From: Candidatus Saccharimonadota bacterium
GTDB taxonomy: Bacteria; Patescibacteriota; Saccharimonadia; Saccharimonadales; UBA4665
DNA length: 32,000 nt
Direction of reading: 5' to 3'
Assembly: GCA_016699955.1 (NCBI GenBank)
Contig: CP064993.1
Coordinates: 480,001 to 512,000 of the forward strand
Position numbers and translations under genes: made by a program. Under the pieces are notes generated by a model. It worked only from the letters and a program-made list of their open reading frames with translations. It was not told the DNA's origin and did not search any database. Of this stretch, positions 1 through 32,000 are shown piece by piece (positions within the stretch are counted from its first letter, which is position 1; each line of letters begins with the position of its first letter).

Positions 1-225
1 AAAATTGTTGCTTCCGGCGATATTGGCTACGCCAAGCCAGAGCCAGAAGCGTACGAGTTTGCTATACAGGCACTTGGCGTACTGCCGAGTGAATGTGTGT
101 TTATTGACGACCGAGATCATTTTTGTAGTGCAGCGCAAGCTCATGGCATGAAAGCTATAGTGTATACAGATTTTGCTCAATTTAAGCATGAGCTCGAGCA
201 CATTTTAGCAAATACGAAAGACTAG
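1..225 (+). CDS. HAD-superfamily hydrolase, C-terminal fragment (5' end outside window)
   Basis: Frame 1 is open from base 1 to TAG at 223-225. It reads KIVASGDIGYAKPEPEAYEFAIQALGVLPSECVFIDDRDHFCSAAQAHGMKAIVY... The K-P-x-P ... VFIDD ... GM pattern matches HAD subfamily I motifs III/IV. It is absent from the ORF track because the window edge truncates it. Confidence 0.55.
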   Translation, partial: KIVASGDIGYAKPEPEAYEFAIQALGVLPSECVFIDDRDHFCSAAQAHGMKAIVYTDFAQFKHELEHILANTKD

Positions 226-441
226 TTTTTTCTCTGTTGCGGCTGCTTTTTGTAAGGCAGGGGCATTTAGGCGTAGCGTGCCGATAAGGGCGGCACTGCG
301 AGCCGCAATGAGTAGGGTGCGTGGCTGCACGGTTACCTGGACTTCGTGGTCGTAGTGTCGCCGTACATAGTCTTTGATTGCGCGTACCTCAGGCGGCATA
401 TCAAAATCTTTTTTACTGAGTATGTCTGCAATTTCATCCAT
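205..441 (-). CDS. small hypothetical protein, possibly DUF721/DciA-like
   Basis: 78-aa ORF. The central segment VQVTVQPRTLLIAARSAALIGTLRLNAPALQKA...LVFRI resembles the DUF721 beta-strand/helix pattern by eye only. A TATACT box lies 8 nt upstream of the ATG on the minus strand. Confidence 0.35.
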   Translation of the reverse strand: MDEIADILSKKDFDMPPEVRAIKDYVRRHYDHEVQVTVQPRTLLIAARSAALIGTLRLNAPALQKAAATEKKLVFRIC

Positions 442-457
442 GGGGATATAGTATATA

Positions 458-506
458 GAGTTAAGAGTTAAGAGTTAAGAGTTAAGAGTTAAGAGTTAAG
501 GGTTTA
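458..506. repeat. heptanucleotide tandem repeat (GAGTTAA)x6 plus one degenerate copy GGGTTTA
   Basis: Direct reading gives perfect copies at 458-464, 465-471, 472-478, 479-485, 486-492 and 493-499, and a degenerate copy at 500-506. The array ends 3 nt before the mutM ATG (510). Confidence 0.95.
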
Positions 507-509
507 GGT

Positions 510-1385
510 ATGCCAGAGTTACCAGAAGTTGAAACTGTGCGTCGTGGCCTAGAGAAGCTCATTGTTGAGCGGTGCGTAGAAAGCGTAACTTGTATAGATT
601 CTCCAAAGAGCTTTCCAAACGTACCTAGCGAAGTGAAGCGTTTTCTGGTTGGCGCAAAGGTGATAGCTGTACGTCGGCGAGCAAAAGTGCTGATGATTGA
701 TCTTTCTTCTGGCTACACGCTGGTGACGCATTTGAAGATGACAGGGCAGCTTGTCTTTGTTGGCGAGCAGCGTTTTGGCGCCGGACACCCAAATGATAGT
801 CTCGTTGCTCGGCTACCAGACAAAAGTACCAGAGTAGCTTTGGTTTTCCTAGGCGAAAGTCATCTGTATTTTAACGATTTGCGTAAATTTGGCTGGATGA
901 AGCTTTTACCTACGGCAGAAGTAGCTAACCTTGCATTTATGCAAAAAGTTGGGCCAGAGCCACTGGAAAATTCGTTTACGGGCGATGTTCTATACGAGCG
1001 GCTGCAGCGGCGGAAGAACACCACCATAAAGGCTGCATTACTCGACCAGACTGTTCTGGCGGGTGTCGGGAATATTTATGCAGATGAGTCATTGTGGGCA
1101 GTAAAGTTACATCCGGCAACTCTTGTGAAAAATGTACCTAAAGCATCGGTAAAAAAATTGGCTATAGCAATTAAGGCTGTGATGAATTTGAGTATAGAAA
1201 AGGGCGGCAGCACGGATAAAAACTATGTCAATGCCGAAGGCAAGAAAGGCAGCTACCTTTCATTTGCAAATGTGTTCCGCCGCGAAGGCCAACCGTGTCC
1301 ACGTTGCGGCTCAACTATCAACAAAATTCGTGTCGCCAGCCGTGGTACCCACATTTGCTATTCATGTCAGATTATTGACAAATAA
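510..1385 (+). CDS. mutM: formamidopyrimidine-DNA glycosylase (Fpg/MutM)
   Basis: The canonical N-terminus MPELPEVETVRRGL carries the catalytic Pro2/Glu3. An H2TH region is present. The C-terminal zinc finger reads CPRCGSTINKIRVASRGTHICYSCQ. Confidence 0.9.
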   Translation: MPELPEVETVRRGLEKLIVERCVESVTCIDSPKSFPNVPSEVKRFLVGAKVIAVRRRAKVLMIDLSSGYTLVTHLKMTGQLVFVGEQRFGAGHPNDSLVARLPDKSTRVALVFLGESHLYFNDLRKFGWMKLLPTAEVANLAFMQKVGPEPLENSFTGDVLYERLQRRKNTTIKAALLDQTVLAGVGNIYADESLWAVKLHPATLVKNVPKASVKKLAIAIKAVMNLSIEKGGSTDKNYVNAEGKKGSYLSFANVFRREGQPCPRCGSTINKIRVASRGTHICYSCQIIDK

Positions 1386-1438
1386 ACATAAGTGTGATAA
1401 CCTTTATCTAGAACTAACCAAAATATAGTATTATCATC

Positions 1439-3532
1439 ATGTCAGAAAATAACACTCCGTTAGCGGTAAAAGGCATTGCAGCTGCAGCTAGTCTAGGTAT
1501 TTTCCTCAGTGGATGTACTGAAGGTTCTTCTGTATCTTCCGATGTAGCTACCTCTAGACCAAGCGATGGACATGTCCTATATGTTGGTGAAGGTTCTGCG
1601 TCTCCTACCGATACCCTCGCAAACCAGCTTGCACAAACACAAGCTATGCGCGCAAAAACAATGGAAAAAGGAGCTGACCTAGCGGCACTTGAGGCTAACA
1701 CGGGCACTTTAGCGGTAGGGGCGGCGGCTCTTAAAAAGACAATCCAGTTTAAGATGGCAGAAAAGACGTTACCGTTTCCGGATCAGTCACGGTATGACAA
1801 AACTATGATAGACAACATCCAATTTCAAAAGGCATCAAATCAAATCACCGACCCTGATATTCGGAAATCATACCAAGAAATCTTCAAAAGCGGTATTGTT
1901 ACGAAAGTTTTAAATGGCGTGAGGTTTGATGATATAGAACAAGACGAAGCTCGTGCATCACTGGATAGTGTGGAGCCCAAATTATCGGAAAAATATTCAA
2001 AAACCCTAGATGACCTTGATGTCTCGGGCGCAGTTATTCGAAAATACTACGACCCAGCCGCTATTTTAGAAGATATTACCGATGTACGAAGCCTTGCACT
2101 TAAGGAAAAAGCTACCAAATATGCCAATACACAAACCGGTAGCAGCGCTAGCAGGAAATTATATAAAGAGCTGAGCACGCAGGGTGATGAAGCAATAAAA
2201 GTTGCGGAGGCAGCAAGTGATTCATATTTCACGAAATTTGAGGTTGAAAGACGCTATCTGGCGGCTGGTAAACTCGTAGATGCCGCTGCACGGGAAGTTA
2301 TTATCAATCACAACGCAGGTATTGTCGCTCCTCAAGAAGTAACTTTTCATCCTCTCGATAATCCATCCAAAAAAATTGATTTAAAACAGGTCAAGGGGCC
2401 GAAGAAGTACTATTCTACGCTGGATCCAAGCAAGCCGCCGCTTGCCCAGTTTGCTGAAGTATATGTGCAGAATGGCAATGTCGCATTTCGGTTTGAGGAG
2501 GGTAGTAATGTTACATCGGAAGCGGCTGCACAAATGCAAAAGATCGTTGGTGATGTCTCACCCCTGCTTGCCCACGCATTTCAGGCTGGTGATCTCGTAA
2601 CCGTACGATTCATAATAGGAAATACTTATAACCCATATTTTGTTCTTCGCGCTAAGGAAGTGCATATGGTACTTTCTGACGTTGATCCGTTGAGCGAAGA
2701 ACAGCTACGTCAAGGTCTAGTCCACGAGGTAACGCACTCGATGGTAGATGCCGCATTTGGCGAAGAAATAATCAGTAAACATGAAGCTAGTCTCGTTAAA
2801 AACGCCTGCAGGCTACTCACGAATGAAGCATATTCACAATACACCCAAGCACTAAAACTTAGCCCCGAAGCTGTGCAACGGTTGATTGATAAGACAAGTG
2901 GCGATGCCCAGAAATTTTTTTTGAATCTAAAAGAGCGCGTCGATACTGGAAGCCTTTCCGAGATAGCTGAAAGCAGTATGGCGGAAAGTGTGGTTACGGA
3001 AACGGACATTAATTGGACTGATTGTAATGACCATACTTTCGGTGACTTTGCGGTGGCGCTAGGATATGATGCGGGTTTGTCCAATCCCAGATCTGTATAT
3101 AAAAATATCCAAGAAAAATATATGCCTGATGCTCTCTCAGGCCCTACGCCGACTAGCGGTAACGCGACTGCGACACCCGCGAGTACGGAAAGTAATGACC
3201 CGGACTTTTATGCAGTGGTTAAGGGCTGGGATGATGCTGTCAGTAAGTACTCTCTGTTTAGACGTTTGAATGAGGCATCATTTGTGCGAACTGATTCATG
3301 GACGAAAGAGTATTTAGGGCATTCGCGTGACAACGCACATGAGCTGATGGCTACGGTGTTTGACGTATCGCTCAGTAATCCGGCTGAGCTAAAACAACTC
3401 ATATCTGGTTTAAATGCAAACGAACGAAATGCAGTATATGCCGCAATCAATGCTACTTATACGACCATCACTTCCAGGCATCCTGCGCTCGCTACTAGCC
3501 TTCGTGCTTGGCAGGCACAATTTATAATATAG
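1439..3532 (+). CDS. putative lipoprotein with HEXXH zinc-metallopeptidase-like motif
   Basis: The N-terminus ...AAAASLGIFLSGC contains a lipobox (L-S-G-C). An HEVTH motif sits in the context GLVHEVTHSMVD. I recognise no other family signature. A TAGTAT box at 1426-1431 lies 7 nt upstream of the ATG. Confidence 0.65.
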   Translation: MSENNTPLAVKGIAAAASLGIFLSGCTEGSSVSSDVATSRPSDGHVLYVGEGSASPTDTLANQLAQTQAMRAKTMEKGADLAALEANTGTLAVGAAALKKTIQFKMAEKTLPFPDQSRYDKTMIDNIQFQKASNQITDPDIRKSYQEIFKSGIVTKVLNGVRFDDIEQDEARASLDSVEPKLSEKYSKTLDDLDVSGAVIRKYYDPAAILEDITDVRSLALKEKATKYANTQTGSSASRKLYKELSTQGDEAIKVAEAASDSYFTKFEVERRYLAAGKLVDAAAREVIINHNAGIVAPQEVTFHPLDNPSKKIDLKQVKGPKKYYSTLDPSKPPLAQFAEVYVQNGNVAFRFEEGSNVTSEAAAQMQKIVGDVSPLLAHAFQAGDLVTVRFIIGNTYNPYFVLRAKEVHMVLSDVDPLSEEQLRQGLVHEVTHSMVDAAFGEEIISKHEASLVKNACRLLTNEAYSQYTQALKLSPEAVQRLIDKTSGDAQKFFLNLKERVDTGSLSEIAESSMAESVVTETDINWTDCNDHTFGDFAVALGYDAGLSNPRSVYKNIQEKYMPDALSGPTPTSGNATATPASTESNDPDFYAVVKGWDDAVSKYSLFRRLNEASFVRTDSWTKEYLGHSRDNAHELMATVFDVSLSNPAELKQLISGLNANERNAVYAAINATYTTITSRHPALATSLRAWQAQFII

Positions 3533-3545
3533 ACAGCAGATACAA

Positions 3546-5726
3546 CTATAGCTTTCGGAGGAGATGGTGGACGGCGGGGCTGTTGGGGAGGCGGTAGTTG
3601 GCTAGAGTGCGACCGCGCCCGACTTTTATGGTGTAGCTGGACGTCGGTAGGGCGGCAAACATATCTTCGTCAGTGGTATCATCACCTATGGCTAGAATAA
3701 AGTCCTGGTCATGCAAAAGCCATTCCTGGGTGATATGACCCTTGCTGACGTCGAGATGATGAACCTCCAGCACCATATTTCCGTCAACAACACCCAGTGT
3801 TTCGCGCTGTGCAATCGGTCGCAATAGTTTTTTTAGTATGACAAGGTTTTTTTGCGCGGCAAATGGCGCGGCGTTGCGGTAATGCCACGCAAGGCTCCAT
3901 TCCTTGCGCTCCACGAAAGCACCCGGGGTTTGCTGGGCATAGTGCTTAAAAATTTTTGTGACTGCCTTCTCCCAGCGTAAAGAGTGTTGATTGGTTTTGC
4001 GCCATGTTTTATGGTCGCGTAACCGGATAAACCCGCCGTGCTCGGCAACGAGAGTTATGGGGAGCGAACCGAGCCAATCCATAAGATTTAACCGGTCACG
4101 CCCGCTGATAACCGCAACGTGATTACGAGGATCTTTTGCAAGCCGTTTGAGTACGGCGATGGTTGAACGCGACGGTTCAGCATCTTGAGGCCGTTTTTTA
4201 ATGGGTTCGAGTGTCCCGTCGTAATCAAAGAGGATAAGTCGTTTGCGAGCTTGATGGTAATCGGCAACAAGCTCTTTTGTTTGTACCGGGCCTAAGTTGC
4301 GTGCAAGGCGGATGCTTGGAGTTGGTATGGGTCGTTCAAGCAGGTCTATAAACCCGGACGCCCATTTATCGATGGTGTTTCTGCGAAGCTGTTTTTGCAT
4401 TTTGCGGGTTCGGCGCAAGAAGCCACCGGGCGTCATGTTGAGCGCTTCACTGAGCCCAGACACGAGGCTGCGAAGTTTGTAGGGATTGACGAGTACAGCG
4501 TCTTTTAGCTCTTCCGCCGCTCCAGCTGTTTCGCTGAGAACAAGTATGCCATCGCTCTTTGGGTGGCTGGCCAGATACTCTTTTGCAACTAAATTCATAC
4601 CGTCGCGGATGGGGGCGATAAATGCAACATCCGCACGTTGATATAAAGCAGCGTACTCTGCAAAAGCCTGTGTCGCAAAGATAACCTCAACTGGTTGCCA
4701 GCGGCGTGTGCCATACTGGGTATTAATTTGCTGGACTAGTTTTTCAACATCGACACGAAGCTGTTGGTAGGCGGCAATTTCAGTGCGGGAGGGCATTGCC
4801 TGCATGACCATTACTACCTTGCCGCGGAGTTCTGGGTTTTCGGCAATTAGCACACGGTAGGCTTTTAGCCGGCCGACAAGACCTTTTGAAGGGTCAAGTC
4901 GGTCTATCGTAAGAATGACTTTTCTGCCGCGGTATTTCCAGAGTAACTTTTTGTGTTCAATACTCACGTCAATTGAGCGGCTCGCATCGGCGAACTTTTT
5001 GTAGTCTATGCCAATAGGTAGGTCAGTTACGCGGACAACTCTTTCAGGCAAGACTACTTTGCGTGGTCCAACCACACCGATGCCAAGATGATGGCAGGCT
5101 GAGAGGAAATTTTCAGTGTAGCCAGAGGTGTGCATGCCGACTAGATCTGCTCCTAGGAGGCCTTTCGTAATAGATGCAGCATGTTTAGAGGCGAGAAAGA
5201 GATCTGGCGACGGAAAAGGAATATGCAAAAAGAAGCCAATGCGACCCTTTGGGCGGGCGACTCGGAGCATTTCGGGTAGCAGCATGAGCTGGTAGTCGTG
5301 CAGCCAGAGTCTATCTGCTTCTTTGCTCAGGGCAAGTGTCGCCTCGGCGTACTTTCGGTTCACCTCTGTGTATATACGCCAGTTTGTTGCGGTGTCGCCG
5401 GTGCTAACTTGCATGTGATGAAATAGTGGCCAGAGAACGCTGTTACTGTAGCCGTTGTAAAAGCCATCTAACTGTTTTTGGGTTAGGAAAACAGGGTAGC
5501 AGTGACTTTTTTTGAGCTCTTTGGAGATATTTGCTTCCTCAGCCTCAGTGAGGTCGTCGCTGGCTATGCCTGGCCAGCCTATCCAGCGGTTAGCACCGGC
5601 ATTTGCGTACGAAGATAAGCCGGTGGCCAGCCCTCCTGCAGAAGGGTAATACTTTAGCTTGCCATCCACCTTTTTGACACTCACTGGCAGCCGGTTGGAA
5701 ACAATCACAACTTTCGGCATATGCAC
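3546..5726 (-). CDS. bifunctional trehalose-6-phosphate synthase / trehalose-6-phosphate phosphatase (OtsA-OtsB fusion)
   Basis: The N-terminal GT20 signatures are [28 protein letters not shown] and FFLHIPFP. The C-terminal HAD phosphatase signatures are [10 protein letters not shown] and [12 protein letters not shown]. The start may be the second in-frame Met (MPKVV). Confidence 0.85.
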
Positions 5727-5793
5727 TCATTATCTCACATCCTTCGAACCGCCGTAACCAAGTTCACATAAAGTATGTACAAAACCACAAACA

Positions 5794-5822
5794 TTGACAA
5801 ACCACAACCTTTTTGCTATTGT
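5794..5822 (+). promoter_or_regulatory. sigma70-like promoter candidate (TTGACA-17 nt-TATTGT)
   Basis: TTGACA lies at 5794-5799 and TATTGT at 5817-5822, with a 17-nt spacer. It sits inside the ORF-track N-terminal extension (5775), which argues for the ATG at 5850 as the real start. Confidence 0.4.
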
Positions 5823-5849
5823 ATGTATTGGATAATAAAACAAAATAAT

Positions 5850-6761
5850 ATGTCTGAAACAAACGTATCGATTAACAACCTTGACCCAACTTTATATGAG
5901 CTTTCAGAGGCTCAGCTTGCCGCAGTAAAGTTATTTGAACTTCCCGACAAAGAGTTTGAAGATGCATTGCCTGGTTTTGTCGAGCAGCGTATCGCGCAGC
6001 TGTCAGAGGGGGTAAGCCGGGATACCGTTACTGGCTCAACTCCGCCTTTTTCGACATTCATCCCTCCTGATAGACCATTGTTCCCCGCCGAGGATGTAAT
6101 TGACCAGCAACCATTCTTGCTAGATGATCCTAACGCCTACCAAGCAGCTATTGCCCGTGTACGTTCGTCATATTTGCATCGTGTCCTGCGCCAGGACAAG
6201 AGTCCCAATGTGGCCAAGGCATTTCTTAATGCTGCCGTGTGGGGTACGTTTGAGGCGCAGGCGCTATATTTTGGCTCATACTACGGTTCCACAATGGAGC
6301 GGCTTAATAAACTGGAGCAAAAAGCAGACACGTTAAGAAATGTTTCGGTGTCAGAGCTTGGCGATAGTGCTATGTGTATGGAGCGAGCGGGTATTGTGCA
6401 TAACAGTCTAATGCTCCTTGGCGTCCCAACAGAGTACTTCAACGGCAAACTTAAAAAATATGACAACGAAGGAAAACTACTGAAGATTGAGGGGCATGCT
6501 TACCTCATAGTGGAAGGCACCGCAGGGGCAAAATATCTGTATGATCCGGCGAACCCTAAGCTTACAGAGTACCTCGAGCAAGGTGTAAGCAAAGCCGCGC
6601 CGAACGTCAAAAAGATTGTAGACGGGGAAGCTGATACAGTTGTAATACCTTGGCAGCGGGTTGTACGCTCCGGGGGCGGTGAAGATGTGATGCCCGCCGG
6701 AGAGTGGCATTACATCAGTAATACATCTTTTGGAGCCCTCGGCCGTATGGCTATGATGTAG
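5850..6761 (+). CDS. hypothetical protein with transglutaminase-like Cys-His-Asp core pattern
   Basis: AMCMERAGIVHNSLMLLGVPTEYFNG ... EGHAYLIVEG ... YLYDPANP matches the C...G-(I/V)-P...H-A-(W/Y)...D-P layout of transglutaminase-like cysteine-protease folds. The start was moved from 5775 to the ATG at 5850 (MSETNV) because a promoter candidate lies upstream of it. Confidence 0.45.
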   Translation: MSETNVSINNLDPTLYELSEAQLAAVKLFELPDKEFEDALPGFVEQRIAQLSEGVSRDTVTGSTPPFSTFIPPDRPLFPAEDVIDQQPFLLDDPNAYQAAIARVRSSYLHRVLRQDKSPNVAKAFLNAAVWGTFEAQALYFGSYYGSTMERLNKLEQKADTLRNVSVSELGDSAMCMERAGIVHNSLMLLGVPTEYFNGKLKKYDNEGKLLKIEGHAYLIVEGTAGAKYLYDPANPKLTEYLEQGVSKAAPNVKKIVDGEADTVVIPWQRVVRSGGGEDVMPAGEWHYISNTSFGALGRMAMM

Positions 6762-6765
6762 AATA

Positions 6766-7695
6766 GTGTTAATGATTACGACGCTGACTGGGGAGAATGA
6801 GGTTGAACGGGCTGCGGAGCTACGGCGGCGTGTTGCTGACTTTGAGAAAGAATATGGTGATATGGCTGTGGAACGGGTGGACGGGGAAGAGGCAAGTTAT
6901 GATCGGATGTGCGAAGCGGTACAGAGCTTGCCGTTTTTGGTAAGCCGGAAGTTAGTAGTGCTGCGGGCGCCGAGTGCGAATAGCGAGTTTACTGATAAGT
7001 TTGAGGACTTTCTTAATGCCGCTGCCGACACAAACGACGTTATTATCATCGAACCGAAGCTAGACAAGCGGTTCGGCTATTATAAGCGACTGAAAAAACT
7101 GACAGAATTTAGGGAATTTCCCGTACTCGATGCAAATGGCCTTGTACGTTTTGCGGTTCGGTATACGAAAGAGCAAGGGGGCACGCTGACAACAAATGAT
7201 GCAAACTTGCTCGTTGAGCGTGTTGGTATCAGCCAAATTTCGCTGCAAAACGAAATTGACAAGTTGCTTACCTATAGCACAAATGTAACGAAGGAAAGCA
7301 TTGAGCTTCTGACCGAAAAAACACCGCAAAGCAGCATTTTTGACCTTGTGGACGCGGCTTTTCGGGGTGACAAAAAGCGAACAATGGCCATGTATGCCGA
7401 GCAGCGTGCGCTCAAGGTTGATCCGAAGCAAATTGTTGGAATGCTGGCGTGGCAATTGCATGTGCTGGCGCTGGTAAAAACGGCCAAGAATCGCAGCGCC
7501 GACGACATTGCGCGTGAGGCAAAGCTGAATCCGTATGTTGTACGTAAAACGCAGCATTTATCACAGAATTTAAGTCTCGTACGGCTTAAGCAGCTTGTCA
7601 CGATGTTGCGTGAATTTGACATCCGTATGAAAACTGAGGGTGTTATGCCAGATGATCTGATGCGCTACTACCTTATACAATTAGCAGAAGTATAA
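6766..7695 (+). CDS. holA: DNA polymerase III subunit delta
   Basis: The length is about 309 aa. The N-terminal LTGENEVERA and the C-terminal segment SIFDLVDAAFRGDKKRTMAMYAEQRALKVDPKQIVGMLAWQLHVLALVK fit the HolA pattern. The start could be GTG 6766 or ATG 6772. Confidence 0.6.
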   Translation: MLMITTLTGENEVERAAELRRRVADFEKEYGDMAVERVDGEEASYDRMCEAVQSLPFLVSRKLVVLRAPSANSEFTDKFEDFLNAAADTNDVIIIEPKLDKRFGYYKRLKKLTEFREFPVLDANGLVRFAVRYTKEQGGTLTTNDANLLVERVGISQISLQNEIDKLLTYSTNVTKESIELLTEKTPQSSIFDLVDAAFRGDKKRTMAMYAEQRALKVDPKQIVGMLAWQLHVLALVKTAKNRSADDIAREAKLNPYVVRKTQHLSQNLSLVRLKQLVTMLREFDIRMKTEGVMPDDLMRYYLIQLAEV

Positions 7696-7777
7696 TAGAC
7701 TCACGCAAAACTTCCGCCGCCTACAGACCCGCTACGAGCGGCTTATAAGTAACTTCTTTTGCTGTGGTAGCCGGCAG

Positions 7778-8188
7778 CTATTTTTTCTTGGCTGGAGCCT
7801 TTTTGGCGGCTGGTTTTTTGGCAGGAGCAGCTTTTTTTGCGGGAGCTTTCTTGACGGGAGTTTTCTTGGCTGGAGCTTTTTTCACAGGAGTAGCTTTAAC
7901 CTTGTCGTTCTTGACGCCGCTGGGAACTCCGGCGGCACGTGCGTTACGGGCGGCTTGGGACTTTTTACGGGCGGCCTTGTTTTTGTGCATAATGCCTTTT
8001 TTAGCAGCCTTGTCGAGTTCGCTCTGTACTTTGTCGAGTGCCTTGACGGCTTTTTTCTTGTCGGTGGCTGTCAGCGCTTTGCCGAAGGCTTTAATAGCGG
8101 TTTTTAGGCTGCGCTTGGTTTTGCTATTACGAATGGTAGCTTTTGTTGCGACTTTCACACGTTTTTTAGCTGATTTGATGATAGGCAT
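7778..8188 (-). CDS. rpsT: 30S ribosomal protein S20 with about 50-aa C-terminal Lys/Ala/Pro-rich extension
   Basis: MPIIKSAKKRVKVATKATIRNSKTKRSLKTAIKAF...KGIMHKNKAARKKSQ is the S20 signature. The tail reads ...KATPVKKAPAKKTPVKKAPAKKAAPAKKPAAKKAPAKKK. A GAGGA Shine-Dalgarno lies upstream. The plus-strand ORF 7764-8201 is its antisense shadow. Confidence 0.9.
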   Translation of the reverse strand: MPIIKSAKKRVKVATKATIRNSKTKRSLKTAIKAFGKALTATDKKKAVKALDKVQSELDKAAKKGIMHKNKAARKKSQAARNARAAGVPSGVKNDKVKATPVKKAPAKKTPVKKAPAKKAAPAKKPAAKKAPAKKK

Positions 8189-8283
8189 ATATTTCCTCTA
8201 GTTCCTTATTTTCAAGTTATGATTTCTCTTTGGAGACTATACAGGGGTGAGAAGAGATTGTAAAGTGTGCCGCCTGTTTTTAT

Positions 8284-8313
8284 TTGCGAAAAGCTTGCGC
8301 TTGGTGATATGAT
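8284..8313 (+). promoter_or_regulatory. promoter candidate TTGCGA-18 nt-(TGa)TATGAT
   Basis: TTGCGA lies at 8284-8289 and an extended -10 TGATATGAT at 8305-8313. The predicted transcription start is downstream of GTG 8316, which favours ATG 8358 as the start codon. Confidence 0.4.
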
Positions 8314-8357
8314 AGGTGCGGAAAACTCTGTTCAAAAATCAAACAACCAAACAATCA

Positions 8358-10169
8358 ATGGAAGACCAACAAAAACAACTTGTAGCCAAACTCAAAGACG
8401 CTCAGAACGTCTTAGTTACTGTGAGCAAAAACCCTTCTGTTGACCAGTTATCAGCAGCTATCGGCCTGACGCTTGCCCTCAACAAGCTCGATAAACACGC
8501 AACAGCAGTGTATAGCGGGCAGACGCCGAGCACTATTGAGTTCCTAAAGCCTGAAGACACGCTCGAGGGTAACACCGACAGTTTGCGTGATTTTATCATT
8601 GCGCTCGACAAATCAAAGGCAGATAAGCTGCGCTATAAAGTTGAAGATCAGGTTGTCCGTATTTTTATAACTCCCTACAGAACCTCAATATCTGAGCAGG
8701 ATCTTGACTTTAGTCAAGGCGACTTTAACGTAGATGTGGTGGTAGCTTTGGGTGTGCATCAGCAGGTTGATTTTGACGATGCAATTCAAGCACATGGACG
8801 CATATTGCACGACGCGACTATCTCGACTGTCTCAATAGGAGAAAAGTCTGAATTAGGCACGCTGAATGTTGTAAATGCGAGCGCAAGCAGTTTATGTGAG
8901 GTGACAACAAAGTTGGTCGTTGAGCTGGGCAAAGACATGCTGGATAGTCAAATTGCCACCGCCTTACTGACGGGCATTGTGGCTATGACCGAGCGGTTTA
9001 GTAACGACCGTACAACGCCTGAGACAATGCGTTTAAGCGCTACTCTTATGGCGGCAGGTGCAAACCAACAGCTGATTGCCAACGAACTTTCATCTCCTCT
9101 GAAAGATCAAGAACAGACGGATGAGAGCTCGGTTAACGCACCGGTTGCCACTTCGCAAAAAGAACCCGGCACTCTTGAAATAAGCCATGATGGCACGAGT
9201 GGTGCTGAGGATCTTACCGAGAGTACGCCGTCAGATGAACAAGCAGATTCCGAAGCAGTGGAAGAGGCAATGTTGCCGGAAGCCACCGAACAGCAGCCGC
9301 CACAAATCCAGGTGGATGAAAACGGTAAAATTATCTCGGAAGATGAATCCCTTGATGCAGAGCGACCTTTGCTTGGTCAAGCTCGAGCCGTTGGCGATAT
9401 ACAACCGCCATTAACTCACGACGAGCCTGTTACCCGAGGGCGGATGGTTGAGCCTCCATCGAGGAGCGGTGACCTAACCGCAAATACACAGGAAGAAGGC
9501 CTTGATGCCTCTGCTGAAGAACTGACATTGCCACCTTTTGATACGCCAATGTTGTCTCACACAGACCCCGGTCTAGAGTCGCCCAAGCCAGATTTTCTCG
9601 ATAATCCACAGCCGGTCACCGATACTCCGTCTGCTGGGCTAGACGATGCTACGGTAGACCAGGCCAATACTTCAGACTCGACTGGTGATAGTGCACCCGA
9701 CACAGTTATCGACACCGAAACTCAAACATTGACCGAGATAGAAAGCGCGGTTGGTAGTTCACGCGCGGAAGATGCGCCCGATGTTTCTGGCGAAACAACA
9801 GTGGATGACGCACGTAGCGCTGTCAAAGCAGCTTTTGCAGCTAACCCTGTAACACAACCTACAGACCCAATAACAGCTCTCAATGCACAACCGCTTGGGC
9901 CAGATCTGCATGCGCCAGAAGTGGTTCAGCCGACGCTTCAGCCCGCGCCAGGGTTTGGCGCATTGCCAACACCACTTGTGTCTGAACCTCTCCCTGGTGG
10001 CTCTCCGGCAGACCAAACGCTGGATATGCCTGTCCCTTCTGCTACTTCTGCTCAGTTGCCGCTGGTATCGAGCGTATTTCCGGGCTCGGTTCAGAATAGT
10101 GCCGGATCGGACGCATCGCTTGCGCCCCCGCCTCCAGTACCGCCTCCACCCATTTTCCCAACTGCGTAA
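8358..10169 (+). CDS. degenerate DHH-family-like N-terminal domain protein with long acidic/proline-rich disordered C-terminus
   Basis: The N-terminal 250 aa or so resemble the NrnA/DHH fold (VLVTVSKNPSVDQLSAAIGLTLAL ... VDVVVALGV ... LLTGIVAMTERF) but lack the DHH and GGGH catalytic motifs. The remaining 350 aa or so are D/E/P/T/S-rich and end in PPPPVPPPPIFP. Confidence 0.55.
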   Translation: MEDQQKQLVAKLKDAQNVLVTVSKNPSVDQLSAAIGLTLALNKLDKHATAVYSGQTPSTIEFLKPEDTLEGNTDSLRDFIIALDKSKADKLRYKVEDQVVRIFITPYRTSISEQDLDFSQGDFNVDVVVALGVHQQVDFDDAIQAHGRILHDATISTVSIGEKSELGTLNVVNASASSLCEVTTKLVVELGKDMLDSQIATALLTGIVAMTERFSNDRTTPETMRLSATLMAAGANQQLIANELSSPLKDQEQTDESSVNAPVATSQKEPGTLEISHDGTSGAEDLTESTPSDEQADSEAVEEAMLPEATEQQPPQIQVDENGKIISEDESLDAERPLLGQARAVGDIQPPLTHDEPVTRGRMVEPPSRSGDLTANTQEEGLDASAEELTLPPFDTPMLSHTDPGLESPKPDFLDNPQPVTDTPSAGLDDATVDQANTSDSTGDSAPDTVIDTETQTLTEIESAVGSSRAEDAPDVSGETTVDDARSAVKAAFAANPVTQPTDPITALNAQPLGPDLHAPEVVQPTLQPAPGFGALPTPLVSEPLPGGSPADQTLDMPVPSATSAQLPLVSSVFPGSVQNSAGSDASLAPPPPVPPPPIFPTA

Positions 10170-10175
10170 CATGCT

Positions 10176-10877
10176 ATGCTACTGCTGATGCAGGGCGTAT
10201 TACTAATTGATAAGCCGAAAGGCTGGACATCGTTTGACGTTGTCAACTATGTGCGTAAACAAGTAGCAGCGCTGGAAGGAAAAAAACCGAAAAACTGTAA
10301 GGTAGGCCATGCGGGTACGCTCGACCCACTGGCAACAGGTCTACTAGTGCTTATGATTGGCAAAGAATATACACGGCGGTCGGCAGAACTCAGTAAACAT
10401 GACAAAACATATGTTGTTACCATGAAGCTCGGTGAAACGTCAACGACGGGTGACGACGAGGGGGAGAAGAACCCTGTTAGTACCCGCATCCCAAGTAAAA
10501 GTGAGGTGGAAAAAGCTTTGCAATCGTTTGAGGGCGAGAGCATGCAAATACCTCCAGCGTATTCGGCAATAAAGATTCACGGCCAACGAGCCTACAAGCT
10601 CGCTCGTACAGGCAAGCCAGTTGAGTTGGAGCCGAGGCGTGTTACTATTTACAAAACTCAGTTAACAGAATATTCATACCCATTTGTTCACTTTATGTGC
10701 GATGTTAGCAGCGGCACATATGTTCGGTCGCTGGTTGAGGATATTGGCGCTCAGTTAGGAACCGGAGCGTATATGTCTGATCTACAGCGTACCCGTGTCG
10801 GAGAGTATAAACTCGATATGGCGACAGGTGTAGATGATGATAACTTCGTTTCGCATGTGTTTGAAATAGTAACATAA
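10176..10877 (+). CDS. truB: tRNA pseudouridine(55) synthase TruB
   Basis: GVLLIDKPKGWTSFDVV and KVGHAGTLDPLATGLLVLMIG (catalytic Asp motif) are present, together with PPAYSAIKIHGQRAYKLAR. Confidence 0.9.
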   Translation: MLLLMQGVLLIDKPKGWTSFDVVNYVRKQVAALEGKKPKNCKVGHAGTLDPLATGLLVLMIGKEYTRRSAELSKHDKTYVVTMKLGETSTTGDDEGEKNPVSTRIPSKSEVEKALQSFEGESMQIPPAYSAIKIHGQRAYKLARTGKPVELEPRRVTIYKTQLTEYSYPFVHFMCDVSSGTYVRSLVEDIGAQLGTGAYMSDLQRTRVGEYKLDMATGVDDDNFVSHVFEIVT

Positions 10878-10880
10878 GCG

Positions 10881-10910
10881 TTGACATGGAGGGCAGTAGC
10901 GTTTTATGAT
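10881..10910 (+). promoter_or_regulatory. sigma70-like promoter candidate (TTGACA-18 nt-TATGAT) at the start of the accessory cluster
   Basis: TTGACA lies at 10881-10886 and TATGAT at 10905-10910. An AAGGGG Shine-Dalgarno lies about 7 nt before ATG 10974. Confidence 0.4.
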
Positions 10911-10973
10911 ACAACTAACGTTTCATACGTGTAGCTACAGTCAGTATAGTAAAAGCAAAAAAGGGGCAAGCAT

Positions 10974-12497
10974 ATGGCATCACGATTACCAACACCAGGA
11001 GGGGATGACGGTACCTGGGGGGCCATCCTAAACGATTATTTAGCACAGGCACATAAAACCGATGGTTCCCTGAAGGATAACGTCGTCACCGCTGCCGCTT
11101 TGGCTTCAGGTGCAGTAACTGCAGTGGGAATCGCCGATGCGACTATTTCTGAAGCAAAACTTGACTCAGCACTTCAGGTTAAGGTGAACGGTCTTGGCGG
11201 AGGCGGTTCGTTGACGCTTGCCGGTGATGTAACAGGTGCAAGTACAGCAACAGTTGTCGGTAAGGTGAACGGAGTAACTGTCTCGGGTGTACCAACAAAC
11301 GGTCAAGTTCTGACGGCATCTGGTGGTACTGCCGCAAGTTGGCAGACGCCTGCAGCTGGCGGTGGCGTGACTAGTGTAGCTGGTAAGACCGGAGTCGTTA
11401 CGTTGGCTGCTGGTGATGTTGCATCGGGAACCTTTACAGCGGCTCGACTTGGTTCGGGTACAGCAAATAACACGACGTATCTCCGTGGTGATGGCACATG
11501 GGCTGCAGTCTCGGGTGGCGGTGCGGTAACGACTGTTGCCGGACGTACCGGCGATGTTGTTCTCACGAAAACCGATGTTGGCCTTGCAAATGTTGACAAC
11601 ACAAGTGACGCGAGCAAACCTGTTTCAAGTGCAACTCAAACTGCTCTTAATGGCAAATCTGACACAAGCCACACGCACACGCTTGACGCTTTAAGCGACG
11701 TGAGTGCATCTGGAGCTAATGACGGACAGTCGCTCGTCTATAACGGTGGCACTTGGGGTCCCGGCACTGTCGGGACGGGTGGATCTGTCATCGATGCAAC
11801 CACCACTAACAAAGGTGTAGTACAACTCGCCGGAGATCTCGGTGGAACGGCCGCATTGCCAACAGTTCCAGGTCTAGCCGGAAAAGCAGACACGGCTCAT
11901 ACTCACGCTGCAGCTGATATTGCTTCTGGTACAGTAGCGACCGCTAGGCTCGGGTCAGGTACGGCCGATAACACTACTTTCCTACGGGGTGATGGTACAT
12001 GGGTAGCACCAGCGGGCGGCACTGTCGCTGACGCTTCGCCATCGACAAAGGGTATCGTCCAACTTGCCGGAGATTTGGCTGGTTCGGCCACGTCACCTAG
12101 CGTCGCGAAAGTGAATGGTGTAGCAGTGAGTGGAACGCCATCTGCCGGACAAGTCCTGAAAGCCACTAGTGCCTCTGCTGCCTCATGGCAAGCTGACGCT
12201 ACGGGTGGCGGAGGTAGCTCTTGGAATTTTGTATCGGTCAGCGCGAACTCGACCGCCTCAAACGGTGATTATGTACTGGTTGATACCTCGACCGTCGGAG
12301 TGACTATTACCTTGCCTGTCGCTGTAAGCGGTGGAGTTGTGCGGGTAAAACGCATGACAGCCGGTTCTAATAGTGTTCAGATGGTTCCTCAAGCACCAGC
12401 TCTAATTGATGGTTCGGGTGTCGGCTCAGACGTACTGGGTAACCAATGGGATTCAATGGAATATGTCAGTGATGGTACTAACTGGTACAGAGGATAA
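10974..12497 (+). CDS. phage tail-fibre / receptor-binding-protein-like repeat protein (type-1 C-terminal knob)
   Basis: The N-terminus is MASRLPTPGGDDGTWGAILNDYL. Internal motifs are VGLANVDNTSDASKPVSSATQTAL, G(V/I)VQLAGDLGGTA, LRGDGTW (x2), HTH and KVNGV.VSG.P..GQVL (x2). All are typical of actinophage minor-tail/fibre proteins. The Gly/Thr/Ala-rich protein has no signal peptide. Its C-terminus ...VRVKRMTAGSNSVQMV...YVSDGTNWYRG is shared with the 13127-14649 gene. Confidence 0.8.
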   Translation: MASRLPTPGGDDGTWGAILNDYLAQAHKTDGSLKDNVVTAAALASGAVTAVGIADATISEAKLDSALQVKVNGLGGGGSLTLAGDVTGASTATVVGKVNGVTVSGVPTNGQVLTASGGTAASWQTPAAGGGVTSVAGKTGVVTLAAGDVASGTFTAARLGSGTANNTTYLRGDGTWAAVSGGGAVTTVAGRTGDVVLTKTDVGLANVDNTSDASKPVSSATQTALNGKSDTSHTHTLDALSDVSASGANDGQSLVYNGGTWGPGTVGTGGSVIDATTTNKGVVQLAGDLGGTAALPTVPGLAGKADTAHTHAAADIASGTVATARLGSGTADNTTFLRGDGTWVAPAGGTVADASPSTKGIVQLAGDLAGSATSPSVAKVNGVAVSGTPSAGQVLKATSASAASWQADATGGGGSSWNFVSVSANSTASNGDYVLVDTSTVGVTITLPVAVSGGVVRVKRMTAGSNSVQMVPQAPALIDGSGVGSDVLGNQWDSMEYVSDGTNWYRG

Positions 12498-12512
12498 GGG
12501 AAGGATAAAAAT

Positions 12513-12992
12513 ATGCCATTTACAGGAACAGGTACCGGAATACAAAACGCAAATGATGTCTTTTTCAGTGGCGTGGCACAGGATAACGTTTTAAAATTCA
12601 ACAATACAACTGCCAAGTGGAATAACACTCCTGTGGTCGGTTTCTCAGCACTCGCCTATAATGGCGGTCTGGAAACAGTATCTACCCAGACGAGTACTGC
12701 TTCCACGACACTTAACCTTAGTAACGGTAATGTCTTTAATGTCACACTAGCTGTTGCGACGACGACGTTTACATTTAGCGGTGCGACTGCTGGTAGAGCT
12801 TGCTCTTTTGCGGTCTACCTGAAACAGGATGCTAGTGGTAACCGCGCAGTCACATGGCCAGCTTCGGTAAAATGGTCAGGTGGTGCACCGACGTTAACTA
12901 CGAGTGCGAACGCAATCGATATTGTCGTGTTTGAAAGTATCGACGGGGGAACGACGTGGTTCGGCTCTCTTGTAGGTACCAACTTTGCCTAA
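12513..12992 (+). CDS. short fibre-module protein (MPFTGTGTG N-terminal tag + phage-like C-terminal domain)
   Basis: The protein starts MPFTGTGTGIQNANDVFF. The C-terminal part ...FAVYLKQDASGNRAVTWPASVKWSGGAPTLTTSANAIDIVVFESIDGGTTWFG resembles a domain common at the ends of phage tail/fibre proteins. An AAGGGAAGGA Shine-Dalgarno lies upstream. Confidence 0.75.
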   Translation: MPFTGTGTGIQNANDVFFSGVAQDNVLKFNNTTAKWNNTPVVGFSALAYNGGLETVSTQTSTASTTLNLSNGNVFNVTLAVATTTFTFSGATAGRACSFAVYLKQDASGNRAVTWPASVKWSGGAPTLTTSANAIDIVVFESIDGGTTWFGSLVGTNFA

Positions 12993-13023
12993 GAGTAGGG
13001 ATTTGGGATGTTCAAGCTCTATT

Positions 13024-13052
13024 ACTACTACACCATTTGACGGTGTAGTAGT
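13024..13052 (+). terminator. stem-loop (11-bp perfect stem, 7-nt loop) downstream of 12992; no U-tract
   Basis: ACTACTACACC (13024-13034) pairs with GGTGTAGTAGT (13042-13052). No T-run follows, so terminator function is uncertain. Confidence 0.3.
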
Positions 13053-13126
13053 GCGTATACGGGACATATGTTATCCGGGCGATCGTACTTATTCACAATT
13101 AGTAACCTAACAACTGGAGCATATTT

Positions 13127-13679
13127 ATGCCATTCACAGGAACCGGCACCGGCATCCAAAACGCAAACGACGTATTCTTCAGCGTCCTTGCTCAAGACCA
13201 TATCCTTCGTTATGACAACGCTACTGCCAAATGGATTAATATTCCTCTCTCAGTAGCGACAACAGCCCTAACCGATAACTCAGTTACCGAACCAAAGCTA
13301 TCTATTAGCAACGCACCTACTACCAACTACGTCCTTAGCTGGAATGGTTCAGCCATGACCTGTGTTGCTCAAGCCACTGGAGCCGATGCAACCACTACCA
13401 CAAAGGTATTGTCCAACTAGCCGGTGATCTCGCTGGTACTGCTGCTGCACCAACTGTACCAGGACTGGCTGGTAAAGCAGCGACGGTGCATACGCATGCT
13501 CAAGCTGACGTCACAGGACTAGTCGCTTCACTTGCCGCCAAAGAGGCGACAATCACAGCTGGGACTACTTCTCAATATTATCGTGGTGATAAATCATGGC
13601 AAACCCTAGATAAGTCAGCTGTTGGCCTTGCTAACGTCGATAATACTTCAGATGCTAGTAAACCGGTTTCGACTGCGAC
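13127..13679 (+). repeat. copy A of a 553/554-bp near-identical dispersed repeat (5' part of fibre gene)
   Basis: Base-by-base comparison with 21019-21572 shows 2 substitutions (13363 T vs G; 13384 C vs A) and one 1-nt indel (A3 vs A4). Confidence 0.9.
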
Positions 13680-14649
13680 AACTACAGCGCTTTCAGGCAA
13701 GGTGGATAAATCGACAGCGACATCCAAGGGCGACTTGTTGGTGGCAACAGCAGCCTCGACACTTACGCGTCAAGGGGTAGGCCTAAACGGACAGATACTC
13801 ACGGCCGATAGTACCCTCGCTAACGGAATAAAGTGGGCAGATCCAATCGTAAGTTCGGTTGCGGGTAAAACAGGAGTTGTCACGCTCGTCAAAGGCGACG
13901 TCGGCCTTGCAAACGTCGATAACACGTCAGATGCTAGCAAGCCGGTTTCGACCGCCACACAGACTGCTCTTGATTTGAAAGTCGACGAGACCATAAGCGT
14001 GACTGGTGCTACTTCTCTGACCGGTGGCGGCGTCCTTACAGCCAATCGAACTCTTACCCTTGTCAATGACGCGGCCACACCTGGCAACAACAGATACTAC
14101 GGTACGGACGGCACAGGCACAAAAGGGTTTTATACTATTCCGGCAGGTGACCCAAGTATGGGCGGCGACTTAACTGGCACTGCTAGCACTGCGCAGATAG
14201 CTGCCAATGCCGTCACGGCGACAGAAATAGCTAGTAATGCGGTCACGACAATAAAAATTCTTGATAGTAACGTCACTGAACCGAAGTTGGATGTAGCTAA
14301 TAGTCCTTCAACCGGCCAGGTACTGAGCTGGGATGGTACAAACATGGCTTGGGCTGGTGCACTGGCATTTGCATTTACAAAAGTCAGTGTCTCGACGAAC
14401 TATACAGTTACAGCTTCGTTTCAGTATGTGTTAGCAGATGCTACAGCAACTGGGATTACTATTACGCTTCCTGCTCCACAAAATAACGCATATGTACGCG
14501 TGAAACGAATGTCGACTAATGCAAATAGCGTACAGGTTGTGGCTCCGGCTGGTTCTTTTCTTGATGCACCTGCAGTAGGCTCGGACGTACTGAATAACGC
14601 TTATGACAGCGCTGAATACTGGAGCGACGGAACAAACTGGTATAGGTAG
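13127..14649 (+). pseudogene. tail-fibre-like gene split by a 1-nt deletion (ORFs 13127-13420 and 13486-14649)
   Basis: The first 553 nt are near-identical to 21019-21572. The intact paralog has CCACAAAAGG where this copy has CCACAAAGG (A3 at 13402-13404), which shifts the frame. Downstream the second frame continues the same protein (GIVQLAGDLAGTAAAPTVPGLAGKAATVHTHAQADV...). It ends with a type-1 knob (...VRVKRMSTNANSVQVV...YWSDGTNWYR). Confidence 0.8.
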
Positions 14650-14824
14650 AAACTAAGTTATTGTTCGTTGCCGCTGTAGCTGCATGTATGAGTACTGTTT
14701 AGCTGGATGATTTTGTGGATGCAGACTCAACCGGTCGGCTAGTGCCGCAGCTAGTCAGGGAATACCCTCGACTTGTATGGTTGGTAGGTTGGTGGGATGA
14801 ATATGGGTATGTATTATTAATACC

Positions 14825-15654
14825 ATGAGCATAACAACAAGACGGCTACAAAGAACCCAACAGACAACCTCAGCAATCTGGCCAGATGCGACCAATACTG
14901 GTTACAGAGGAACGCTGACAAATTACAGCGGCGGCTCGTCAATTCTCGTTAGCACAACTCTGGTGAATAAGAGGATTTCAACAGCGCTTCAGGTCTTTTC
15001 GGGAGCGACACTCACACTAAACAACTGCTGGGTGGATGGTGGCTTTATTGATGGTGATTATGCCGATCAACCGATCACCCTTACTGACTGCCAGATTGAT
15101 GCTGGAGAGTGGCAGGGGGCGGCGGTGACGGGGTACAACATTCACATTACACGCTGTAACATCACTGGTGCTCAGCATAGCGTTTTGGCCTCAGATAATG
15201 TCACGGTAGAAGACAGTTGGCTACATGATCAGTACGGTGGCCCAGTCGGCAGCTCTTATCACAATAACGCTTTTATTTCGAACGGTGGCAGCAATATCAT
15301 GGTGAGGCATAATCGGTTGGATTGTTCGGTACCGCTGAATGGTTCGGGTGGTGGACCAACCGCCGATGCTTCAATCTTGGTGATTTTGCTACGATGACCG
15401 ATGTCACTTTCGATAACAATCTTTTTATGCCAACAACTGGCGGCTACGGTGGTACATTTGGCTATAATCCGGCTAAGCCATACGGGAGCAACCCGAGCTA
15501 TATTGTAGTTACAAACAATGTCTTCCAGCGCGGCCCGACCGGCATATGTGGTGTCTACGGCACAGTCACGTCTTTTTTGAGTAGTGGAACGGGTAATGTT
15601 TGGTCTAACAATACCTACGAAAACGATGGCACGATCATACCACCTGCCGAGTAA
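14825..15654 (+). pseudogene. right-handed beta-helix (pectate-lyase-fold) protein, frame-disrupted (ORFs 14825-15397 and 15322-15654)
   Basis: It is a paralog of the intact 19010-19921 gene and of 16202-17286 (WPDATNTGY; SWLHDQ...YHNN; NNLFMPTTGGYGG; NNVFQRG). The two ORFs overlap at 15322-15397 and the downstream frame is offset by -1. The junction is likely near CTTGGTGAT (about 15377-15385). Confidence 0.7.
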
Positions 15655-15750
15655 ATTTTCTCTGACTACCTCCTCAAATAGCAATATTCTTTTGCCGCTG
15701 AATATATTCACCACATTTACCGCTGGTAGGATTATGCTAAACTGGAAACC

Positions 15751-16191
15751 ATGAGCAGGTTTGCACAGAGGCTTAGGAGTGCAGTTGGAAAAGGCGGTGT
15801 GCTATATTTATCGCCTATGTCCGGCAGTTATAGCGGCGGTTCGACGGTAAACGTGGCTATCCGTATGACAAGTGGCAGCACGCTTGTTAATACTGTACAG
15901 GCAAATCTTACTTACCCTACCGCTCAGCTGCAATTTGGCAGTATCAGTACTGTCGGTAGTCCGTTTACGACCACAATTCAGAGCAACGGCGGAAGTGGTT
16001 CTGTCCAGCTTGGCGTCGGCATATTGGCTGGTTCGACTTTTGGTGATCAGCTCGTAGGGGTTATTACGTTTACTGCGACTGCTGCTGGTGCTGCGACAGT
16101 GACTTTTAACGCTGGTTCTGGTATTGCCAGAACTGCCGATGCAGTCGATATCTGTACTCAAAAGCGCGGAGCAGCGTATACAATAACCTAA
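15751..16191 (+). CDS. cohesin-like domain protein (MS-R-F-x-Q-R-L N-terminal tag, no signal peptide)
   Basis: LSPMSGSYSGGSTVNVAIRMTSGSTLVNTVQANLTYPTAQLQFGSISTVGSPFTT...VGVITFTATAAGAATVTFNAGS follows the cohesin layout: a first strand with a selected set, then 'Y(D/P)...L.F' and 'i.F.a...G.a.l.f'. Confidence 0.55.
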   Translation: MSRFAQRLRSAVGKGGVLYLSPMSGSYSGGSTVNVAIRMTSGSTLVNTVQANLTYPTAQLQFGSISTVGSPFTTTIQSNGGSGSVQLGVGILAGSTFGDQLVGVITFTATAAGAATVTFNAGSGIARTADAVDICTQKRGAAYTIT

Positions 16192-16201
16192 GGACTAGAT
16201 C

Positions 16202-17286
16202 ATGCTCTATCATAAAATCCAAAAAGCCATCCGTATTCACAGCCTTAGCCCCGTTCTAGTAGTGGCTGGTTGCCTAGCCTTAACAGTTAGCGTGGTTGTC
16301 TGGGCGGCCAATGTCTATACCAGTCTAGAGACAGAAAGTGGTACTGTTGCAACCGCCATAGTTGTCGGTGATGCGTCGGCTTCAGGTGGTCAGGCGGTTA
16401 AGTTCGGGGCGGCTGGTAGCTGTACCTATGCTGGTCATGTACCCGATGGAACTGATGGCTTTGGCGGTTGTTGGCCGGGGCCGAACAATACGGGCGTACC
16501 GGATGGTACTACGCTAACCAACTATACCGGCCCCTGCACAATCACCACCAATAACACTGTAATTGACGCTAAAACGGTTAACTGCGATCTGCATGTTAGG
16601 GCACAAAATGTTACTATCACGAGATCTATGATCAATGGCTATATTGAAACCTCTAATGATAGTGGCACTTCTTATAATTACGCAGTGACAGATAGCACAA
16701 TTCACGTTGCTGATATTAATTATCGCGGTTTATTGTACTCAGACTACATTGCCACTAGAGTGGATGTTTCTGGCGGGCAAAGTATGGCTTGGTGTGACAC
16801 TTGTACAATTCAAGACTCATATCTCCATAACCCACTTGAGGATCCCGAGGAGCAGCTGCCAATCACGCCGCTCATAATTCTACAGTTCGTGTTTCAAAAT
16901 ATGCAAATCTCATACACAATACTTTGTGGTGTAATGTAGTTGAGTACCCTCAACCAGATGGGTTGGATGCCTCGGGATGTTCGGCAAATCAAACTGCCTA
17001 TAGTCATGACGGCGCACCTCCCTACAACAGCACCATAGAGAAGAACCTTTATATGCCGACGACAGGCGGGTACTGCGCTTATGGTGGTTCTACATCTGGA
17101 GACCTAGCTGCGGTACACGATATTGTCTTTAAGGATAATGTATTTAAACGGGGTACAGTGCAAGGCGAAAACAACCGTGGCTTTGTCTGTGGGTATTGGG
17201 GACCGATAACGAGTTTTGATAGTAACCGGCCAGGCAATCAATGGATTAATAATAGATGGGATGACGGCACTATCTTGCTGCCGTAG
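16202..17286 (+). pseudogene. membrane-anchored/secreted right-handed beta-helix protein, frame-disrupted (ORFs 16202-16939 and 16924-17286)
   Basis: An N-terminal hydrophobic anchor (LSPVLVVAGCLALTVSVVVWA) is present. CWPGPNNTGVPDGTTLTNYTG and SYLHNP match the paralogs. After DP (about 16841-16850) homology continues in the -1-offset frame (GAAANHAAHNSTVRVSKYANLIHNTLWCNVV...KNLYMPTTGGYCAYGG). A C-run at 16844-16846 is a plausible site of a 1-nt loss. Confidence 0.7.
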
Positions 17287-17306
17287 AATTGAAGAAAGAA
17301 GATCGT

Positions 17307-18155
17307 ATGAGATTACCAGCTGTTGATTACTTAAAAACAAAATGGAAAGCAAAAATATCGCGAAAAGTGATGGTTGTTATGGCTTTCCTAACAATTCTAG
17401 TCATGCCATCGTTGGTAGTATATATGACAACATCTGAGTCACAACAAGTCCTACCGGCAACGTCGATGGGCAATATGTATCTAGCACCGGAGGCGCCGCA
17501 AGCCAAGCAAGGTGATCCTTTGGCTGTCAACGTGCGGATTGAACCTGGTACGCCGATAGATACAGTGGTCGCAAGGCTACAATTTAACCCCGACCAGTTG
17601 ACCTATACATCGGTTTCGTATCAAAATTCACCATTTGCTACCCAAATACCGATAGTCGTCACCAGCAACCGCGTCACGGTAGAGAGTGCAAAATTTGGTA
17701 ACGGCCCCGTGACGGCTGATTCGTTGATTGCGCAGGTCACATTTACTGCCAAACAAACTGGAGTAGCGGAACTGACGCTAAGTGGTGACGCTGCCTATGC
17801 TGGTGTGGCCACTCACCCGACAATTATGGGCGAGGTAGTACCCATAACTACAAGTAACTCCACGCCAGCTTCGGCTGGGCAACCAGTTACAGGTGTAGCT
17901 AGGCAAACTGAAACGGCATCCAGGACTACTGCTAGCGCACCAGTACAATTAACCAAGTCTCTTCTAACTTCGATAGGTCTTTCCGAATACAAAGCCGCAG
18001 CAGTCGCGCCTGTGTTAGCAATTTGTCTCGGTGTTTGTGTGGCTAGTGGCTTCGGCTATGCGCTTTACCGCTTTCTTGCTAGGCGTCGACGTGTACTGGG
18101 CTTAGATAAAAATAAACCCATTATTCACAAACAGGGAGACAATCATGTCGAATAA
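17307..18155 (+). CDS. cohesin-like domain protein with N-terminal signal/anchor and C-terminal transmembrane anchor
   Basis: The N-terminal hydrophobic segment is VMVVMAFLTILVMPSLVVYM. The cohesin-like core reads MYLAPEAPQAKQGDPLAVNVRIEPGTPIDTVVARLQFNPDQLTYTSVSYQNSPFAT...AQVTFTAKQTGVAELTLSGDA. An S/T/P linker is followed by the C-terminal TM segment VAPVLAICLGVCVASGFGYALY and then RFLARRRR. ATG 17307 is preferred over TTG 17289 because of the GAAGAAAGAAG upstream. Confidence 0.6.
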   Translation: MRLPAVDYLKTKWKAKISRKVMVVMAFLTILVMPSLVVYMTTSESQQVLPATSMGNMYLAPEAPQAKQGDPLAVNVRIEPGTPIDTVVARLQFNPDQLTYTSVSYQNSPFATQIPIVVTSNRVTVESAKFGNGPVTADSLIAQVTFTAKQTGVAELTLSGDAAYAGVATHPTIMGEVVPITTSNSTPASAGQPVTGVARQTETASRTTASAPVQLTKSLLTSIGLSEYKAAAVAPVLAICLGVCVASGFGYALYRFLARRRRVLGLDKNKPIIHKQGDNHVE

Positions 18156-18807
18156 ACTACAGCTGTACTGGAGTAAATTTGCTCTGGCACTCGTTAGCGT
18201 GGTTATGGTGGTTGCAGCCGTACCAACGCCATCGGTGTACGCCGCTGCTTGTACGCCGCCAGGAACCAATTACGGTACGGTAACTCAAACATCCAACATC
18301 AGCTCGGCCGGCACCTACCGCATCTGGACGCGAATGGCGGCAGCTAATAGCACGGACAATACTGTTCTGCTCGAAATCGATGGCAACACTTGCTATGTCG
18401 TAGGTGGTAGCAGCGTCCCGACCTATGCCAGTGGCGCTACAAATTACTTCGTTAACAACAAGACAAACTGGATCAGTAAGACTACTGGCGGGACAAATAT
18501 AGACGTATCTTTTACTACGGGCAATCACACAGTAAAGCTAATCGGCAATGGTCCGGGTGTTGTAATTGACCGAGTGCTGCTTACCAAAGACACTACATGT
18601 ACCCCGACAGGTACTGGCAGTAACTGCGCCAGCATCTACTTTGCGGCTGATATCGATCAAAACGGTAGCGTCAACTTCCTAGACTTTAGCCGTCTCGCGA
18701 GCAAATACAACCAAAGTGGGGGTGGCTTGGGGCGGACCGATATTAACCTCGATGGCACGGTTAGCTTTTTAGACCTTAGTCTGATGGCCAACACCTATGG
18801 CCAGTAA
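18145..18807 (+). CDS. secreted CBM-like domain protein with C-terminal dockerin (two EF-hand-like repeats)
   Basis: The signal peptide is ...LALVSVVMVVAAVPTPSVYAAA. The CBM-like pattern is AGTYRIWTRMAAANSTDNTVLLEIDG...FTTGNHTVKLIGNGPGVVIDRVLL. The dockerin duplicates are DIDQNGSVNFLDFSRLASKY and DINLDGTVSFLDLSLMANTY (about 18645-18804). Its start overlaps the stop of the preceding cohesin gene. Confidence 0.7.
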   Translation: MSNKLQLYWSKFALALVSVVMVVAAVPTPSVYAAACTPPGTNYGTVTQTSNISSAGTYRIWTRMAAANSTDNTVLLEIDGNTCYVVGGSSVPTYASGATNYFVNNKTNWISKTTGGTNIDVSFTTGNHTVKLIGNGPGVVIDRVLLTKDTTCTPTGTGSNCASIYFAADIDQNGSVNFLDFSRLASKYNQSGGGLGRTDINLDGTVSFLDLSLMANTYGQ

Positions 18808-19009
18808 ATATATACTTGCAAAAAACTCCCCCTCAGACTTATGTAGGAGCATACATATGCCGCTTTTTTCGGTTTGGGGTTTACGGGCTCTACCTTCCCC
18901 AGACAAACCGCTTTCTGGTTTACTCTTGGCCGACCCCGAAGACGTTGGGGTTTTCGTAAGTCGAGTCAAGGCGATTGGTCATCTGAGGTGAATTTAATAC
19001 ACTAGGATT

Positions 19010-19921
19010 ATGAGTAGTTTTACCAGACGAATACAACGAGTTCCTGCGGTTTCTCCGCCGGCACTGGGTGGCTGGCCAGATGCGACGAACACTGGACCGG
19101 AAGCTGCTGGCTACACCAACTTAACCGCCTGGACAGACGGCTACCTGATCGGACCGACCTATTCAAACACGGTGATCAGTGGCAAGATTTTCGACGGCAT
19201 TGGGCCTCAGGTGACCGGAAACAACGTAACATTTCGTGGTTGTATCATTCGAGAAACGTATCCCAATGGTTTTTTGTTGCGACTGGACGGCACGAACACG
19301 ACATTCGAAGATTGCCGGTTTACGCCCGCAGTTGGTGTGATGCCCCCGGTGAGTTTGGCGGCCTCATATCAGCAGGGAATCAAAATGATCAATGGTGTCG
19401 GCCTTACGGTCCGGCGATGTGAGTTTTGGGGCTTTGGAAATGCTATCGAATTTGAACCATCGAGCGCAACCCAGGCTAACCCGATTCTTGTAGAGGACTG
19501 TTGGATGCACGACGCGGCCGACCAGAGTGGTGATACTTATCATCACGACGGTATATTGTCGTCTTATGCATCGTCATGGGTGAGTGTTGATCACTGTCGG
19601 ATAGTCTCCGGCGGCAACACTAACGCCATCGCTTTCCAGTCAACTGGAGGCCAATGGTCGAAAATTGTAGTGAACAACTGTTTGCTCGGCGGGTTTGGAT
19701 ATACAGTCAATATTGGCGATAGTTTTGGTGGTAATAACATTACCCTTACGAACAATGTGTTTGACACATCTATAGTATGTGACTGGGGTCCATTTAAAAA
19801 TGATTGGTCAGGGTTTACTGGCACAAATGTATGGCAGGGGAACACTTGGGACACGGGGGGTTACTGGTGGCCAACAGATGGCGCTTCGACTGGCGGGCAT
19901 GGTTCTGACTGGGCAGGATAA
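19010..19921 (+). CDS. right-handed beta-helix (pectate-lyase-fold) protein, intact paralog
   Basis: The N-terminus is MSSFTRRIQRVP...GGWPDATNTGP. Repeating N-x-T-F/V-x-x-C turns are present, with CWMHDAADQSGDTYHHDG and NNCLLGG / LTNNVFD. It has no signal peptide. Confidence 0.75.
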   Translation: MSSFTRRIQRVPAVSPPALGGWPDATNTGPEAAGYTNLTAWTDGYLIGPTYSNTVISGKIFDGIGPQVTGNNVTFRGCIIRETYPNGFLLRLDGTNTTFEDCRFTPAVGVMPPVSLAASYQQGIKMINGVGLTVRRCEFWGFGNAIEFEPSSATQANPILVEDCWMHDAADQSGDTYHHDGILSSYASSWVSVDHCRIVSGGNTNAIAFQSTGGQWSKIVVNNCLLGGFGYTVNIGDSFGGNNITLTNNVFDTSIVCDWGPFKNDWSGFTGTNVWQGNTWDTGGYWWPTDGASTGGHGSDWAG

Positions 19922-19959
19922 GCTAGATTACCGCTAATCTGAGCTATATAATAGTTACC

Positions 19960-20856
19960 ATGAGCAGGTTTACGAGACGGCTTCAACAGGGAGTGAGTGG
20001 CTTTAGCGACAGTTTGCGACCAGCTGCGCCGATAATTACCAGCAGCGCTACTGCAACAACTACTACACCGACCATCAATGGGACGGCTGAGCTTGGGACA
20101 ACTGTAGAGATCAGCATAAATAACCATGTATATTCTAGTTCGACCAACGGTAGTGGAGTATGGTCAATCGTAGTCGTAGATACGCTGACACAAGGCAATG
20201 CCTATACGTTGACAGCTTCAGCTCGCAATGCAGCTGGATATGTTTCTAAAGTTGCAGCAACTCAAAACCTGACAGTCAGCGGCTCCGCTGGCACGTTTGC
20301 TGGTACAAAGGTCGCGATCATCGGTGACTCTTTGACCTATCAGGCAGATAATGGTCAATATGATATACCGGCGGCCTTTACCTCGGCTGGCTGGCCAACT
20401 GATGCTACCTGGTTTTACTCTTGGGACGGCAAGAAAATAGCCGAGTCAGATTGGGGCAATCTTACTACCATGCAAAATATTGCGCAATGTCGTTTGGATA
20501 TTGGCGAGCCAGATGTTTGGGTTATTGCGCTTTGTACAAATAATGGTAGTGACTCGGTGCAAAAAATAACTAGCGATATGCAACTGGTATTTAATGCACT
20601 TGGCTCGTCGGCACGCCTACTCTGGGTCAATAAAGGTGATTGGTGGGTTCCACCCGATTCAGACATTAACAATACTATCGCCTCGATGATATCGTCACGA
20701 CCATATTCAATGTTAGCTGACTGGTACAGTGTTGTCGAAAATACTGCCGATCAAACCAACTGGTGGACAGACGGAACTCACATGACAAGATACGGCTACT
20801 CAATACGCAATAATTTCATCGCTGCTAAATCGGTAGAACTTTTTAACCAGGGATAA
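19960..20856 (+). CDS. bacterial Ig-like domain + SGNH/GDSL hydrolase (esterase/deacetylase-type)
   Basis: The N-terminal tag is MSRFTRRLQQ. The Ig-like segment is PTINGTAELGTTVEISINNHVYSSSTNGSGVWSIVVVDTLTQGNAYTLTASARNAAGYVS. SGNH block I is VAIIGDSLTYQ and block V is WWTDGTHMTRYGY. A TATAAT box at 19947-19952 lies 7 nt upstream of the ATG and there is no Shine-Dalgarno. Confidence 0.75.
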   Translation: MSRFTRRLQQGVSGFSDSLRPAAPIITSSATATTTTPTINGTAELGTTVEISINNHVYSSSTNGSGVWSIVVVDTLTQGNAYTLTASARNAAGYVSKVAATQNLTVSGSAGTFAGTKVAIIGDSLTYQADNGQYDIPAAFTSAGWPTDATWFYSWDGKKIAESDWGNLTTMQNIAQCRLDIGEPDVWVIALCTNNGSDSVQKITSDMQLVFNALGSSARLLWVNKGDWWVPPDSDINNTIASMISSRPYSMLADWYSVVENTADQTNWWTDGTHMTRYGYSIRNNFIAAKSVELFNQG

Positions 20857-20959
20857 TATAACCGAGCTTGGCCTACTTAAAGAGCTGAAATAATCCATTG
20901 ATTAATCTTGGTAGCCCTGAAGACGCTAATGTTGATGGTGTTTTGGTCTGTGCGCTTCC

Positions 20960-21073
20960 AATATCTCTGTTATAATCATAACCAGTTAAACTATTATCTA
21001 AAGGGAAGTGAGACAACTATGCCATTCACAGGAACCGGCACCGGCATCCAAAACGCAAACGACGTATTCTTCA
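20960..21073 (+). repeat. copy 1 of a perfect 114-bp repeat (promoter + 5'UTR + first 18 codons)
   Basis: By direct comparison it is identical to 22981-23094. Confidence 0.9.
20968..20976 (+). promoter_or_regulatory. extended -10 promoter element TGTTATAAT
   Basis: It matches the TGnTATAAT consensus exactly, 42 nt upstream of ATG 21019. It lies inside the ORF-track N-terminal extension (TTG 20908), which is therefore rejected. Confidence 0.5.
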
Positions 21074-21572
21074 GCGTCCTTGCTCAAGACCATATCCTTC
21101 GTTATGACAACGCTACTGCCAAATGGATTAATATTCCTCTCTCAGTAGCGACAACAGCCCTAACCGATAACTCAGTTACCGAACCAAAGCTATCTATTAG
21201 CAACGCACCTACTACCAACTACGTCCTTAGCTGGAATGGTTCAGCCATGACCTGGGTTGCTCAAGCCACTGGAGCAGATGCAACCACTACCACAAAAGGT
21301 ATTGTCCAACTAGCCGGTGATCTCGCTGGTACTGCTGCTGCACCAACTGTACCAGGACTGGCTGGTAAAGCAGCGACGGTGCATACGCATGCTCAAGCTG
21401 ACGTCACAGGACTAGTCGCTTCACTTGCCGCCAAAGAGGCGACAATCACAGCTGGGACTACTTCTCAATATTATCGTGGTGATAAATCATGGCAAACCCT
21501 AGATAAGTCAGCTGTTGGCCTTGCTAACGTCGATAATACTTCAGATGCTAGTAAACCGGTTTCGACTGCGAC
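21019..21572 (+). repeat. copy B of the 553/554-bp near-identical dispersed repeat
   Basis: See 13127-13679. This copy carries A4 and keeps the reading frame. Confidence 0.9.
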
Positions 21573-22887
21573 GCAGACTGCCTTAAACGCCAAGGCTAGC
21601 ACAACAACAACCATAACTGGGACTACTTCACTAACAGGAGGCGGCGACTTATCTGCTAACCGAACACTAACGCTTGTCAATGACAACGCAAGTCCAGGTG
21701 CTGATAGGTACTATGGTACAAATGTTGGCGGTACGAAGGGTTGGTATGCACTTGCAGGTGGTGGCTCATCAGGGCAGTTTGGCTACATCTTCCTTGACGA
21801 TCAAGCCGGTGCTACTGACGATGATAAACTGACCGCTGCCATTGCCGCACAGCAATCTACCAACGGTATGCCACCTATTGTACTAGGTGCCAGGAGTCAT
21901 TCCTTTAACCAGACTCGTACTCTATACTCTGGGCTTAAGCTTATAGGCCAATCTACTGGTCCAAAAAACCTTGAACAAAACCCTAACTTTGTAACCTCTC
22001 GTATTGTACTAGGTGCGGCAGTCTCATCAGGCGCAAGCAGTTGGTGGGTGACCCCAGGAGGAAACTTATTTGACATATACATGGCAGATTTTGCTGTAAA
22101 CGGTAACGAAGGCGCCTCTGTCCACCAGTTCATGGATGTAAACAGTGGAACACTATACGCGTGTGAGTTCCATAGCTTGGCATTTGACTTCATGCGATCA
22201 GTATTGGGACGCAAAGATCGCACCTTCTTAATGACACAAGTTGTACTTTCTGGCCACTGGACAGCAAATAATCTGTGGGATACGCAGTTTCACCTCGGTG
22301 GGTCAGATAACTCACTGTGGATGGGTGGCATGATTAACATGGGACCATCAGCATCCCCAGCACAGACAGGAACCTATGCCGATAATGATTACGAATTTAT
22401 GTTTAACAATATGTCAAAGACAAATGTAGGGTACATATACATGACTGCACTTAACGGATGGCGAGGTATTCGTGTTCAAGGAACTTCTTCTTTCCTGACG
22501 TTCTATGGTGGTGTATATGAGGGTTACAACGCGGGGACACCTGCACCGGGTACAGTTATACGTCTTGAAGGTGGAGTTGGTTCATTCTATGGTCCTAACA
22601 TCGGTCAGGGAATGGGCAGCCCGGATGCGGCTGAAGGTGGTCTTGTTCACATCACCGGTGGTGAATGGAACTTCTACGGACCGATATTTTACCGAGGTAA
22701 CATGACAGACACAACCCCTTGTATCTACCAATCTGGGGGCCGTGTTCACGTCACAGGGGCAACACGCCGCCAGAGTGAGACTTGGACTGCACGCCCTGTA
22801 CTAGATACTGGAGCTGCAGGTGGAAATACAGCTGGTACAGGAACCTACACGACATACGTTCCCGATCTTTCTATGAACGTCACCTAA
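21019..22887 (+). CDS. tail-fibre-like protein with tailspike/depolymerase-like beta-helix C-terminal domain (mosaic gene)
   Basis: The protein starts MPFTGTGTGIQNANDVFF and carries the fibre motifs GIVQLAGDLAGTAAAPTV, HTHAQADV, YYRGDKSW and VGLANVDNTSDASKPVSTATQTAL. The C-terminal 365 aa or so (AGATDDDKLTAAIAAQQ...) are homologous to the C-terminus of 23040-24491. An AAGGGAAGTGAG Shine-Dalgarno is present. Confidence 0.8.
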   Translation: MPFTGTGTGIQNANDVFFSVLAQDHILRYDNATAKWINIPLSVATTALTDNSVTEPKLSISNAPTTNYVLSWNGSAMTWVAQATGADATTTTKGIVQLAGDLAGTAAAPTVPGLAGKAATVHTHAQADVTGLVASLAAKEATITAGTTSQYYRGDKSWQTLDKSAVGLANVDNTSDASKPVSTATQTALNAKASTTTTITGTTSLTGGGDLSANRTLTLVNDNASPGADRYYGTNVGGTKGWYALAGGGSSGQFGYIFLDDQAGATDDDKLTAAIAAQQSTNGMPPIVLGARSHSFNQTRTLYSGLKLIGQSTGPKNLEQNPNFVTSRIVLGAAVSSGASSWWVTPGGNLFDIYMADFAVNGNEGASVHQFMDVNSGTLYACEFHSLAFDFMRSVLGRKDRTFLMTQVVLSGHWTANNLWDTQFHLGGSDNSLWMGGMINMGPSASPAQTGTYADNDYEFMFNNMSKTNVGYIYMTALNGWRGIRVQGTSSFLTFYGGVYEGYNAGTPAPGTVIRLEGGVGSFYGPNIGQGMGSPDAAEGGLVHITGGEWNFYGPIFYRGNMTDTTPCIYQSGGRVHVTGATRRQSETWTARPVLDTGAAGGNTAGTGTYTTYVPDLSMNVT

Positions 22888-22922
22888 ACATTTCCTAGCA
22901 ATCTAGTAAATTTAAATGATAA

Positions 22923-22960
22923 TTAACCCCAGCTCGGCGCTTACAGCTAGCTGGGGTTAA
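22923..22960 (+). terminator. stem-loop terminator candidate (12-bp perfect stem)
   Basis: TTAACCCCAGCT (22923-22934) pairs with AGCTGGGGTTAA (22949-22960) around a 14-nt loop. TCCATAATCTTTTC follows. It lies between the stop at 22887 and the next promoter. Confidence 0.5.
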
Positions 22961-22980
22961 TCCATAATCTTTTCACTTCT

Positions 22981-23094
22981 AATATCTCTGTTATAATCAT
23001 AACCAGTTAAACTATTATCTAAAGGGAAGTGAGACAACTATGCCATTCACAGGAACCGGCACCGGCATCCAAAACGCAAACGACGTATTCTTCA
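22981..23094 (+). repeat. copy 2 of the perfect 114-bp repeat (promoter + 5'UTR + first 18 codons)
   Basis: It is identical to 20960-21073. Confidence 0.9.
22989..22997 (+). promoter_or_regulatory. extended -10 promoter element TGTTATAAT
   Basis: This is the same element as 20968-20976, 42 nt upstream of ATG 23040. Confidence 0.5.
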
Positions 23095-24491
23095 ATGTCC
23101 TTGCTGATGGCCAGATCCTTGAGTACAACAGTACGACTGCGAAATGGGTTAATGCCGCAAATACCAGCGACCCAGTACTTGGTGGTGATCTGACTGGCAC
23201 TGCCAGCAATGCTCAGATAGCTGCCAATGCCGTCGGCACTACTCAAATCGCTGACGGAGCAGTAACCGAACCAAAACTAGGCGCCAGCAACGCGCCGAGT
23301 ACCAACCAAGTACTGAGCTGGGATGGCTCTAATATTACCTGGGTGACACAAAGCACGGGGGTAGATGACGGAACAAGGTTGCTTGATTCATTTGCTGGTG
23401 CGACCGACGACGACAAACTGACTGCTGCTATTGCCTGGCAGCAGGGACATTCTCGCATGCCTGCGATTCGCTTAGGTTCGCGTATTCATACGTTTAACCA
23501 AACGAGGCAGCTGTATAGTGGCCTCAAGATTATTGGTACACCGGCAGGTCCTCGCAACCTCGAGCAAAGTGGCGGTGTGTTTGTACCGACCAGGATCAAC
23601 CTCGGAGCAGCCATATCGTCTGGTGCGAGTTCATGGTGGGTCACACCTGGAGGAAACTTGTTCGATATATATATGGCTGATTTTGCGGTTTCCGGTAATG
23701 CGGGATCATCCGTACACCAATTTATCGATGTCACTACGGGTTCCCTATATGCCTGCCAGTTCCATGCACTGAGTTTCAACTTTATGCGGAGCGTTTTTGG
23801 ACGCAAGGATCGCAAATGCTTGGTGACGCAAGTTATATTTTCTGGCCACTGGACGGCAAATAACCTGTGGGACACACAGTTCATGCTCGGTGGTGCTGAC
23901 TGTAATCTCTGGATGGATGGTTTCTTAAACATTGGCCCGAGTTCGAGCCCTGCACAAACCGGTACCTATGCAGACAATGACTACGAACTCATTTTTGACA
24001 GCCTGAGCAAGACCAACGTAGGTTATATCTTTATGTCAGCTCTCAACGGCTGGCGTGGCCTCAAGGTTTCCGGCAGTGCCGGTCACGGACTTCGTTTTTT
24101 CGGCGGAACCTACGAAGGCTATAAAAGTAGCAACGACAACCTCGCCGCACCAGGTACGGTTATTCGACTAGAGGGAGGCAAAGGAGCATTCTTCAGCCCA
24201 AGCCTCGGCCAGGGCATGCAAAGTCCAGATGCTGCCGAGCTAGGCCTCGTACACATAACTGGTGGGGAGTGGGCGTTTTACTCACCGACTTTTTATCGCA
24301 CACCAGCTGCCGATACTGTGCCGATGATCTATGTTTCTGGAGGCCGTGTATTGGTAGAAGGTGCTACACGCAACGACGACCAAGAAGCTTGGACAACACG
24401 TCCGAAGTATCTTCTCGGAGGGGGAGTGGCGACTGGTCCGAACAGTGGTGAAAATGTTTTCTACTGCCCAGATATGTCGATGGTTCCATAA
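23040..24491 (+). CDS. short fibre-module protein with tailspike/depolymerase-like beta-helix C-terminal domain
   Basis: The N-terminus is MPFTGTGTGIQNANDVFF, followed by GGDLTGTASNAQIAANAV and VTEPKLGASNAPSTNQVLSWDGSNITW. The C-terminal domain begins AGATDDDKLTAAIAWQQ and includes SSWWVTPGGNLFDIYMADFAV, SGHWTANNLWDTQF and APGTVIRLEGG. It is paralogous to 21790-22884. Confidence 0.8.
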   Translation: MPFTGTGTGIQNANDVFFNVLADGQILEYNSTTAKWVNAANTSDPVLGGDLTGTASNAQIAANAVGTTQIADGAVTEPKLGASNAPSTNQVLSWDGSNITWVTQSTGVDDGTRLLDSFAGATDDDKLTAAIAWQQGHSRMPAIRLGSRIHTFNQTRQLYSGLKIIGTPAGPRNLEQSGGVFVPTRINLGAAISSGASSWWVTPGGNLFDIYMADFAVSGNAGSSVHQFIDVTTGSLYACQFHALSFNFMRSVFGRKDRKCLVTQVIFSGHWTANNLWDTQFMLGGADCNLWMDGFLNIGPSSSPAQTGTYADNDYELIFDSLSKTNVGYIFMSALNGWRGLKVSGSAGHGLRFFGGTYEGYKSSNDNLAAPGTVIRLEGGKGAFFSPSLGQGMQSPDAAELGLVHITGGEWAFYSPTFYRTPAADTVPMIYVSGGRVLVEGATRNDDQEAWTTRPKYLLGGGVATGPNSGENVFYCPDMSMVP

Positions 24492-24517
24492 TTCTAGTTT
24501 ATAGCCAACCAAAAAAT

Positions 24518-24880
24518 CTAACGAGTTGACTCAATCAGTGATTGTATGTCATTTCTTTGTCTAGTAAAACCGGCATAAACCACTGTTGTATCGTCGGTCG
24601 ATGCAAGCAGTTGCTCGGCTTGTTGGACGTTCAGCACGCGTGCAGTGACTTTGATATGAAGCACGGCATCGATCATACGCTCAACACCTTGCTCAAGGCT
24701 CTGCGTATCGGGATTTGGTGAGATAAATGTGACATCTCCGGTCGGTTCATAGACATGTTCATCGTGGAGTGAAAAAGTATGAAAAGTATAGGCGATTCGC
24801 TCAACAGGAACCACCAACCCAGAATCATTCTTAATACCATCGAGTAAAACTAAGTAACGATACCATGTGCTTTCATCCAT
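24518..24880 (-). CDS. hypothetical protein (120 aa)
   Basis: It is the only long ORF here. It converges on the end of the fibre cluster and is divergent from the phosphoesterase gene. I recognise no motif. Confidence 0.45.
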   Translation of the reverse strand: MDESTWYRYLVLLDGIKNDSGLVVPVERIAYTFHTFSLHDEHVYEPTGDVTFISPNPDTQSLEQGVERMIDAVLHIKVTARVLNVQQAEQLLASTDDTTVVYAGFTRQRNDIQSLIESTR

Positions 24881-24940
24881 GTTTTCACTATAACACCTAA
24901 TACAAACATATGCGCTATAATGTATCTAAAGGGGAAAAGT

Positions 24941-25876
24941 GTGTTAAAACGACGAGCACAACAAGCCGCAGCTGGAGCGTTACTTACGACTGAAACTCAG
25001 TTTACGTTTATTTCGATTCCTGACACTCAGCAAGACAACAGCAGCGCTGTACGTACCGCCGTGTTTGCCGAGCGTATGACCTGGATACGAGATAACCGTG
25101 AGGCACTCAATATTAAGTTCATGGTACAAGTCGGCGACCTTGTCGACTGGGACGACGAAACTCATAGCCATTATGTGCGAGCCGATACCGGTCTCGATAT
25201 TCTGGACGCTGTAAATTTTCCCTACGCACTTTGTATCGGCAACCACGATACAGCCGCCGTGCAATATGGCGGTAGTGCCGCACCTGGTGACGTTAACGCG
25301 AACCTTCGCAATACGAGTACGTTTAACAGCTATTTTCCCGTCTCACGCTTTCCGAATATTGCCGGTGTGTATGAAACTGGAAAAGTTGACAATGCCTACC
25401 GCACGTTTCAAGCAGCTGGGCTCAACTGGCTGGTCATGAATGTTGAGTTTTGTCCACGCGCGGGGGTGTACCCTTGGGCAAATGGTGTCATACAGGCTCA
25501 TCCTAATCACAATGTCATCATCCTGACACACATGTATCTCGAAGGTAACGGTGCAGTCAGTGGTAGTAACGCCGGTTACGGCGATACGAGCCCACAAACC
25601 ATGTACGATACAATCATCAAGAATAACCCAAATGTTAAATTCACGTTTTCTGGTCATTTGCCTGTATGGTCAAGCTCTGTTTCTACGAGCGCTACGACTG
25701 GCCACAAAACATACAACCTCATGGATTGTTGGCATGACTATTCTAGTAATCCGACGCGTGTCTGTACGTTTGATATTCCCGCTGGCACAGTATCGACCCA
25801 GGTGTACGATCCCAAAACAGACAGCTGGCGAGCCAGTACCATCCTTAATTTTACTGGTATAACCTGGGTTACGTAG
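24941..25876 (+). CDS. calcineurin-like metallophosphoesterase
   Basis: Metallophosphoesterase motifs are present in canonical order: FISIPDTQ (D-x-Q/H), VQVGDLVD (GD-x-x-D), GNHD, and ILTHMYL and GHLP (H motifs). GTG 24941 is preferred (AAAGGGG Shine-Dalgarno at 24928-24934, TATAAT at 24916-24921). The ORF-track ATG 24920 overlaps the -10 box. Confidence 0.7.
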   Translation: MLKRRAQQAAAGALLTTETQFTFISIPDTQQDNSSAVRTAVFAERMTWIRDNREALNIKFMVQVGDLVDWDDETHSHYVRADTGLDILDAVNFPYALCIGNHDTAAVQYGGSAAPGDVNANLRNTSTFNSYFPVSRFPNIAGVYETGKVDNAYRTFQAAGLNWLVMNVEFCPRAGVYPWANGVIQAHPNHNVIILTHMYLEGNGAVSGSNAGYGDTSPQTMYDTIIKNNPNVKFTFSGHLPVWSSSVSTSATTGHKTYNLMDCWHDYSSNPTRVCTFDIPAGTVSTQVYDPKTDSWRASTILNFTGITWVT

Positions 25877-25943
25877 TTGTCTTTTCGAGCTTGCTACTAC
25901 CTGACAAACTGACCGTTTTCACTTTATCGAAACGTTCGCAACA

Positions 25944-27017
25944 CGTATAGAACTCAAGACCTTTGCAACATTGCAGCAGGCACCTGCATCTGTATGCCTA
26001 AGTGTACTCGCTTCGTGTTGTAGTAGTCGAGATACGCAGTAAGCTTATCTCGCTGGCTTTGGAGCGGTACGCTCCTGCGCCAGTAGTATCCAATACATTC
26101 TGTCTGGATAGTTCGGTTGTATCGCTCTATGTGAGCATTGTCATTGGGTCGGTGCAATCGGGAGTGTCTAGTGGTAATACCTCGTGAGCGAAGCACTTGC
26201 TCAAAGTAGCGTCCGTACTCTGGACCATTGTCTGCCTGCACCATGGAAATAGTAAAGCCCCATTGGTCTTGTGCTTCCAGGACCGCCCGTGCAGCAAGCC
26301 CTGGGCTGAGCCGGGTTGCTAGAATGACGTACGTCATTCTAGTGAATAGGTCAATGACCGTGTAGTAATACAGACGCTTACCGCTGTGTGGATCGACATG
26401 GTGGATAGTATCTGTCTGTACGAGCTCACCAGGCCCTGTGGCTTGTGGACGTCTCGGGTTATCTGGTCGTACTCGCTTCTTCCTGGCTCCATCAAAGCAG
26501 TAGTGTCGCCGTAATATACGGCGCACACTGCTAAGGCTAACAATGGCTGTGCCGTAGGCATCGCCAACTCGTGTCAGGTGGTACCACACCACCTCAGCAC
26601 AACGTTTGAGTCTATGTCGTAATTCAAGTATCCGAGTCATGAGTTGCTCGCCTATTGCCTGAGGGCTTGTATGGGGCCGAGATGTGTACGTAGGGATGAG
26701 CCATGTACATCGCAGTAGGTGGTTTGCTTTGCTGTACACACGGGCTGGGCGGTTGGGATTGTCGAACTGAACATGCTCATTGAGCTTGTCCCACTTCTGC
26801 TTCCATCTCCAGATGGTGGTACGGTGTACACCGCAACGGTTGGCAACAATCTGCAAGGGTATTCCCTCACACACAAGCAACCGCATTGCCAAAGCTCTCG
26901 CTTTAGGTAGGTTAGGGTTGATAGAATAGGCCATGGTAGGCTCCTTCCTGTTAGATGTAATGCTCTTACAGTTTAGGATGCCTACCTTTTAGGTTGCAAA
27001 GGTGGTGAGTTAGTACG
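25944..27017 (-). mobile_element. IS481-like (IS3/IS481 superfamily) insertion sequence, about 1074 bp, with imperfect terminal inverted repeats and candidate 6-bp target-site duplication
   Basis: The left end CGTATAGAACTCAAGACCTTTGCAAC (25944-25969) matches the reverse complement of the right end (26993-27017), CGTACTAACTCACCACCTTTGCAAC. The inner 11 nt are perfect, and 19 nt match with 2 mismatches. GCAACA directly flanks both ends (25938-25943 and 27018-27023). Confidence 0.65.
25954..26934 (-). CDS. DDE (rve/integrase-core) transposase, single-ORF IS481-like
   Basis: The N-terminal HTH is IVANRCGVHRTTIWRWKQKW. The DDE core reads VQTDTIHHV ... VQADNGPEY ... NDNAHIERYNRTIQTE. The stop codon lies within the left IR, as is common in IS481-type elements. 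Confidence 0.85.
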   Translation of the reverse strand: MAYSINPNLPKARALAMRLLVCEGIPLQIVANRCGVHRTTIWRWKQKWDKLNEHVQFDNPNRPARVYSKANHLLRCTWLIPTYTSRPHTSPQAIGEQLMTRILELRHRLKRCAEVVWYHLTRVGDAYGTAIVSLSSVRRILRRHYCFDGARKKRVRPDNPRRPQATGPGELVQTDTIHHVDPHSGKRLYYYTVIDLFTRMTYVILATRLSPGLAARAVLEAQDQWGFTISMVQADNGPEYGRYFEQVLRSRGITTRHSRLHRPNDNAHIERYNRTIQTECIGYYWRRSVPLQSQRDKLTAYLDYYNTKRVHLGIQMQVPAAMLQRS

Positions 27018-27099
27018 GCAACATTTACTATTCAAAGAAATGAGTGTATAAGTATGTATATTAGTGCAGGGTAATAAGTGCGTGGGAAGGGAGTAGACA

Positions 27100-29694
27100 A
27101 TGAAAATATTCAACAGAGGTGGTTATAGGCTATCGTTGCTAACTGTGCTTGTGTCACTTTTGTGTGCCACGTCTATCGCTGCAAGTGCCTCGGCAGAAGT
27201 AAATCCTACCCTAAGTGCCCCAGGTACCGTCTCGTCCATGCCGCTTCCAACTGTAAAAATTAACGATGGTATTGTCTGGGATGTAGTCACAAAAGGGAAC
27301 AAAGTCTACGCAACCGGCTGCTTTAATAGTGTGACAGACTTAGACGGCAGTGTTCATAGCCGTAAAAATATCTTAGCTTTTGACATAACAACGGGCTATC
27401 TCGACCGCAATTTTGTCCATAGTCTCAGTGGCGCGAGCGCTACAACTAGTTGTGTGAGGAGCGCCAACCCGAACGAAGGACGCGTATTAGCGCTATCGCC
27501 CGATGGCAATAAGCTCTTCGTAGGCGGTACGTTTACGACTGTCGATGGGGTGACAAAAGAACGATTCGCGGGCTTCGATATATCTCCGACAAGTCCTAAC
27601 GGCGCGTTGCTGGCTGGCTACGGCGGCGTAACAAACGTAGTTCGTGCCATAGCAGCATCAAACAGCACAGTGTACATAGGGGGTAGTTTTGGTAAGGCTG
27701 GCGGAGTATGGCGAGACAAATTAGCGGCGTTCTCGACCACCAATGGTGTTGTGAACAACTGGTCGCCTACTGCCAACGCTCAGGTCCTCTCCATGGTGAT
27801 GGCACCAGGCAATACTAAAGTGATATTTGGCGGCAGCTTTTCGACAGTAAATAATCTACCGTATCACTCGATTGCAGCAGTCGACGCCGTAACTGGAGTA
27901 CCACAACCAAACTGGGCAAGTACTCAGTGGTCAAGCACAGGCTGGCCGACTACCGACCTAAGCCGTTTCCCGATCAATAATGAAGACCCAGTTGCTTCAG
28001 AGGCCGCCATCGGTAGTCTGACAACGGACGGGACAAACATATATCTAACAGGTTATAATTTCAGACTATTTGGCCGTCCTGGAGCGATCGAAGGCCGCGC
28101 TGCTATTAGCCCTGTCGACGGGAAGCTAGTATGGCTCAACGATTGTCATGGCGATAGCTATGATACATATCCTATGAATGGTGTTCTCTACAGTGTTGGT
28201 CATGCGCATGAATGTATCGACGCCGGTTCGTTTGCAGATGGTCCACTACGACATGCAGTTGCCGAGAGAGTTACTCGCGGCTTTGATGTAAATGGCAACC
28301 TAGCGGTCAACACTACTCACCCGGGCAACCGATACTGGAGTTTCGCAAATCAACCTCGTTCCTCTGTACTCAGTTGGTATCCAAACTTTAGCAATGCGAT
28401 ATGCGGTACGAGTTATTCTGGTGCTTGTCAAAATGGCTGGAGCGTAACAGGCAACGGTTCATATCTTGCGATCGGTGGCGAATTTACGCATGTAAGAGGA
28501 GCTTCGCATGTCGGTTTAGTACGTTTTGGCCCCAATACGACAGTATCGACAAAGTACACCCCTGTTACAGGTGCGCGGCTGTTAGATACTCGTCAGTCTA
28601 GCCCGATGGCTGCCAATTCTTTTCTAGACATACAGGTAGCCGGAAGGGCTGGCGTGCCGACGAGTGGCGTAGAAATGGTCGAGTTAAATATCGCCGTTGC
28701 GTCTGCAACTCAGTCAACGTATGTATCAGTTGGGCCATCTGACCCGAGCAGAACCCCTCCATCGACGGCACTTTTGAGCGCGGTTCCAGGTGTTATCGTC
28801 GATAATGGAGCCAGCGTTCGCTTGTCATCGACTGGCGCCATGCAGTTGTATAATGCGTTTGGCAATACAAATGTAGTAGTAGATATCGTAGGGTACTATT
28901 CCAGTAACGGCTCGTACGTCATGAGCTCAACTGGTCGGACACGTATATACGATTCCCGTTATGACCCAGCCAATAATTATGCACCAATTGCACCTGGTGG
29001 CGCTCGTACGTTAGCCGCGAGTGGAGTATGTGACAGTAGACTCAGAGCTATGAAATACAATGTCACTGTCATACCAGTAAGTGGTTCAGGTTACATCACG
29101 ACTACGCCAGTTGGAGTGCAAAAATACCCAATCTCACAGTTCAGCTATAACAACGGAGAGATGACGGCGCATAGTCTGGTCGCAACCATGGGGGGAGGAG
29201 CCTGTCCGTCAACAGTATTCTATAATCATGGTTCCAGCGCACATATTGTGGTTGACGAGATAACAGCATATGTCGACCCAACAATTACGCAGCCACAACC
29301 GACGACTCAATTGAGAAGTAAAATAGTCACCATCACCCCTAGCCGTATCGCCGATACGCGTAATAGTGCGGATTCGATTTTTGGCAAATTAGCGTCTGAT
29401 CAAGACAAAAATGTTCAAGTAACTGGCCGCTTCGGTATTCCGCGTAATGCTTCCAAAGCTATGGTAATTGTGACCGGTCTGAATGCGCCAGGCGGGTATA
29501 TGTTCGCATATCCTAAAGATTTTCGCACAGCTATGCGCGCCGGAGCCTCATTGATCTTATCTCCGAGCCGCCCAGTGTCAAATTCACTTGTTGTACCTAT
29601 AGACCAGTCAACAGGTACGATCACAGTCGGATTCTCAGGTTCTGGTAGTGCTGACGCGGTAGTAGACATTGTCGGCTATATAGTAGAAAACTAG
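27100..29694 (+). CDS. large secreted protein: beta-propeller-like N-terminal region + three tandem ~120-aa C-terminal domains
   Basis: The signal peptide is MKIFNRGGYRLSLLTVLVSLLCATSIAASASA. Propeller-blade-like motifs recur (KVYATGCFNSV..., KLFVGGTFTTVDG..RFAGFD, TVYIGGSFGKAGG..RDKLAAFS..G..NNWSP, KVIFGGSFSTVN). Three repeats (about 28555-28900, 28912-29277, 29324-29691) each start with an R-(L/I)-x-D-(T/S)-R motif and end in VVDIVGY or VVDEITAY. A GGGAAGGGAG Shine-Dalgarno is present. Confidence 0.8.
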   Translation: MKIFNRGGYRLSLLTVLVSLLCATSIAASASAEVNPTLSAPGTVSSMPLPTVKINDGIVWDVVTKGNKVYATGCFNSVTDLDGSVHSRKNILAFDITTGYLDRNFVHSLSGASATTSCVRSANPNEGRVLALSPDGNKLFVGGTFTTVDGVTKERFAGFDISPTSPNGALLAGYGGVTNVVRAIAASNSTVYIGGSFGKAGGVWRDKLAAFSTTNGVVNNWSPTANAQVLSMVMAPGNTKVIFGGSFSTVNNLPYHSIAAVDAVTGVPQPNWASTQWSSTGWPTTDLSRFPINNEDPVASEAAIGSLTTDGTNIYLTGYNFRLFGRPGAIEGRAAISPVDGKLVWLNDCHGDSYDTYPMNGVLYSVGHAHECIDAGSFADGPLRHAVAERVTRGFDVNGNLAVNTTHPGNRYWSFANQPRSSVLSWYPNFSNAICGTSYSGACQNGWSVTGNGSYLAIGGEFTHVRGASHVGLVRFGPNTTVSTKYTPVTGARLLDTRQSSPMAANSFLDIQVAGRAGVPTSGVEMVELNIAVASATQSTYVSVGPSDPSRTPPSTALLSAVPGVIVDNGASVRLSSTGAMQLYNAFGNTNVVVDIVGYYSSNGSYVMSSTGRTRIYDSRYDPANNYAPIAPGGARTLAASGVCDSRLRAMKYNVTVIPVSGSGYITTTPVGVQKYPISQFSYNNGEMTAHSLVATMGGGACPSTVFYNHGSSAHIVVDEITAYVDPTITQPQPTTQLRSKIVTITPSRIADTRNSADSIFGKLASDQDKNVQVTGRFGIPRNASKAMVIVTGLNAPGGYMFAYPKDFRTAMRAGASLILSPSRPVSNSLVVPIDQSTGTITVGFSGSGSADAVVDIVGYIVEN

Positions 29695-29882
29695 TTCATA
29701 CCTTCTCAGCTGATCAGTCGGACTTCATACTTTGCGAGTCGTTCATGCTACCCTGCGGGTTAGTTACGTCGAGTTGCTGTAAGCAGTACTGTTGGCGCTT
29801 TCCGGGGTTAAGTGAGCGAGAGCGGAGCCTTCAGGAGTGGGGTGCTTAAGACAATTGGGTTAACTCCATTTGTCTCAAGCGG

Positions 29883-29905
29883 GGCGGGCGAGCCCGCCAC
29901 TTTTT
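29883..29905 (+). terminator. rho-independent terminator candidate (GGCGGG-CGAG-CCCGCC + T5)
   Basis: A 6-bp GC stem (29883-29888 / 29893-29898) with a tetraloop is followed by ACTTTTT. It sits in the convergent gap between 27100-29694 (+) and 29909-31828 (-). Confidence 0.55.
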
Positions 29906-29908
29906 GAA

Positions 29909-31828
29909 CTAACTGCGCCAGCAGCCAGCGTGTTTCGTGCCGGTTGGTTGTCCAGCCAGTCCAGCAATTGACGCGGAAAGCGCAACAGCTTTGGTGTGTA
30001 GAACGGCGTAGCCACCGGTGACGACATAGTTGGCGTCAATCGGCGATGGGTTTGAAGTGCCTGAACTTTTCGGGTTGATTTCGGTGCCATTTGGGTTGAG
30101 TGAGGTAGCGCTGACCATAGCGGCATGCGTCGAATAGACGATAGGTGTTGAGCTGCCGACAGATGTCGGCGGGAATATATACGGGTAGGGATAGGTAGTG
30201 CTCGGCGCAGTCGCCCAGTGAAATACGTTGCCGTCCATGACAGTGCCGTAGGCGGCTAGCAGCTGATTTGTGCCACCGGACTGAATCTGTTGGTCATCGA
30301 TACAAAACATAGCGTACGCGTTTGACGGTGTGCCAACCACGACGTTGTTATGGATAGTAACGTTGTTGATCTGCCATGTCATATAGCTGCTATACATAGC
30401 GTGCCCGAGCGGGTAACGACCGTCTAGACCGTAACTCGTGTTGGCGGGTCGTCGGCTTTCCTGGTAGACCGCCAGAGGGCGACGATCGCCGTTACCATGG
30501 TTGGACGTGTCGGGGTTGAGCCGCTGAGAGAGGCTACCGCAGCGCACGATTGTGTTGTTCCATACTTCCATGTTGTCTGTGTTGTTGACCTTGATCGCCT
30601 CGGCCGGGTTGTCGACAAACAGGTTGTTGGTGCAGATTCCGGTGCCACTGATTTCAAAGAACGCATCAGTGTCTTTGTTGCGTAAGAAATCGTTGCCGTA
30701 GACTTCCATGTCGTAGACCGACATGTCGAACCAAACAACTTTGCATTTGTTGTCGCGGAAGATACTGTTTCGGACGGTGACGTGTTGGGACTGTGTGACC
30801 TTAATCACCCCTGAGTCAGGCGATGAGTTGAAGTTTTCGGTGTTGGTGTACTCGATCAAAATATTGTCGAACAACAAATTGTCTGATCGGTAGCCGCCCG
30901 AAGCTCGGTAGCCTGCGCGTCGGATTGTCACGTTTCGGATGGTGTTGCCATGGCACTGGTTTGAGGTTAGTGCTGCGGTCGCGATATCTTCCATGACAAT
31001 GTTTTCAGCCAGACAGTTAGTTGTGTTGTTATTGCCGTCAAAGCGCAGCACTGAATACTGCGGCAGGGAATTGCCATATCGACGAATGCCAAAACCACGG
31101 ATTGTCAGGCCGGTATAGCCAGTACCAAGGTTTAAAAAGATGTGCATATCGGTCACATTGACTGTTTTGCCGGCCGGATTTGTCCCGATGTAAAGTGTGG
31201 ACGGCGTGAAAATCATGTTGCTAGTTGTACCCTGCACATAGAAAGTACCGGCTACGCACGCTCCCAATGATCCGACTTGCGTCAGCGCGACACCATCTAC
31301 GAACACCTGCTCAGGGAATGGCGCCTGCGGATAATTGGCGTTGATCCATTGCCAACCTGGGGTTGAGCCGTCCGCAGCACCACTCGTGCTGGTGGGGCTA
31401 TGGTCAAATACTTTTGTCCATGGGATAGACCAAGTTGCACCGCTCTGCGACCAACCAGTTTGGACGCTCGAACCATCAAACCAAACCGCTTCACCGGGGT
31501 AGTTTTGAATCGTCAAGTTGTTTCTGTTCACCTCGATGCCGATAGCCGAAGTGTGATTTGAGCCGCCTTCATGGTACGTACCGGCTCGTAATACGATGGT
31601 TTTTCCGCTGGTTGCCGCAGTAATGGCTCGCACGAGTGTGCGGTACGGCGCGCCGATCGTACCTACGCCGGTCGTATCGTTGCCACCCGTCGCAACATAA
31701 ATAGCATCACCAGGTACAGCGTAACTGGCCGCACCGACCGCCACCGAGCCAGCGTTAGCCGTTGGATTTGTGCCGGTTGCCGTAGTTCTAGGACCTACTT
31801 TTTGTAGTCTTCGTGCCGAAATGCTCAT
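29909..31828 (-). CDS. right-handed parallel beta-helix repeat protein (DUF1565/pectate-lyase-like)
   Basis: AIYVATGGNDTTGVGTIGAPYRTLVRAITAATSGKTIVLRAGTYHEG is the typical N-terminal cap of this family, and many N-x-(T/V/I)-(I/V)-x-(N/D) turns follow. ATG 31828 (MSISARRLQK, matching the N-terminal tag family) is preferred. A TATAAT box at 31840-31835 lies 6 nt upstream. The ORF-track GTG 31846 would overlap that box. Confidence 0.8.
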   Translation of the reverse strand: MSISARRLQKVGPRTTATGTNPTANAGSVAVGAASYAVPGDAIYVATGGNDTTGVGTIGAPYRTLVRAITAATSGKTIVLRAGTYHEGGSNHTSAIGIEVNRNNLTIQNYPGEAVWFDGSSVQTGWSQSGATWSIPWTKVFDHSPTSTSGAADGSTPGWQWINANYPQAPFPEQVFVDGVALTQVGSLGACVAGTFYVQGTTSNMIFTPSTLYIGTNPAGKTVNVTDMHIFLNLGTGYTGLTIRGFGIRRYGNSLPQYSVLRFDGNNNTTNCLAENIVMEDIATAALTSNQCHGNTIRNVTIRRAGYRASGGYRSDNLLFDNILIEYTNTENFNSSPDSGVIKVTQSQHVTVRNSIFRDNKCKVVWFDMSVYDMEVYGNDFLRNKDTDAFFEISGTGICTNNLFVDNPAEAIKVNNTDNMEVWNNTIVRCGSLSQRLNPDTSNHGNGDRRPLAVYQESRRPANTSYGLDGRYPLGHAMYSSYMTWQINNVTIHNNVVVGTPSNAYAMFCIDDQQIQSGGTNQLLAAYGTVMDGNVFHWATAPSTTYPYPYIFPPTSVGSSTPIVYSTHAAMVSATSLNPNGTEINPKSSGTSNPSPIDANYVVTGGYAVLHTKAVALSASIAGLAGQPTGTKHAGCWRS

Positions 31829-31878
31829 AATTTTATTATACAGCACACCAAGTGCGTGCTAATCCAACAAGACGGTCT

Positions 31879-32000
31879 CTACCCTAGCCAGCCCTGGGCA
31901 ACAATTGTGTCGCCTACCAGAACCGCAACCGCAGCATAGCCCGCTCCATTCAGGTGACCTGTATCGGACCGTAAACTTATAGGGATAACACCATCTGCTT
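31879..32000 (-). CDS. SGNH/GDSL hydrolase, C-terminal fragment (5' end outside window)
   Basis: The minus-strand frame reads ADGVIPISLRSDTGHLNGAGYAAVAVLVGDTIVAQGWLG then stop (31881-31879). D-x-x-H followed by N-x-x-G-Y is SGNH block V. The fragment is short, so the call is tentative. Confidence 0.4.
   Translation of the reverse strand, partial: ADGVIPISLRSDTGHLNGAGYAAVAVLVGDTIVAQGWLG

Follow-up and report, generated by a model that had tools for sequence, protein, structure and literature searches.

Genes at the locus

In the window (the whole stretch of DNA that was analysed, 32,000 nucleotides), truB is followed by an unbroken series of 15 co-directional plus-strand ORFs between 10974 and 24491 (Table 1). 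This run had been recognised in an earlier, sequence-only reading, which counted 14 genes; the ORFs correspond to 12, three of which (F3, BH1, and BH2) are split by 1-nt frameshifts, the remaining nine being intact. Besides five fibre- or tailspike-like proteins, the set includes three short beta-helix paralogues, a pair of cohesin-like proteins, a dockerin protein, and an Ig+SGNH-like protein. The three frameshifts could mean decay and could also be assembly errors; they were counted against the functional reading preferred below.

The left neighbours are housekeeping genes, as already proposed (fpg, otsAB, holA, a DHH protein gene, and truB), and truB and its neighbours are 58–79% identical to Saccharibacteria MAGs. 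The G+C content is 0.490 in the cluster versus 0.480 in the left flank. BH3 and the Ig-SGNH protein are 100% identical to proteins on one NCBI Saccharibacteria contig of 1,211,496 bp, the latter being IPL85_02595. The promoter-like element reported directly after truB was also found, a call that is a consensus match only, Saccharibacteria's own promoters being uncharacterised. A second such element precedes F5, and a stretch of ~50 nt between the -10 element and the ATG is near-identical upstream of F4 and F5 (repeat family D1).

Table 1. Features annotated at and around the truB locus, with positions in the window
Feature	Position	Strand	Size	Description
truB	10176-10877			Pfam TruB_N E 7e-48
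Promoter-like element	10881..10910	+		TTGACA-18-TATGAT, 11/12 consensus positions; between truB and F1
F1, fibre	10974..12497	+	507 aa	N-terminus MASRLPTPGGDDGTWGAILNDYL, DUF5907/PTR repeats, small C-terminal type A tip
F2, short fibre	12513..12992	+	159 aa	Adapter MPFTGTGTGIQNANDVFF, type B tail-fibre tip
F3, fibre	13127..14649	+	507 aa after frameshift correction	Adapter, repeats, type A tip
BH1, beta-helix	14825..15654	+	276 aa after frameshift correction	N-terminus MSITTRRLQR; Pfam Beta_helix E 3e-4
Coh1, cohesin-like	15751..16191	+	146 aa	N-terminus MSRFAQRLRS
BH2, beta-helix	16202..17286	+	361 aa after frameshift correction	N-terminal membrane anchor or signal sequence
Coh2, cohesin-domain	17289..18155	+	288 aa	PF00963 24.3 bits vs 24.1 cut-off; hydrophobic segments near both ends
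Dockerin protein, putatively secreted	18145..18807	+	220 aa	Beta-sandwich (CBM-like) and type-I dockerin, Dockerin_1 E 4e-8
BH3, beta-helix	19010..19921	+	303 aa, intact	N-terminus MSSFTRRIQR; Pfam Beta_helix E 6e-10
Ig-like + SGNH-type esterase (Ig-SGNH)	19960..20856	+	298 aa	N-terminus MSRFTRRLQQ; Big_13 E 5e-6
F4, tailspike-type	21019..22887	+	622 aa from ATG at 21019	Adapter, repeats, C-terminal type C beta-helix; DUF5907
Promoter-like element, extended -10	22970..22997	+		TGTTATAAT; upstream of F5
F5, tailspike-type	23040..24491	+	483 aa	Adapter, one fibre unit, type C beta-helix
Right-hand block protein	within 24518..31846	-	120 aa	Right-hand continuation of variable block
Metallophos	24920-25876	+		Pfam/PHROGs; right-hand block
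IS-type DDE (rve) transposase	25954-26934	-		Pfam/PHROGs; just beyond the 24491 border
Beta-propeller-like protein	27100-29694	+	864 aa	Right-hand block
DUF1565/beta-helix protein	29909-31846	-	645 aa	Right-hand block

Fibres and tailspike-type proteins

All five fibre-like proteins of the sequence-only reading were borne out. F1–F4 have Pfam DUF5907/PTR matches (in F1, DUF5907 at E 2e-12 plus PTR) and many PHROG matches described as tail fiber or minor tail protein, among them families of both kinds for F1 and phrog_9017 (tail fiber, E 1e-22) for F2. F5, whose DUF5907 match is sub-threshold only and whose two PHROG families are of unknown function, was grouped with the fibres via its common N-terminus and its beta-helix.

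The proteins are modular: a conserved N-terminal adapter comes first, fibre repeats of phage type follow, and an exchangeable tip ends the chain. F1 has an N-terminus of its own, and one adapter is common to F2–F5, while the C-terminal tips are small in F1 and F3 (type A), of the phage tail-fibre kind in F2, and large beta-helices in F4 and F5. In these last two, a fibre N-terminus leads into a large beta-helix, an architecture of the tailspike type, and the C-domains are 67% identical. F3 and F4 have in common a stretch of ~555 nt that starts exactly at the ATG and differs by two substitutions and one 1-nt indel, and their tips differ; the F3 frameshift (1 nt) lies near 13402, with AAA versus AAAA in the F4 copy. 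Elsewhere, the adapter is found fused to a different, pectate-lyase-like start (L279) and adjoining a protein that begins MSRFAQRIRS (L277).

Tip and adapter have separate distributions. For the F2 tip (residues 50–159), 383 IMG/VR stretches encode proteins with 41–57% identity, and 401 phage records were matched; in none of these was the F2 adapter matched; the GIQNANDVFF adapter had no match among 2.9 million IMG/VR contigs. The minor tail proteins matched by the F1 repeats include those of Gordonia and Arthrobacter phages. Fibre repeats are also found in Flavobacterium, Brucella, and Erwinia phages, the hosts of which are non-actinobacterial, and this occurrence was counted against the preferred reading.

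In the AF2 model of F5 (pLDDT 86), the beta-helix spans residues 110–483, and the best Foldseek matches are CBA120 TSP3, Depo32, an alginate epimerase, and PfbA, together with phage pectate-lyase-type tailspikes. The F5 family contains 193 homologues with 14 invariant positions, and every named member is from Saccharibacteria.

Beta-helix, cohesin, dockerin, and Ig-SGNH proteins

The paralogy of the short beta-helix proteins, also claimed earlier, is evident from the identity of BH1 to BH2 (30%, E 9e-19) and to BH3 (28%, E 2e-12). The BH1 frameshift lies near 15375, the frame change being seen by tblastn against BH3, and that of BH2 near 16850; the hydrophobic N-terminus of BH2 is legible in the translation. 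BH3 was modelled by AF2 with a pLDDT of 91.7, its first 18 residues being disordered, and its Foldseek matches are tailspikes, GH110, GH87, and PfbA. For both F5 and BH3 the fold matches are generic (TM 0.3–0.5, 10–15% identity), and no catalytic residues could be assigned, which was counted against the preferred reading.

Both cohesin-like proteins stand, Coh2 barely over the Pfam cut-off and Coh1, which has neither a Pfam match of its own nor a signal peptide, through its 31% identity to the Coh2 cohesin domain (E 2e-11). Judged from its sequence, Coh2 is a candidate membrane-anchored scaffold. The dockerin protein shows a signal peptide and two DxDxDG calcium-binding loops; it had been described as a CBM-dockerin protein, of which the dockerin part holds and the CBM part comes down to a weak GH115_C-like match of the beta-sandwich (E 0.002). 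Likewise, in the proposed Ig+SGNH esterase the Ig domain is matched by Big_13, while Lipase_GDSL_2 aligns over its full length at 18 bits, below the Pfam cut-off of 32.9. The SGNH assignment is backed by GDS, TN, and DxxH blocks, which do not vary among 12 homologues; PF13472 is present in seven of these. One SGNH homologue starts with MSRFARHLQR and another has a signal peptide instead; an N-terminus of the MSxFTRRLQR type is common to BH1, BH3, Ig-SGNH, and Coh1. A recognisable signal peptide or membrane anchor is absent from nine of the 12 proteins, including all five fibres, which leaves their export unexplained and counts against the preferred reading.

A lineage-variable chromosomal junction

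Among ~45 related loci, rpsO-pnp comes next after truB, across a gap of between ~45 bp and 4.9 kb. Neither rpsO nor pnp was found within the 32-kb window, where at least 21 kb of variable genes occupy the place of this junction. The end of the cluster had been placed at 24491; the variable block extends further, to at least 31846, and its right-hand part (24518..31846) is syntenic with CP064992, a related complete genome in which a beta-helix gene is likewise split.

The order truB-F1-F2-F3 recurs in L001 and L278, in which truB is only 69–71% identical. There, the F1 orthologues lie directly after truB, those of F2 are 74–78% identical, and those of F3 have 464 aa (intact, L001) and 453 aa (L278). 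The fibre orthologues as a whole are 60–78% identical and the housekeeping neighbours 62–71%. In L001 the three fibre genes are the sole genes between truB and rpsO; truB is followed by a single F3-like fibre in L004 and a single long F1-type fibre in L026. The truB-rpsO gap is filled by a BH2-like gene in L040 and carries unrelated cargo in other genomes. F5-like genes occur alone between grpE and dnaK (L082/L083 and L281), and one adjoins an ORF resembling grpE (L280). The cluster is best read as a chromosomal, lineage-variable island of a Saccharibacterium in an otherwise conserved truB|rpsO-pnp junction, and the comparison with related genomes confirmed that the block after truB is variable.

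This setting bears on the two options offered by the sequence-only reading, a cellular, phage-derived system with which an episymbiont would attach to its host and process surface glycan, and the distal end of a prophage. In the latter case the cluster would be a multi-RBP module belonging to a prophage, to a defective one, or to a phage-derived particle of tailocin or GTA type; the head and tail genes would then lie past base 32000 or elsewhere in the genome, and the target of the fibres would be the surface under attack by the particle. The architecture is indeed that of a phage RBP set: N-terminal adapters recur, fibre repeats occur together with beta-helix and SGNH modules, and signal peptides are lacking; both beta-helix families have homologues in real phage tail regions or a prophage, a DDE transposase lies nearby, and the region after truB is variable. 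However, in agreement with the earlier observation, no capsid, portal, terminase, tube, sheath, or baseplate gene was matched anywhere in the window, nor did Pfam or PHROGs give a morphogenesis match in any of its large ORFs. Over at least 21 kb there is no tyrosine- or serine-type integrase and no lysis gene, and the window contains no tRNA and no long inverted repeats. F5 and BH3 had no tblastn match in 50,697 phage genomes. The three-gene arrangement of L001, the single F5-like genes between grpE and dnaK in diverged genomes, the native G+C content, and the adapter motif unmatched in viral contigs also argue against a prophage module, as do those cohesin and dockerin proteins that bear a signal peptide or membrane anchor, a cellular surface feature. 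A prophage reading of the window is therefore disfavoured and we regard such a module as unlikely; a cellular system is favoured by the Saccharibacterium background, the housekeeping synteny, the flank-like G+C, the lack of morphogenesis genes and tRNA, and the absence of the adapter from IMG/VR.

Relatives in phages and high-G+C genomes

Relatives of both beta-helix families, 44–66% identical, lie in tail regions of high-G+C phages, in a prophage, and on one chromosome of actinobacterial type. The F4/F5 beta-helix is 44–56% identical to proteins on four IMG/VR viral contigs, of which two were examined (64–70% G+C); a tape measure protein is encoded nearby on one, and a major head protein, an endolysin, and a tail fibre on the other. 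The F4 C-domain is 44–59% identical to proteins at high-G+C phage and actinobacterial-type loci. BH3 is 66% identical to a gene product on a phage-like contig of 70% G+C, 62% to one on an IMG/VR contig, and 46% to one of a Sphaerisporangium prophage; the viral contigs with BH3 relatives mostly have 61–71% G+C, and one of the viral contigs (L092) carries homologues of BH3, BH2, and the F1 tip together. The term "phage-derived", used in the sequence-only reading, is supported in the sense of homology with phage tail-region and prophage proteins, whichever the direction of transfer.

At L084 (68% G+C, actinobacterial-type gene order), two F5-like beta-helix genes adjoin a Bac_transf sugar transferase gene, and homologues of the Metallophos and 864-aa propeller-like proteins of the window complete the same trio with the beta-helix. 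The locus provides a link to actinobacterial surface biology that speaks for the preferred reading, and some homologues have Tat-like signal peptides. At the same time, the position of these genes in a chromosomal polysaccharide locus suggests remodelling of a self polymer, and would agree with a surface or secreted glycan-processing set serving the cell's own envelope or EPS, or nutrition on environmental polysaccharide, as a mini cellulosome-like assembly and not a host-recognition device. Cohesin, dockerin, and a CBM-like module are all present, and beta-helix and SGNH folds typically occur in polysaccharide lyases, hydrolases, and esterases. Nevertheless, the dockerin is borne by a non-catalytic protein, there is only one cohesin per protein, and no CAZyme family typical of cellulosomes is found, whereas the fibre repeats and tips are of the phage adsorption type and the closest relatives outside Saccharibacteria belong to phage tail regions, prophage, and a high-G+C chromosome. 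Moreover, the epibiont life of Saccharibacteria is obligate, and in the one species tested epibiotic growth requires envelope proteins that bind glycans (PMC10633639). An own-glycan or nutritional role is accordingly improbable.

A proposed phage-style fibre repertoire in an epibiont

The reading that we prefer, and hold to be somewhat better than an even chance, is that of a cellular repertoire for host recognition and glycan processing, phage-like in kind and comparable to Bdellovibrio's MAT fibres; on this best reading, the cluster encodes modular phage-style receptor-binding proteins without a virion. Since the nearest relatives found outside Saccharibacteria are in Actinobacteria- or actinophage-like high-G+C contigs, the cluster probably serves to grip and process the surface of a host cell. 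The proteins would be displayed on, or released from, the epibiont cell, where the fibres may attach to glycopolymers in the wall of the host bacterium, probably an actinobacterium, and the beta-helix and SGNH modules may cut or de-acetylate them. Two short N-termini, the adapter of F2–F5 and that of the MSxFTRRLQR type, would plug the C-terminal modules onto a common partner, and the cohesin-dockerin pair could provide a second docking route. The whole set would thereby do the job of a phage adsorption apparatus, but for cell-to-cell attachment and access. A tiny parasitic bacterium would thus carry a phage-style fibre kit in its own chromosome, outside any visible prophage.

Cultivated Saccharibacteria are epibionts on Actinobacteria, and the epibiotic growth of S. 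epibionticum requires an envelope protein with a dockerin domain, such proteins being speculated by the authors to target host glycans (PMC10633639). In the host, genes for cell-wall polysaccharide respond to the epibiont, and phages need this polysaccharide in order to bind (PMC11032452, PMC13622651). In the supplementary tables on S. epibionticum, a term search gave no protein whose description named a tail fibre or tailspike, so the family may be missing from the sole species with fitness data, a point counted against the preferred reading. Literature searches agree with the earlier statement that this combination is not a described system. A close functional analogue is found in Bdellovibrio, whose displayed phage-like fibres recognise prey glycans and combine an N-terminal domain that does not vary with tips that can be swapped (PMC10769870); the likeness lies in the constant N-terminus and exchangeable tips, although the MAT fibres have signal peptides and F1–F5 none that is recognisable.

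The alternative that the locus now has no function, being a recombination hot spot where genes gained by horizontal transfer or duplication have piled up and are decaying, is very doubtful: three frameshifted genes inside 4 kb, an IS transposase in the block, the recent F3/F4 duplication, and the unrelated cargo at this gap in other genomes would fit it, but nine genes are intact, F1–F3 are kept in order despite the divergence of truB, the F5 family retains its invariant positions, and the frameshifts could be assembly errors, one of them lying in an A-run and CP064992 having its own split beta-helix gene.

A cluster of phage-style fibre and putative glycan-processing genes

The block that follows truB is, on balance, probably a host-interaction repertoire of the cell itself, made up of phage-style proteins for receptor binding and glycan processing. 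Its core encodes five fibre- or tailspike-like proteins (F1–F5), three short β-helix proteins (BH1–BH3), two cohesin-like proteins (Coh1 and Coh2), a dockerin protein and Ig-SGNH, which joins an Ig-like and an SGNH-type domain. The domain calls made when the sequence was read without database searches were upheld by Pfam and PHROG scans, and the left flank, already read as housekeeping, was found to contain such genes, from fpg to truB. Two of its figures are revised. The fourteen genes counted in that reading become twelve, three of which are split by single-base frameshifts, and the variable block, which had been taken to end at 24491, runs on to at least 31846 and includes five more genes. 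The G+C content is 48–49% throughout the window.

Features of the truB region (window positions)
Feature	Position	Strand	Description
Housekeeping left flank	first 10.9 kb		fpg, otsA-otsB fusion, holA, DHH-family protein, truB
ORF, 697 aa	1439-3532	+	
otsA-otsB	3546-5726	-	fused trehalose-6-phosphate synthase/phosphatase
ORF, 328 aa	5775-6761	+	
DHH-family protein	8316-10169	+	
truB	10176-10877		
Promoter-like element	10881-10910		TTGACA-18-TATGAT, consensus match
Unbroken ORF run	10974-24491	+	
F1	10974-12497	+	fibre-like; DUF5907 / PTR / PHROG matches
F2	12513-12992	+	fibre-like; DUF5907 / PTR / PHROG matches
F3	13127-14649	+	fibre-like; DUF5907 / PTR / PHROG matches; frameshifted
BH1, BH2, BH3			short right-handed β-helix proteins
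Coh1			homologous to Coh2 (31% identity, E 2e-11)
Coh2			Pfam Cohesin, 24.3 bits against a cut-off of 24.1 (marginal)
Dockerin protein	18145-18807		signal peptide; weak CBM-like β-sandwich match; clear type-I dockerin
Ig-SGNH	19960-20856		Ig-like domain and SGNH-type domain
F4	21019-22887	+	tailspike-type; DUF5907 / PTR / PHROG matches
F5	23040-24491	+	tailspike-type
Right-hand continuation	to 31846		120-aa protein; metallophosphoesterase; IS-type DDE transposase; 864-aa β-propeller-like protein; 645-aa DUF1565/β-helix protein
IS-type DDE transposase	25954-26934	-	

Each of F1–F4 matches DUF5907, the "phage tail repeat" (PTR) or many PHROG tail fibre and minor tail protein families. F5 has a sub-threshold match to DUF5907 and matches two PHROG families without known function; it is grouped with the other four because of its shared N-terminus and its β-helix. 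A cohesin, with a marginal score, and a two-repeat type-I dockerin (Dockerin_1 E 4e-8, both Ca-binding loops readable in the sequence) are present in the cluster. It contains one cohesin per protein and neither a multi-cohesin scaffoldin nor a dockerin-bearing enzyme, the sole dockerin being carried by the CBM-like, non-catalytic protein.

The three frameshifts fall in a 4-kb stretch of the cluster, and none of the window's remaining large ORFs was noticed to be split. F3 has, near 13402, one A fewer in an A-run than the near-identical copy in F4, and BH1 (at about 15375) and BH2 (at about 16850) have one frame change each; the frame-corrected lengths are 507 aa for F3, 276 aa for BH1 and 361 aa for BH2. 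These genes may be real pseudogenes or the frameshifts may be assembly errors. In the related complete genome CP064992, the homologue of the window's 645-aa β-helix gene is split, which is consistent with assembly errors without proving them.

Shared N-termini and exchangeable tips

The first ~40 residues (MPFTGTGTGIQNANDVFF...) are the same in F2, F3, F4 and F5, whereas F1 has a conserved N-terminal start of its own. This common adapter, recognizable by GIQNANDVFF, is combined with three types of tip in the four proteins. F3 and F4 have ~555 nt in common, counted exactly from the ATG and differing by two substitutions and one indel, after which they continue into different tips, and the ~50 nt upstream of F4 and F5 are nearly identical and include an extended -10. 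DGR-type diversification was considered for the F3/F4 duplicate and rejected, as its differences are not adenine-specific and no reverse transcriptase was present among the scanned ORFs. One scan of metagenomes for the adapter motif returned four short contigs only. In one Saccharibacteria-like contig (L279 1797-3161, + strand) the adapter is fused directly to another, pectate-lyase-like start (NVRDYGVKADGTTDDT), and in a second (L277 1256-4105, - strand) an adapter fibre adjoins a 445-aa protein starting with MSRFAQRIRS.

The start of that protein is a form of a second N-terminal motif, MSxFTRRLQR, which heads BH1, BH3, Ig-SGNH and Coh1, representatives of three domain types; in SGNH homologues a signal peptide may take its place. 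The motif was considered as a Tat signal and rejected: no hydrophobic region follows the motif, a similar N-terminal strand is found on phage-encoded BH homologues, and the AF2 model leaves the motif disordered. In phages, short N-termini shared in this way serve to attach several RBPs to a single docking site. F1–F5 all start without a hydrophobic signal, and recognizable secretion signals are absent from nine of the 12 cluster proteins.

Fold and domain assignments

The structure search that the sequence-only reading had proposed was run on models of F5 and BH3, and both are predicted to be right-handed parallel β-helices by AF2 monomer modelling and Foldseek. In F5 (pLDDT 86) the β-helix extends from residue 110 to the C-terminus, and the best matches are phage tailspikes, depolymerases, β-helix glycan enzymes and the adhesin PfbA; BH3 (pLDDT 91.7) matches tailspikes and β-helix glycanases. 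The structural matches of the window β-helices are generic. Across the BH3 family, residues H167, D168, H178 and D180 show little or no variation. The earlier assignment of an SGNH domain stands on its conserved blocks and not on its Pfam score: G122-D123-S124 (block I, GDS), T193-N194 (block III, GxN) and D271/H274 (block V, DxxH) are invariant in 12 homologues, seven of which carry PF13472, and the alignment to Lipase_GDSL_2 spans the full model, but at 18 bits it falls below the cut-off of 32.9. A PDB sequence search with Ig-SGNH and Coh1 gave nothing useful, and Peptidase_S74 had no Pfam match in the cluster proteins. It is improbable, in our view, that the cluster serves a glycan processing unrelated to host recognition; such a reading would draw on these β-helix and SGNH-type assignments, which in the cluster stand beside the fibre genes.

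Absence of virion genes and of prophage boundaries in the window

Among the large ORFs of the window, PHROG and Pfam scans returned no match to capsid, portal, terminase, tape measure, tube, sheath, baseplate or lysis genes, in line with the lack of visible virion and lysis genes already noted from the sequence. Phage-related matches over the large ORFs from 1 to 32000 were limited to fibre-type proteins and one IS transposase. The latter, the sole candidate in a search of the window that found no tyrosine or serine integrase, is a DDE transposase (rve and HTH_23; PHROG transposase E 1e-27) located in the variable block, with the metallophosphoesterase on one side and the 864-aa protein on the other. 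The window contains no tRNA and no direct or inverted repeats of at least 30 nt flanking the block ends, and there is no shift in composition, the G+C fraction being 0.49 in the cluster and 0.48 in the flank. The C-terminal domains and repeats of the window proteins do occur in viral genome collections, whereas the shared adapter does not: GIQNANDVFF is encoded in none of 2.9 million IMG/VR contigs. F5 and BH3 had no tblastn match in 50,697 phage genomes. As read within the 32-kb window, the evidence points away from a prophage, and an RBP module of a prophage or particle, which the viral occurrence of tips and repeats would suit, is an unlikely explanation of the cluster.

Two further kinds of system were considered. 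For a tailocin or contractile injection system, no sheath, tube, baseplate or spike match was found in the window by PHROG and Pfam. An anti-phage defence system was rejected after ten proteins, nine from the cluster and the 120-aa neighbour, gave no PADLOC matches.

Relatives in phages and in high-G+C genomes

Homologues of the C-domain shared by F4 and F5 are found on four IMG/VR viral contigs with 54–70% G+C, at 44–56% identity. Two of these contigs were examined: in L086 the homologous gene has a tape measure gene nearby, and in L087 it is close to genes for a major head protein, an endolysin and a tail fibre. BH3 has 66% identity to a gene on a phage-like contig with 70% G+C, 46% to a Sphaerisporangium prophage gene located a few kb from terminase, portal, protease and capsid genes, and 62% to a gene on a third contig, IMGVR_UViG_3300037119_005874 (L092; 896-8912, 61% G+C). 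The last one also encodes homologues of the N-terminal part of BH2 (52%) and of the F1 tip (45%), together with a minor tail protein, and among phages it may come closest to the cluster. Matches to the F1 repeats include minor tail proteins from phages of Gordonia, Arthrobacter, Microbacterium and Rhodococcus, and phages with unrelated hosts are matched too. The tip of F2 is of a tail-fibre type common among phages.

The actinophage-like contigs and the Sphaerisporangium prophage (L086, L087 and L090-L092) hold true homologues of the F4/F5 C-domain and of BH3, and the N-terminal strand motif of the BH proteins is conserved in homologues of this type. These phage-like genes, at 61–71% G+C, have tape measure, head, portal and terminase genes in their vicinity, whereas the window copies have 49% G+C and reside on a Saccharibacteria chromosome, where in F4 and F5, unlike in the high-G+C homologues, the C-domain is fused to the Saccharibacteria-specific adapter.

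The C-domain is also 56–60% identical to two genes of L084, a chromosomal locus with 68% G+C and an actinobacterial-type gene order. There, F5-like genes stand beside a Bac_transf sugar transferase, and the neighbours include homologues of the window metallophosphoesterase (41%) and of the 864-aa protein (30%). The trio next to Bac_transf, at 7616-16365 of that locus, is formed by the F5-like β-helix protein, a Metallophos protein and a Laminin_G/PKD protein, the homologue of the 864-aa protein. The sharing of right-hand genes by the window, CP064992 and L084 may point to a block that was transferred or is functionally linked. Some members of the C-domain family carry Tat-like signal peptides. 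Amino-acid composition and N-terminal regular expressions applied to 120 F5 homologues gave no informative split between actinobacterial and Saccharibacterial origin. Actinobacteria are the hosts on which cultivated Saccharibacteria grow (PMC10633639), and the simplest link between the cluster and its high-G+C relatives would therefore be a target that they share on the walls of actinobacterial cells.

The truB–rpsO junction in related Saccharibacteria

The window belongs to a Saccharibacteria chromosome in which truB and its neighbours are 58–79% identical to proteins of Saccharibacteria MAGs, and BH3 and Ig-SGNH are 100% identical to NCBI proteins of "Candidatus Saccharibacteria bacterium" (IPL85_02595 for Ig-SGNH). 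About 45 related loci have rpsO and pnp next after truB, with a truB-rpsO gap of 45–130 bp in about half of them and of up to 4.9 kb in the rest. Neither rpsO nor pnp was found within the 32-kb window, and therefore at least 21 kb occupies this junction here. The synteny comparison suggested in the sequence-only reading showed the region after truB to be variable, the cargo of the junction differing between related genomes. In one locus (L001) the gap up to rpsO is filled by exactly three fibre genes, orthologous to F1, F2 and F3, and by no other gene, and the order truB-F1-F2-F3 recurs in a metagenome contig (L278). Other gaps contain a single F3-like fibre with a polysaccharide deacetylase (L004), one long F1-type fibre (L026) or a BH2-like protein (L040), and in other genomes the cargo is unrelated. 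The deacetylase domain, part of a 1061-aa protein (L004 12040-15225, - strand), represents a glycan-modifying gene at the same hot spot. Fibre orthologues are 60–78% identical and neighbouring housekeeping proteins 62–71%, which fits vertical inheritance within the clade. Decaying cargo, for which the frameshifts would count if they are real, is the least probable of the explanations considered for the island.

The F5 family comprises 193 members, and every named one is from Saccharibacteria, on contigs of up to 1.2 Mb. Two diverged genomes have a single F5-like gene flanked by grpE and dnaK (L082 10001-11392 and L281 10001-11518), and in L280 (2-1345) such a gene adjoins an ORF resembling grpE; the inside of a heat-shock gene cluster is an odd position, and it is conserved. 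In CP064992 (L081 10001-16066) the F5-like gene is downstream of ileS and a glutamine amidotransferase and is followed by the same metallophosphoesterase, 120-aa and β-helix genes as in the window. The set at 23040-31846 of the window (F5, the 120-aa protein, Metallophos and the 645-aa β-helix protein) recurs there at 63–88% identity.

Comparison with known systems

Systems of this kind are already known from Bdellovibrio and from phages. Bdellovibrio bacteriovorus displays phage-like fibres of the MAT (mosaic adhesive trimer) superfamily, in which a signal peptide precedes an invariant N-terminal domain of ~130 conserved residues, swappable tips bind prey glycans and many members end in an S74 chaperone-protease (PMC10769870). 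MAT and the cluster are alike as chromosomal multigene repertoires of bacteria living on other bacteria, and their compared architectures agree in phage-like fibres with an invariant N-terminus and exchangeable C-terminal tips, including β-helices and, in MAT, β-sandwiches; recognition of prey surface glycans is the role proposed or shown for MAT. The window proteins differ in having no signal peptide and no S74 match, in a different and shorter conserved N-terminal motif, and in DUF5907/PTR-type repeats that occur beside short β-helix, SGNH and cohesin/dockerin genes. Surface display has been shown for MAT, and we infer it for the window proteins.

Multi-RBP modules of phages are exemplified by TSP1-4 of CBA120, the depolymerases of Klebsiella phage K64-1 and the esterase tailspikes of the G7C type, and proteins of this class also appear as structure matches of window proteins. 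As in the cluster, several RBPs share short N-terminal anchors, fibre repeats are combined with β-helix depolymerase-type domains and an SGNH esterase, and new proteins arise by modular tip swapping. Unlike these modules, the window contains no virion genes, its adapter is missing from IMG/VR, cluster-type genes are interleaved with housekeeping genes at a position conserved across species, and cohesin/dockerin and putatively membrane-anchored partners are present. The latter recall cellulosomal and non-cellulosomal cohesin-dockerin systems, with a cohesin on a protein that has hydrophobic segments near both ends and a canonical two-loop type-I dockerin on a secreted β-sandwich protein, but in contrast to a cellulosome there is a single cohesin per protein and no dockerin-bearing glycoside hydrolase, and the organism is not cellulolytic.

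In the same phylum and with the same lifestyle, Southlakia epibionticum requires for epibiotic growth the envelope proteins SEML1_0315 (dockerin), SEML1_0891 (VCBS) and SEML1_0890 (FN3), and its glycan-binding envelope proteins were speculated by the authors to target host glycans (PMC10633639). The likeness to the cluster lies in how these proteins are described, as envelope proteins whose domains bind or degrade polysaccharides. When the Tn-seq supplementary tables of that study were searched by term, no entry was described as a tail fibre or tailspike, and they list no obvious orthologue (PMC10633639). In the literature searched, nothing relevant was found on DUF5907, or on tail fibres, tailspikes or minor tail proteins in Saccharibacteria.

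Proposed function

As a cellular host-interaction repertoire, the island would provide proteins with which the epibiont attaches to, and gains access through, the wall glycopolymers of its host. Infection by Saccharibacteria elicits a response of the host's genes for cell-wall polysaccharide, and phages need the same polysaccharide in order to bind (PMC11032452, PMC13622651). A wider reading, which we put forward tentatively as a whole and hold as possible only, is that environmental Saccharibacteria took receptor-binding modules from the phages of their own hosts and turned them into virion-free, plug-in host-recognition organelles. The two short N-terminal adapters would dock fibres, glycan-cutting β-helices, esterase and cohesin onto a common cell-surface partner, export would follow a route not using Sec signal peptides, and the tip repertoire, turning over at hot spots like truB|rpsO, would set the host range of the epibiont. 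The lack of secretion signals in most cluster proteins is a further question raised by the finding.

In the choice of host by Saccharibacteria and other Patescibacteria (CPR), the factors implicated to date are type IV pili and a handful of unnamed "adhesins". The conserved yet modular phage-RBP-like family described here offers concrete, testable candidates for host-range determinants, and its nearest relatives found outside Saccharibacteria are on high-G+C contigs resembling Actinobacteria and their phages. If the host-interaction reading is true, this would be a second, independent case, after the MAT fibres of Bdellovibrio, of a bacterial parasite with phage-style adsorption proteins; the block would be an ordinary finding if it turned out to be decaying cargo or the remnant of a prophage.

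Other features of the left flank

For the 697-aa and 328-aa ORFs of the left flank, neither Pfam nor PHROG gave a significant match, and none of the related loci contains a homologue. The DHH-family protein ends in a low-complexity C-terminal tail of ~350 aa rich in P, T, S and E, which is also found in related loci (42–62% identity over the whole length). The fused otsA-otsB gene, here in a Saccharibacterium, has a homologue in only four of the 80 truB loci fetched.

Follow-up and report, generated by a model that had tools for sequence, protein, structure and literature searches.

A probable recent, non-reciprocal gene conversion between two phage-type fibre genes in a Saccharibacteria chromosome

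Phage tail-fibre and tailspike genes are mosaics: homologous recombination at conserved linker motifs swaps their modules, as in T-even, lambdoid and P2-like phages (tail-fibre genes) and in the CBA120-type multi-tailspike phages, which combine a conserved N-terminal anchor with interchangeable heads. Ectopic gene conversion and concerted evolution are known from the duplicated tuf genes of enterobacteria and from paralogous surface-protein families, and antigenic variation by gene conversion from Neisseria pilE/pilS, Borrelia vlsE and the MgPa repeats of Mycoplasma genitalium. In diversity-generating retroelements (DGRs) and invertible tail-fibre segments (Gin/Cin, shufflons), variation is directed to the receptor-binding end of a fibre gene. 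Paralogous surface and fibre genes are well-known substrates of gene conversion, and an event of this kind is in itself unsurprising; the case described here is of value because it is clean and datable and, with its two end points resolved, illustrates how new domain combinations come about in a protein family abundant, though unstudied, in Saccharibacteria.

The window, that is, the whole 32-kb stretch analyzed, belongs to the chromosome of a member of the Saccharibacteria, tiny bacteria with a parasitic way of life. In this chromosome fpg, otsAB, holA and truB lie upstream of a fibre-gene cluster at 10974–24491, and surface-protein genes and one IS are also present. The genes of the cluster are the following:

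10974–12497, forward strand: DUF5907/PTR fibre gene that opens the cluster, its type-A head diverged
12513–12992, forward strand: gene for a fibre protein of 159 aa that shares the N-terminal peptide (47/57 nt in the first 57 nt)
13127–14649, forward strand: type-A fibre gene with an MPFTG N-terminus, a DUF5907/phage-tail-repeat shaft and a small beta-sandwich head
14825–15654 and 16202–17286, forward strand: two beta-helix genes between the repeats, each in two frames
19010–19921: intact paralog of the split beta-helix genes
21019–22887, forward strand: mosaic gene, intact, 622 aa, with residues 1–184 of the 13127 lineage, its own shaft remainder and a B1 head
23040–24491, forward strand: B2-type tailspike-like gene with an MPFTG N-terminus, a short DUF5907 shaft and a beta-helix head

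Judged from sequence and fold prediction, these genes encode predicted phage-type fibre and tailspike proteins. The fibres carry DUF5907 and PTR repeats, fall into PHROG minor-tail and tail-fibre families and are matched by actinophage minor tail proteins in tblastn; homology searches returned thousands of relatives of the protein family, and a literature search found no paper on DUF5907. The C-terminus of the 12513 protein matches phage tail-fibre C-terminal families (phrog_9017, 1e-22), and an ortholog carries PF26209. The head of the 21019 protein is a right-handed beta-helix of the B1 type (residues ~255–622), predicted with an AF2 pLDDT of >90, and the best fold matches of this predicted structure are phage tailspike depolymerases; the beta-helix head of 21019 and 23040 also occurs inside the tail modules of two high-GC prophage-like contigs (L070 and L074). 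Pfam scans, which took in the listed ORFs of at least 110 aa, identified no capsid, terminase, tape-measure or baseplate gene in the 32-kb window, and no recognisable signal peptide was seen by eye in the cluster proteins.

The genes at 13127 and 21019 share a near-identical tract, whose features are as follows:

13126–13679, forward strand: tract copy 1, 553 nt at the 5′ end of the type-A fibre gene, putative donor
21018–21572, forward strand: tract copy 2, 554 nt at the 5′ end of the mosaic tailspike-like gene, putative recipient
13363 T versus 21255 G, forward strand: difference 1, a Trp to Cys change at a conserved Trp in the 13127 copy
13384 C versus 21276 A, forward strand: difference 2, synonymous
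13405, forward strand: difference 3, AAA versus AAAA (one A fewer in the 13127 copy), a frameshift
13620–13679 (21513–21572 in the other copy), forward strand: stretch coding for the VGLANVDNTSDASKPVS motif, with the 3′ end point of the tract

In a base-by-base comparison, identity begins 1 nt 5′ of both ATGs (13126/21018) and ends at 13679/21572, and from 13680/21573 onward 9 of 14 positions differ, in agreement with the abrupt divergence reported in the initial annotation. The copies lie on the same strand, 7.9 kb apart, and are 99.46% identical over 555 columns by self-blastn, with a concordant repeat search; chance similarity is excluded, as the window contains no other long pair of near-identical sequences. 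The three differences, spaced 21 nt apart and all located at 13363–13405, correspond base by base to the two substitutions and the 1-nt indel counted earlier. Self-alignment upheld the tract and its edges. That the indel is a frameshift, and that the T at 13363 alters a conserved Trp, had been missed in the first reading. The two differences that can be polarised (Trp to Cys and the frameshift) are both derived, both damaging and both in the 13127 copy.

The 1-nt deletion at 13405 breaks the 13127 gene into ORFs at 13127–13420 and 13486–14649 (97 and 387 aa, the latter being NCBI QQS20456.1), and one added A restores a protein of 507 aa. Given this frameshift and the Trp to Cys change, the gene would therefore be either a fresh pseudogene or a carrier of consensus errors of a long-read assembly. 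Three genes inside 4.2 kb carry 1-nt homopolymer deletions of a type typical of uncorrected Nanopore consensus, since each of the beta-helix genes at 14825–15654 and 16202–17286 is likewise split by what looks like the loss of 1 nt from a short homopolymer. With three probable frameshifts at homopolymers, this public closed genome calls for caution before genes are termed pseudogenes.

It is highly improbable that mis-joining, or short-read polishing over paralogs, created or inflated the tract itself. The source is apparently a metagenome-assembled genome, the Nanopore-like deletions lie close together, and repeats are badly polished by multi-mapping short reads; however, both copies are in one contig with unique flanks and in a consistent order, the three differences mean that the copies were not collapsed, and polishing cannot lift ~70% identity to 99.5% over 553 nt with sharp edges at motif boundaries. 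If the genome is among the closed long-read genomes of PMC8012365, single reads would cover the 7.9 kb, and mis-assembly is unlikely if the source is a closed long-read genome; the exact number of differences would then be less certain, as would the level of identity and the frameshift.

Synonymous divergence, calculated by NG86, sets the tract apart from its surroundings. Inside it, one synonymous change was found in 184 codons (dS ~0.007), whereas synonymous sites are saturated in the other homologous segments of the paralogs (pS 0.55–0.97), namely 13127 versus 21019 past the tract (0.55–0.80), the heads of 21019 versus 23040 (0.64–0.97) and 13127 versus 10974 (0.65–0.85). The four copies of the VGLANVDNTSDASKPVS motif (11576, 13620, 13899 and 21513), which include the further diverged copies at 11576–11667 and 13899–13990, show 65–71% nucleotide identity over 92 nt. 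The tract is therefore a patch of near-identity inside otherwise strongly diverged homologous sequence, as expected of gene conversion, and the earlier statements that the other homologies of the cluster are heavily diverged at synonymous sites and that the identity is local and recent hold in these figures.

A second identical block involves the 23040 gene:

20960–21073, forward strand: 114-nt block, copy 1, with an extended −10-like TGTTATAAT, leader, RBS-like AAGGGAAGTGAG and coding nt 1–55
22981–23094, forward strand: 114-nt block, copy 2, spanning the start of the 23040 gene

The two copies are exactly identical over 59 nt of leader and 55 nt of coding sequence, with 20960–21021 matching 22981–23042 without mismatch and identity continuing to coding nt 55, so that the likeness of the 21019 5′ flank and first 55 nt to those of 23040, already recognised in the initial annotation, amounts to an exact 114-nt block. 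The 22981–23094 copy contains a promoter-like TTTTCA-16-TATAAT with TG (score 10/12), and no RNA-structure signal was found in the leader of the block. A strong promoter-like site is present at 10881–10910, 5′ of the 10974 gene, and none was found in the 134-nt spacer 5′ of 13127. The first 55 coding nucleotides of 13127, 21019 and 23040 are identical at 55/55 positions; this identity is derived, because paralogs encoding the same N-terminal peptide normally match at only 47/57 nt, as does the 12513 gene, an internal control for the appearance of unconverted paralogs, and also relative L067.

The region upstream of 21019 matches that of 23040 (68/72) and not the unrelated upstream region of 13127 (20/72), and for this reason the tract is a patch and not the product of a crossover. 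The 553-bp direct repeats do enclose 7.3 kb of accessory surface-protein genes, but an origin by Campbell-type integration, unequal crossing-over or segmental duplication, with no conversion patch, has a practically negligible probability: a single crossover would join the upstream region of 13127 to the downstream region of 21019, or the reverse, whereas to either side of the left copy the sequence runs collinear with syntenic orthologs, and the right copy still has its 23040-like leader and B1 head. Both flanks are kept in both copies and there are therefore two end points, that is, a patch; no deletion or duplication product of an exchange was seen.

We consider a recent non-reciprocal ectopic gene conversion of 553 nt from 13127 to 21019 to be the best explanation, and a probable one. 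The first 553 nt of the 13127 gene would have been copied onto the start of 21019 by homologous recombination, with a 5′ end point within the first 55 coding nucleotides, at the conserved MPFTGTGTGIQNANDVFF start, and a 3′ end point where the conserved VGLANVDNTSDASKPVS motif, a repeat present in all these fibres, ends, limiting the replacement to a patch between two homology islands; both end points thus fall in pre-existing homology, as in gene conversion. The 21019 gene would have retained its own beta-helix head and its leader, the latter being shared with 23040 after a further event over 114 nt, either another conversion or a template switch. The product would be an intact gene placing a B1 beta-helix (tailspike/depolymerase-like) head on a type-A N-terminal adaptor and shaft, and if the frameshift and the Trp to Cys change are real, the chimera would have functionally replaced its donor. 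The shared N-terminus is a putative docking or adaptor module, by analogy with phage receptor-binding proteins, and the exchange would change the head displayed at that position. The recent gene conversion proposed earlier accords with the patch of identity and the own-lineage flanks on its two sides, and the three-way mosaic described for 21019 holds in all its details (leader and 55 nt as 23040, 553 nt as 13127, and a diverged head paralogous to that of 23040).

The relatives point to the donor. The order truB, DUF5907 gene, 158-aa gene and type-A gene is syntenic in L067–L069, and P0097 of L067, downstream of truB, is the syntenic ortholog of 13127. Type-A orthologs begin with MPFTG; P0081 and P0066 have the long shaft form, P0081 being collinear with 13127 across the 3′ junction (KPVSTAxxTALxGKxDKSTATxKGD), P0097 has a short form without residues ~77–137, and the closest homologs of the tract all end in a type-A head. 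B1 heads in relatives follow at least five other N-termini, with MLGDD.. and MSFGGGG.. as typical starts, and in none the N-terminus of the tract, no B1-headed protein with that N-terminus being present among the best 120 matches; the 23040 architecture is kept in relatives P0019, P0022 and P0038. The 13127 gene is most likely the donor, because its orthologs carry the tract module and are collinear across the 3′ junction and orthologs of the B1 head carry other N-termini. Comparison with relatives, which the initial annotation had named as a check, thus allows a direction to be proposed, and comparable tracts are absent from 69 loci of relatives; no same-species genome was found in database searches, and the relatives were compared at 60–80% amino-acid identity. 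The direction from 13127 to 21019 is an argument from parsimony, and later re-homogenisation of an older chimera, in either direction, would look similar.

Such an older chimera, in which 21019 already held a diverged copy of the module and a recent conversion re-homogenised the two, perhaps from 21019 to 13127, appears unlikely. It would account for the derived, damaging changes of the 13127 copy, since repair errors are expected in the recipient, and the clustering of all three differences in a 43-nt stretch, in the presumed donor, is not predicted by simple drift after conversion; the short shaft of the syntenic P0097 would also allow the long form to be an import into 13127. However, two events would be required instead of one, identity reaches the very edge of homology on both sides with no older diverged remnant in either copy, long-form type-A proteins collinear with 13127 exist in P0081 and P0066, and the tract N-terminus is missing from the B1-headed proteins among the best 120 matches.

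The cassette exchange offered earlier as an alternative, if understood as a programmed system in which 13127 is a silent or defective donor cassette copied repeatedly into an expressed 21019, as in pilE/pilS or vlsE, is very unlikely. The donor is frameshifted and no promoter-like site was found in its 134-nt 5′ spacer, 21019 and 23040 share the extended −10-like leader, and conserved islands lie on both sides of the exchanged segment. Against this, there is a single, full-length donor, conserved in synteny and architecture elsewhere, the window holds no array of partial cassettes and no associated recombinase, inverted repeats or reverse transcriptase, no comparable near-identical tract occurs in the 69 loci from relatives, and the frameshift is possibly an assembly error.

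A wider and tentative reading of gene conversion at this locus, which is doubtful at present, is that the cluster is a chromosomal host-recognition toolkit of phage origin whose heads and shafts are re-sorted by recombination at adaptor and motif sequences. The fibres and tailspikes, which the bacterium would display, may have repeats and a beta-helix head in common with the tail proteins of temperate phages of high GC, probably actinobacterial, and all may dock through the common, putative N-terminal adaptor. If so, the 553-nt tract would be a freshly caught head swap and the old type-A gene would be decaying; the 553-bp direct repeats would also allow some of the population to lose the 7.9-kb block. 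Saccharibacteria live attached to Actinobacteria, and if the proteins mediate attachment to or digestion of the host envelope, module exchange would offer these epibionts a route to altered host range parallel to that of phages; the presence of the head in prophage tail modules as well would suggest that genes pass between phages and epibionts with the same hosts.

Compared with the described systems, the locus resembles the phage tail-fibre mosaics in its modular adaptor, repeat shaft and variable head, in break points within conserved motifs, and in repeats and heads homologous or structurally similar to those of phage tail proteins. The repeats of the fibres and the folds of the heads are those of phage receptor-binding proteins, but the location is not in a phage or prophage beside virion genes: the cluster lies among housekeeping genes of a cellular chromosome, the 32 kb contain no further phage structural genes, and the exchange took place between two resident paralogs of one genome rather than between co-infecting phages. 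Fibre genes are also the targets of DGRs and invertible segments, but the part exchanged here is the N-terminal half and not the receptor-binding tip. A DGR was rejected, as the Pfam scans of ORFs of at least 110 aa found no reverse transcriptase and the differences (G/T, A/C and an indel) are not adenine-specific; an invertible segment or shufflon was likewise rejected, as the window has no inverted repeat of at least 30 nt and no invertase, and its only recombinase-like gene is an rve-type IS transposase (25954–26934). With antigenic-variation systems the locus shares segmental, non-reciprocal copying from a possibly silent or defective donor to a gene with its own promoter, and products that are probably surface-displayed; unlike them, it has a conserved full-length donor and no silent array of several promoterless partial cassettes, the only other near-identical block being the 114-nt leader block, and there is no sign of repeated or ongoing switching. 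As in tuf-type conversion, a non-reciprocal patch of near-identity links diverged paralogs that lie a few kb from each other in direct orientation, with flanks retained; here, however, equivalent genes are not homogenised, and a new combination, a type-A shaft with a B1 head, would have resulted, because the end points lie in short motifs common to genes that are otherwise not collinear.

The 5′ parts of two fibre genes, designated by their start positions as the 13127 gene (a type-A fibre with a small beta-sandwich head) and the 21019 gene (with the beta-helix head B1), form a near-identical tract at 13126–13679 and 21018–21572, the two copies lying 7892 nt apart, start to start. The initial annotation had described a shared 553-bp segment with two substitutions and a 1-nt indel, and a base-by-base comparison from both ATGs bore this out: only three differences were identified, namely T at 13363 versus G at 21255, C at 13384 versus A at 21276, and a run shorter by one A at 13405 (CCACAAAGG in the 13127 copy versus CCACAAAAGG in the 21019 copy). 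Self-blastn of the tract gave 99.46% identity across 555 columns, and MAFFT alignment and a repeat search reproduced the same segment. Past 13680/21573, 9 of the next 14 positions differ, and the translations contain the previously reported junction peptides, ...TTTALSGKVDK and ...TQTALNAKAST. Positions 13363, 13384 and 13405 are spaced exactly 21 nt apart and all fall in one 43-nt part of the 553-nt tract, which may be coincidental or may stem from a clustered mutational event or a problem in the local consensus. A short patch from a third local paralog was rejected as the source of these differences, since where 13363 has T the other motif copies have G.

In codon alignments built after in-silico repair of a frameshift in the 13127 gene, the tract contains one synonymous and one non-synonymous change in 184 codons. 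Directly after it, the same two genes show a pS of 0.55–0.80 and a dN of 0.16–0.20; the corresponding values are 0.64–0.97 and 0.14–0.6 for the beta-helix heads of the 21019 and 23040 genes (B1 and B2, respectively), and pS is 0.65–0.85 between 13127 and the fibre gene 10974. The four copies of the VGLANVDNTSDASKPVS motif have also diverged as first described, with 65–71% identity over 92 nt. Synonymous sites are thus saturated in the homologous segments outside the tract, in agreement with the earlier view that the identity is local and recent.

The sequence upstream of the 21019 gene has a different affinity: 20960–21021 is exactly identical to 22981–23042, 5′ of the 23040 gene, and the identity runs on to coding nucleotide 55, delimiting one block:

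20960–21073 and 22981–23094, 114-nt identical block with an extended -10-like element (TGTTATAAT) and an RBS-like element (AAGGGAAGTGAG) inside

The region upstream of 13127 is unrelated to this block (20/72 identical). The 21019 gene is accordingly the three-way mosaic originally proposed: its leader and initial 55 nt are those of 23040, its first 553 nt match 13127, and its C-terminus is an old paralog of the head of 23040 (pS 0.64–0.97). An internal control was provided by the 12513 gene, which encodes the same first 18 residues, yet has only 47 of the first 57 nucleotides in common with the other genes; two paralogs starting with MPFTG in L067, a syntenic locus from a relative, are likewise 47/57 identical to each other. 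The 55/55 identity of 13127, 21019 and 23040 therefore represents derived homogenization rather than codon constraint. RNA-level constraint was also rejected as its cause, because the Rfam and tRNA scans of the window returned no matches and no RNA-structure signal was found in the shared leader (z = −0.24). To account for the 114-nt leader block that 21019 has in common with 23040, either another conversion or a template switch inside the identical 55 nt is required.

Both copies of the tract retain lineage-specific sequence on both sides, indicating two end points and hence a patch, not a single crossover. Campbell-type integration, unequal crossing-over and segmental duplication were rejected on the same grounds; either of the first two would join the upstream region of 13127 to the downstream region of 21019, or the reverse. 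Only two stretches of homology between the genes existed beforehand, one coding for the N-terminus and the other for the VGLANVDNTSDASKPVS motif, and the end points fall in these; beyond the 3′ end point the remainder of the motif (T-x-TAL-x-x-K) is alignable in MAFFT at about 50% identity. A diversity-generating retroelement (DGR) and an invertase or shufflon were discarded, with no reverse transcriptase among the scanned ORFs of 110 aa or more and no inverted repeats of 30 nt or more, respectively. An IS-mediated origin was also dismissed: the IS lies 4.4 kb away and is unrelated to the tract. Judged from its sequence and flanks together with the synonymous saturation, the tract is the product of a recent ectopic gene conversion, which supports and narrows the initial annotation's reading of gene conversion or cassette exchange.

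An operon consisting of truB, a DUF5907 gene, a 158-aa gene and a type-A gene is kept in three loci from relatives (L067–L069) at about 70% nucleotide identity, and the type-A orthologs all begin with MPFTG and contain identical types of adaptor and shaft element. Two type-A ortholog proteins, P0081 and P0066, have the tract's long shaft form, the former being collinear past the 3′ junction, and the closest homologs of the tract all end with a type-A head (...SDGxNWYR). The B1 head in relatives is attached to at least five other N-termini (MLGDD.., MSFGGGGG.., MPFNGAGS.., MARLPQPGGDDG.. and MAYSPP..); in its nearest orthologs (521–523 aa) it follows a short ...SVAGKTGxVTLxKxDVGLGNVDNTSD... linker, and among the relatives compared it was never found behind a 13127-type N-terminal module. 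Since type-A orthologs carry the module and B1 relatives do not, transfer from 13127 to 21019 is the single-event reading and the probable direction. A two-step history, in which an old chimera was re-homogenized later, possibly in the other direction, would account better for the clustered changes that sit in 13127, but requires more than this single event and appears improbable. No contigs with the exact 23040, 21019 or 13486 products were found in exact-protein look-ups, an exact 50-nt search of JGI metagenomes gave no match, and one scan of genome contigs detected no relative closer than 65%.

The 1-nt indel, whose effect had been overlooked, shifts the frame of the 13127 gene, and two further genes between the repeats are also split:

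13127–13420, ORF of 97 aa, fragment of the 13127 gene
13486–14649, ORF of 387 aa, fragment of the 13127 gene
14825–15654 (14825/15322), split beta-helix gene in two frames, with an apparent 1-nt deletion near 15370, TT(T)
16202–17286 (16202/16924), split beta-helix gene in two frames, with an apparent 1-nt deletion near 16835, CCC(C), beside GGATCC

One added A yields a 507-aa protein from the 13127 gene; the 387-aa ORF matches NCBI QQS20456.1, 'hypothetical protein IPL85_02550 [Candidatus Saccharibacteria bacterium]', at 100% identity. The T at 13363 changes Trp to Cys, and this Trp is kept in orthologs and in paralogous DUF5907 repeats, so that both polarizable differences (13363 and 13405) are derived and damaging in the 13127 copy, which has been either freshly inactivated or mis-called. 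Programmed −1 frameshifting and slipped-strand phase variation at 13405 were rejected: CACAAAGG is not a slippery heptamer, and a run of three or four A is of insufficient length. The two other splits were judged against an intact paralog (19010–19921). Including the 13405 site, the window has three broken genes, all inside a 4.2-kb stretch; the remaining 28 kb has none. Either this stretch is truly decaying or errors of the long reads were left unpolished, and for 13127 the odds of a real pseudogene and of a consensus error are nearly even. Racon, Medaka and Illumina reads were used to polish the Nanopore assemblies of a Danish activated-sludge study (PMC8012365). From a locus-tag series that agrees with the one in the closed genome CP064992 (IPL68_...), we infer that the window belongs among the closed genomes of that study; if so, single reads would span 7.9 kb, making mis-assembly of the 553-bp repeat unlikely, and deletions of 1 nt in homopolymers would be the classic residual error, above all where short reads multi-map. 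The genes fpg, fused otsAB, holA and truB and a GC of 45–54% are consistent with a Saccharibacteria chromosome, and the best relatives of the window are in Saccharimonadales.

The shafts of the fibre proteins match DUF5907 and the phage-tail-repeat family. Further shaft matches are to PHROG families of minor tail or tail-fibre annotation, and tblastn adds minor tail proteins from phages of Mycobacterium, Arthrobacter and Gordonia. For the 12513 product the matches are to C-terminal families of phage tail fibres, and its ortholog contains PF26209. In an AlphaFold2 model of the 21019 protein (68 homologs), pLDDT exceeds 90 for residues about 255–622, and the shaft has low confidence, as expected of a fibre modelled as a monomer. 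The modelled head is a right-handed beta-helix, whose best PDB matches are phage tailspike depolymerases (Belisarius gp86, CBA120 TSP3, HK620 and Sf6) and polysaccharide-active enzymes. The type-A head is modelled confidently as a beta-sandwich, some 90 residues long and weakly similar to domains of tailspikes and baseplates; these fold matches are only suggestive, the model being poor outside the last 90 or so residues. The 12513, 13127, 21019 and 23040 products share one N-terminal peptide and bear four different heads, a pattern that, by analogy, resembles that of phage receptor-binding proteins docking at a common site via a conserved adaptor.

No capsid, terminase, tape-measure or baseplate genes were found in the window, indicating that the fibre genes are chromosomal genes of phage type rather than part of a prophage. 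Relatives of the B-type heads at 42–56% identity were identified in IMG/VR contigs of 54–70% GC, and both of the two contigs inspected carry them in tail modules:

21780–22887 and 23400–24491 (window), beta-helix heads of 21019 and 23040, with relatives in IMG/VR contigs
L070 7873–9108, head relative in the tail module of a prophage-like contig with tape measure, virion proteins and integrase
L074 8511–9743, head relative in the tail module of a prophage-like contig with minor tail and endolysin genes, an integrase, and a fibre in which the repeat of the window's fibres recurs

These similarities suggest that genes have passed between Saccharibacteria and phages infecting high-GC hosts. An Actinomycetota MAG (L005) has the head at 61% identity; with no PHROG matches around the head, this locus cannot be classed as a prophage.

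Other genes lie among or beside the fibre genes:

15751–16191, 17289–18155 and 18145–18807, cohesin-like (PF00963) and dockerin type I (PF00404) proteins among the fibre/beta-helix genes
25954–26934, minus strand, IS-type transposase (rve integrase core and HTH), 1.5 kb 3′ of the fibre cluster
27100–29694, large surface-protein gene (beta-propeller)
29909–31846, large surface-protein gene (beta-helix)

The domain content suggests that some surface proteins may assemble via cohesin–dockerin pairing. The IS lies between the fibre cluster and the last two genes, homologs of which also adjoin fibre genes in another locus (L063). A second N-terminal peptide family (MSxFTRRLQR/MSRFAQRLR) begins four otherwise different genes at 14825, 15751, 19010 and 19960, all between the repeats; of their products, three are beta-helix or Ig-like and one is small and cohesin-like. 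The island may thus have another common adaptor or export signal. In L061 (19725–21118), truB is followed by rpsO, and in the window (10176–10877 to 10974) and L067 the fibre operon lies directly 3′ of truB, with no rpsO in the 32 kb; because the neighbour of truB differs in this way, the fibre cluster occupies a variable insertion point beside conserved housekeeping genes. The spacer 5′ of 13127 (12993–13126) is 134 nt versus 23 nt in the syntenic L067; it matched none of the loci compared and yielded no promoter-like site.

Overall, the data support a recent ectopic conversion at two conserved motif junctions in a chromosomal phage-type fibre/tailspike family of Saccharibacteria, probably from 13127 to 21019. 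The conversion would have placed the B1 beta-helix head on the adaptor and shaft of a type-A fibre and, should the 13127 frameshift be genuine, the type-A head has effectively given way to the chimera at that position. RecA could also act on the 553-bp direct repeats and delete the beta-helix, cohesin and dockerin genes between them. For Saccharibacteria, which grow attached to Actinobacteria, several adhesins are necessary (PMC10633639), and a role of the fibre/tailspike proteins in recognizing the host surface is plausible. Literature searches turned up no account of the family in Saccharibacteria or Patescibacteria. Ectopic conversion is an ordinary process; the interest lies in the phage-like receptor-binding modules of an epibiont. 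The initial annotation had offered cassette exchange as an alternative, and as a form of programmed variation this was not supported: self-blast of 69 loci from relatives revealed no comparable inter-paralog tract in Saccharibacteria. The 13127/21019 pair differs from cassette-based antigenic variation, lacking its defining features and having instead one donor, which is full length and syntenic.

What the first reader, a model, noticed from the sequence alone, without database searches (positions are those of the whole stretch)
14825..31828. Second conserved N-terminal tag, M-S-x-(F/T/S)-x-(R/Q)-R-(L/I)-(Q/R), on five proteins with unrelated extracellular-type domains and no signal peptide
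The five N-termini are MSITTRRLQRTQQ (14825, beta-helix), MSRFAQRLRSAVG (15751, cohesin-like), MSSFTRRIQRVPA (19010, beta-helix), MSRFTRRLQQGVS (19960, Ig+SGNH) and MSISARRLQKVGP (31828, minus strand, DUF1565-like beta-helix). The domains behind the tag normally act outside the cell. There is no hydrophobic h-region, so neither Sec nor Tat signals fit despite the RR pair. Neighbouring genes (16202, 17307, 18145, 27100) use ordinary signal peptides or anchors. The tag could be a recognition signal for an uncharacterised export or assembly route, or a docking peptide analogous to the MPFTGTGTG module.
Basis: seen in the sequence. Interest (0 to 1): 0.7.

Follow-up and report, generated by a model that had tools for sequence, protein, structure and literature searches.

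The report
N-terminal arginine tag replacing signal peptides
A group of environmental Saccharibacteria puts the same 10-residue, arginine-rich peptide (about M-S-I-A-A-R-R-L-Q-R) at the very start of dozens of sugar-degrading and binding proteins, exactly where their relatives carry an ordinary secretion signal, so it is probably an undescribed address label for getting folded proteins out of or onto the cell.

Summary
The motif occurs exactly five times in the six-frame translation, always at an ORF start (0.007 expected). The window comes from a Candidatus Saccharibacteria genome.

The tag is selected as a peptide. Arg and Leu codons vary freely and third codon positions carry almost no information. 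It also occurs on genes with Shine-Dalgarno sites, so leaderless initiation does not explain it.

It is conserved at residue 1 in more than 25 orthologues of the 639-aa beta-helix, down to 33% identity. It also heads at least 30 further genes in related contigs, up to six in a row. Passengers include GH64, GH71, GH18, GHL15, polysaccharide lyase, several beta-helix families, SGNH and a cohesin-like module.

None has a hydrophobic core. AlphaFold models the tag as a disordered extension. Relatives elsewhere, and adjacent paralogues in the window, carry classical signal peptides or anchors at the same position.

The tag was not found in 2.9 million viral contigs and matches no NCBIfam signal model.

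Best reading (about 0.4): a portable sorting or export tag that substitutes for a signal peptide. Main rival (about 0.25): a docking peptide for the phage-like fibre proteins encoded nearby. No recognition machinery was identified.

The parts
14825..14854 (+). Tag MSITTRRLQR on a WPDATNTG-type beta-helix gene. The gene runs 14825-15397 and continues after a frameshift in 15322-15654.
   Evidence: Pfam Beta_helix
14812..14817 (+). -10-like hexamer TATTAT, 7 nt before the ATG, with no SD (leaderless-type start)
15751..16191 (+). Tagged cohesin-like protein (tag MSRFAQRLRS at 15751-15780). It is a paralogue of the cohesin domain of 17289. TGcTAAACT -10 at 15738-15743.
   Evidence: (31% identity over 112 aa, E 2e-11)
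19010..19921 (+). Tagged beta-helix protein (tag MSSFTRRIQR at 19010-19039), identical to QQS20310.1. -10 TACACT at 18998-19003.
   Evidence: (AF2 pLDDT 92; residues 1-14 below 50)
19960..20856 (+). Tagged Ig-like plus SGNH-like protein (tag MSRFTRRLQQ at 19960-19989). -10 TATAAT at 19947-19952.
   Evidence: Big_13; Lipase_GDSL_2, weak
29909..31828 (-). Tagged Pel9A-like/DUF1565 beta-helix, 639 aa (tag MSISARRLQK at 31799-31828), identical to QQS20317.1. Extended -10 TGTATAAT; hexamer at 31835-31840.
   Evidence: (AF2 pLDDT 90; residues 1-18 below 50)
16202..17286 (+). Signal-anchored paralogue of the 14825 beta-helix, with a CBM-like module. It is also frameshifted (16202-16939 plus 16924-17286).
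   Evidence: KD 2.64
17289..18155 (+). Cohesin protein with an N-terminal anchor and a C-terminal TM segment. It is the signal-bearing counterpart of tagged 15751.
   Evidence: (Cohesin)
18145..18807 (+). Dockerin protein with a signal peptide, in the same cluster
   Evidence: (Dockerin_1, E 4e-8)
10974..14649 (+). Phage-tail-fibre-like genes lacking signal peptides (MASRLPTPGGDDGTWG..., MPFTGTGTG... modules) that flank the tagged genes
   Evidence: PHROG tail fibre/minor tail; DUF5907, PTR
21019..24491 (+). Two further MPFTGTGTG fibre-like proteins with a beta-helix-like C-terminal half

Best explanation
The tag is a portable N-terminal address peptide of a Candidatus Saccharimonas-type lineage. 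It consists of about 10 residues, with consensus M-S-(I/R)-(A/F/G)-A-R-R-(L/F/M)-Q-R, followed by a short Ser/Thr/Pro/Gly-rich linker. It takes the place that a Sec or Tat signal peptide occupies in related proteins.

Inferred mechanism: the tag stays exposed and disordered on an already folded carbohydrate-active enzyme or binding module. A common partner reads it through the invariant Ser2, the Arg-Arg pair and the hydrophobic residue at position 8. The partner routes the protein out of the cytoplasm or onto the cell surface by a route that needs no hydrophobic signal core.

Shown: peptide-level selection, strict N-terminal position, modular spread across unrelated folds, replacement of signal peptides, disorder in models, and restriction to one lineage.

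Inferred: that the destination is extracellular, and that a dedicated recognition or translocation component exists.
For: Peptide-level conservation:
- 57 unique tags give M1 100%, S2 88%, A5 75%, R6 89%, R7 96%, L/F/M8 88%, Q9 65%, R10 77%.
- For codons 5-10, second codon positions carry 1.45-1.79 bits (codon 9: 0.54) and third positions 0.12-0.38 bits. The six Arg codons all occur across the three conserved Arg positions (five or six at each).
- Ser2 is AGY in 29 of 29 cases. This is expected if the tags share ancestry under selection for Ser.

Strict N-terminal position: every match of at least 8 bits to a local tag HMM, among 2,506 stop-to-stop segments, starts at an ATG at or near the first start codon.

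Orthologue conservation: more than 25 orthologues of the 639-aa protein, from 79% down to 33% identity, keep the tag.

Replacement of signal peptides:
- Actinobacterial homologues of the same family carry classical signal peptides.
- Other Saccharibacteria members of the WPDATNTG family carry signal anchors.
- In the window, the cassette [beta-helix][cohesin-like] exists as a tagged copy (14825, 15751) directly beside a signal/anchor copy (16202, 17289).

No h-region: 61 tagged proteins have a median maximum hydropathy of 0.96 (highest 1.74), against 2.05-3.21 for intact signal-bearing comparators.

Passengers are extracellular-type CAZymes: GH64+fn3, GH71, GH18+fn3, GHL15, polysaccharide lyase, PKD+beta-helix and SGNH fusions.

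Many tagged genes per genome: six in 8.9 kb (L123) and six to seven in 9.8 kb (L139). Some tagged genes stand alone among housekeeping genes (L106).

A promoter-plus-tag cassette of about 110 nt is shared by two unrelated ORFs.

AF2 models leave residues 1-14 and 1-18 as low-confidence coil on two different folds.

Tag-like n-regions fused to hydrophobic cores exist in relatives (P0185; L036).
Against: - No translocase, receptor or processing enzyme was identified.
- No gene family other than the fibre proteins recurs next to tagged genes in the flanks available.
- No known export pathway accepts an N-terminal peptide without a hydrophobic core. The claimed route therefore has no precedent, and extracellular location is inferred only from domain types and homologues.
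- The best structural match of the 639-aa protein is a GH120 xylosidase, XylC. To my knowledge that enzyme lacks a signal peptide, so a cytoplasmic role for some passengers cannot be excluded.
- The whole source genome could not be read, so the genome-wide count and any co-occurrence with secretion genes are unknown.
Confidence: 0.4

Rival explanations
1. Docking (assembly) peptide. The tag fastens enzymatic or adhesive heads onto a common scaffold built from the phage-tail-fibre-like proteins encoded nearby. This would resemble phages with several receptor-binding proteins, which attach interchangeable tailspikes through a conserved N-terminal adaptor.
For: - Tagged genes are interleaved with signal-less fibre-like genes that carry their own conserved N-terminal modules. 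This is seen in the window, L001, L100, L104 and L147.
- The WPDATNTG beta-helix family also occurs in actinobacterial prophages and IMG/VR contigs. There it has an analogous short N-terminal peptide, M.R..VTR.ARP.
- Foldseek's top hits for the 19010 model are phage tailspikes and depolymerases.
- The architecture of a flexible N-terminal peptide plus linker fits a docking arm.
Against: - The tag patterns tested find no real tag in 2.9 million viral contigs.
- No virion or baseplate genes lie near any tagged gene.
- Clusters of six tagged enzymes (L123, L139) and a solitary tagged gene (L106) have no fibre gene within the available flanks.
- The Pel9A-like family has secreted cellular homologues rather than phage ones.
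- Ten residues is short for a stable attachment.
- Docking alone does not explain how signal-less proteins would leave the cell.
Confidence: 0.25
2. Minimal or vestigial Tat signal. The tag is the n-region and twin-arginine motif of a Tat signal peptide whose hydrophobic core has been lost. It is either still read by TatC or is a remnant.
For: - An invariant RR pair is preceded by small or polar residues.
- P0185 carries MAKFARRVFLTASGVVGLVATAPPFAARA, a tag-like start followed by a typical Tat h- and c-region.
- L036 paralogues carry ...SARRLSRRQALLVAGLTAAIG....
- The passengers are folded secreted hydrolases, a common class of Tat cargo in Actinobacteria (background knowledge).
- 24920 in the window has KRRAQQAAAGALLTT, a possible weak Tat signal.
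Against: - No h-region is present. The residues after RR (L-Q-R) do not fit the consensus x-F-L-K.
- No NCBIfam signal model hits at E <= 1.
- Strong purifying selection over orthologues down to 33% identity argues against a mere remnant.
- Starr et al. 2018 found a complete Tat system in only one of the Saccharibacteria genomes they analysed (PMC6031116).
Confidence: 0.12
3. Not a routing signal. The tag could be a cationic tether that binds anionic cell-wall polymers or membrane. Alternatively it could be an N-terminal regulatory or degradation signal for proteins that act in the cytoplasm or are released by cell lysis.
For: - The tag has a net charge of +3 to +4 in ten residues.
- It is disordered and exposed.
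- No export machinery was found.
- One passenger resembles a GH120 xylosidase.
Against: - Position-specific conservation of Ser2, Ala5, the hydrophobic residue at position 8 and Gln9 exceeds what a charge patch needs.
- The tag is always at residue 1.
- It systematically substitutes for signal peptides.
Confidence: 0.1
4. Nucleotide-level constraint of leaderless initiation, mis-called start codons, or chance.
For: - All five window genes have a -10 box 6-7 nt before the ATG and no SD.
- 16 of 32 tagged genes are of this type, against 24 of 100 controls.
- Ser2 is always AGY.
Against: - 8 of 32 tagged genes have SD sites or sit inside tightly packed operons.
- Third codon positions are nearly free and all Arg codon families are used.
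- Only the 30 coding nucleotides are similar between genes, not the upstream 60 nt.
- Five hits were observed against 0.007 expected.
- Starts are fixed by upstream stops, by NCBI annotation and by orthologues.
Confidence: 0.02

Closest known systems
Tat (twin-arginine) signal peptides
   Same: Both are N-terminal, have a basic n-region with an invariant Arg-Arg pair, occur on folded secreted hydrolases, and sit at the same position in homologues. A few relatives carry a tag-like start fused to a Tat-type hydrophobic core (P0185, L036).
   Different: The tag has no hydrophobic h-region and no A-x-A c-region. The residues after RR do not fit x-F-L-K. No NCBIfam signal model hits. The Tat machinery was reported as complete in only one of the Saccharibacteria genomes analysed by Starr et al. 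2018 (PMC6031116).
Conserved N-terminal adaptor peptides of phage receptor-binding proteins. An example, from my own knowledge and not tested here, is the short conserved N-terminus of the second tailspike of KP32-type Klebsiella phages, which docks onto the first.
   Same: Both have a short conserved N-terminus plus a flexible linker plus an interchangeable depolymerase-like head. Both lack a signal peptide. Both lie next to tail-fibre-like genes. One passenger family is shared with actinobacterial prophages.
   Different: The tag is encoded in chromosomal islands and among housekeeping genes, not in virion gene clusters. The tested tag patterns found nothing real in IMG/VR. There are many tagged genes per genome, including classical GH families.
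Shared sorting tags of secreted protein families (T9SS C-terminal domain, PEP-CTERM, LPXTG)
   Same: One short conserved tag marks dozens of otherwise unrelated secreted or surface enzymes within a lineage. Tagged genes cluster.
   Different: Those tags are C-terminal and act after Sec export through an N-terminal signal peptide. Here the tag is the only N-terminal feature and no Sec signal is present.
N-terminal encapsulation or loading peptides (bacterial microcompartment encapsulation peptides, eCIS/PVC cargo leaders)
   Same: Both are a short N-terminal peptide plus linker that addresses folded cargo to a protein assembly.
   Different: No shell or contractile-system genes were seen. The cargo here is polysaccharide-degrading enzymes. 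AF2 does not predict an amphipathic helix for the tag.

Membership tests
Sec-type (SPase I) signal peptide | Hydrophobic h-region of about 7-15 residues after a basic n-region | tested here: not met
   The maximum 11-residue hydropathy in the first 45 aa has a median of 0.96 (highest 1.74) in 61 tagged proteins. Intact signal-bearing paralogues and homologues score 2.05-3.21.
Tat signal peptide | Twin-arginine motif in the context (S/T)-R-R-x-F-L-K | tested here: inconclusive
   The RR pair is 96% and 89% conserved, but the following residues are L/F-Q-R, not x-F-L-K.
Tat signal peptide | Moderately hydrophobic h-region and A-x-A c-region | tested here: not met
   Alignment with signal-bearing homologues shows the tag is followed directly by a linker and the mature domain.
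Tat signal peptide | Match to the curated Tat-signal model in NCBIfam (I expect TIGR01409; not checked that it is in this copy) | tested here: not met
   An NCBIfam scan of ten tagged proteins at E <= 1 gave no signal-peptide model.
Tat signal peptide | tatA/tatC present in the genome | not testable with these tools
   The source genome is not retrievable. No TatA motif was found in the fetched loci (uninformative). Tat was complete in only one of the Saccharibacteria genomes analysed by Starr et al. 2018 (PMC6031116).
Phage receptor-binding-protein N-terminal adaptor | Encoded in a phage genome or next to virion or baseplate genes | tested here: not met
   The tested tag patterns gave 0 real hits in viral contigs. 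Contexts are chromosomal. A tblastn search of INPHARED phages with 19010 found nothing.
Phage receptor-binding-protein N-terminal adaptor | Conserved N-terminus with interchangeable enzymatic or binding C-terminal parts | tested here: met
   At least 12 passenger families sit behind one tag.
Phage receptor-binding-protein N-terminal adaptor | A partner protein that binds the adaptor | not testable with these tools
Fibre-like genes co-occur in 5 of about 11 independent loci.
Dockerin (cohesin-dockerin assembly) | Duplicated Ca-binding F-hand segment of about 60-70 aa | tested here: not met
   The tag is 10 aa. Pfam Dockerin_1 hits only 18145, which has a normal signal peptide.
Type IV pilin-like (class III) signal | Short basic leader followed by G/A-F-T-L-x-E and a hydrophobic helix | tested here: not met
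   No such motif or hydrophobic stretch is present.

The most novel reading that the evidence does not exclude
A clade of Saccharibacteria has a protein-export or surface-display pathway that is independent of signal peptides. Its cargo, dozens of folded glycoside hydrolases, lyases, esterases and binding modules, is selected by a 10-residue N-terminal Arg-Arg tag with no hydrophobic core. This would be a secretion-signal class and a translocation route not yet described in any bacterium.
Probability: 0.3. Interest if true: 0.85.

Novelty: new variant of a known kind. Interest (0 to 1): 0.7.

Why it matters
Patescibacteria (CPR) live on or from other microbes. How they deliver enzymes and adhesins to their surroundings is largely unknown.

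A short, easily recognisable tag on many signal-less carbohydrate-active enzymes would do three things:
- Give a sequence handle for predicting part of their secretome or surface proteome that signal-peptide predictors miss.
- Point to an unknown recognition or translocation component that can be found by phylogenetic profiling.
- Provide a portable tag for protein delivery in the few genetically tractable Saccharibacteria.

The cargo list includes beta-1,3-glucanase, alpha-1,3-glucanase, chitinase and pectate-lyase-like beta-helices. This also suggests what polymers this lineage attacks.

Tried and rejected
Look-ups and searches that failed for technical reasons:
- The look-up of encoding contigs for four window proteins found no record, so the 1.21-Mb source genome could not be walked.
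- Tag-only profile searches of the big protein databases failed. They hit the E-value cap and minimum length. The word prefilter then kept only 18 candidates. The representative search used all 40 columns and listed only hits with E <= 0.001.
That genome-contig scan gave 36 pattern stretches, close to my rough chance estimate of about 34.

Searches that ran but found nothing:
- PHROGs and a tblastn search of INPHARED phages gave nothing for the tagged proteins.
- Literature searches found no description of the tag or of a signal-less export route in Saccharibacteria or Patescibacteria.
- An all-against-all comparison of neighbours found no recurrent candidate machinery gene.
- A TatA-motif scan of the fetched loci was empty and uninformative.

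Ideas dropped:
- Genome-specific (concerted) tag variants: positions 8-10 vary as much within L123 and L139 as between genomes.
- A prophage origin for the window cluster: it begins 97 bp after truB and no virion genes are present.
Full report
WHAT IS THERE

The window is part of a Candidatus Saccharibacteria chromosome. The 19010 and 31828 products are identical to NCBI QQS20310.1 and QQS20317.1, from a 1,211,496-bp contig. An orthologue cluster contains a protein named Candidatus Saccharimonas. Positions 1-10.9 kb hold housekeeping genes: fpg, a trehalose-phosphate synthase-like gene, holA, rpsT, a DHH protein and truB. A variable island begins 97 bp after truB. It contains phage-tail-fibre-like genes (PHROG tail fibre and minor tail families; Pfam DUF5907 and PTR), the tagged genes, signal-bearing paralogues, an IS481-type transposase and a large secreted beta-propeller protein.

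CHECK OF THE OBSERVATION

Shuffles give 0.007 matches. A much looser expression gave four noise hits and no real gene start in 1.35 Mb of loci from other genomes.

The starts are reliable:
- An in-frame stop lies 4-11 codons upstream of each.
- NCBI uses the same starts for two of the genes.
- Orthologues begin at the same residue.

None of the five has a hydrophobic core, whereas 16202, 17307, 18145 and 27100 do.

- 14825 and 19010 are paralogues of one beta-helix family.
- 14825 is interrupted by a frameshift and continues in 15322-15654. Its signal-bearing paralogue 16202/16924 is interrupted in the same way.
- 15751 is a true paralogue of the Pfam cohesin domain of 17289.
- The SGNH assignment of 19960 is weak but plausible.

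PEPTIDE OR NUCLEOTIDE SIGNAL

All five window genes have a TAnnnT hexamer 6-7 nt before the ATG and no Shine-Dalgarno site, so they are probably leaderless. The same tag also occurs on genes with clear SD sites or packed in operons. Examples are L001, L100:17923 (which has a GTG start) and L106. In total, 8 of 32 tagged genes with DNA in hand are of this kind, and 16 of 32 are of leaderless type, against 24 of 100 controls.

Across 31 tags the information content is three-periodic. For codons 5-10, second codon positions carry 1.45-1.79 bits (codon 9: 0.54) and third positions 0.12-0.38 bits. Between them the three conserved arginines use all six Arg codons. Between genes, only the 30 coding nucleotides are similar, not the 60 nt on either side. 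Selection therefore acts on the peptide.

Ser2 is AGY in 29 of 29 cases. This fits common descent of the tags under selection for serine, because AGY and TCN codons are not connected by single synonymous steps (inference).

HOW WIDESPREAD IT IS

The 639-aa Pel9A-like beta-helix has more than 25 orthologues, from 79% down to 33% identity, that keep the tag at residue 1. There are two flavours, both present in the window: MSI(A/G/S)ARR(L/F/M)(Q/L/S)R and MSRF(A/T/V/G)RRLQQ.

A DNA pattern for one flavour found 38 places in the metagenome collection. Fifteen of these, representing 10 distinct genes, are tags at the start of long ORFs. The rest are short-ORF noise. The flanks of these and other loci show dense arrays:
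- six tagged genes in L001;
- three in L100;
- six in 8.9 kb of L123, which lies next to the same DHH-rpsT-holA-fpg block as in the window;
- six to seven in 9.8 kb of L139, and two in L148.

A local HMM of the tag, run on 2,506 stop-to-stop segments of these loci, matched only at ORF starts. The consensus of 57 unique tags is M, S (88%), I (67%) or R, A/F/G, A (75%), R (89%), R (96%), L/F/M, Q (65%), R (77%), then A/V/S/T.

The tag is restricted to one lineage. Seven other Saccharibacteria loci that hold the same beta-helix family use signal anchors instead. The tested tag patterns found nothing real in 2.9 million viral contigs.

WHAT SITS BEHIND THE TAG

The passengers identified are:
- GH64 with fn3 (E = 1e-121), GH71 (2e-25) and GH18 with fn3;
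- GHL15 (1e-27) and a PF14099 polysaccharide lyase;
- several beta-helix families, including Pel9A-like and chondroitinase-B/NosD-like, some fused to PKD, LamG-like or SGNH modules;
- an Ig-like plus SGNH-like protein, a cohesin-like module and a sortilin/BNR-like propeller;
- several proteins with no Pfam match.

AF2 models of two unrelated passengers are confident (pLDDT 92 and 90). They leave residues 1-14 and 1-18 as low-confidence coil, even though the tag is conserved in the alignments used. Structural neighbours are polysaccharide-active beta-helix enzymes and phage tailspikes.

THE KEY ANATOMICAL POINT

The tag sits where relatives have a signal peptide.
- Actinobacterial homologues of the Pel9A-like protein start with classical signal peptides. 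The mature domain begins at the same conserved AGS.PVG..Y.VP motif that follows the tag and linker.
- Inside the window, a two-gene cassette of beta-helix and cohesin-like genes is present twice, side by side. One copy carries tags (14825, 15751). The other carries a signal anchor (16202, 17289).
- In L123 a promoter-plus-tag cassette of about 110 nt is shared by two otherwise unrelated genes, so the 5' module moves as a unit.
- A few relatives have a tag-like start fused to a hydrophobic core: P0185 (MAKFARRVFLTASGVVGLVATAPPFAARA) and the L036 paralogues (...SARRLSRRQALLVAGLTAAIG...).

INTERPRETATION

The tag behaves as a modular address label that is interchangeable with a signal peptide. 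I therefore favour a sorting or export function (confidence about 0.4). The existence of a recogniser and the extracellular destination are both inferred.

The main rival is docking onto the neighbouring phage-like fibre proteins (about 0.25).
- For: the genes co-occur in about half of the loci, and the WPDATNTG beta-helix family occurs in actinobacterial prophages with an analogous short N-terminal peptide.
- Against: there is no viral occurrence of the tag, some tagged arrays and a solitary tagged gene lack nearby fibre genes, and docking does not explain how the proteins would exit the cell.

A minimal Tat signal (about 0.12) is suggested by the RR pair and by P0185 and L036. It lacks the defining hydrophobic region, and Tat was complete in only one of the Saccharibacteria genomes analysed in one study (PMC6031116). 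A charge tether or regulatory N-terminus (about 0.1) cannot be excluded. Leaderless constraint, wrong start codons and chance are effectively refuted.

COMPARISON AND NOVELTY

No NCBIfam or Pfam model covers the tag. No paper in the library describes it. It fails the defining feature of Sec, Tat and pilin-type signals (a hydrophobic core) and of phage adaptors (a phage context). Conceptually it is still a short targeting peptide, so I rate it a new variant of a known kind. There is about a 0.3 chance that it marks a truly new export route.

LIMITS

The source genome could not be read beyond the window. Tag-only searches of the large protein databases failed for technical reasons. No experiment bears on localisation.

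Noticed in passing
window 12513-12992, 13127-13420, 21019-22887, 23040-24491 (+): A different conserved N-terminal module, MPFTGTGTGIQNANDVFF..., heads four phage-tail-fibre-like proteins (PHROG tail fibre, DUF5907 repeats). None has a signal peptide. Counterparts exist in L001, L100 and L104 (MFGGNATISGADDVFF, MVDENNAIAGLDDVFF, MGFSPSGGNISGAGDVALNN).
   Followed up: partly
window 10974-12497 (+); L001 9566; L100 1608 and 13246; L147 5660: Fibre or collagen-like proteins share the start MA(S)RLPxPGxDxGxWGxxLNDYL and a common C-terminal knob ending ...DGTNWYR. This is the only non-housekeeping family that recurs next to tagged genes.
   Followed up: partly
L001 443, 1996, 7648, 12407: A third N-terminal tag, MSFG(I/A/M)(I/T/V)ASSY, heads four related proteins; Pfam gives a weak Laminin_G_3 (LamG) hit on one of them. 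Actinobacterial prophages have a counterpart (VPAGIVQS... / MPAGVVQVNSG...) in the gene directly after their beta-helix gene (L006, L007, L021).
   Followed up: partly
window 13126-13679 versus 21018-21572: A 555-nt direct repeat is 99-100% identical except for a 1-nt indel. The indel splits the first copy into ORFs 13127-13420 and 13486-14649. Together with the frameshifts in 14825/15322 and 16202/16924, this suggests either recent pseudogenisation or indel errors in the assembly.
   Followed up: partly
window 14825-18807: A tandem duplication of a [beta-helix][cohesin-like] cassette has one tagged and one signal-anchored copy. It is followed by a dockerin protein with a signal peptide (18145). 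A small cohesin-dockerin surface system appears to be present.
   Followed up: partly
window 24920-25876 (+): A calcineurin-like phosphoesterase starts MYLKGKSVLKRRAQQAAAGALLTTE. This is an RR pair followed by 12 uncharged residues and could be a weak Tat-type signal.
   Followed up: no
L036 (uncultured bacterium MFD04944.bin.2.55, 829-kb contig), 3768-15502: An array of about eight beta-helix paralogues each starts M.KSGAKLLASARRLSRRQALLVAGLTAAIG.... This is a tag-like ARRLSRR motif inside the n-region of a signal anchor and could be an evolutionary source of the tag.
   Followed up: no
L100 17923(-), L148 6061(-), L139 6695(-): The tagged cargo includes GH64 (beta-1,3-glucanase), GH71 (alpha-1,3-glucanase) and GH18 (chitinase). 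This combination is typical of enzymes that lyse fungal cell walls, and it hints at the polymers this lineage attacks.
   Followed up: no
L147 (PDWI01000713.1), 7166-11321: An HlyD-like gene, a gene for a C39-like-domain ABC transporter and an RTX-repeat gene lie beside a MARLPVPGGDDGNWG fibre gene and a truncated tagged gene. It is unclear whether this contig belongs to the same lineage.
   Followed up: no
window 25954-26934 (-): An IS481-type transposase (rve, HTH_23) lies between the fibre/tag island and the 27100/31828 gene pair.
   Followed up: no
L100 9697-11415 (-); L139 6732-8747 (-); P0072, P0091: Automatic gene calls often miss or overshoot the tag, using a start placed downstream or upstream of it. 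Database surveys based on called N-termini will therefore undercount tagged proteins.
   Followed up: partly

Follow-up and report, generated by a model that had tools for sequence, protein, structure and literature searches.

A cassette of two cohesin-like proteins and a dockerin-bearing CBM-like protein in a Candidatus Saccharibacteria genome as a probable lectin-docking module

Three short genes in a MAG of Candidatus Saccharibacteria, tiny bacteria of a parasitic type, raise the question of whether they form a matched cohesin–dockerin set and, if so, what such a set would hold in place. All three lie on the forward strand of the 32-kb stretch of DNA analysed here (the window), as open reading frames at 15751-16191, 17307-18155 and 18145-18807, and encode in 5' to 3' order a small free cohesin, a membrane-anchored cohesin and a CBM–dockerin protein. 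The initial annotation, made from the sequence, had read this layout as an anchor with a dockable cargo. The present analysis confirms that the cassette is real and more than a chance assembly, because two of its members match Pfam profiles, the AF2 model of the small cohesin has a cohesin fold and the families are conserved. In our assessment the cassette is probably a non-cellulosomal cohesin–dockerin module in which a non-catalytic lectin docks to a membrane anchor, and we infer the pairing of the dockerin with the cohesins from domain identity and gene neighbourhood.

The cargo is the 220-aa product of 18145..18807 (+; IPL85_02585), identified from its open reading frame and homologues as a putative secreted lectin of CBM6/35-like fold that ends in a dockerin. 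Its ATG at 18145 is preceded, at a distance of 5 nt, by a Shine-Dalgarno-like box, GGGAGA, and nearly all of its 110 homologues carry a precomputed PF00404 assignment. A predicted signal peptide (aa 1-33; 18145..18243) ends in VYA before AACTPP, where cleavage is predicted; a hydropathy scan places the hydrophobic segment at aa 13-31, and the A-x-A-like site is kept in the family alignment A2. Behind it, as had been proposed, AF2 and Foldseek place a CBM6/CBM35-like beta-sandwich at aa 34-162 (18244..18630), modelled with pLDDT 85-95, in which four Cys, probably forming two disulfides, are invariant together with Y58, W61, R63, D79, W109, H128 and D142. Its structural matches in the PDB are CBM35 and CBM6 domains (3wnp, 5x7g, 2cdp and 2w46; E 3e-4 to 1e-3), at a Foldseek probability of 1.00 and a target TM of about 0.5. 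No Pfam CBM family matched this domain, GH115_C remaining sub-threshold at 18.1 bits against a cut-off of 24.1, and the modelled CBM6/35 assignment is one of fold, without sequence-family membership. Pfam and Foldseek detected no catalytic domain in the cargo.

The C-terminus of this protein is, by sequence, a canonical two-repeat type-I dockerin predicted to bind Ca. Pfam Dockerin_1 (PF00404) matches aa 168-216 at 33.8 bits against a cut-off of 22.9 (E 4e-8), and the duplicated segment previously remarked upon resolves into two repeats, aa 169-190 (DIDQNGSVNFLDFSRLASKYNQ; 18649..18714) and aa 199-220 (DINLDGTVSFLDLSLMANTYGQ; 18739..18804), with 11 of 22 residues identical. The Ca-coordinating D/N residues are present at loop positions 1, 3, 5, 9 and 12 of both repeats. 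Across 54 relatives these positions read D54, N28/D26, D30/N23, N27/D19 and D54 in the first repeat, and D54, N53, D53, N37/D9/S6 and D53 in the second. AF2 puts helices at aa 178-186 and 208-218, with low pLDDT (45-55).

The gene immediately upstream, 17307..18155 (+; IPL85_02580), overlaps the dockerin gene by 11 nt (ATGTCGAATAA), as the earlier reading had it, and encodes a membrane-anchored cohesin of 282 aa from its ATG; the longest open reading frame begins at a TTG at 17289, and the NCBI annotation likewise gives 282 aa. Pfam Cohesin (PF00963) matches aa 64-164 marginally, at 24.3 bits against a cut-off of 24.1 (+0.2 bits; E 4e-5). The same profile matches five of six syntenic orthologues, with a best E of 8.7e-7, and scores 31.0 bits on a long orthologue at locus L007. 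By hhalign the membrane-cohesin and small-cohesin families align with a probability of 98.7 % (E 4e-16), and on this comparison the two are homologous. The domain spans about aa 51-169 (17457..17813) according to hmmsearch with the small-cohesin profile (E 4e-15), Pfam and hhalign. It lies, in agreement with the initial annotation, between an N-terminal hydrophobic segment (aa 21-40; 17367..17426), found by hydropathy scan and preceded by a basic stretch, and a C-terminal TM helix (aa 230-254) with an RRRR stop-transfer at aa 259-262 (17994..18092 for helix and stop-transfer together). The first segment is probably either a signal-anchor or an uncleaved signal peptide. All syntenic orthologues carry the C-terminal TM, and in every orthologue the cohesin is placed between two TMs with basic flanks; the protein is predicted to be bitopic, with these flanks facing the cytoplasm.

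The first gene of the cassette, 15751..16191 (+; IPL85_02565), encodes a 146-aa, putatively soluble protein, with 42 homologues, that consists of an N-terminal MS-tag and one cohesin domain. Pfam bears out the domain calls made for the 220-aa protein (Dockerin_1) and, marginally, for the 282-aa protein (Cohesin), and yields no match at E<=1 for the 146-aa protein itself; within its family, Cohesin matches 19 of 32 orthologues at E<=0.01 (best E 8.9e-9), and a family profile returns a single weak match among PDB sequences (7urp, E 0.007). The AF2 model has a pLDDT of 90.3 and a pTM of 0.82, with strands across aa 16-145 at pLDDT >89. Its best Foldseek match in the PDB is 6kgf (E 2.2e-11, TM 0.76, rmsd 2.3), and cohesins make up 49 of the best 50 matches listed, including 2xdh (match 6, E 3.6e-10) and 2vn6; 2jh2, 2vo8 and 2w1n are also matched, and some of the matched cohesins were crystallised with dockerins (6kgf, 2vn6, 2ccl). 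The model of aa 16-146 (15796..16188) displays the nine-stranded jelly-roll fold of cohesins, consistent with the second cohesin-like domain that had been suspected behind the tag.

The tag itself (MSRFAQRLRS; 15751..15780) belongs to a family with the consensus MSRFARRLQ, located directly at the start codon and with M1, S2 and R7 nearly invariant in alignment A1. It is common to the small cohesin and to beta-helix, GH16, alginate-lyase-like and SGNH-like proteins, is followed here by polar, G-rich residues, and is modelled by AF2 with low confidence as a short helix at aa 3-9. An N-terminal extension of the small cohesin is impossible because an in-frame stop lies 7 codons before the ATG, and such stops occur 4-11 codons upstream of each tag examined. 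The hydropathy scan found no Sec signal and no TM in the small cohesin: the first 60 aa contain no hydrophobic segment, and the sole segment flagged, aa 101-119, falls inside the beta-sandwich. A reading of the tag as a Tat or Sec signal peptide was rejected, as the hydrophobic h-region that should follow a basic n-region or twin-arginine motif is absent.

Conservation of gene order provides the link between these domains. The order small cohesin, membrane cohesin, CBM–dockerin protein is found again in at least nine other genomes (loci L001, L003, L005, L006, L008, L011, L014, L015 and L017), and the flanking housekeeping genes are not the same from locus to locus. Overlapping or abutting membrane-cohesin and dockerin genes are seen five times: in the window (11 nt) and in L001, L003, L006 and L017 (1-17 nt for the genes as called). 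An adjacent cohesin gene accompanies the dockerin-bearing relatives at 16 of 17 distinct loci and the dockerin-less paralogues at 0-2 of 11, an association with a Fisher p of 6e-7 to 7e-5 when loci that are not phylogenetically independent are counted. These observations sustain the proposed layout of anchor and dockable cargo: the cassette is conserved across Saccharibacteria, its last two genes overlap and the dockerin tracks an adjacent cohesin; docking itself is predicted. Profile matches whose absence would have counted against the initial annotation are present, as are the Ca-coordinating residues.

The same observations bear on the possibility that the domains are real but unpaired, such that the dockerin binds a cohesin encoded elsewhere or acts as a module for Ca or another ligand, and the cohesin-like domains serve as generic Ig-like spacers or have other ligands. 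Outside cellulosomes, cohesin- and dockerin-like modules are reportedly widespread and mostly without demonstrated partners. With 5890 cluster representatives at E<=1e-3, the A1-type cohesins are a large family, so that other cohesins may exist in the genome. However, the overlap and adjacency of the genes are kept across genomes with different flanks, and paralogues that lose the dockerin also lack a neighbouring cohesin. In the close relatives L008-L011, moreover, a scan with family-biased patterns returned one dockerin locus per genome. We consider an unpaired set unlikely. Within the 32-kb window no protein outside the cassette matched a cohesin or a dockerin, and the neighbouring enzymes carry no dockerin.

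If the pair does form, the favoured docking module would operate as follows. The 220-aa protein would be exported via its Sec-type signal peptide, its dockerin would bind the membrane cohesin in a Ca-dependent manner, and docking would hold the non-catalytic lectin at the external side of the cell membrane or envelope. Given the near-symmetry of the dockerin repeats, the pair may bind in either orientation, a dual binding mode. The docked lectin would then bind glycan, for which host-cell or matrix polysaccharides are the most likely targets in an epibiotic Saccharibacterium, and would do so in concert with the beta-helix, SGNH-like and fibre-like proteins encoded nearby. The small cohesin would provide a second receptor for the same dockerin, reaching the outside by a route that recognises the MSRFARRLQ tag common to the neighbouring glycan-active enzymes. 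Lacking a recognisable export signal, it is not assured of meeting the secreted dockerin and may never do so.

Where the docked complex would sit depends on the form of the anchor. Cell-surface location is uncertain because in the short orthologues (191-209 aa; 209 in L001, 203 in L006 and 191 in L014) hardly any linker separates the cohesin from the membrane, and in a walled monoderm such a protein would leave the complex below the surface and not exposed on it. This geometry, with TMs at both ends, together with a cargo that has no catalytic domain and the location of the cassette among housekeeping genes in several genomes, is consistent with an internal job, in which the pair binds but tethers membrane to wall, or retains the lectin for the cell's own wall or EPS polysaccharide, rather than displaying an adhesin for host or substrate glycans. 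Against this, in the longer forms of the membrane cohesin (479-563 aa) the cohesin is separated from the TM by Ig-like domains and S/T/P-rich spacers, a layout to be expected of a protein that reaches through the wall, and the cassette of the window belongs to an island whose other members include fibre-like proteins and beta-helix proteins that putatively degrade glycans. Glycan-binding envelope proteins are also essential for the epibiotic growth of a cultivated Saccharibacterium, with host glycans proposed as their targets (PMC10633639). On balance, a purely internal role appears rather improbable.

The neighbours of the cassette in the window (beta-helix, Big_13, tail-fibre-like and SGNH-like proteins) and the shared tag invite two further readings. 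MSRFARRLQ could be an undescribed Sec-independent export or assembly signal that sends the free cohesin to the same extracellular structure as the beta-helix, GH16, alginate-lyase-like and SGNH-like enzymes; there the free cohesin would recruit the dockerin-lectin for attacking or holding host-cell glycans, an "inverted cellulosome" with the tag on the enzymes and the dockerin on the targeting CBM; we offer this tentatively, as a possibility that we would not expect to hold. It is highly improbable that the cassette is instead part of a phage-derived receptor-binding module, in which the cohesin would serve a tail-fibre-like assembly as its adaptor and the MS-tag would correspond to the N-terminal attachment peptides of tailspikes: the flanking gene 12513-12992 matches the PHROG tail fibre phrog_9017 at 1e-22, repeats in 10974-12497, 13486-14649 and 20908-22887 give PHROG tail-fibre matches, the neighbouring beta-helix proteins are depolymerase-like, some small cohesins replace the tag with other non-Sec N-termini such as KLYLGTTEVQKAFLG that presumably resemble those of phage proteins, and a viral cohesin-like fold exists (BFVD A0A7T8ERM8, E 6e-10), but none of the three cassette proteins has a PHROG match, neither the small cohesin nor the dockerin protein has relatives on IMG/VR viral contigs, the window contains no capsid, terminase, portal or tail-tube genes and its island is flanked by housekeeping genes, and the Sec and TM topology of the dockerin protein and membrane cohesin is typical of cellular envelope proteins.

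The favoured docking module shares its logic with the cellulosomes and amylosomes of Clostridium/Acetivibrio, Ruminococcus flavefaciens and R. bromii, in which a dockerin-tagged secreted component, in some cases a non-catalytic CBM–dockerin protein, plugs into a cell-bound cohesin. Type-I dockerins consist of two near-symmetric EF-hand-like repeats (PMC12484212), and the dockerin here has the same two repeats as those of cellulosomes. Free single-cohesin proteins also occur in both settings, as in R. flavefaciens CohG (4n2o/4wkz, of which 4n2o was matched). For the 32-kb window, a cellulosome sensu stricto, with a scaffoldin of several cohesins that integrates dockerin-bearing plant-cell-wall hydrolases, was nevertheless rejected, as each cohesin protein has one cohesin and the window's only dockerin is on a non-catalytic protein. 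Unlike cellulosomal loci, the 32-kb window encodes no multi-cohesin scaffoldin and no dockerin-bearing enzyme, anchoring is by TM helices rather than by SLH domains or sortase, the neighbouring enzymes bear the MS-tag in place of dockerins, and the organism is an epibiont with a ~1.2-Mb contig rather than a fibre degrader. Elsewhere in the Saccharimonadia a more elaborate cellulosome-like logic appears from sequence: locus L031 encodes a cargo-dockerin protein, then a signal-cohesin-dockerin adaptor, then a cohesin-TM anchor. Small-type cohesins also occur in proteins with Sec signals, some with C-terminal dockerins, and P0195 has up to 9 cohesin stretches by HMMER and 8 on recount. With L031 and such multi-cohesin relatives, the full adaptor and anchor hierarchy of cellulosomes is represented in this lineage.

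Closer in scale are the non-cellulosomal pairs of Archaeoglobus fulgidus (2xdh) and the Clostridium perfringens glycoside-hydrolase modules (2jh2, 2vo8, 2w1n), which comprise single or few modules in organisms that do not degrade cellulose; here too the modules are few. In contrast to those pairs, the cohesin of this cassette resides in a membrane protein with two TMs, the dockerin is borne not by a toxin or glycosidase but by a small non-catalytic lectin, the operon is conserved and its genes overlap, there is a second, free cohesin with an N-terminal tag of non-Sec type, and the lineage is that of CPR/Saccharibacteria. The CBM-like domain shares the beta-sandwich fold of CBM6/CBM35 (2cdp, 2w46, 2w47, and the CBM35 of cycloisomaltooligosaccharide glucanotransferase, 3wnp) and has invariant aromatic and acidic residues, as expected for a sugar site. 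It differs in its two probable disulfides and in standing alone with a dockerin rather than as an enzyme appendage. The "dockerin" protein SEML1_0315 (PMC10633639), from a 2784-nt gene of about 927 aa, is not an orthologue of the 220-aa protein. The component parts are of known kinds, and we found no paper that describes this unusual, minimal cohesin–dockerin–lectin layout.

Life attached to a host bacterium is characteristic of Saccharibacteria and other CPR bacteria, whose ways of holding on and feeding are largely unknown. A conserved, compact cohesin–dockerin module for an envelope lectin is a concrete candidate for an attachment or glycan-targeting device. It would extend cohesin–dockerin biology to a TM-anchored single-cohesin receptor with a non-catalytic lectin as cargo, in a genome of about 1 Mb, and its three small parts could potentially be reused as an orthogonal docking pair. 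If the MS-tag does prove to be an export or assembly signal, it would be a sign that CPR bacteria use a secretion route not yet recognised.

Our analysis establishes the domain architectures of the three cassette proteins, a predicted export signal and membrane topology among them, and a conserved operon that encodes them. All three genes lie on the forward strand, at the coordinates given in the initial annotation, and are entered by NCBI as hypothetical proteins: a small cohesin (15751-16191, 146 aa, IPL85_02565), a membrane cohesin (17307-18155, 282 aa, IPL85_02580) and a dockerin protein (18145-18807, 220 aa, IPL85_02585), on a 1.21-Mb contig of a Candidatus Saccharibacteria metagenome-assembled genome. 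The membrane-cohesin and dockerin-protein genes overlap by 11 nt, with a GGGAGA box 5 nt upstream of the dockerin-protein ATG, and a frameshift-split beta-helix gene (16202-17286) separates the small-cohesin gene from the membrane-cohesin gene. The duplicated dockerin segments, the hydrophobic stretches and the RRRR motif pointed out earlier likewise match the sequence and a hydropathy scan. A promoter and terminator scan found no signal exceeding shuffled expectation, and no NCBIfam family matched any of the three proteins. The initial observation is confirmed, and its interpretation as a cohesin-dockerin set is supported in its parts and layout; binding and function are inferred.

The proposed type-I dockerin of the 220-aa protein was recovered by Pfam Dockerin_1 at 33.8 bits, above the cut-off of 22.9. 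Both repeats keep the calcium positions across an alignment of 54 relatives, where loop positions 1, 3, 5, 9 and 12 read D, D/N, D/N, N/D and D. Between the repeats, positions 10-11 (F-L), 17-18 (A-S/N), 20 (Y) and 22 (Q) are near-identical in the same relatives, and the literature links such near-symmetry to type-I dockerins and to dual binding (PMC12484212). N-terminal to the dockerin, and preceded by a predicted signal peptide, is a region modelled by AF2 with pLDDT 85-95; its best PDB fold matches are CBM35 and CBM6 modules, in agreement with the CBM-like beta-sandwich first suggested, and its alignment reveals four invariant cysteines together with invariant aromatic and acidic residues. 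No catalytic domain was found in the protein. A lipoprotein site at its 'AAAC' is rejected, by our own reading, because relatives carry AAPC or AASC there. Paralogues of the CBM-like protein (~500-570 aa, loci L020-L030 of other genomes) end in another beta-sandwich, '...GRYNLTYRA...', without a dockerin. Southlakia has an essential 'dockerin' protein, SEML1_0315 (PMC10633639), but it is not an orthologue: its gene measures 2784 nt (~927 aa), and its listed fold-domain matches are of Ig/FN3 type with no Pfam family given.

Both cohesins are strongly diverged in sequence. Pfam Cohesin barely passes its threshold on the membrane protein (24.3 against 24.1 bits) and matches five of six syntenic orthologues; together with the topology, this bears out the cohesin placed there between hydrophobic segments. 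The 146-aa small cohesin has no Pfam match itself, but 19 of 32 orthologues do, and its AF2 model, with pLDDT 90.3, aligns with solved cohesin structures at a TM of ~0.76, cohesins making up 49 of the 50 top listed PDB fold matches. The second cohesin-like domain, carrying the MS-tag, is therefore upheld by fold and family. The fold search was needed because divergence left profile searches against PDB sequences with weak matches for the small cohesin and none for the membrane cohesin. An hhalign comparison shows the two families to be homologous (probability 98.7 %, E 4e-16). Hydropathy places the cohesin domain between two hydrophobic segments, in the window protein as in every syntenic orthologue, the N-terminal one preceded by a basic stretch and the C-terminal TM followed by a basic tail. 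This arrangement predicts a cohesin that lies outside the cytoplasmic membrane and is anchored to it by one end or by both.

The sequence type of the small cohesin is a large family, with 5890 cluster representatives at E<=1e-3. Among the 150 best of these, ~80 % start with a TM or signal and 22 also contain a dockerin, and the type includes multi-cohesin, scaffoldin-like proteins (representatives P0195, P0167, P0188, P0191 and others); P0195, of 2276 aa, has nine cohesin stretches by HMMER and eight by recount. Judged by architecture, cohesins of this type are mostly extracellular. The BFVD entry A0A7T8ERM8, a viral protein of 243 aa, comes very close to the small cohesin in fold (query TM 0.77, Foldseek E 6e-10).

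The dockerin protein has 110 homologues and the small cohesin 42, from Saccharibacteria-type contigs. Contigs carrying such homologues, and 77 loci from species-representative genomes, were all scanned with HMMs of the families and filtered by hydropathy. At least nine loci (L001, L003, L005, L006, L008, L011, L014, L015 and L017) repeat the order small cohesin, 2-TM cohesin, CBM-dockerin between unrelated housekeeping genes, which makes the cassette itself the conserved unit. In five cases (the window, L001, L003, L006 and L017) its second gene overlaps or abuts the third. Other Saccharimonadia show related layouts. In some, a CBM-X-dockerin protein follows a longer 2-TM cohesin of 479-563 aa, with the small cohesin in L015 and L017 and without it in L007, L012, L013, L016 and L018; in L032-L039 the dockerin-protein gene is convergent with the 2-TM cohesin gene. 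Proteins combining cohesin and dockerin occur in L045 and L040/L041. Locus L031 holds a three-tier row (5959-9562) of CBM-X-dockerin (319 aa), signal-cohesin-dockerin (441 aa) and signal-cohesin-TM (429 aa) proteins, with two nearly identical dockerins; read from its domains, this set is a hierarchy of cargo-dockerin, cohesin-dockerin adaptor and cohesin-TM anchor. An adjacent cohesin gene is found in 16 of 17 distinct loci with a dockerin-bearing cargo relative and in at most two of 11 loci of the dockerin-less paralogues with the other beta-sandwich, the loci in both counts not being phylogenetically independent. These counts are the strongest available evidence that dockerin and cohesin work together.

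The small cohesin has no Sec signal at all, and a stop codon seven codons upstream of its ATG makes a longer N-terminus impossible. It begins instead with the MS-tag, whose consensus MSRFARRLQ is kept across the family. Across carriers the tag takes the form M-S-x-x-x-R-R-L/I-Q directly at the start codon, with no hydrophobic region after it. Carriers in the window start at 14825, 15751 (the small cohesin), 19010 and 19960 on the forward strand and at 31828 on the reverse; others lie near the cassette elsewhere (L003:3502, L008:8365, L011:11983 and, on the reverse strand, L011:3440). The tagged proteins are extracellular by appearance: besides the small cohesin they include beta-helix, Big_13/SGNH-like, GH16 and alginate-lyase-like proteins, the GH16 and alginate-lyase-like carriers, among others, being found near the cassette in other genomes, and beta-helix paralogues have an ordinary N-terminal TM or signal where the tag would stand. 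Given the mostly extracellular architecture of its cohesin type, we infer that the tag may be an alternative export or assembly signal; that it is a new one linking the enzymes with the free cohesin is a tentative and rather doubtful extension. Full-text literature searches turned up no description of such an N-terminal tag. Synonymous variation in its Arg and Leu codons makes conservation as an mRNA feature unlikely. A double-glycine leader, prompted by the G-G/A immediately before the domain in many small cohesins, is unsupported by our own reading, as G-G/A is missing from the other tag carriers and the consensus of such leaders differs from the tag. A Tat signal is rejected because an h-region is absent.

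Tagged genes also lack a Shine-Dalgarno box. In the start regions considered (14800-14827, 18985-19012 and 19935-19962 on the forward strand, 31828-31855 on the reverse), a TATAAT-like box ends ~6-9 nt upstream of the ATG, as in 'tataatagttaccATG' and 'tataataaaattATG', which suggests leaderless or near-leaderless transcripts. GGAG-type boxes stand at the tag-less neighbours 10974, 18145 and 23040.

Two paralogous beta-helix genes (14825-15654 and 16202-17286) are each split by a frameshift when compared with L005:3571-4701, an intact homologue of 376 aa, with tblastn frame switches at ~15334/15382 and ~16846/16879; they are either real pseudogenes or products of indel errors in a long-read assembly. 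A 555-bp direct repeat, 99-100 % identical, has its copies at 13126-13679 and 21018-21572, inside two fibre-like genes, and brackets a 7.9-kb segment containing the cassette, which suggests that fibre genes have recently duplicated or recombined; the gene with the first copy is broken into 13127-13420 and 13486-14649 by a 1-nt indel near 13404. Phage-tail-fibre-like proteins with DUF5907 and PTR repeat matches are encoded at 10974-12497, 12513-12992, 13486-14649, 20908-22887 and 23040-24491, the second matching phrog_9017, a tail-fibre family, at 1e-22. This fibre and enzyme island is followed directly downstream by an IS-type transposase (rve integrase core and HTH; 25954-26934, reverse strand). 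The island is chromosomal, and a prophage or phage origin of the cassette is rejected: its three proteins have no PHROG matches and no IMG/VR relatives, and phage core genes are absent from the window.

The cassette would work like the anchoring-scaffoldin and dockerin-cargo pair of cellulosomes or amylosomes, and it would also resemble the non-cellulosomal pairs known from Archaeoglobus and Clostridium perfringens. Three features set it apart from a cellulosome, which it is not: its cohesin proteins have one cohesin each, the sole dockerin in the window sits on a non-catalytic protein, and TM helices provide the anchor in place of SLH domains or sortase. The domains themselves are not new, since automatic annotation already labels some homologues 'cohesin domain-containing' or 'dockerin type I domain-containing'. 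The conserved three-gene Saccharibacteria cassette, the 2-TM cohesin receptor, the lectin cargo and the tagged free cohesin appear to be, as full-text searches gave no paper describing any of them.

In the working that we propose, the lectin would leave the cell via Sec, and its dockerin would then bind the membrane cohesin in a calcium-dependent manner, fixing the CBM6/35-like sugar-binding module on the envelope. The docked lectin could possibly serve self-tethering, an alternative kept because the cohesin of short orthologues sits right against the membrane. We favour a docked lectin that would bind host or matrix glycans because of the company it keeps, namely beta-helix, Big_13/SGNH-like (GDS(L) and DxxH motifs, by our reading) and tail-fibre-like repeat proteins.
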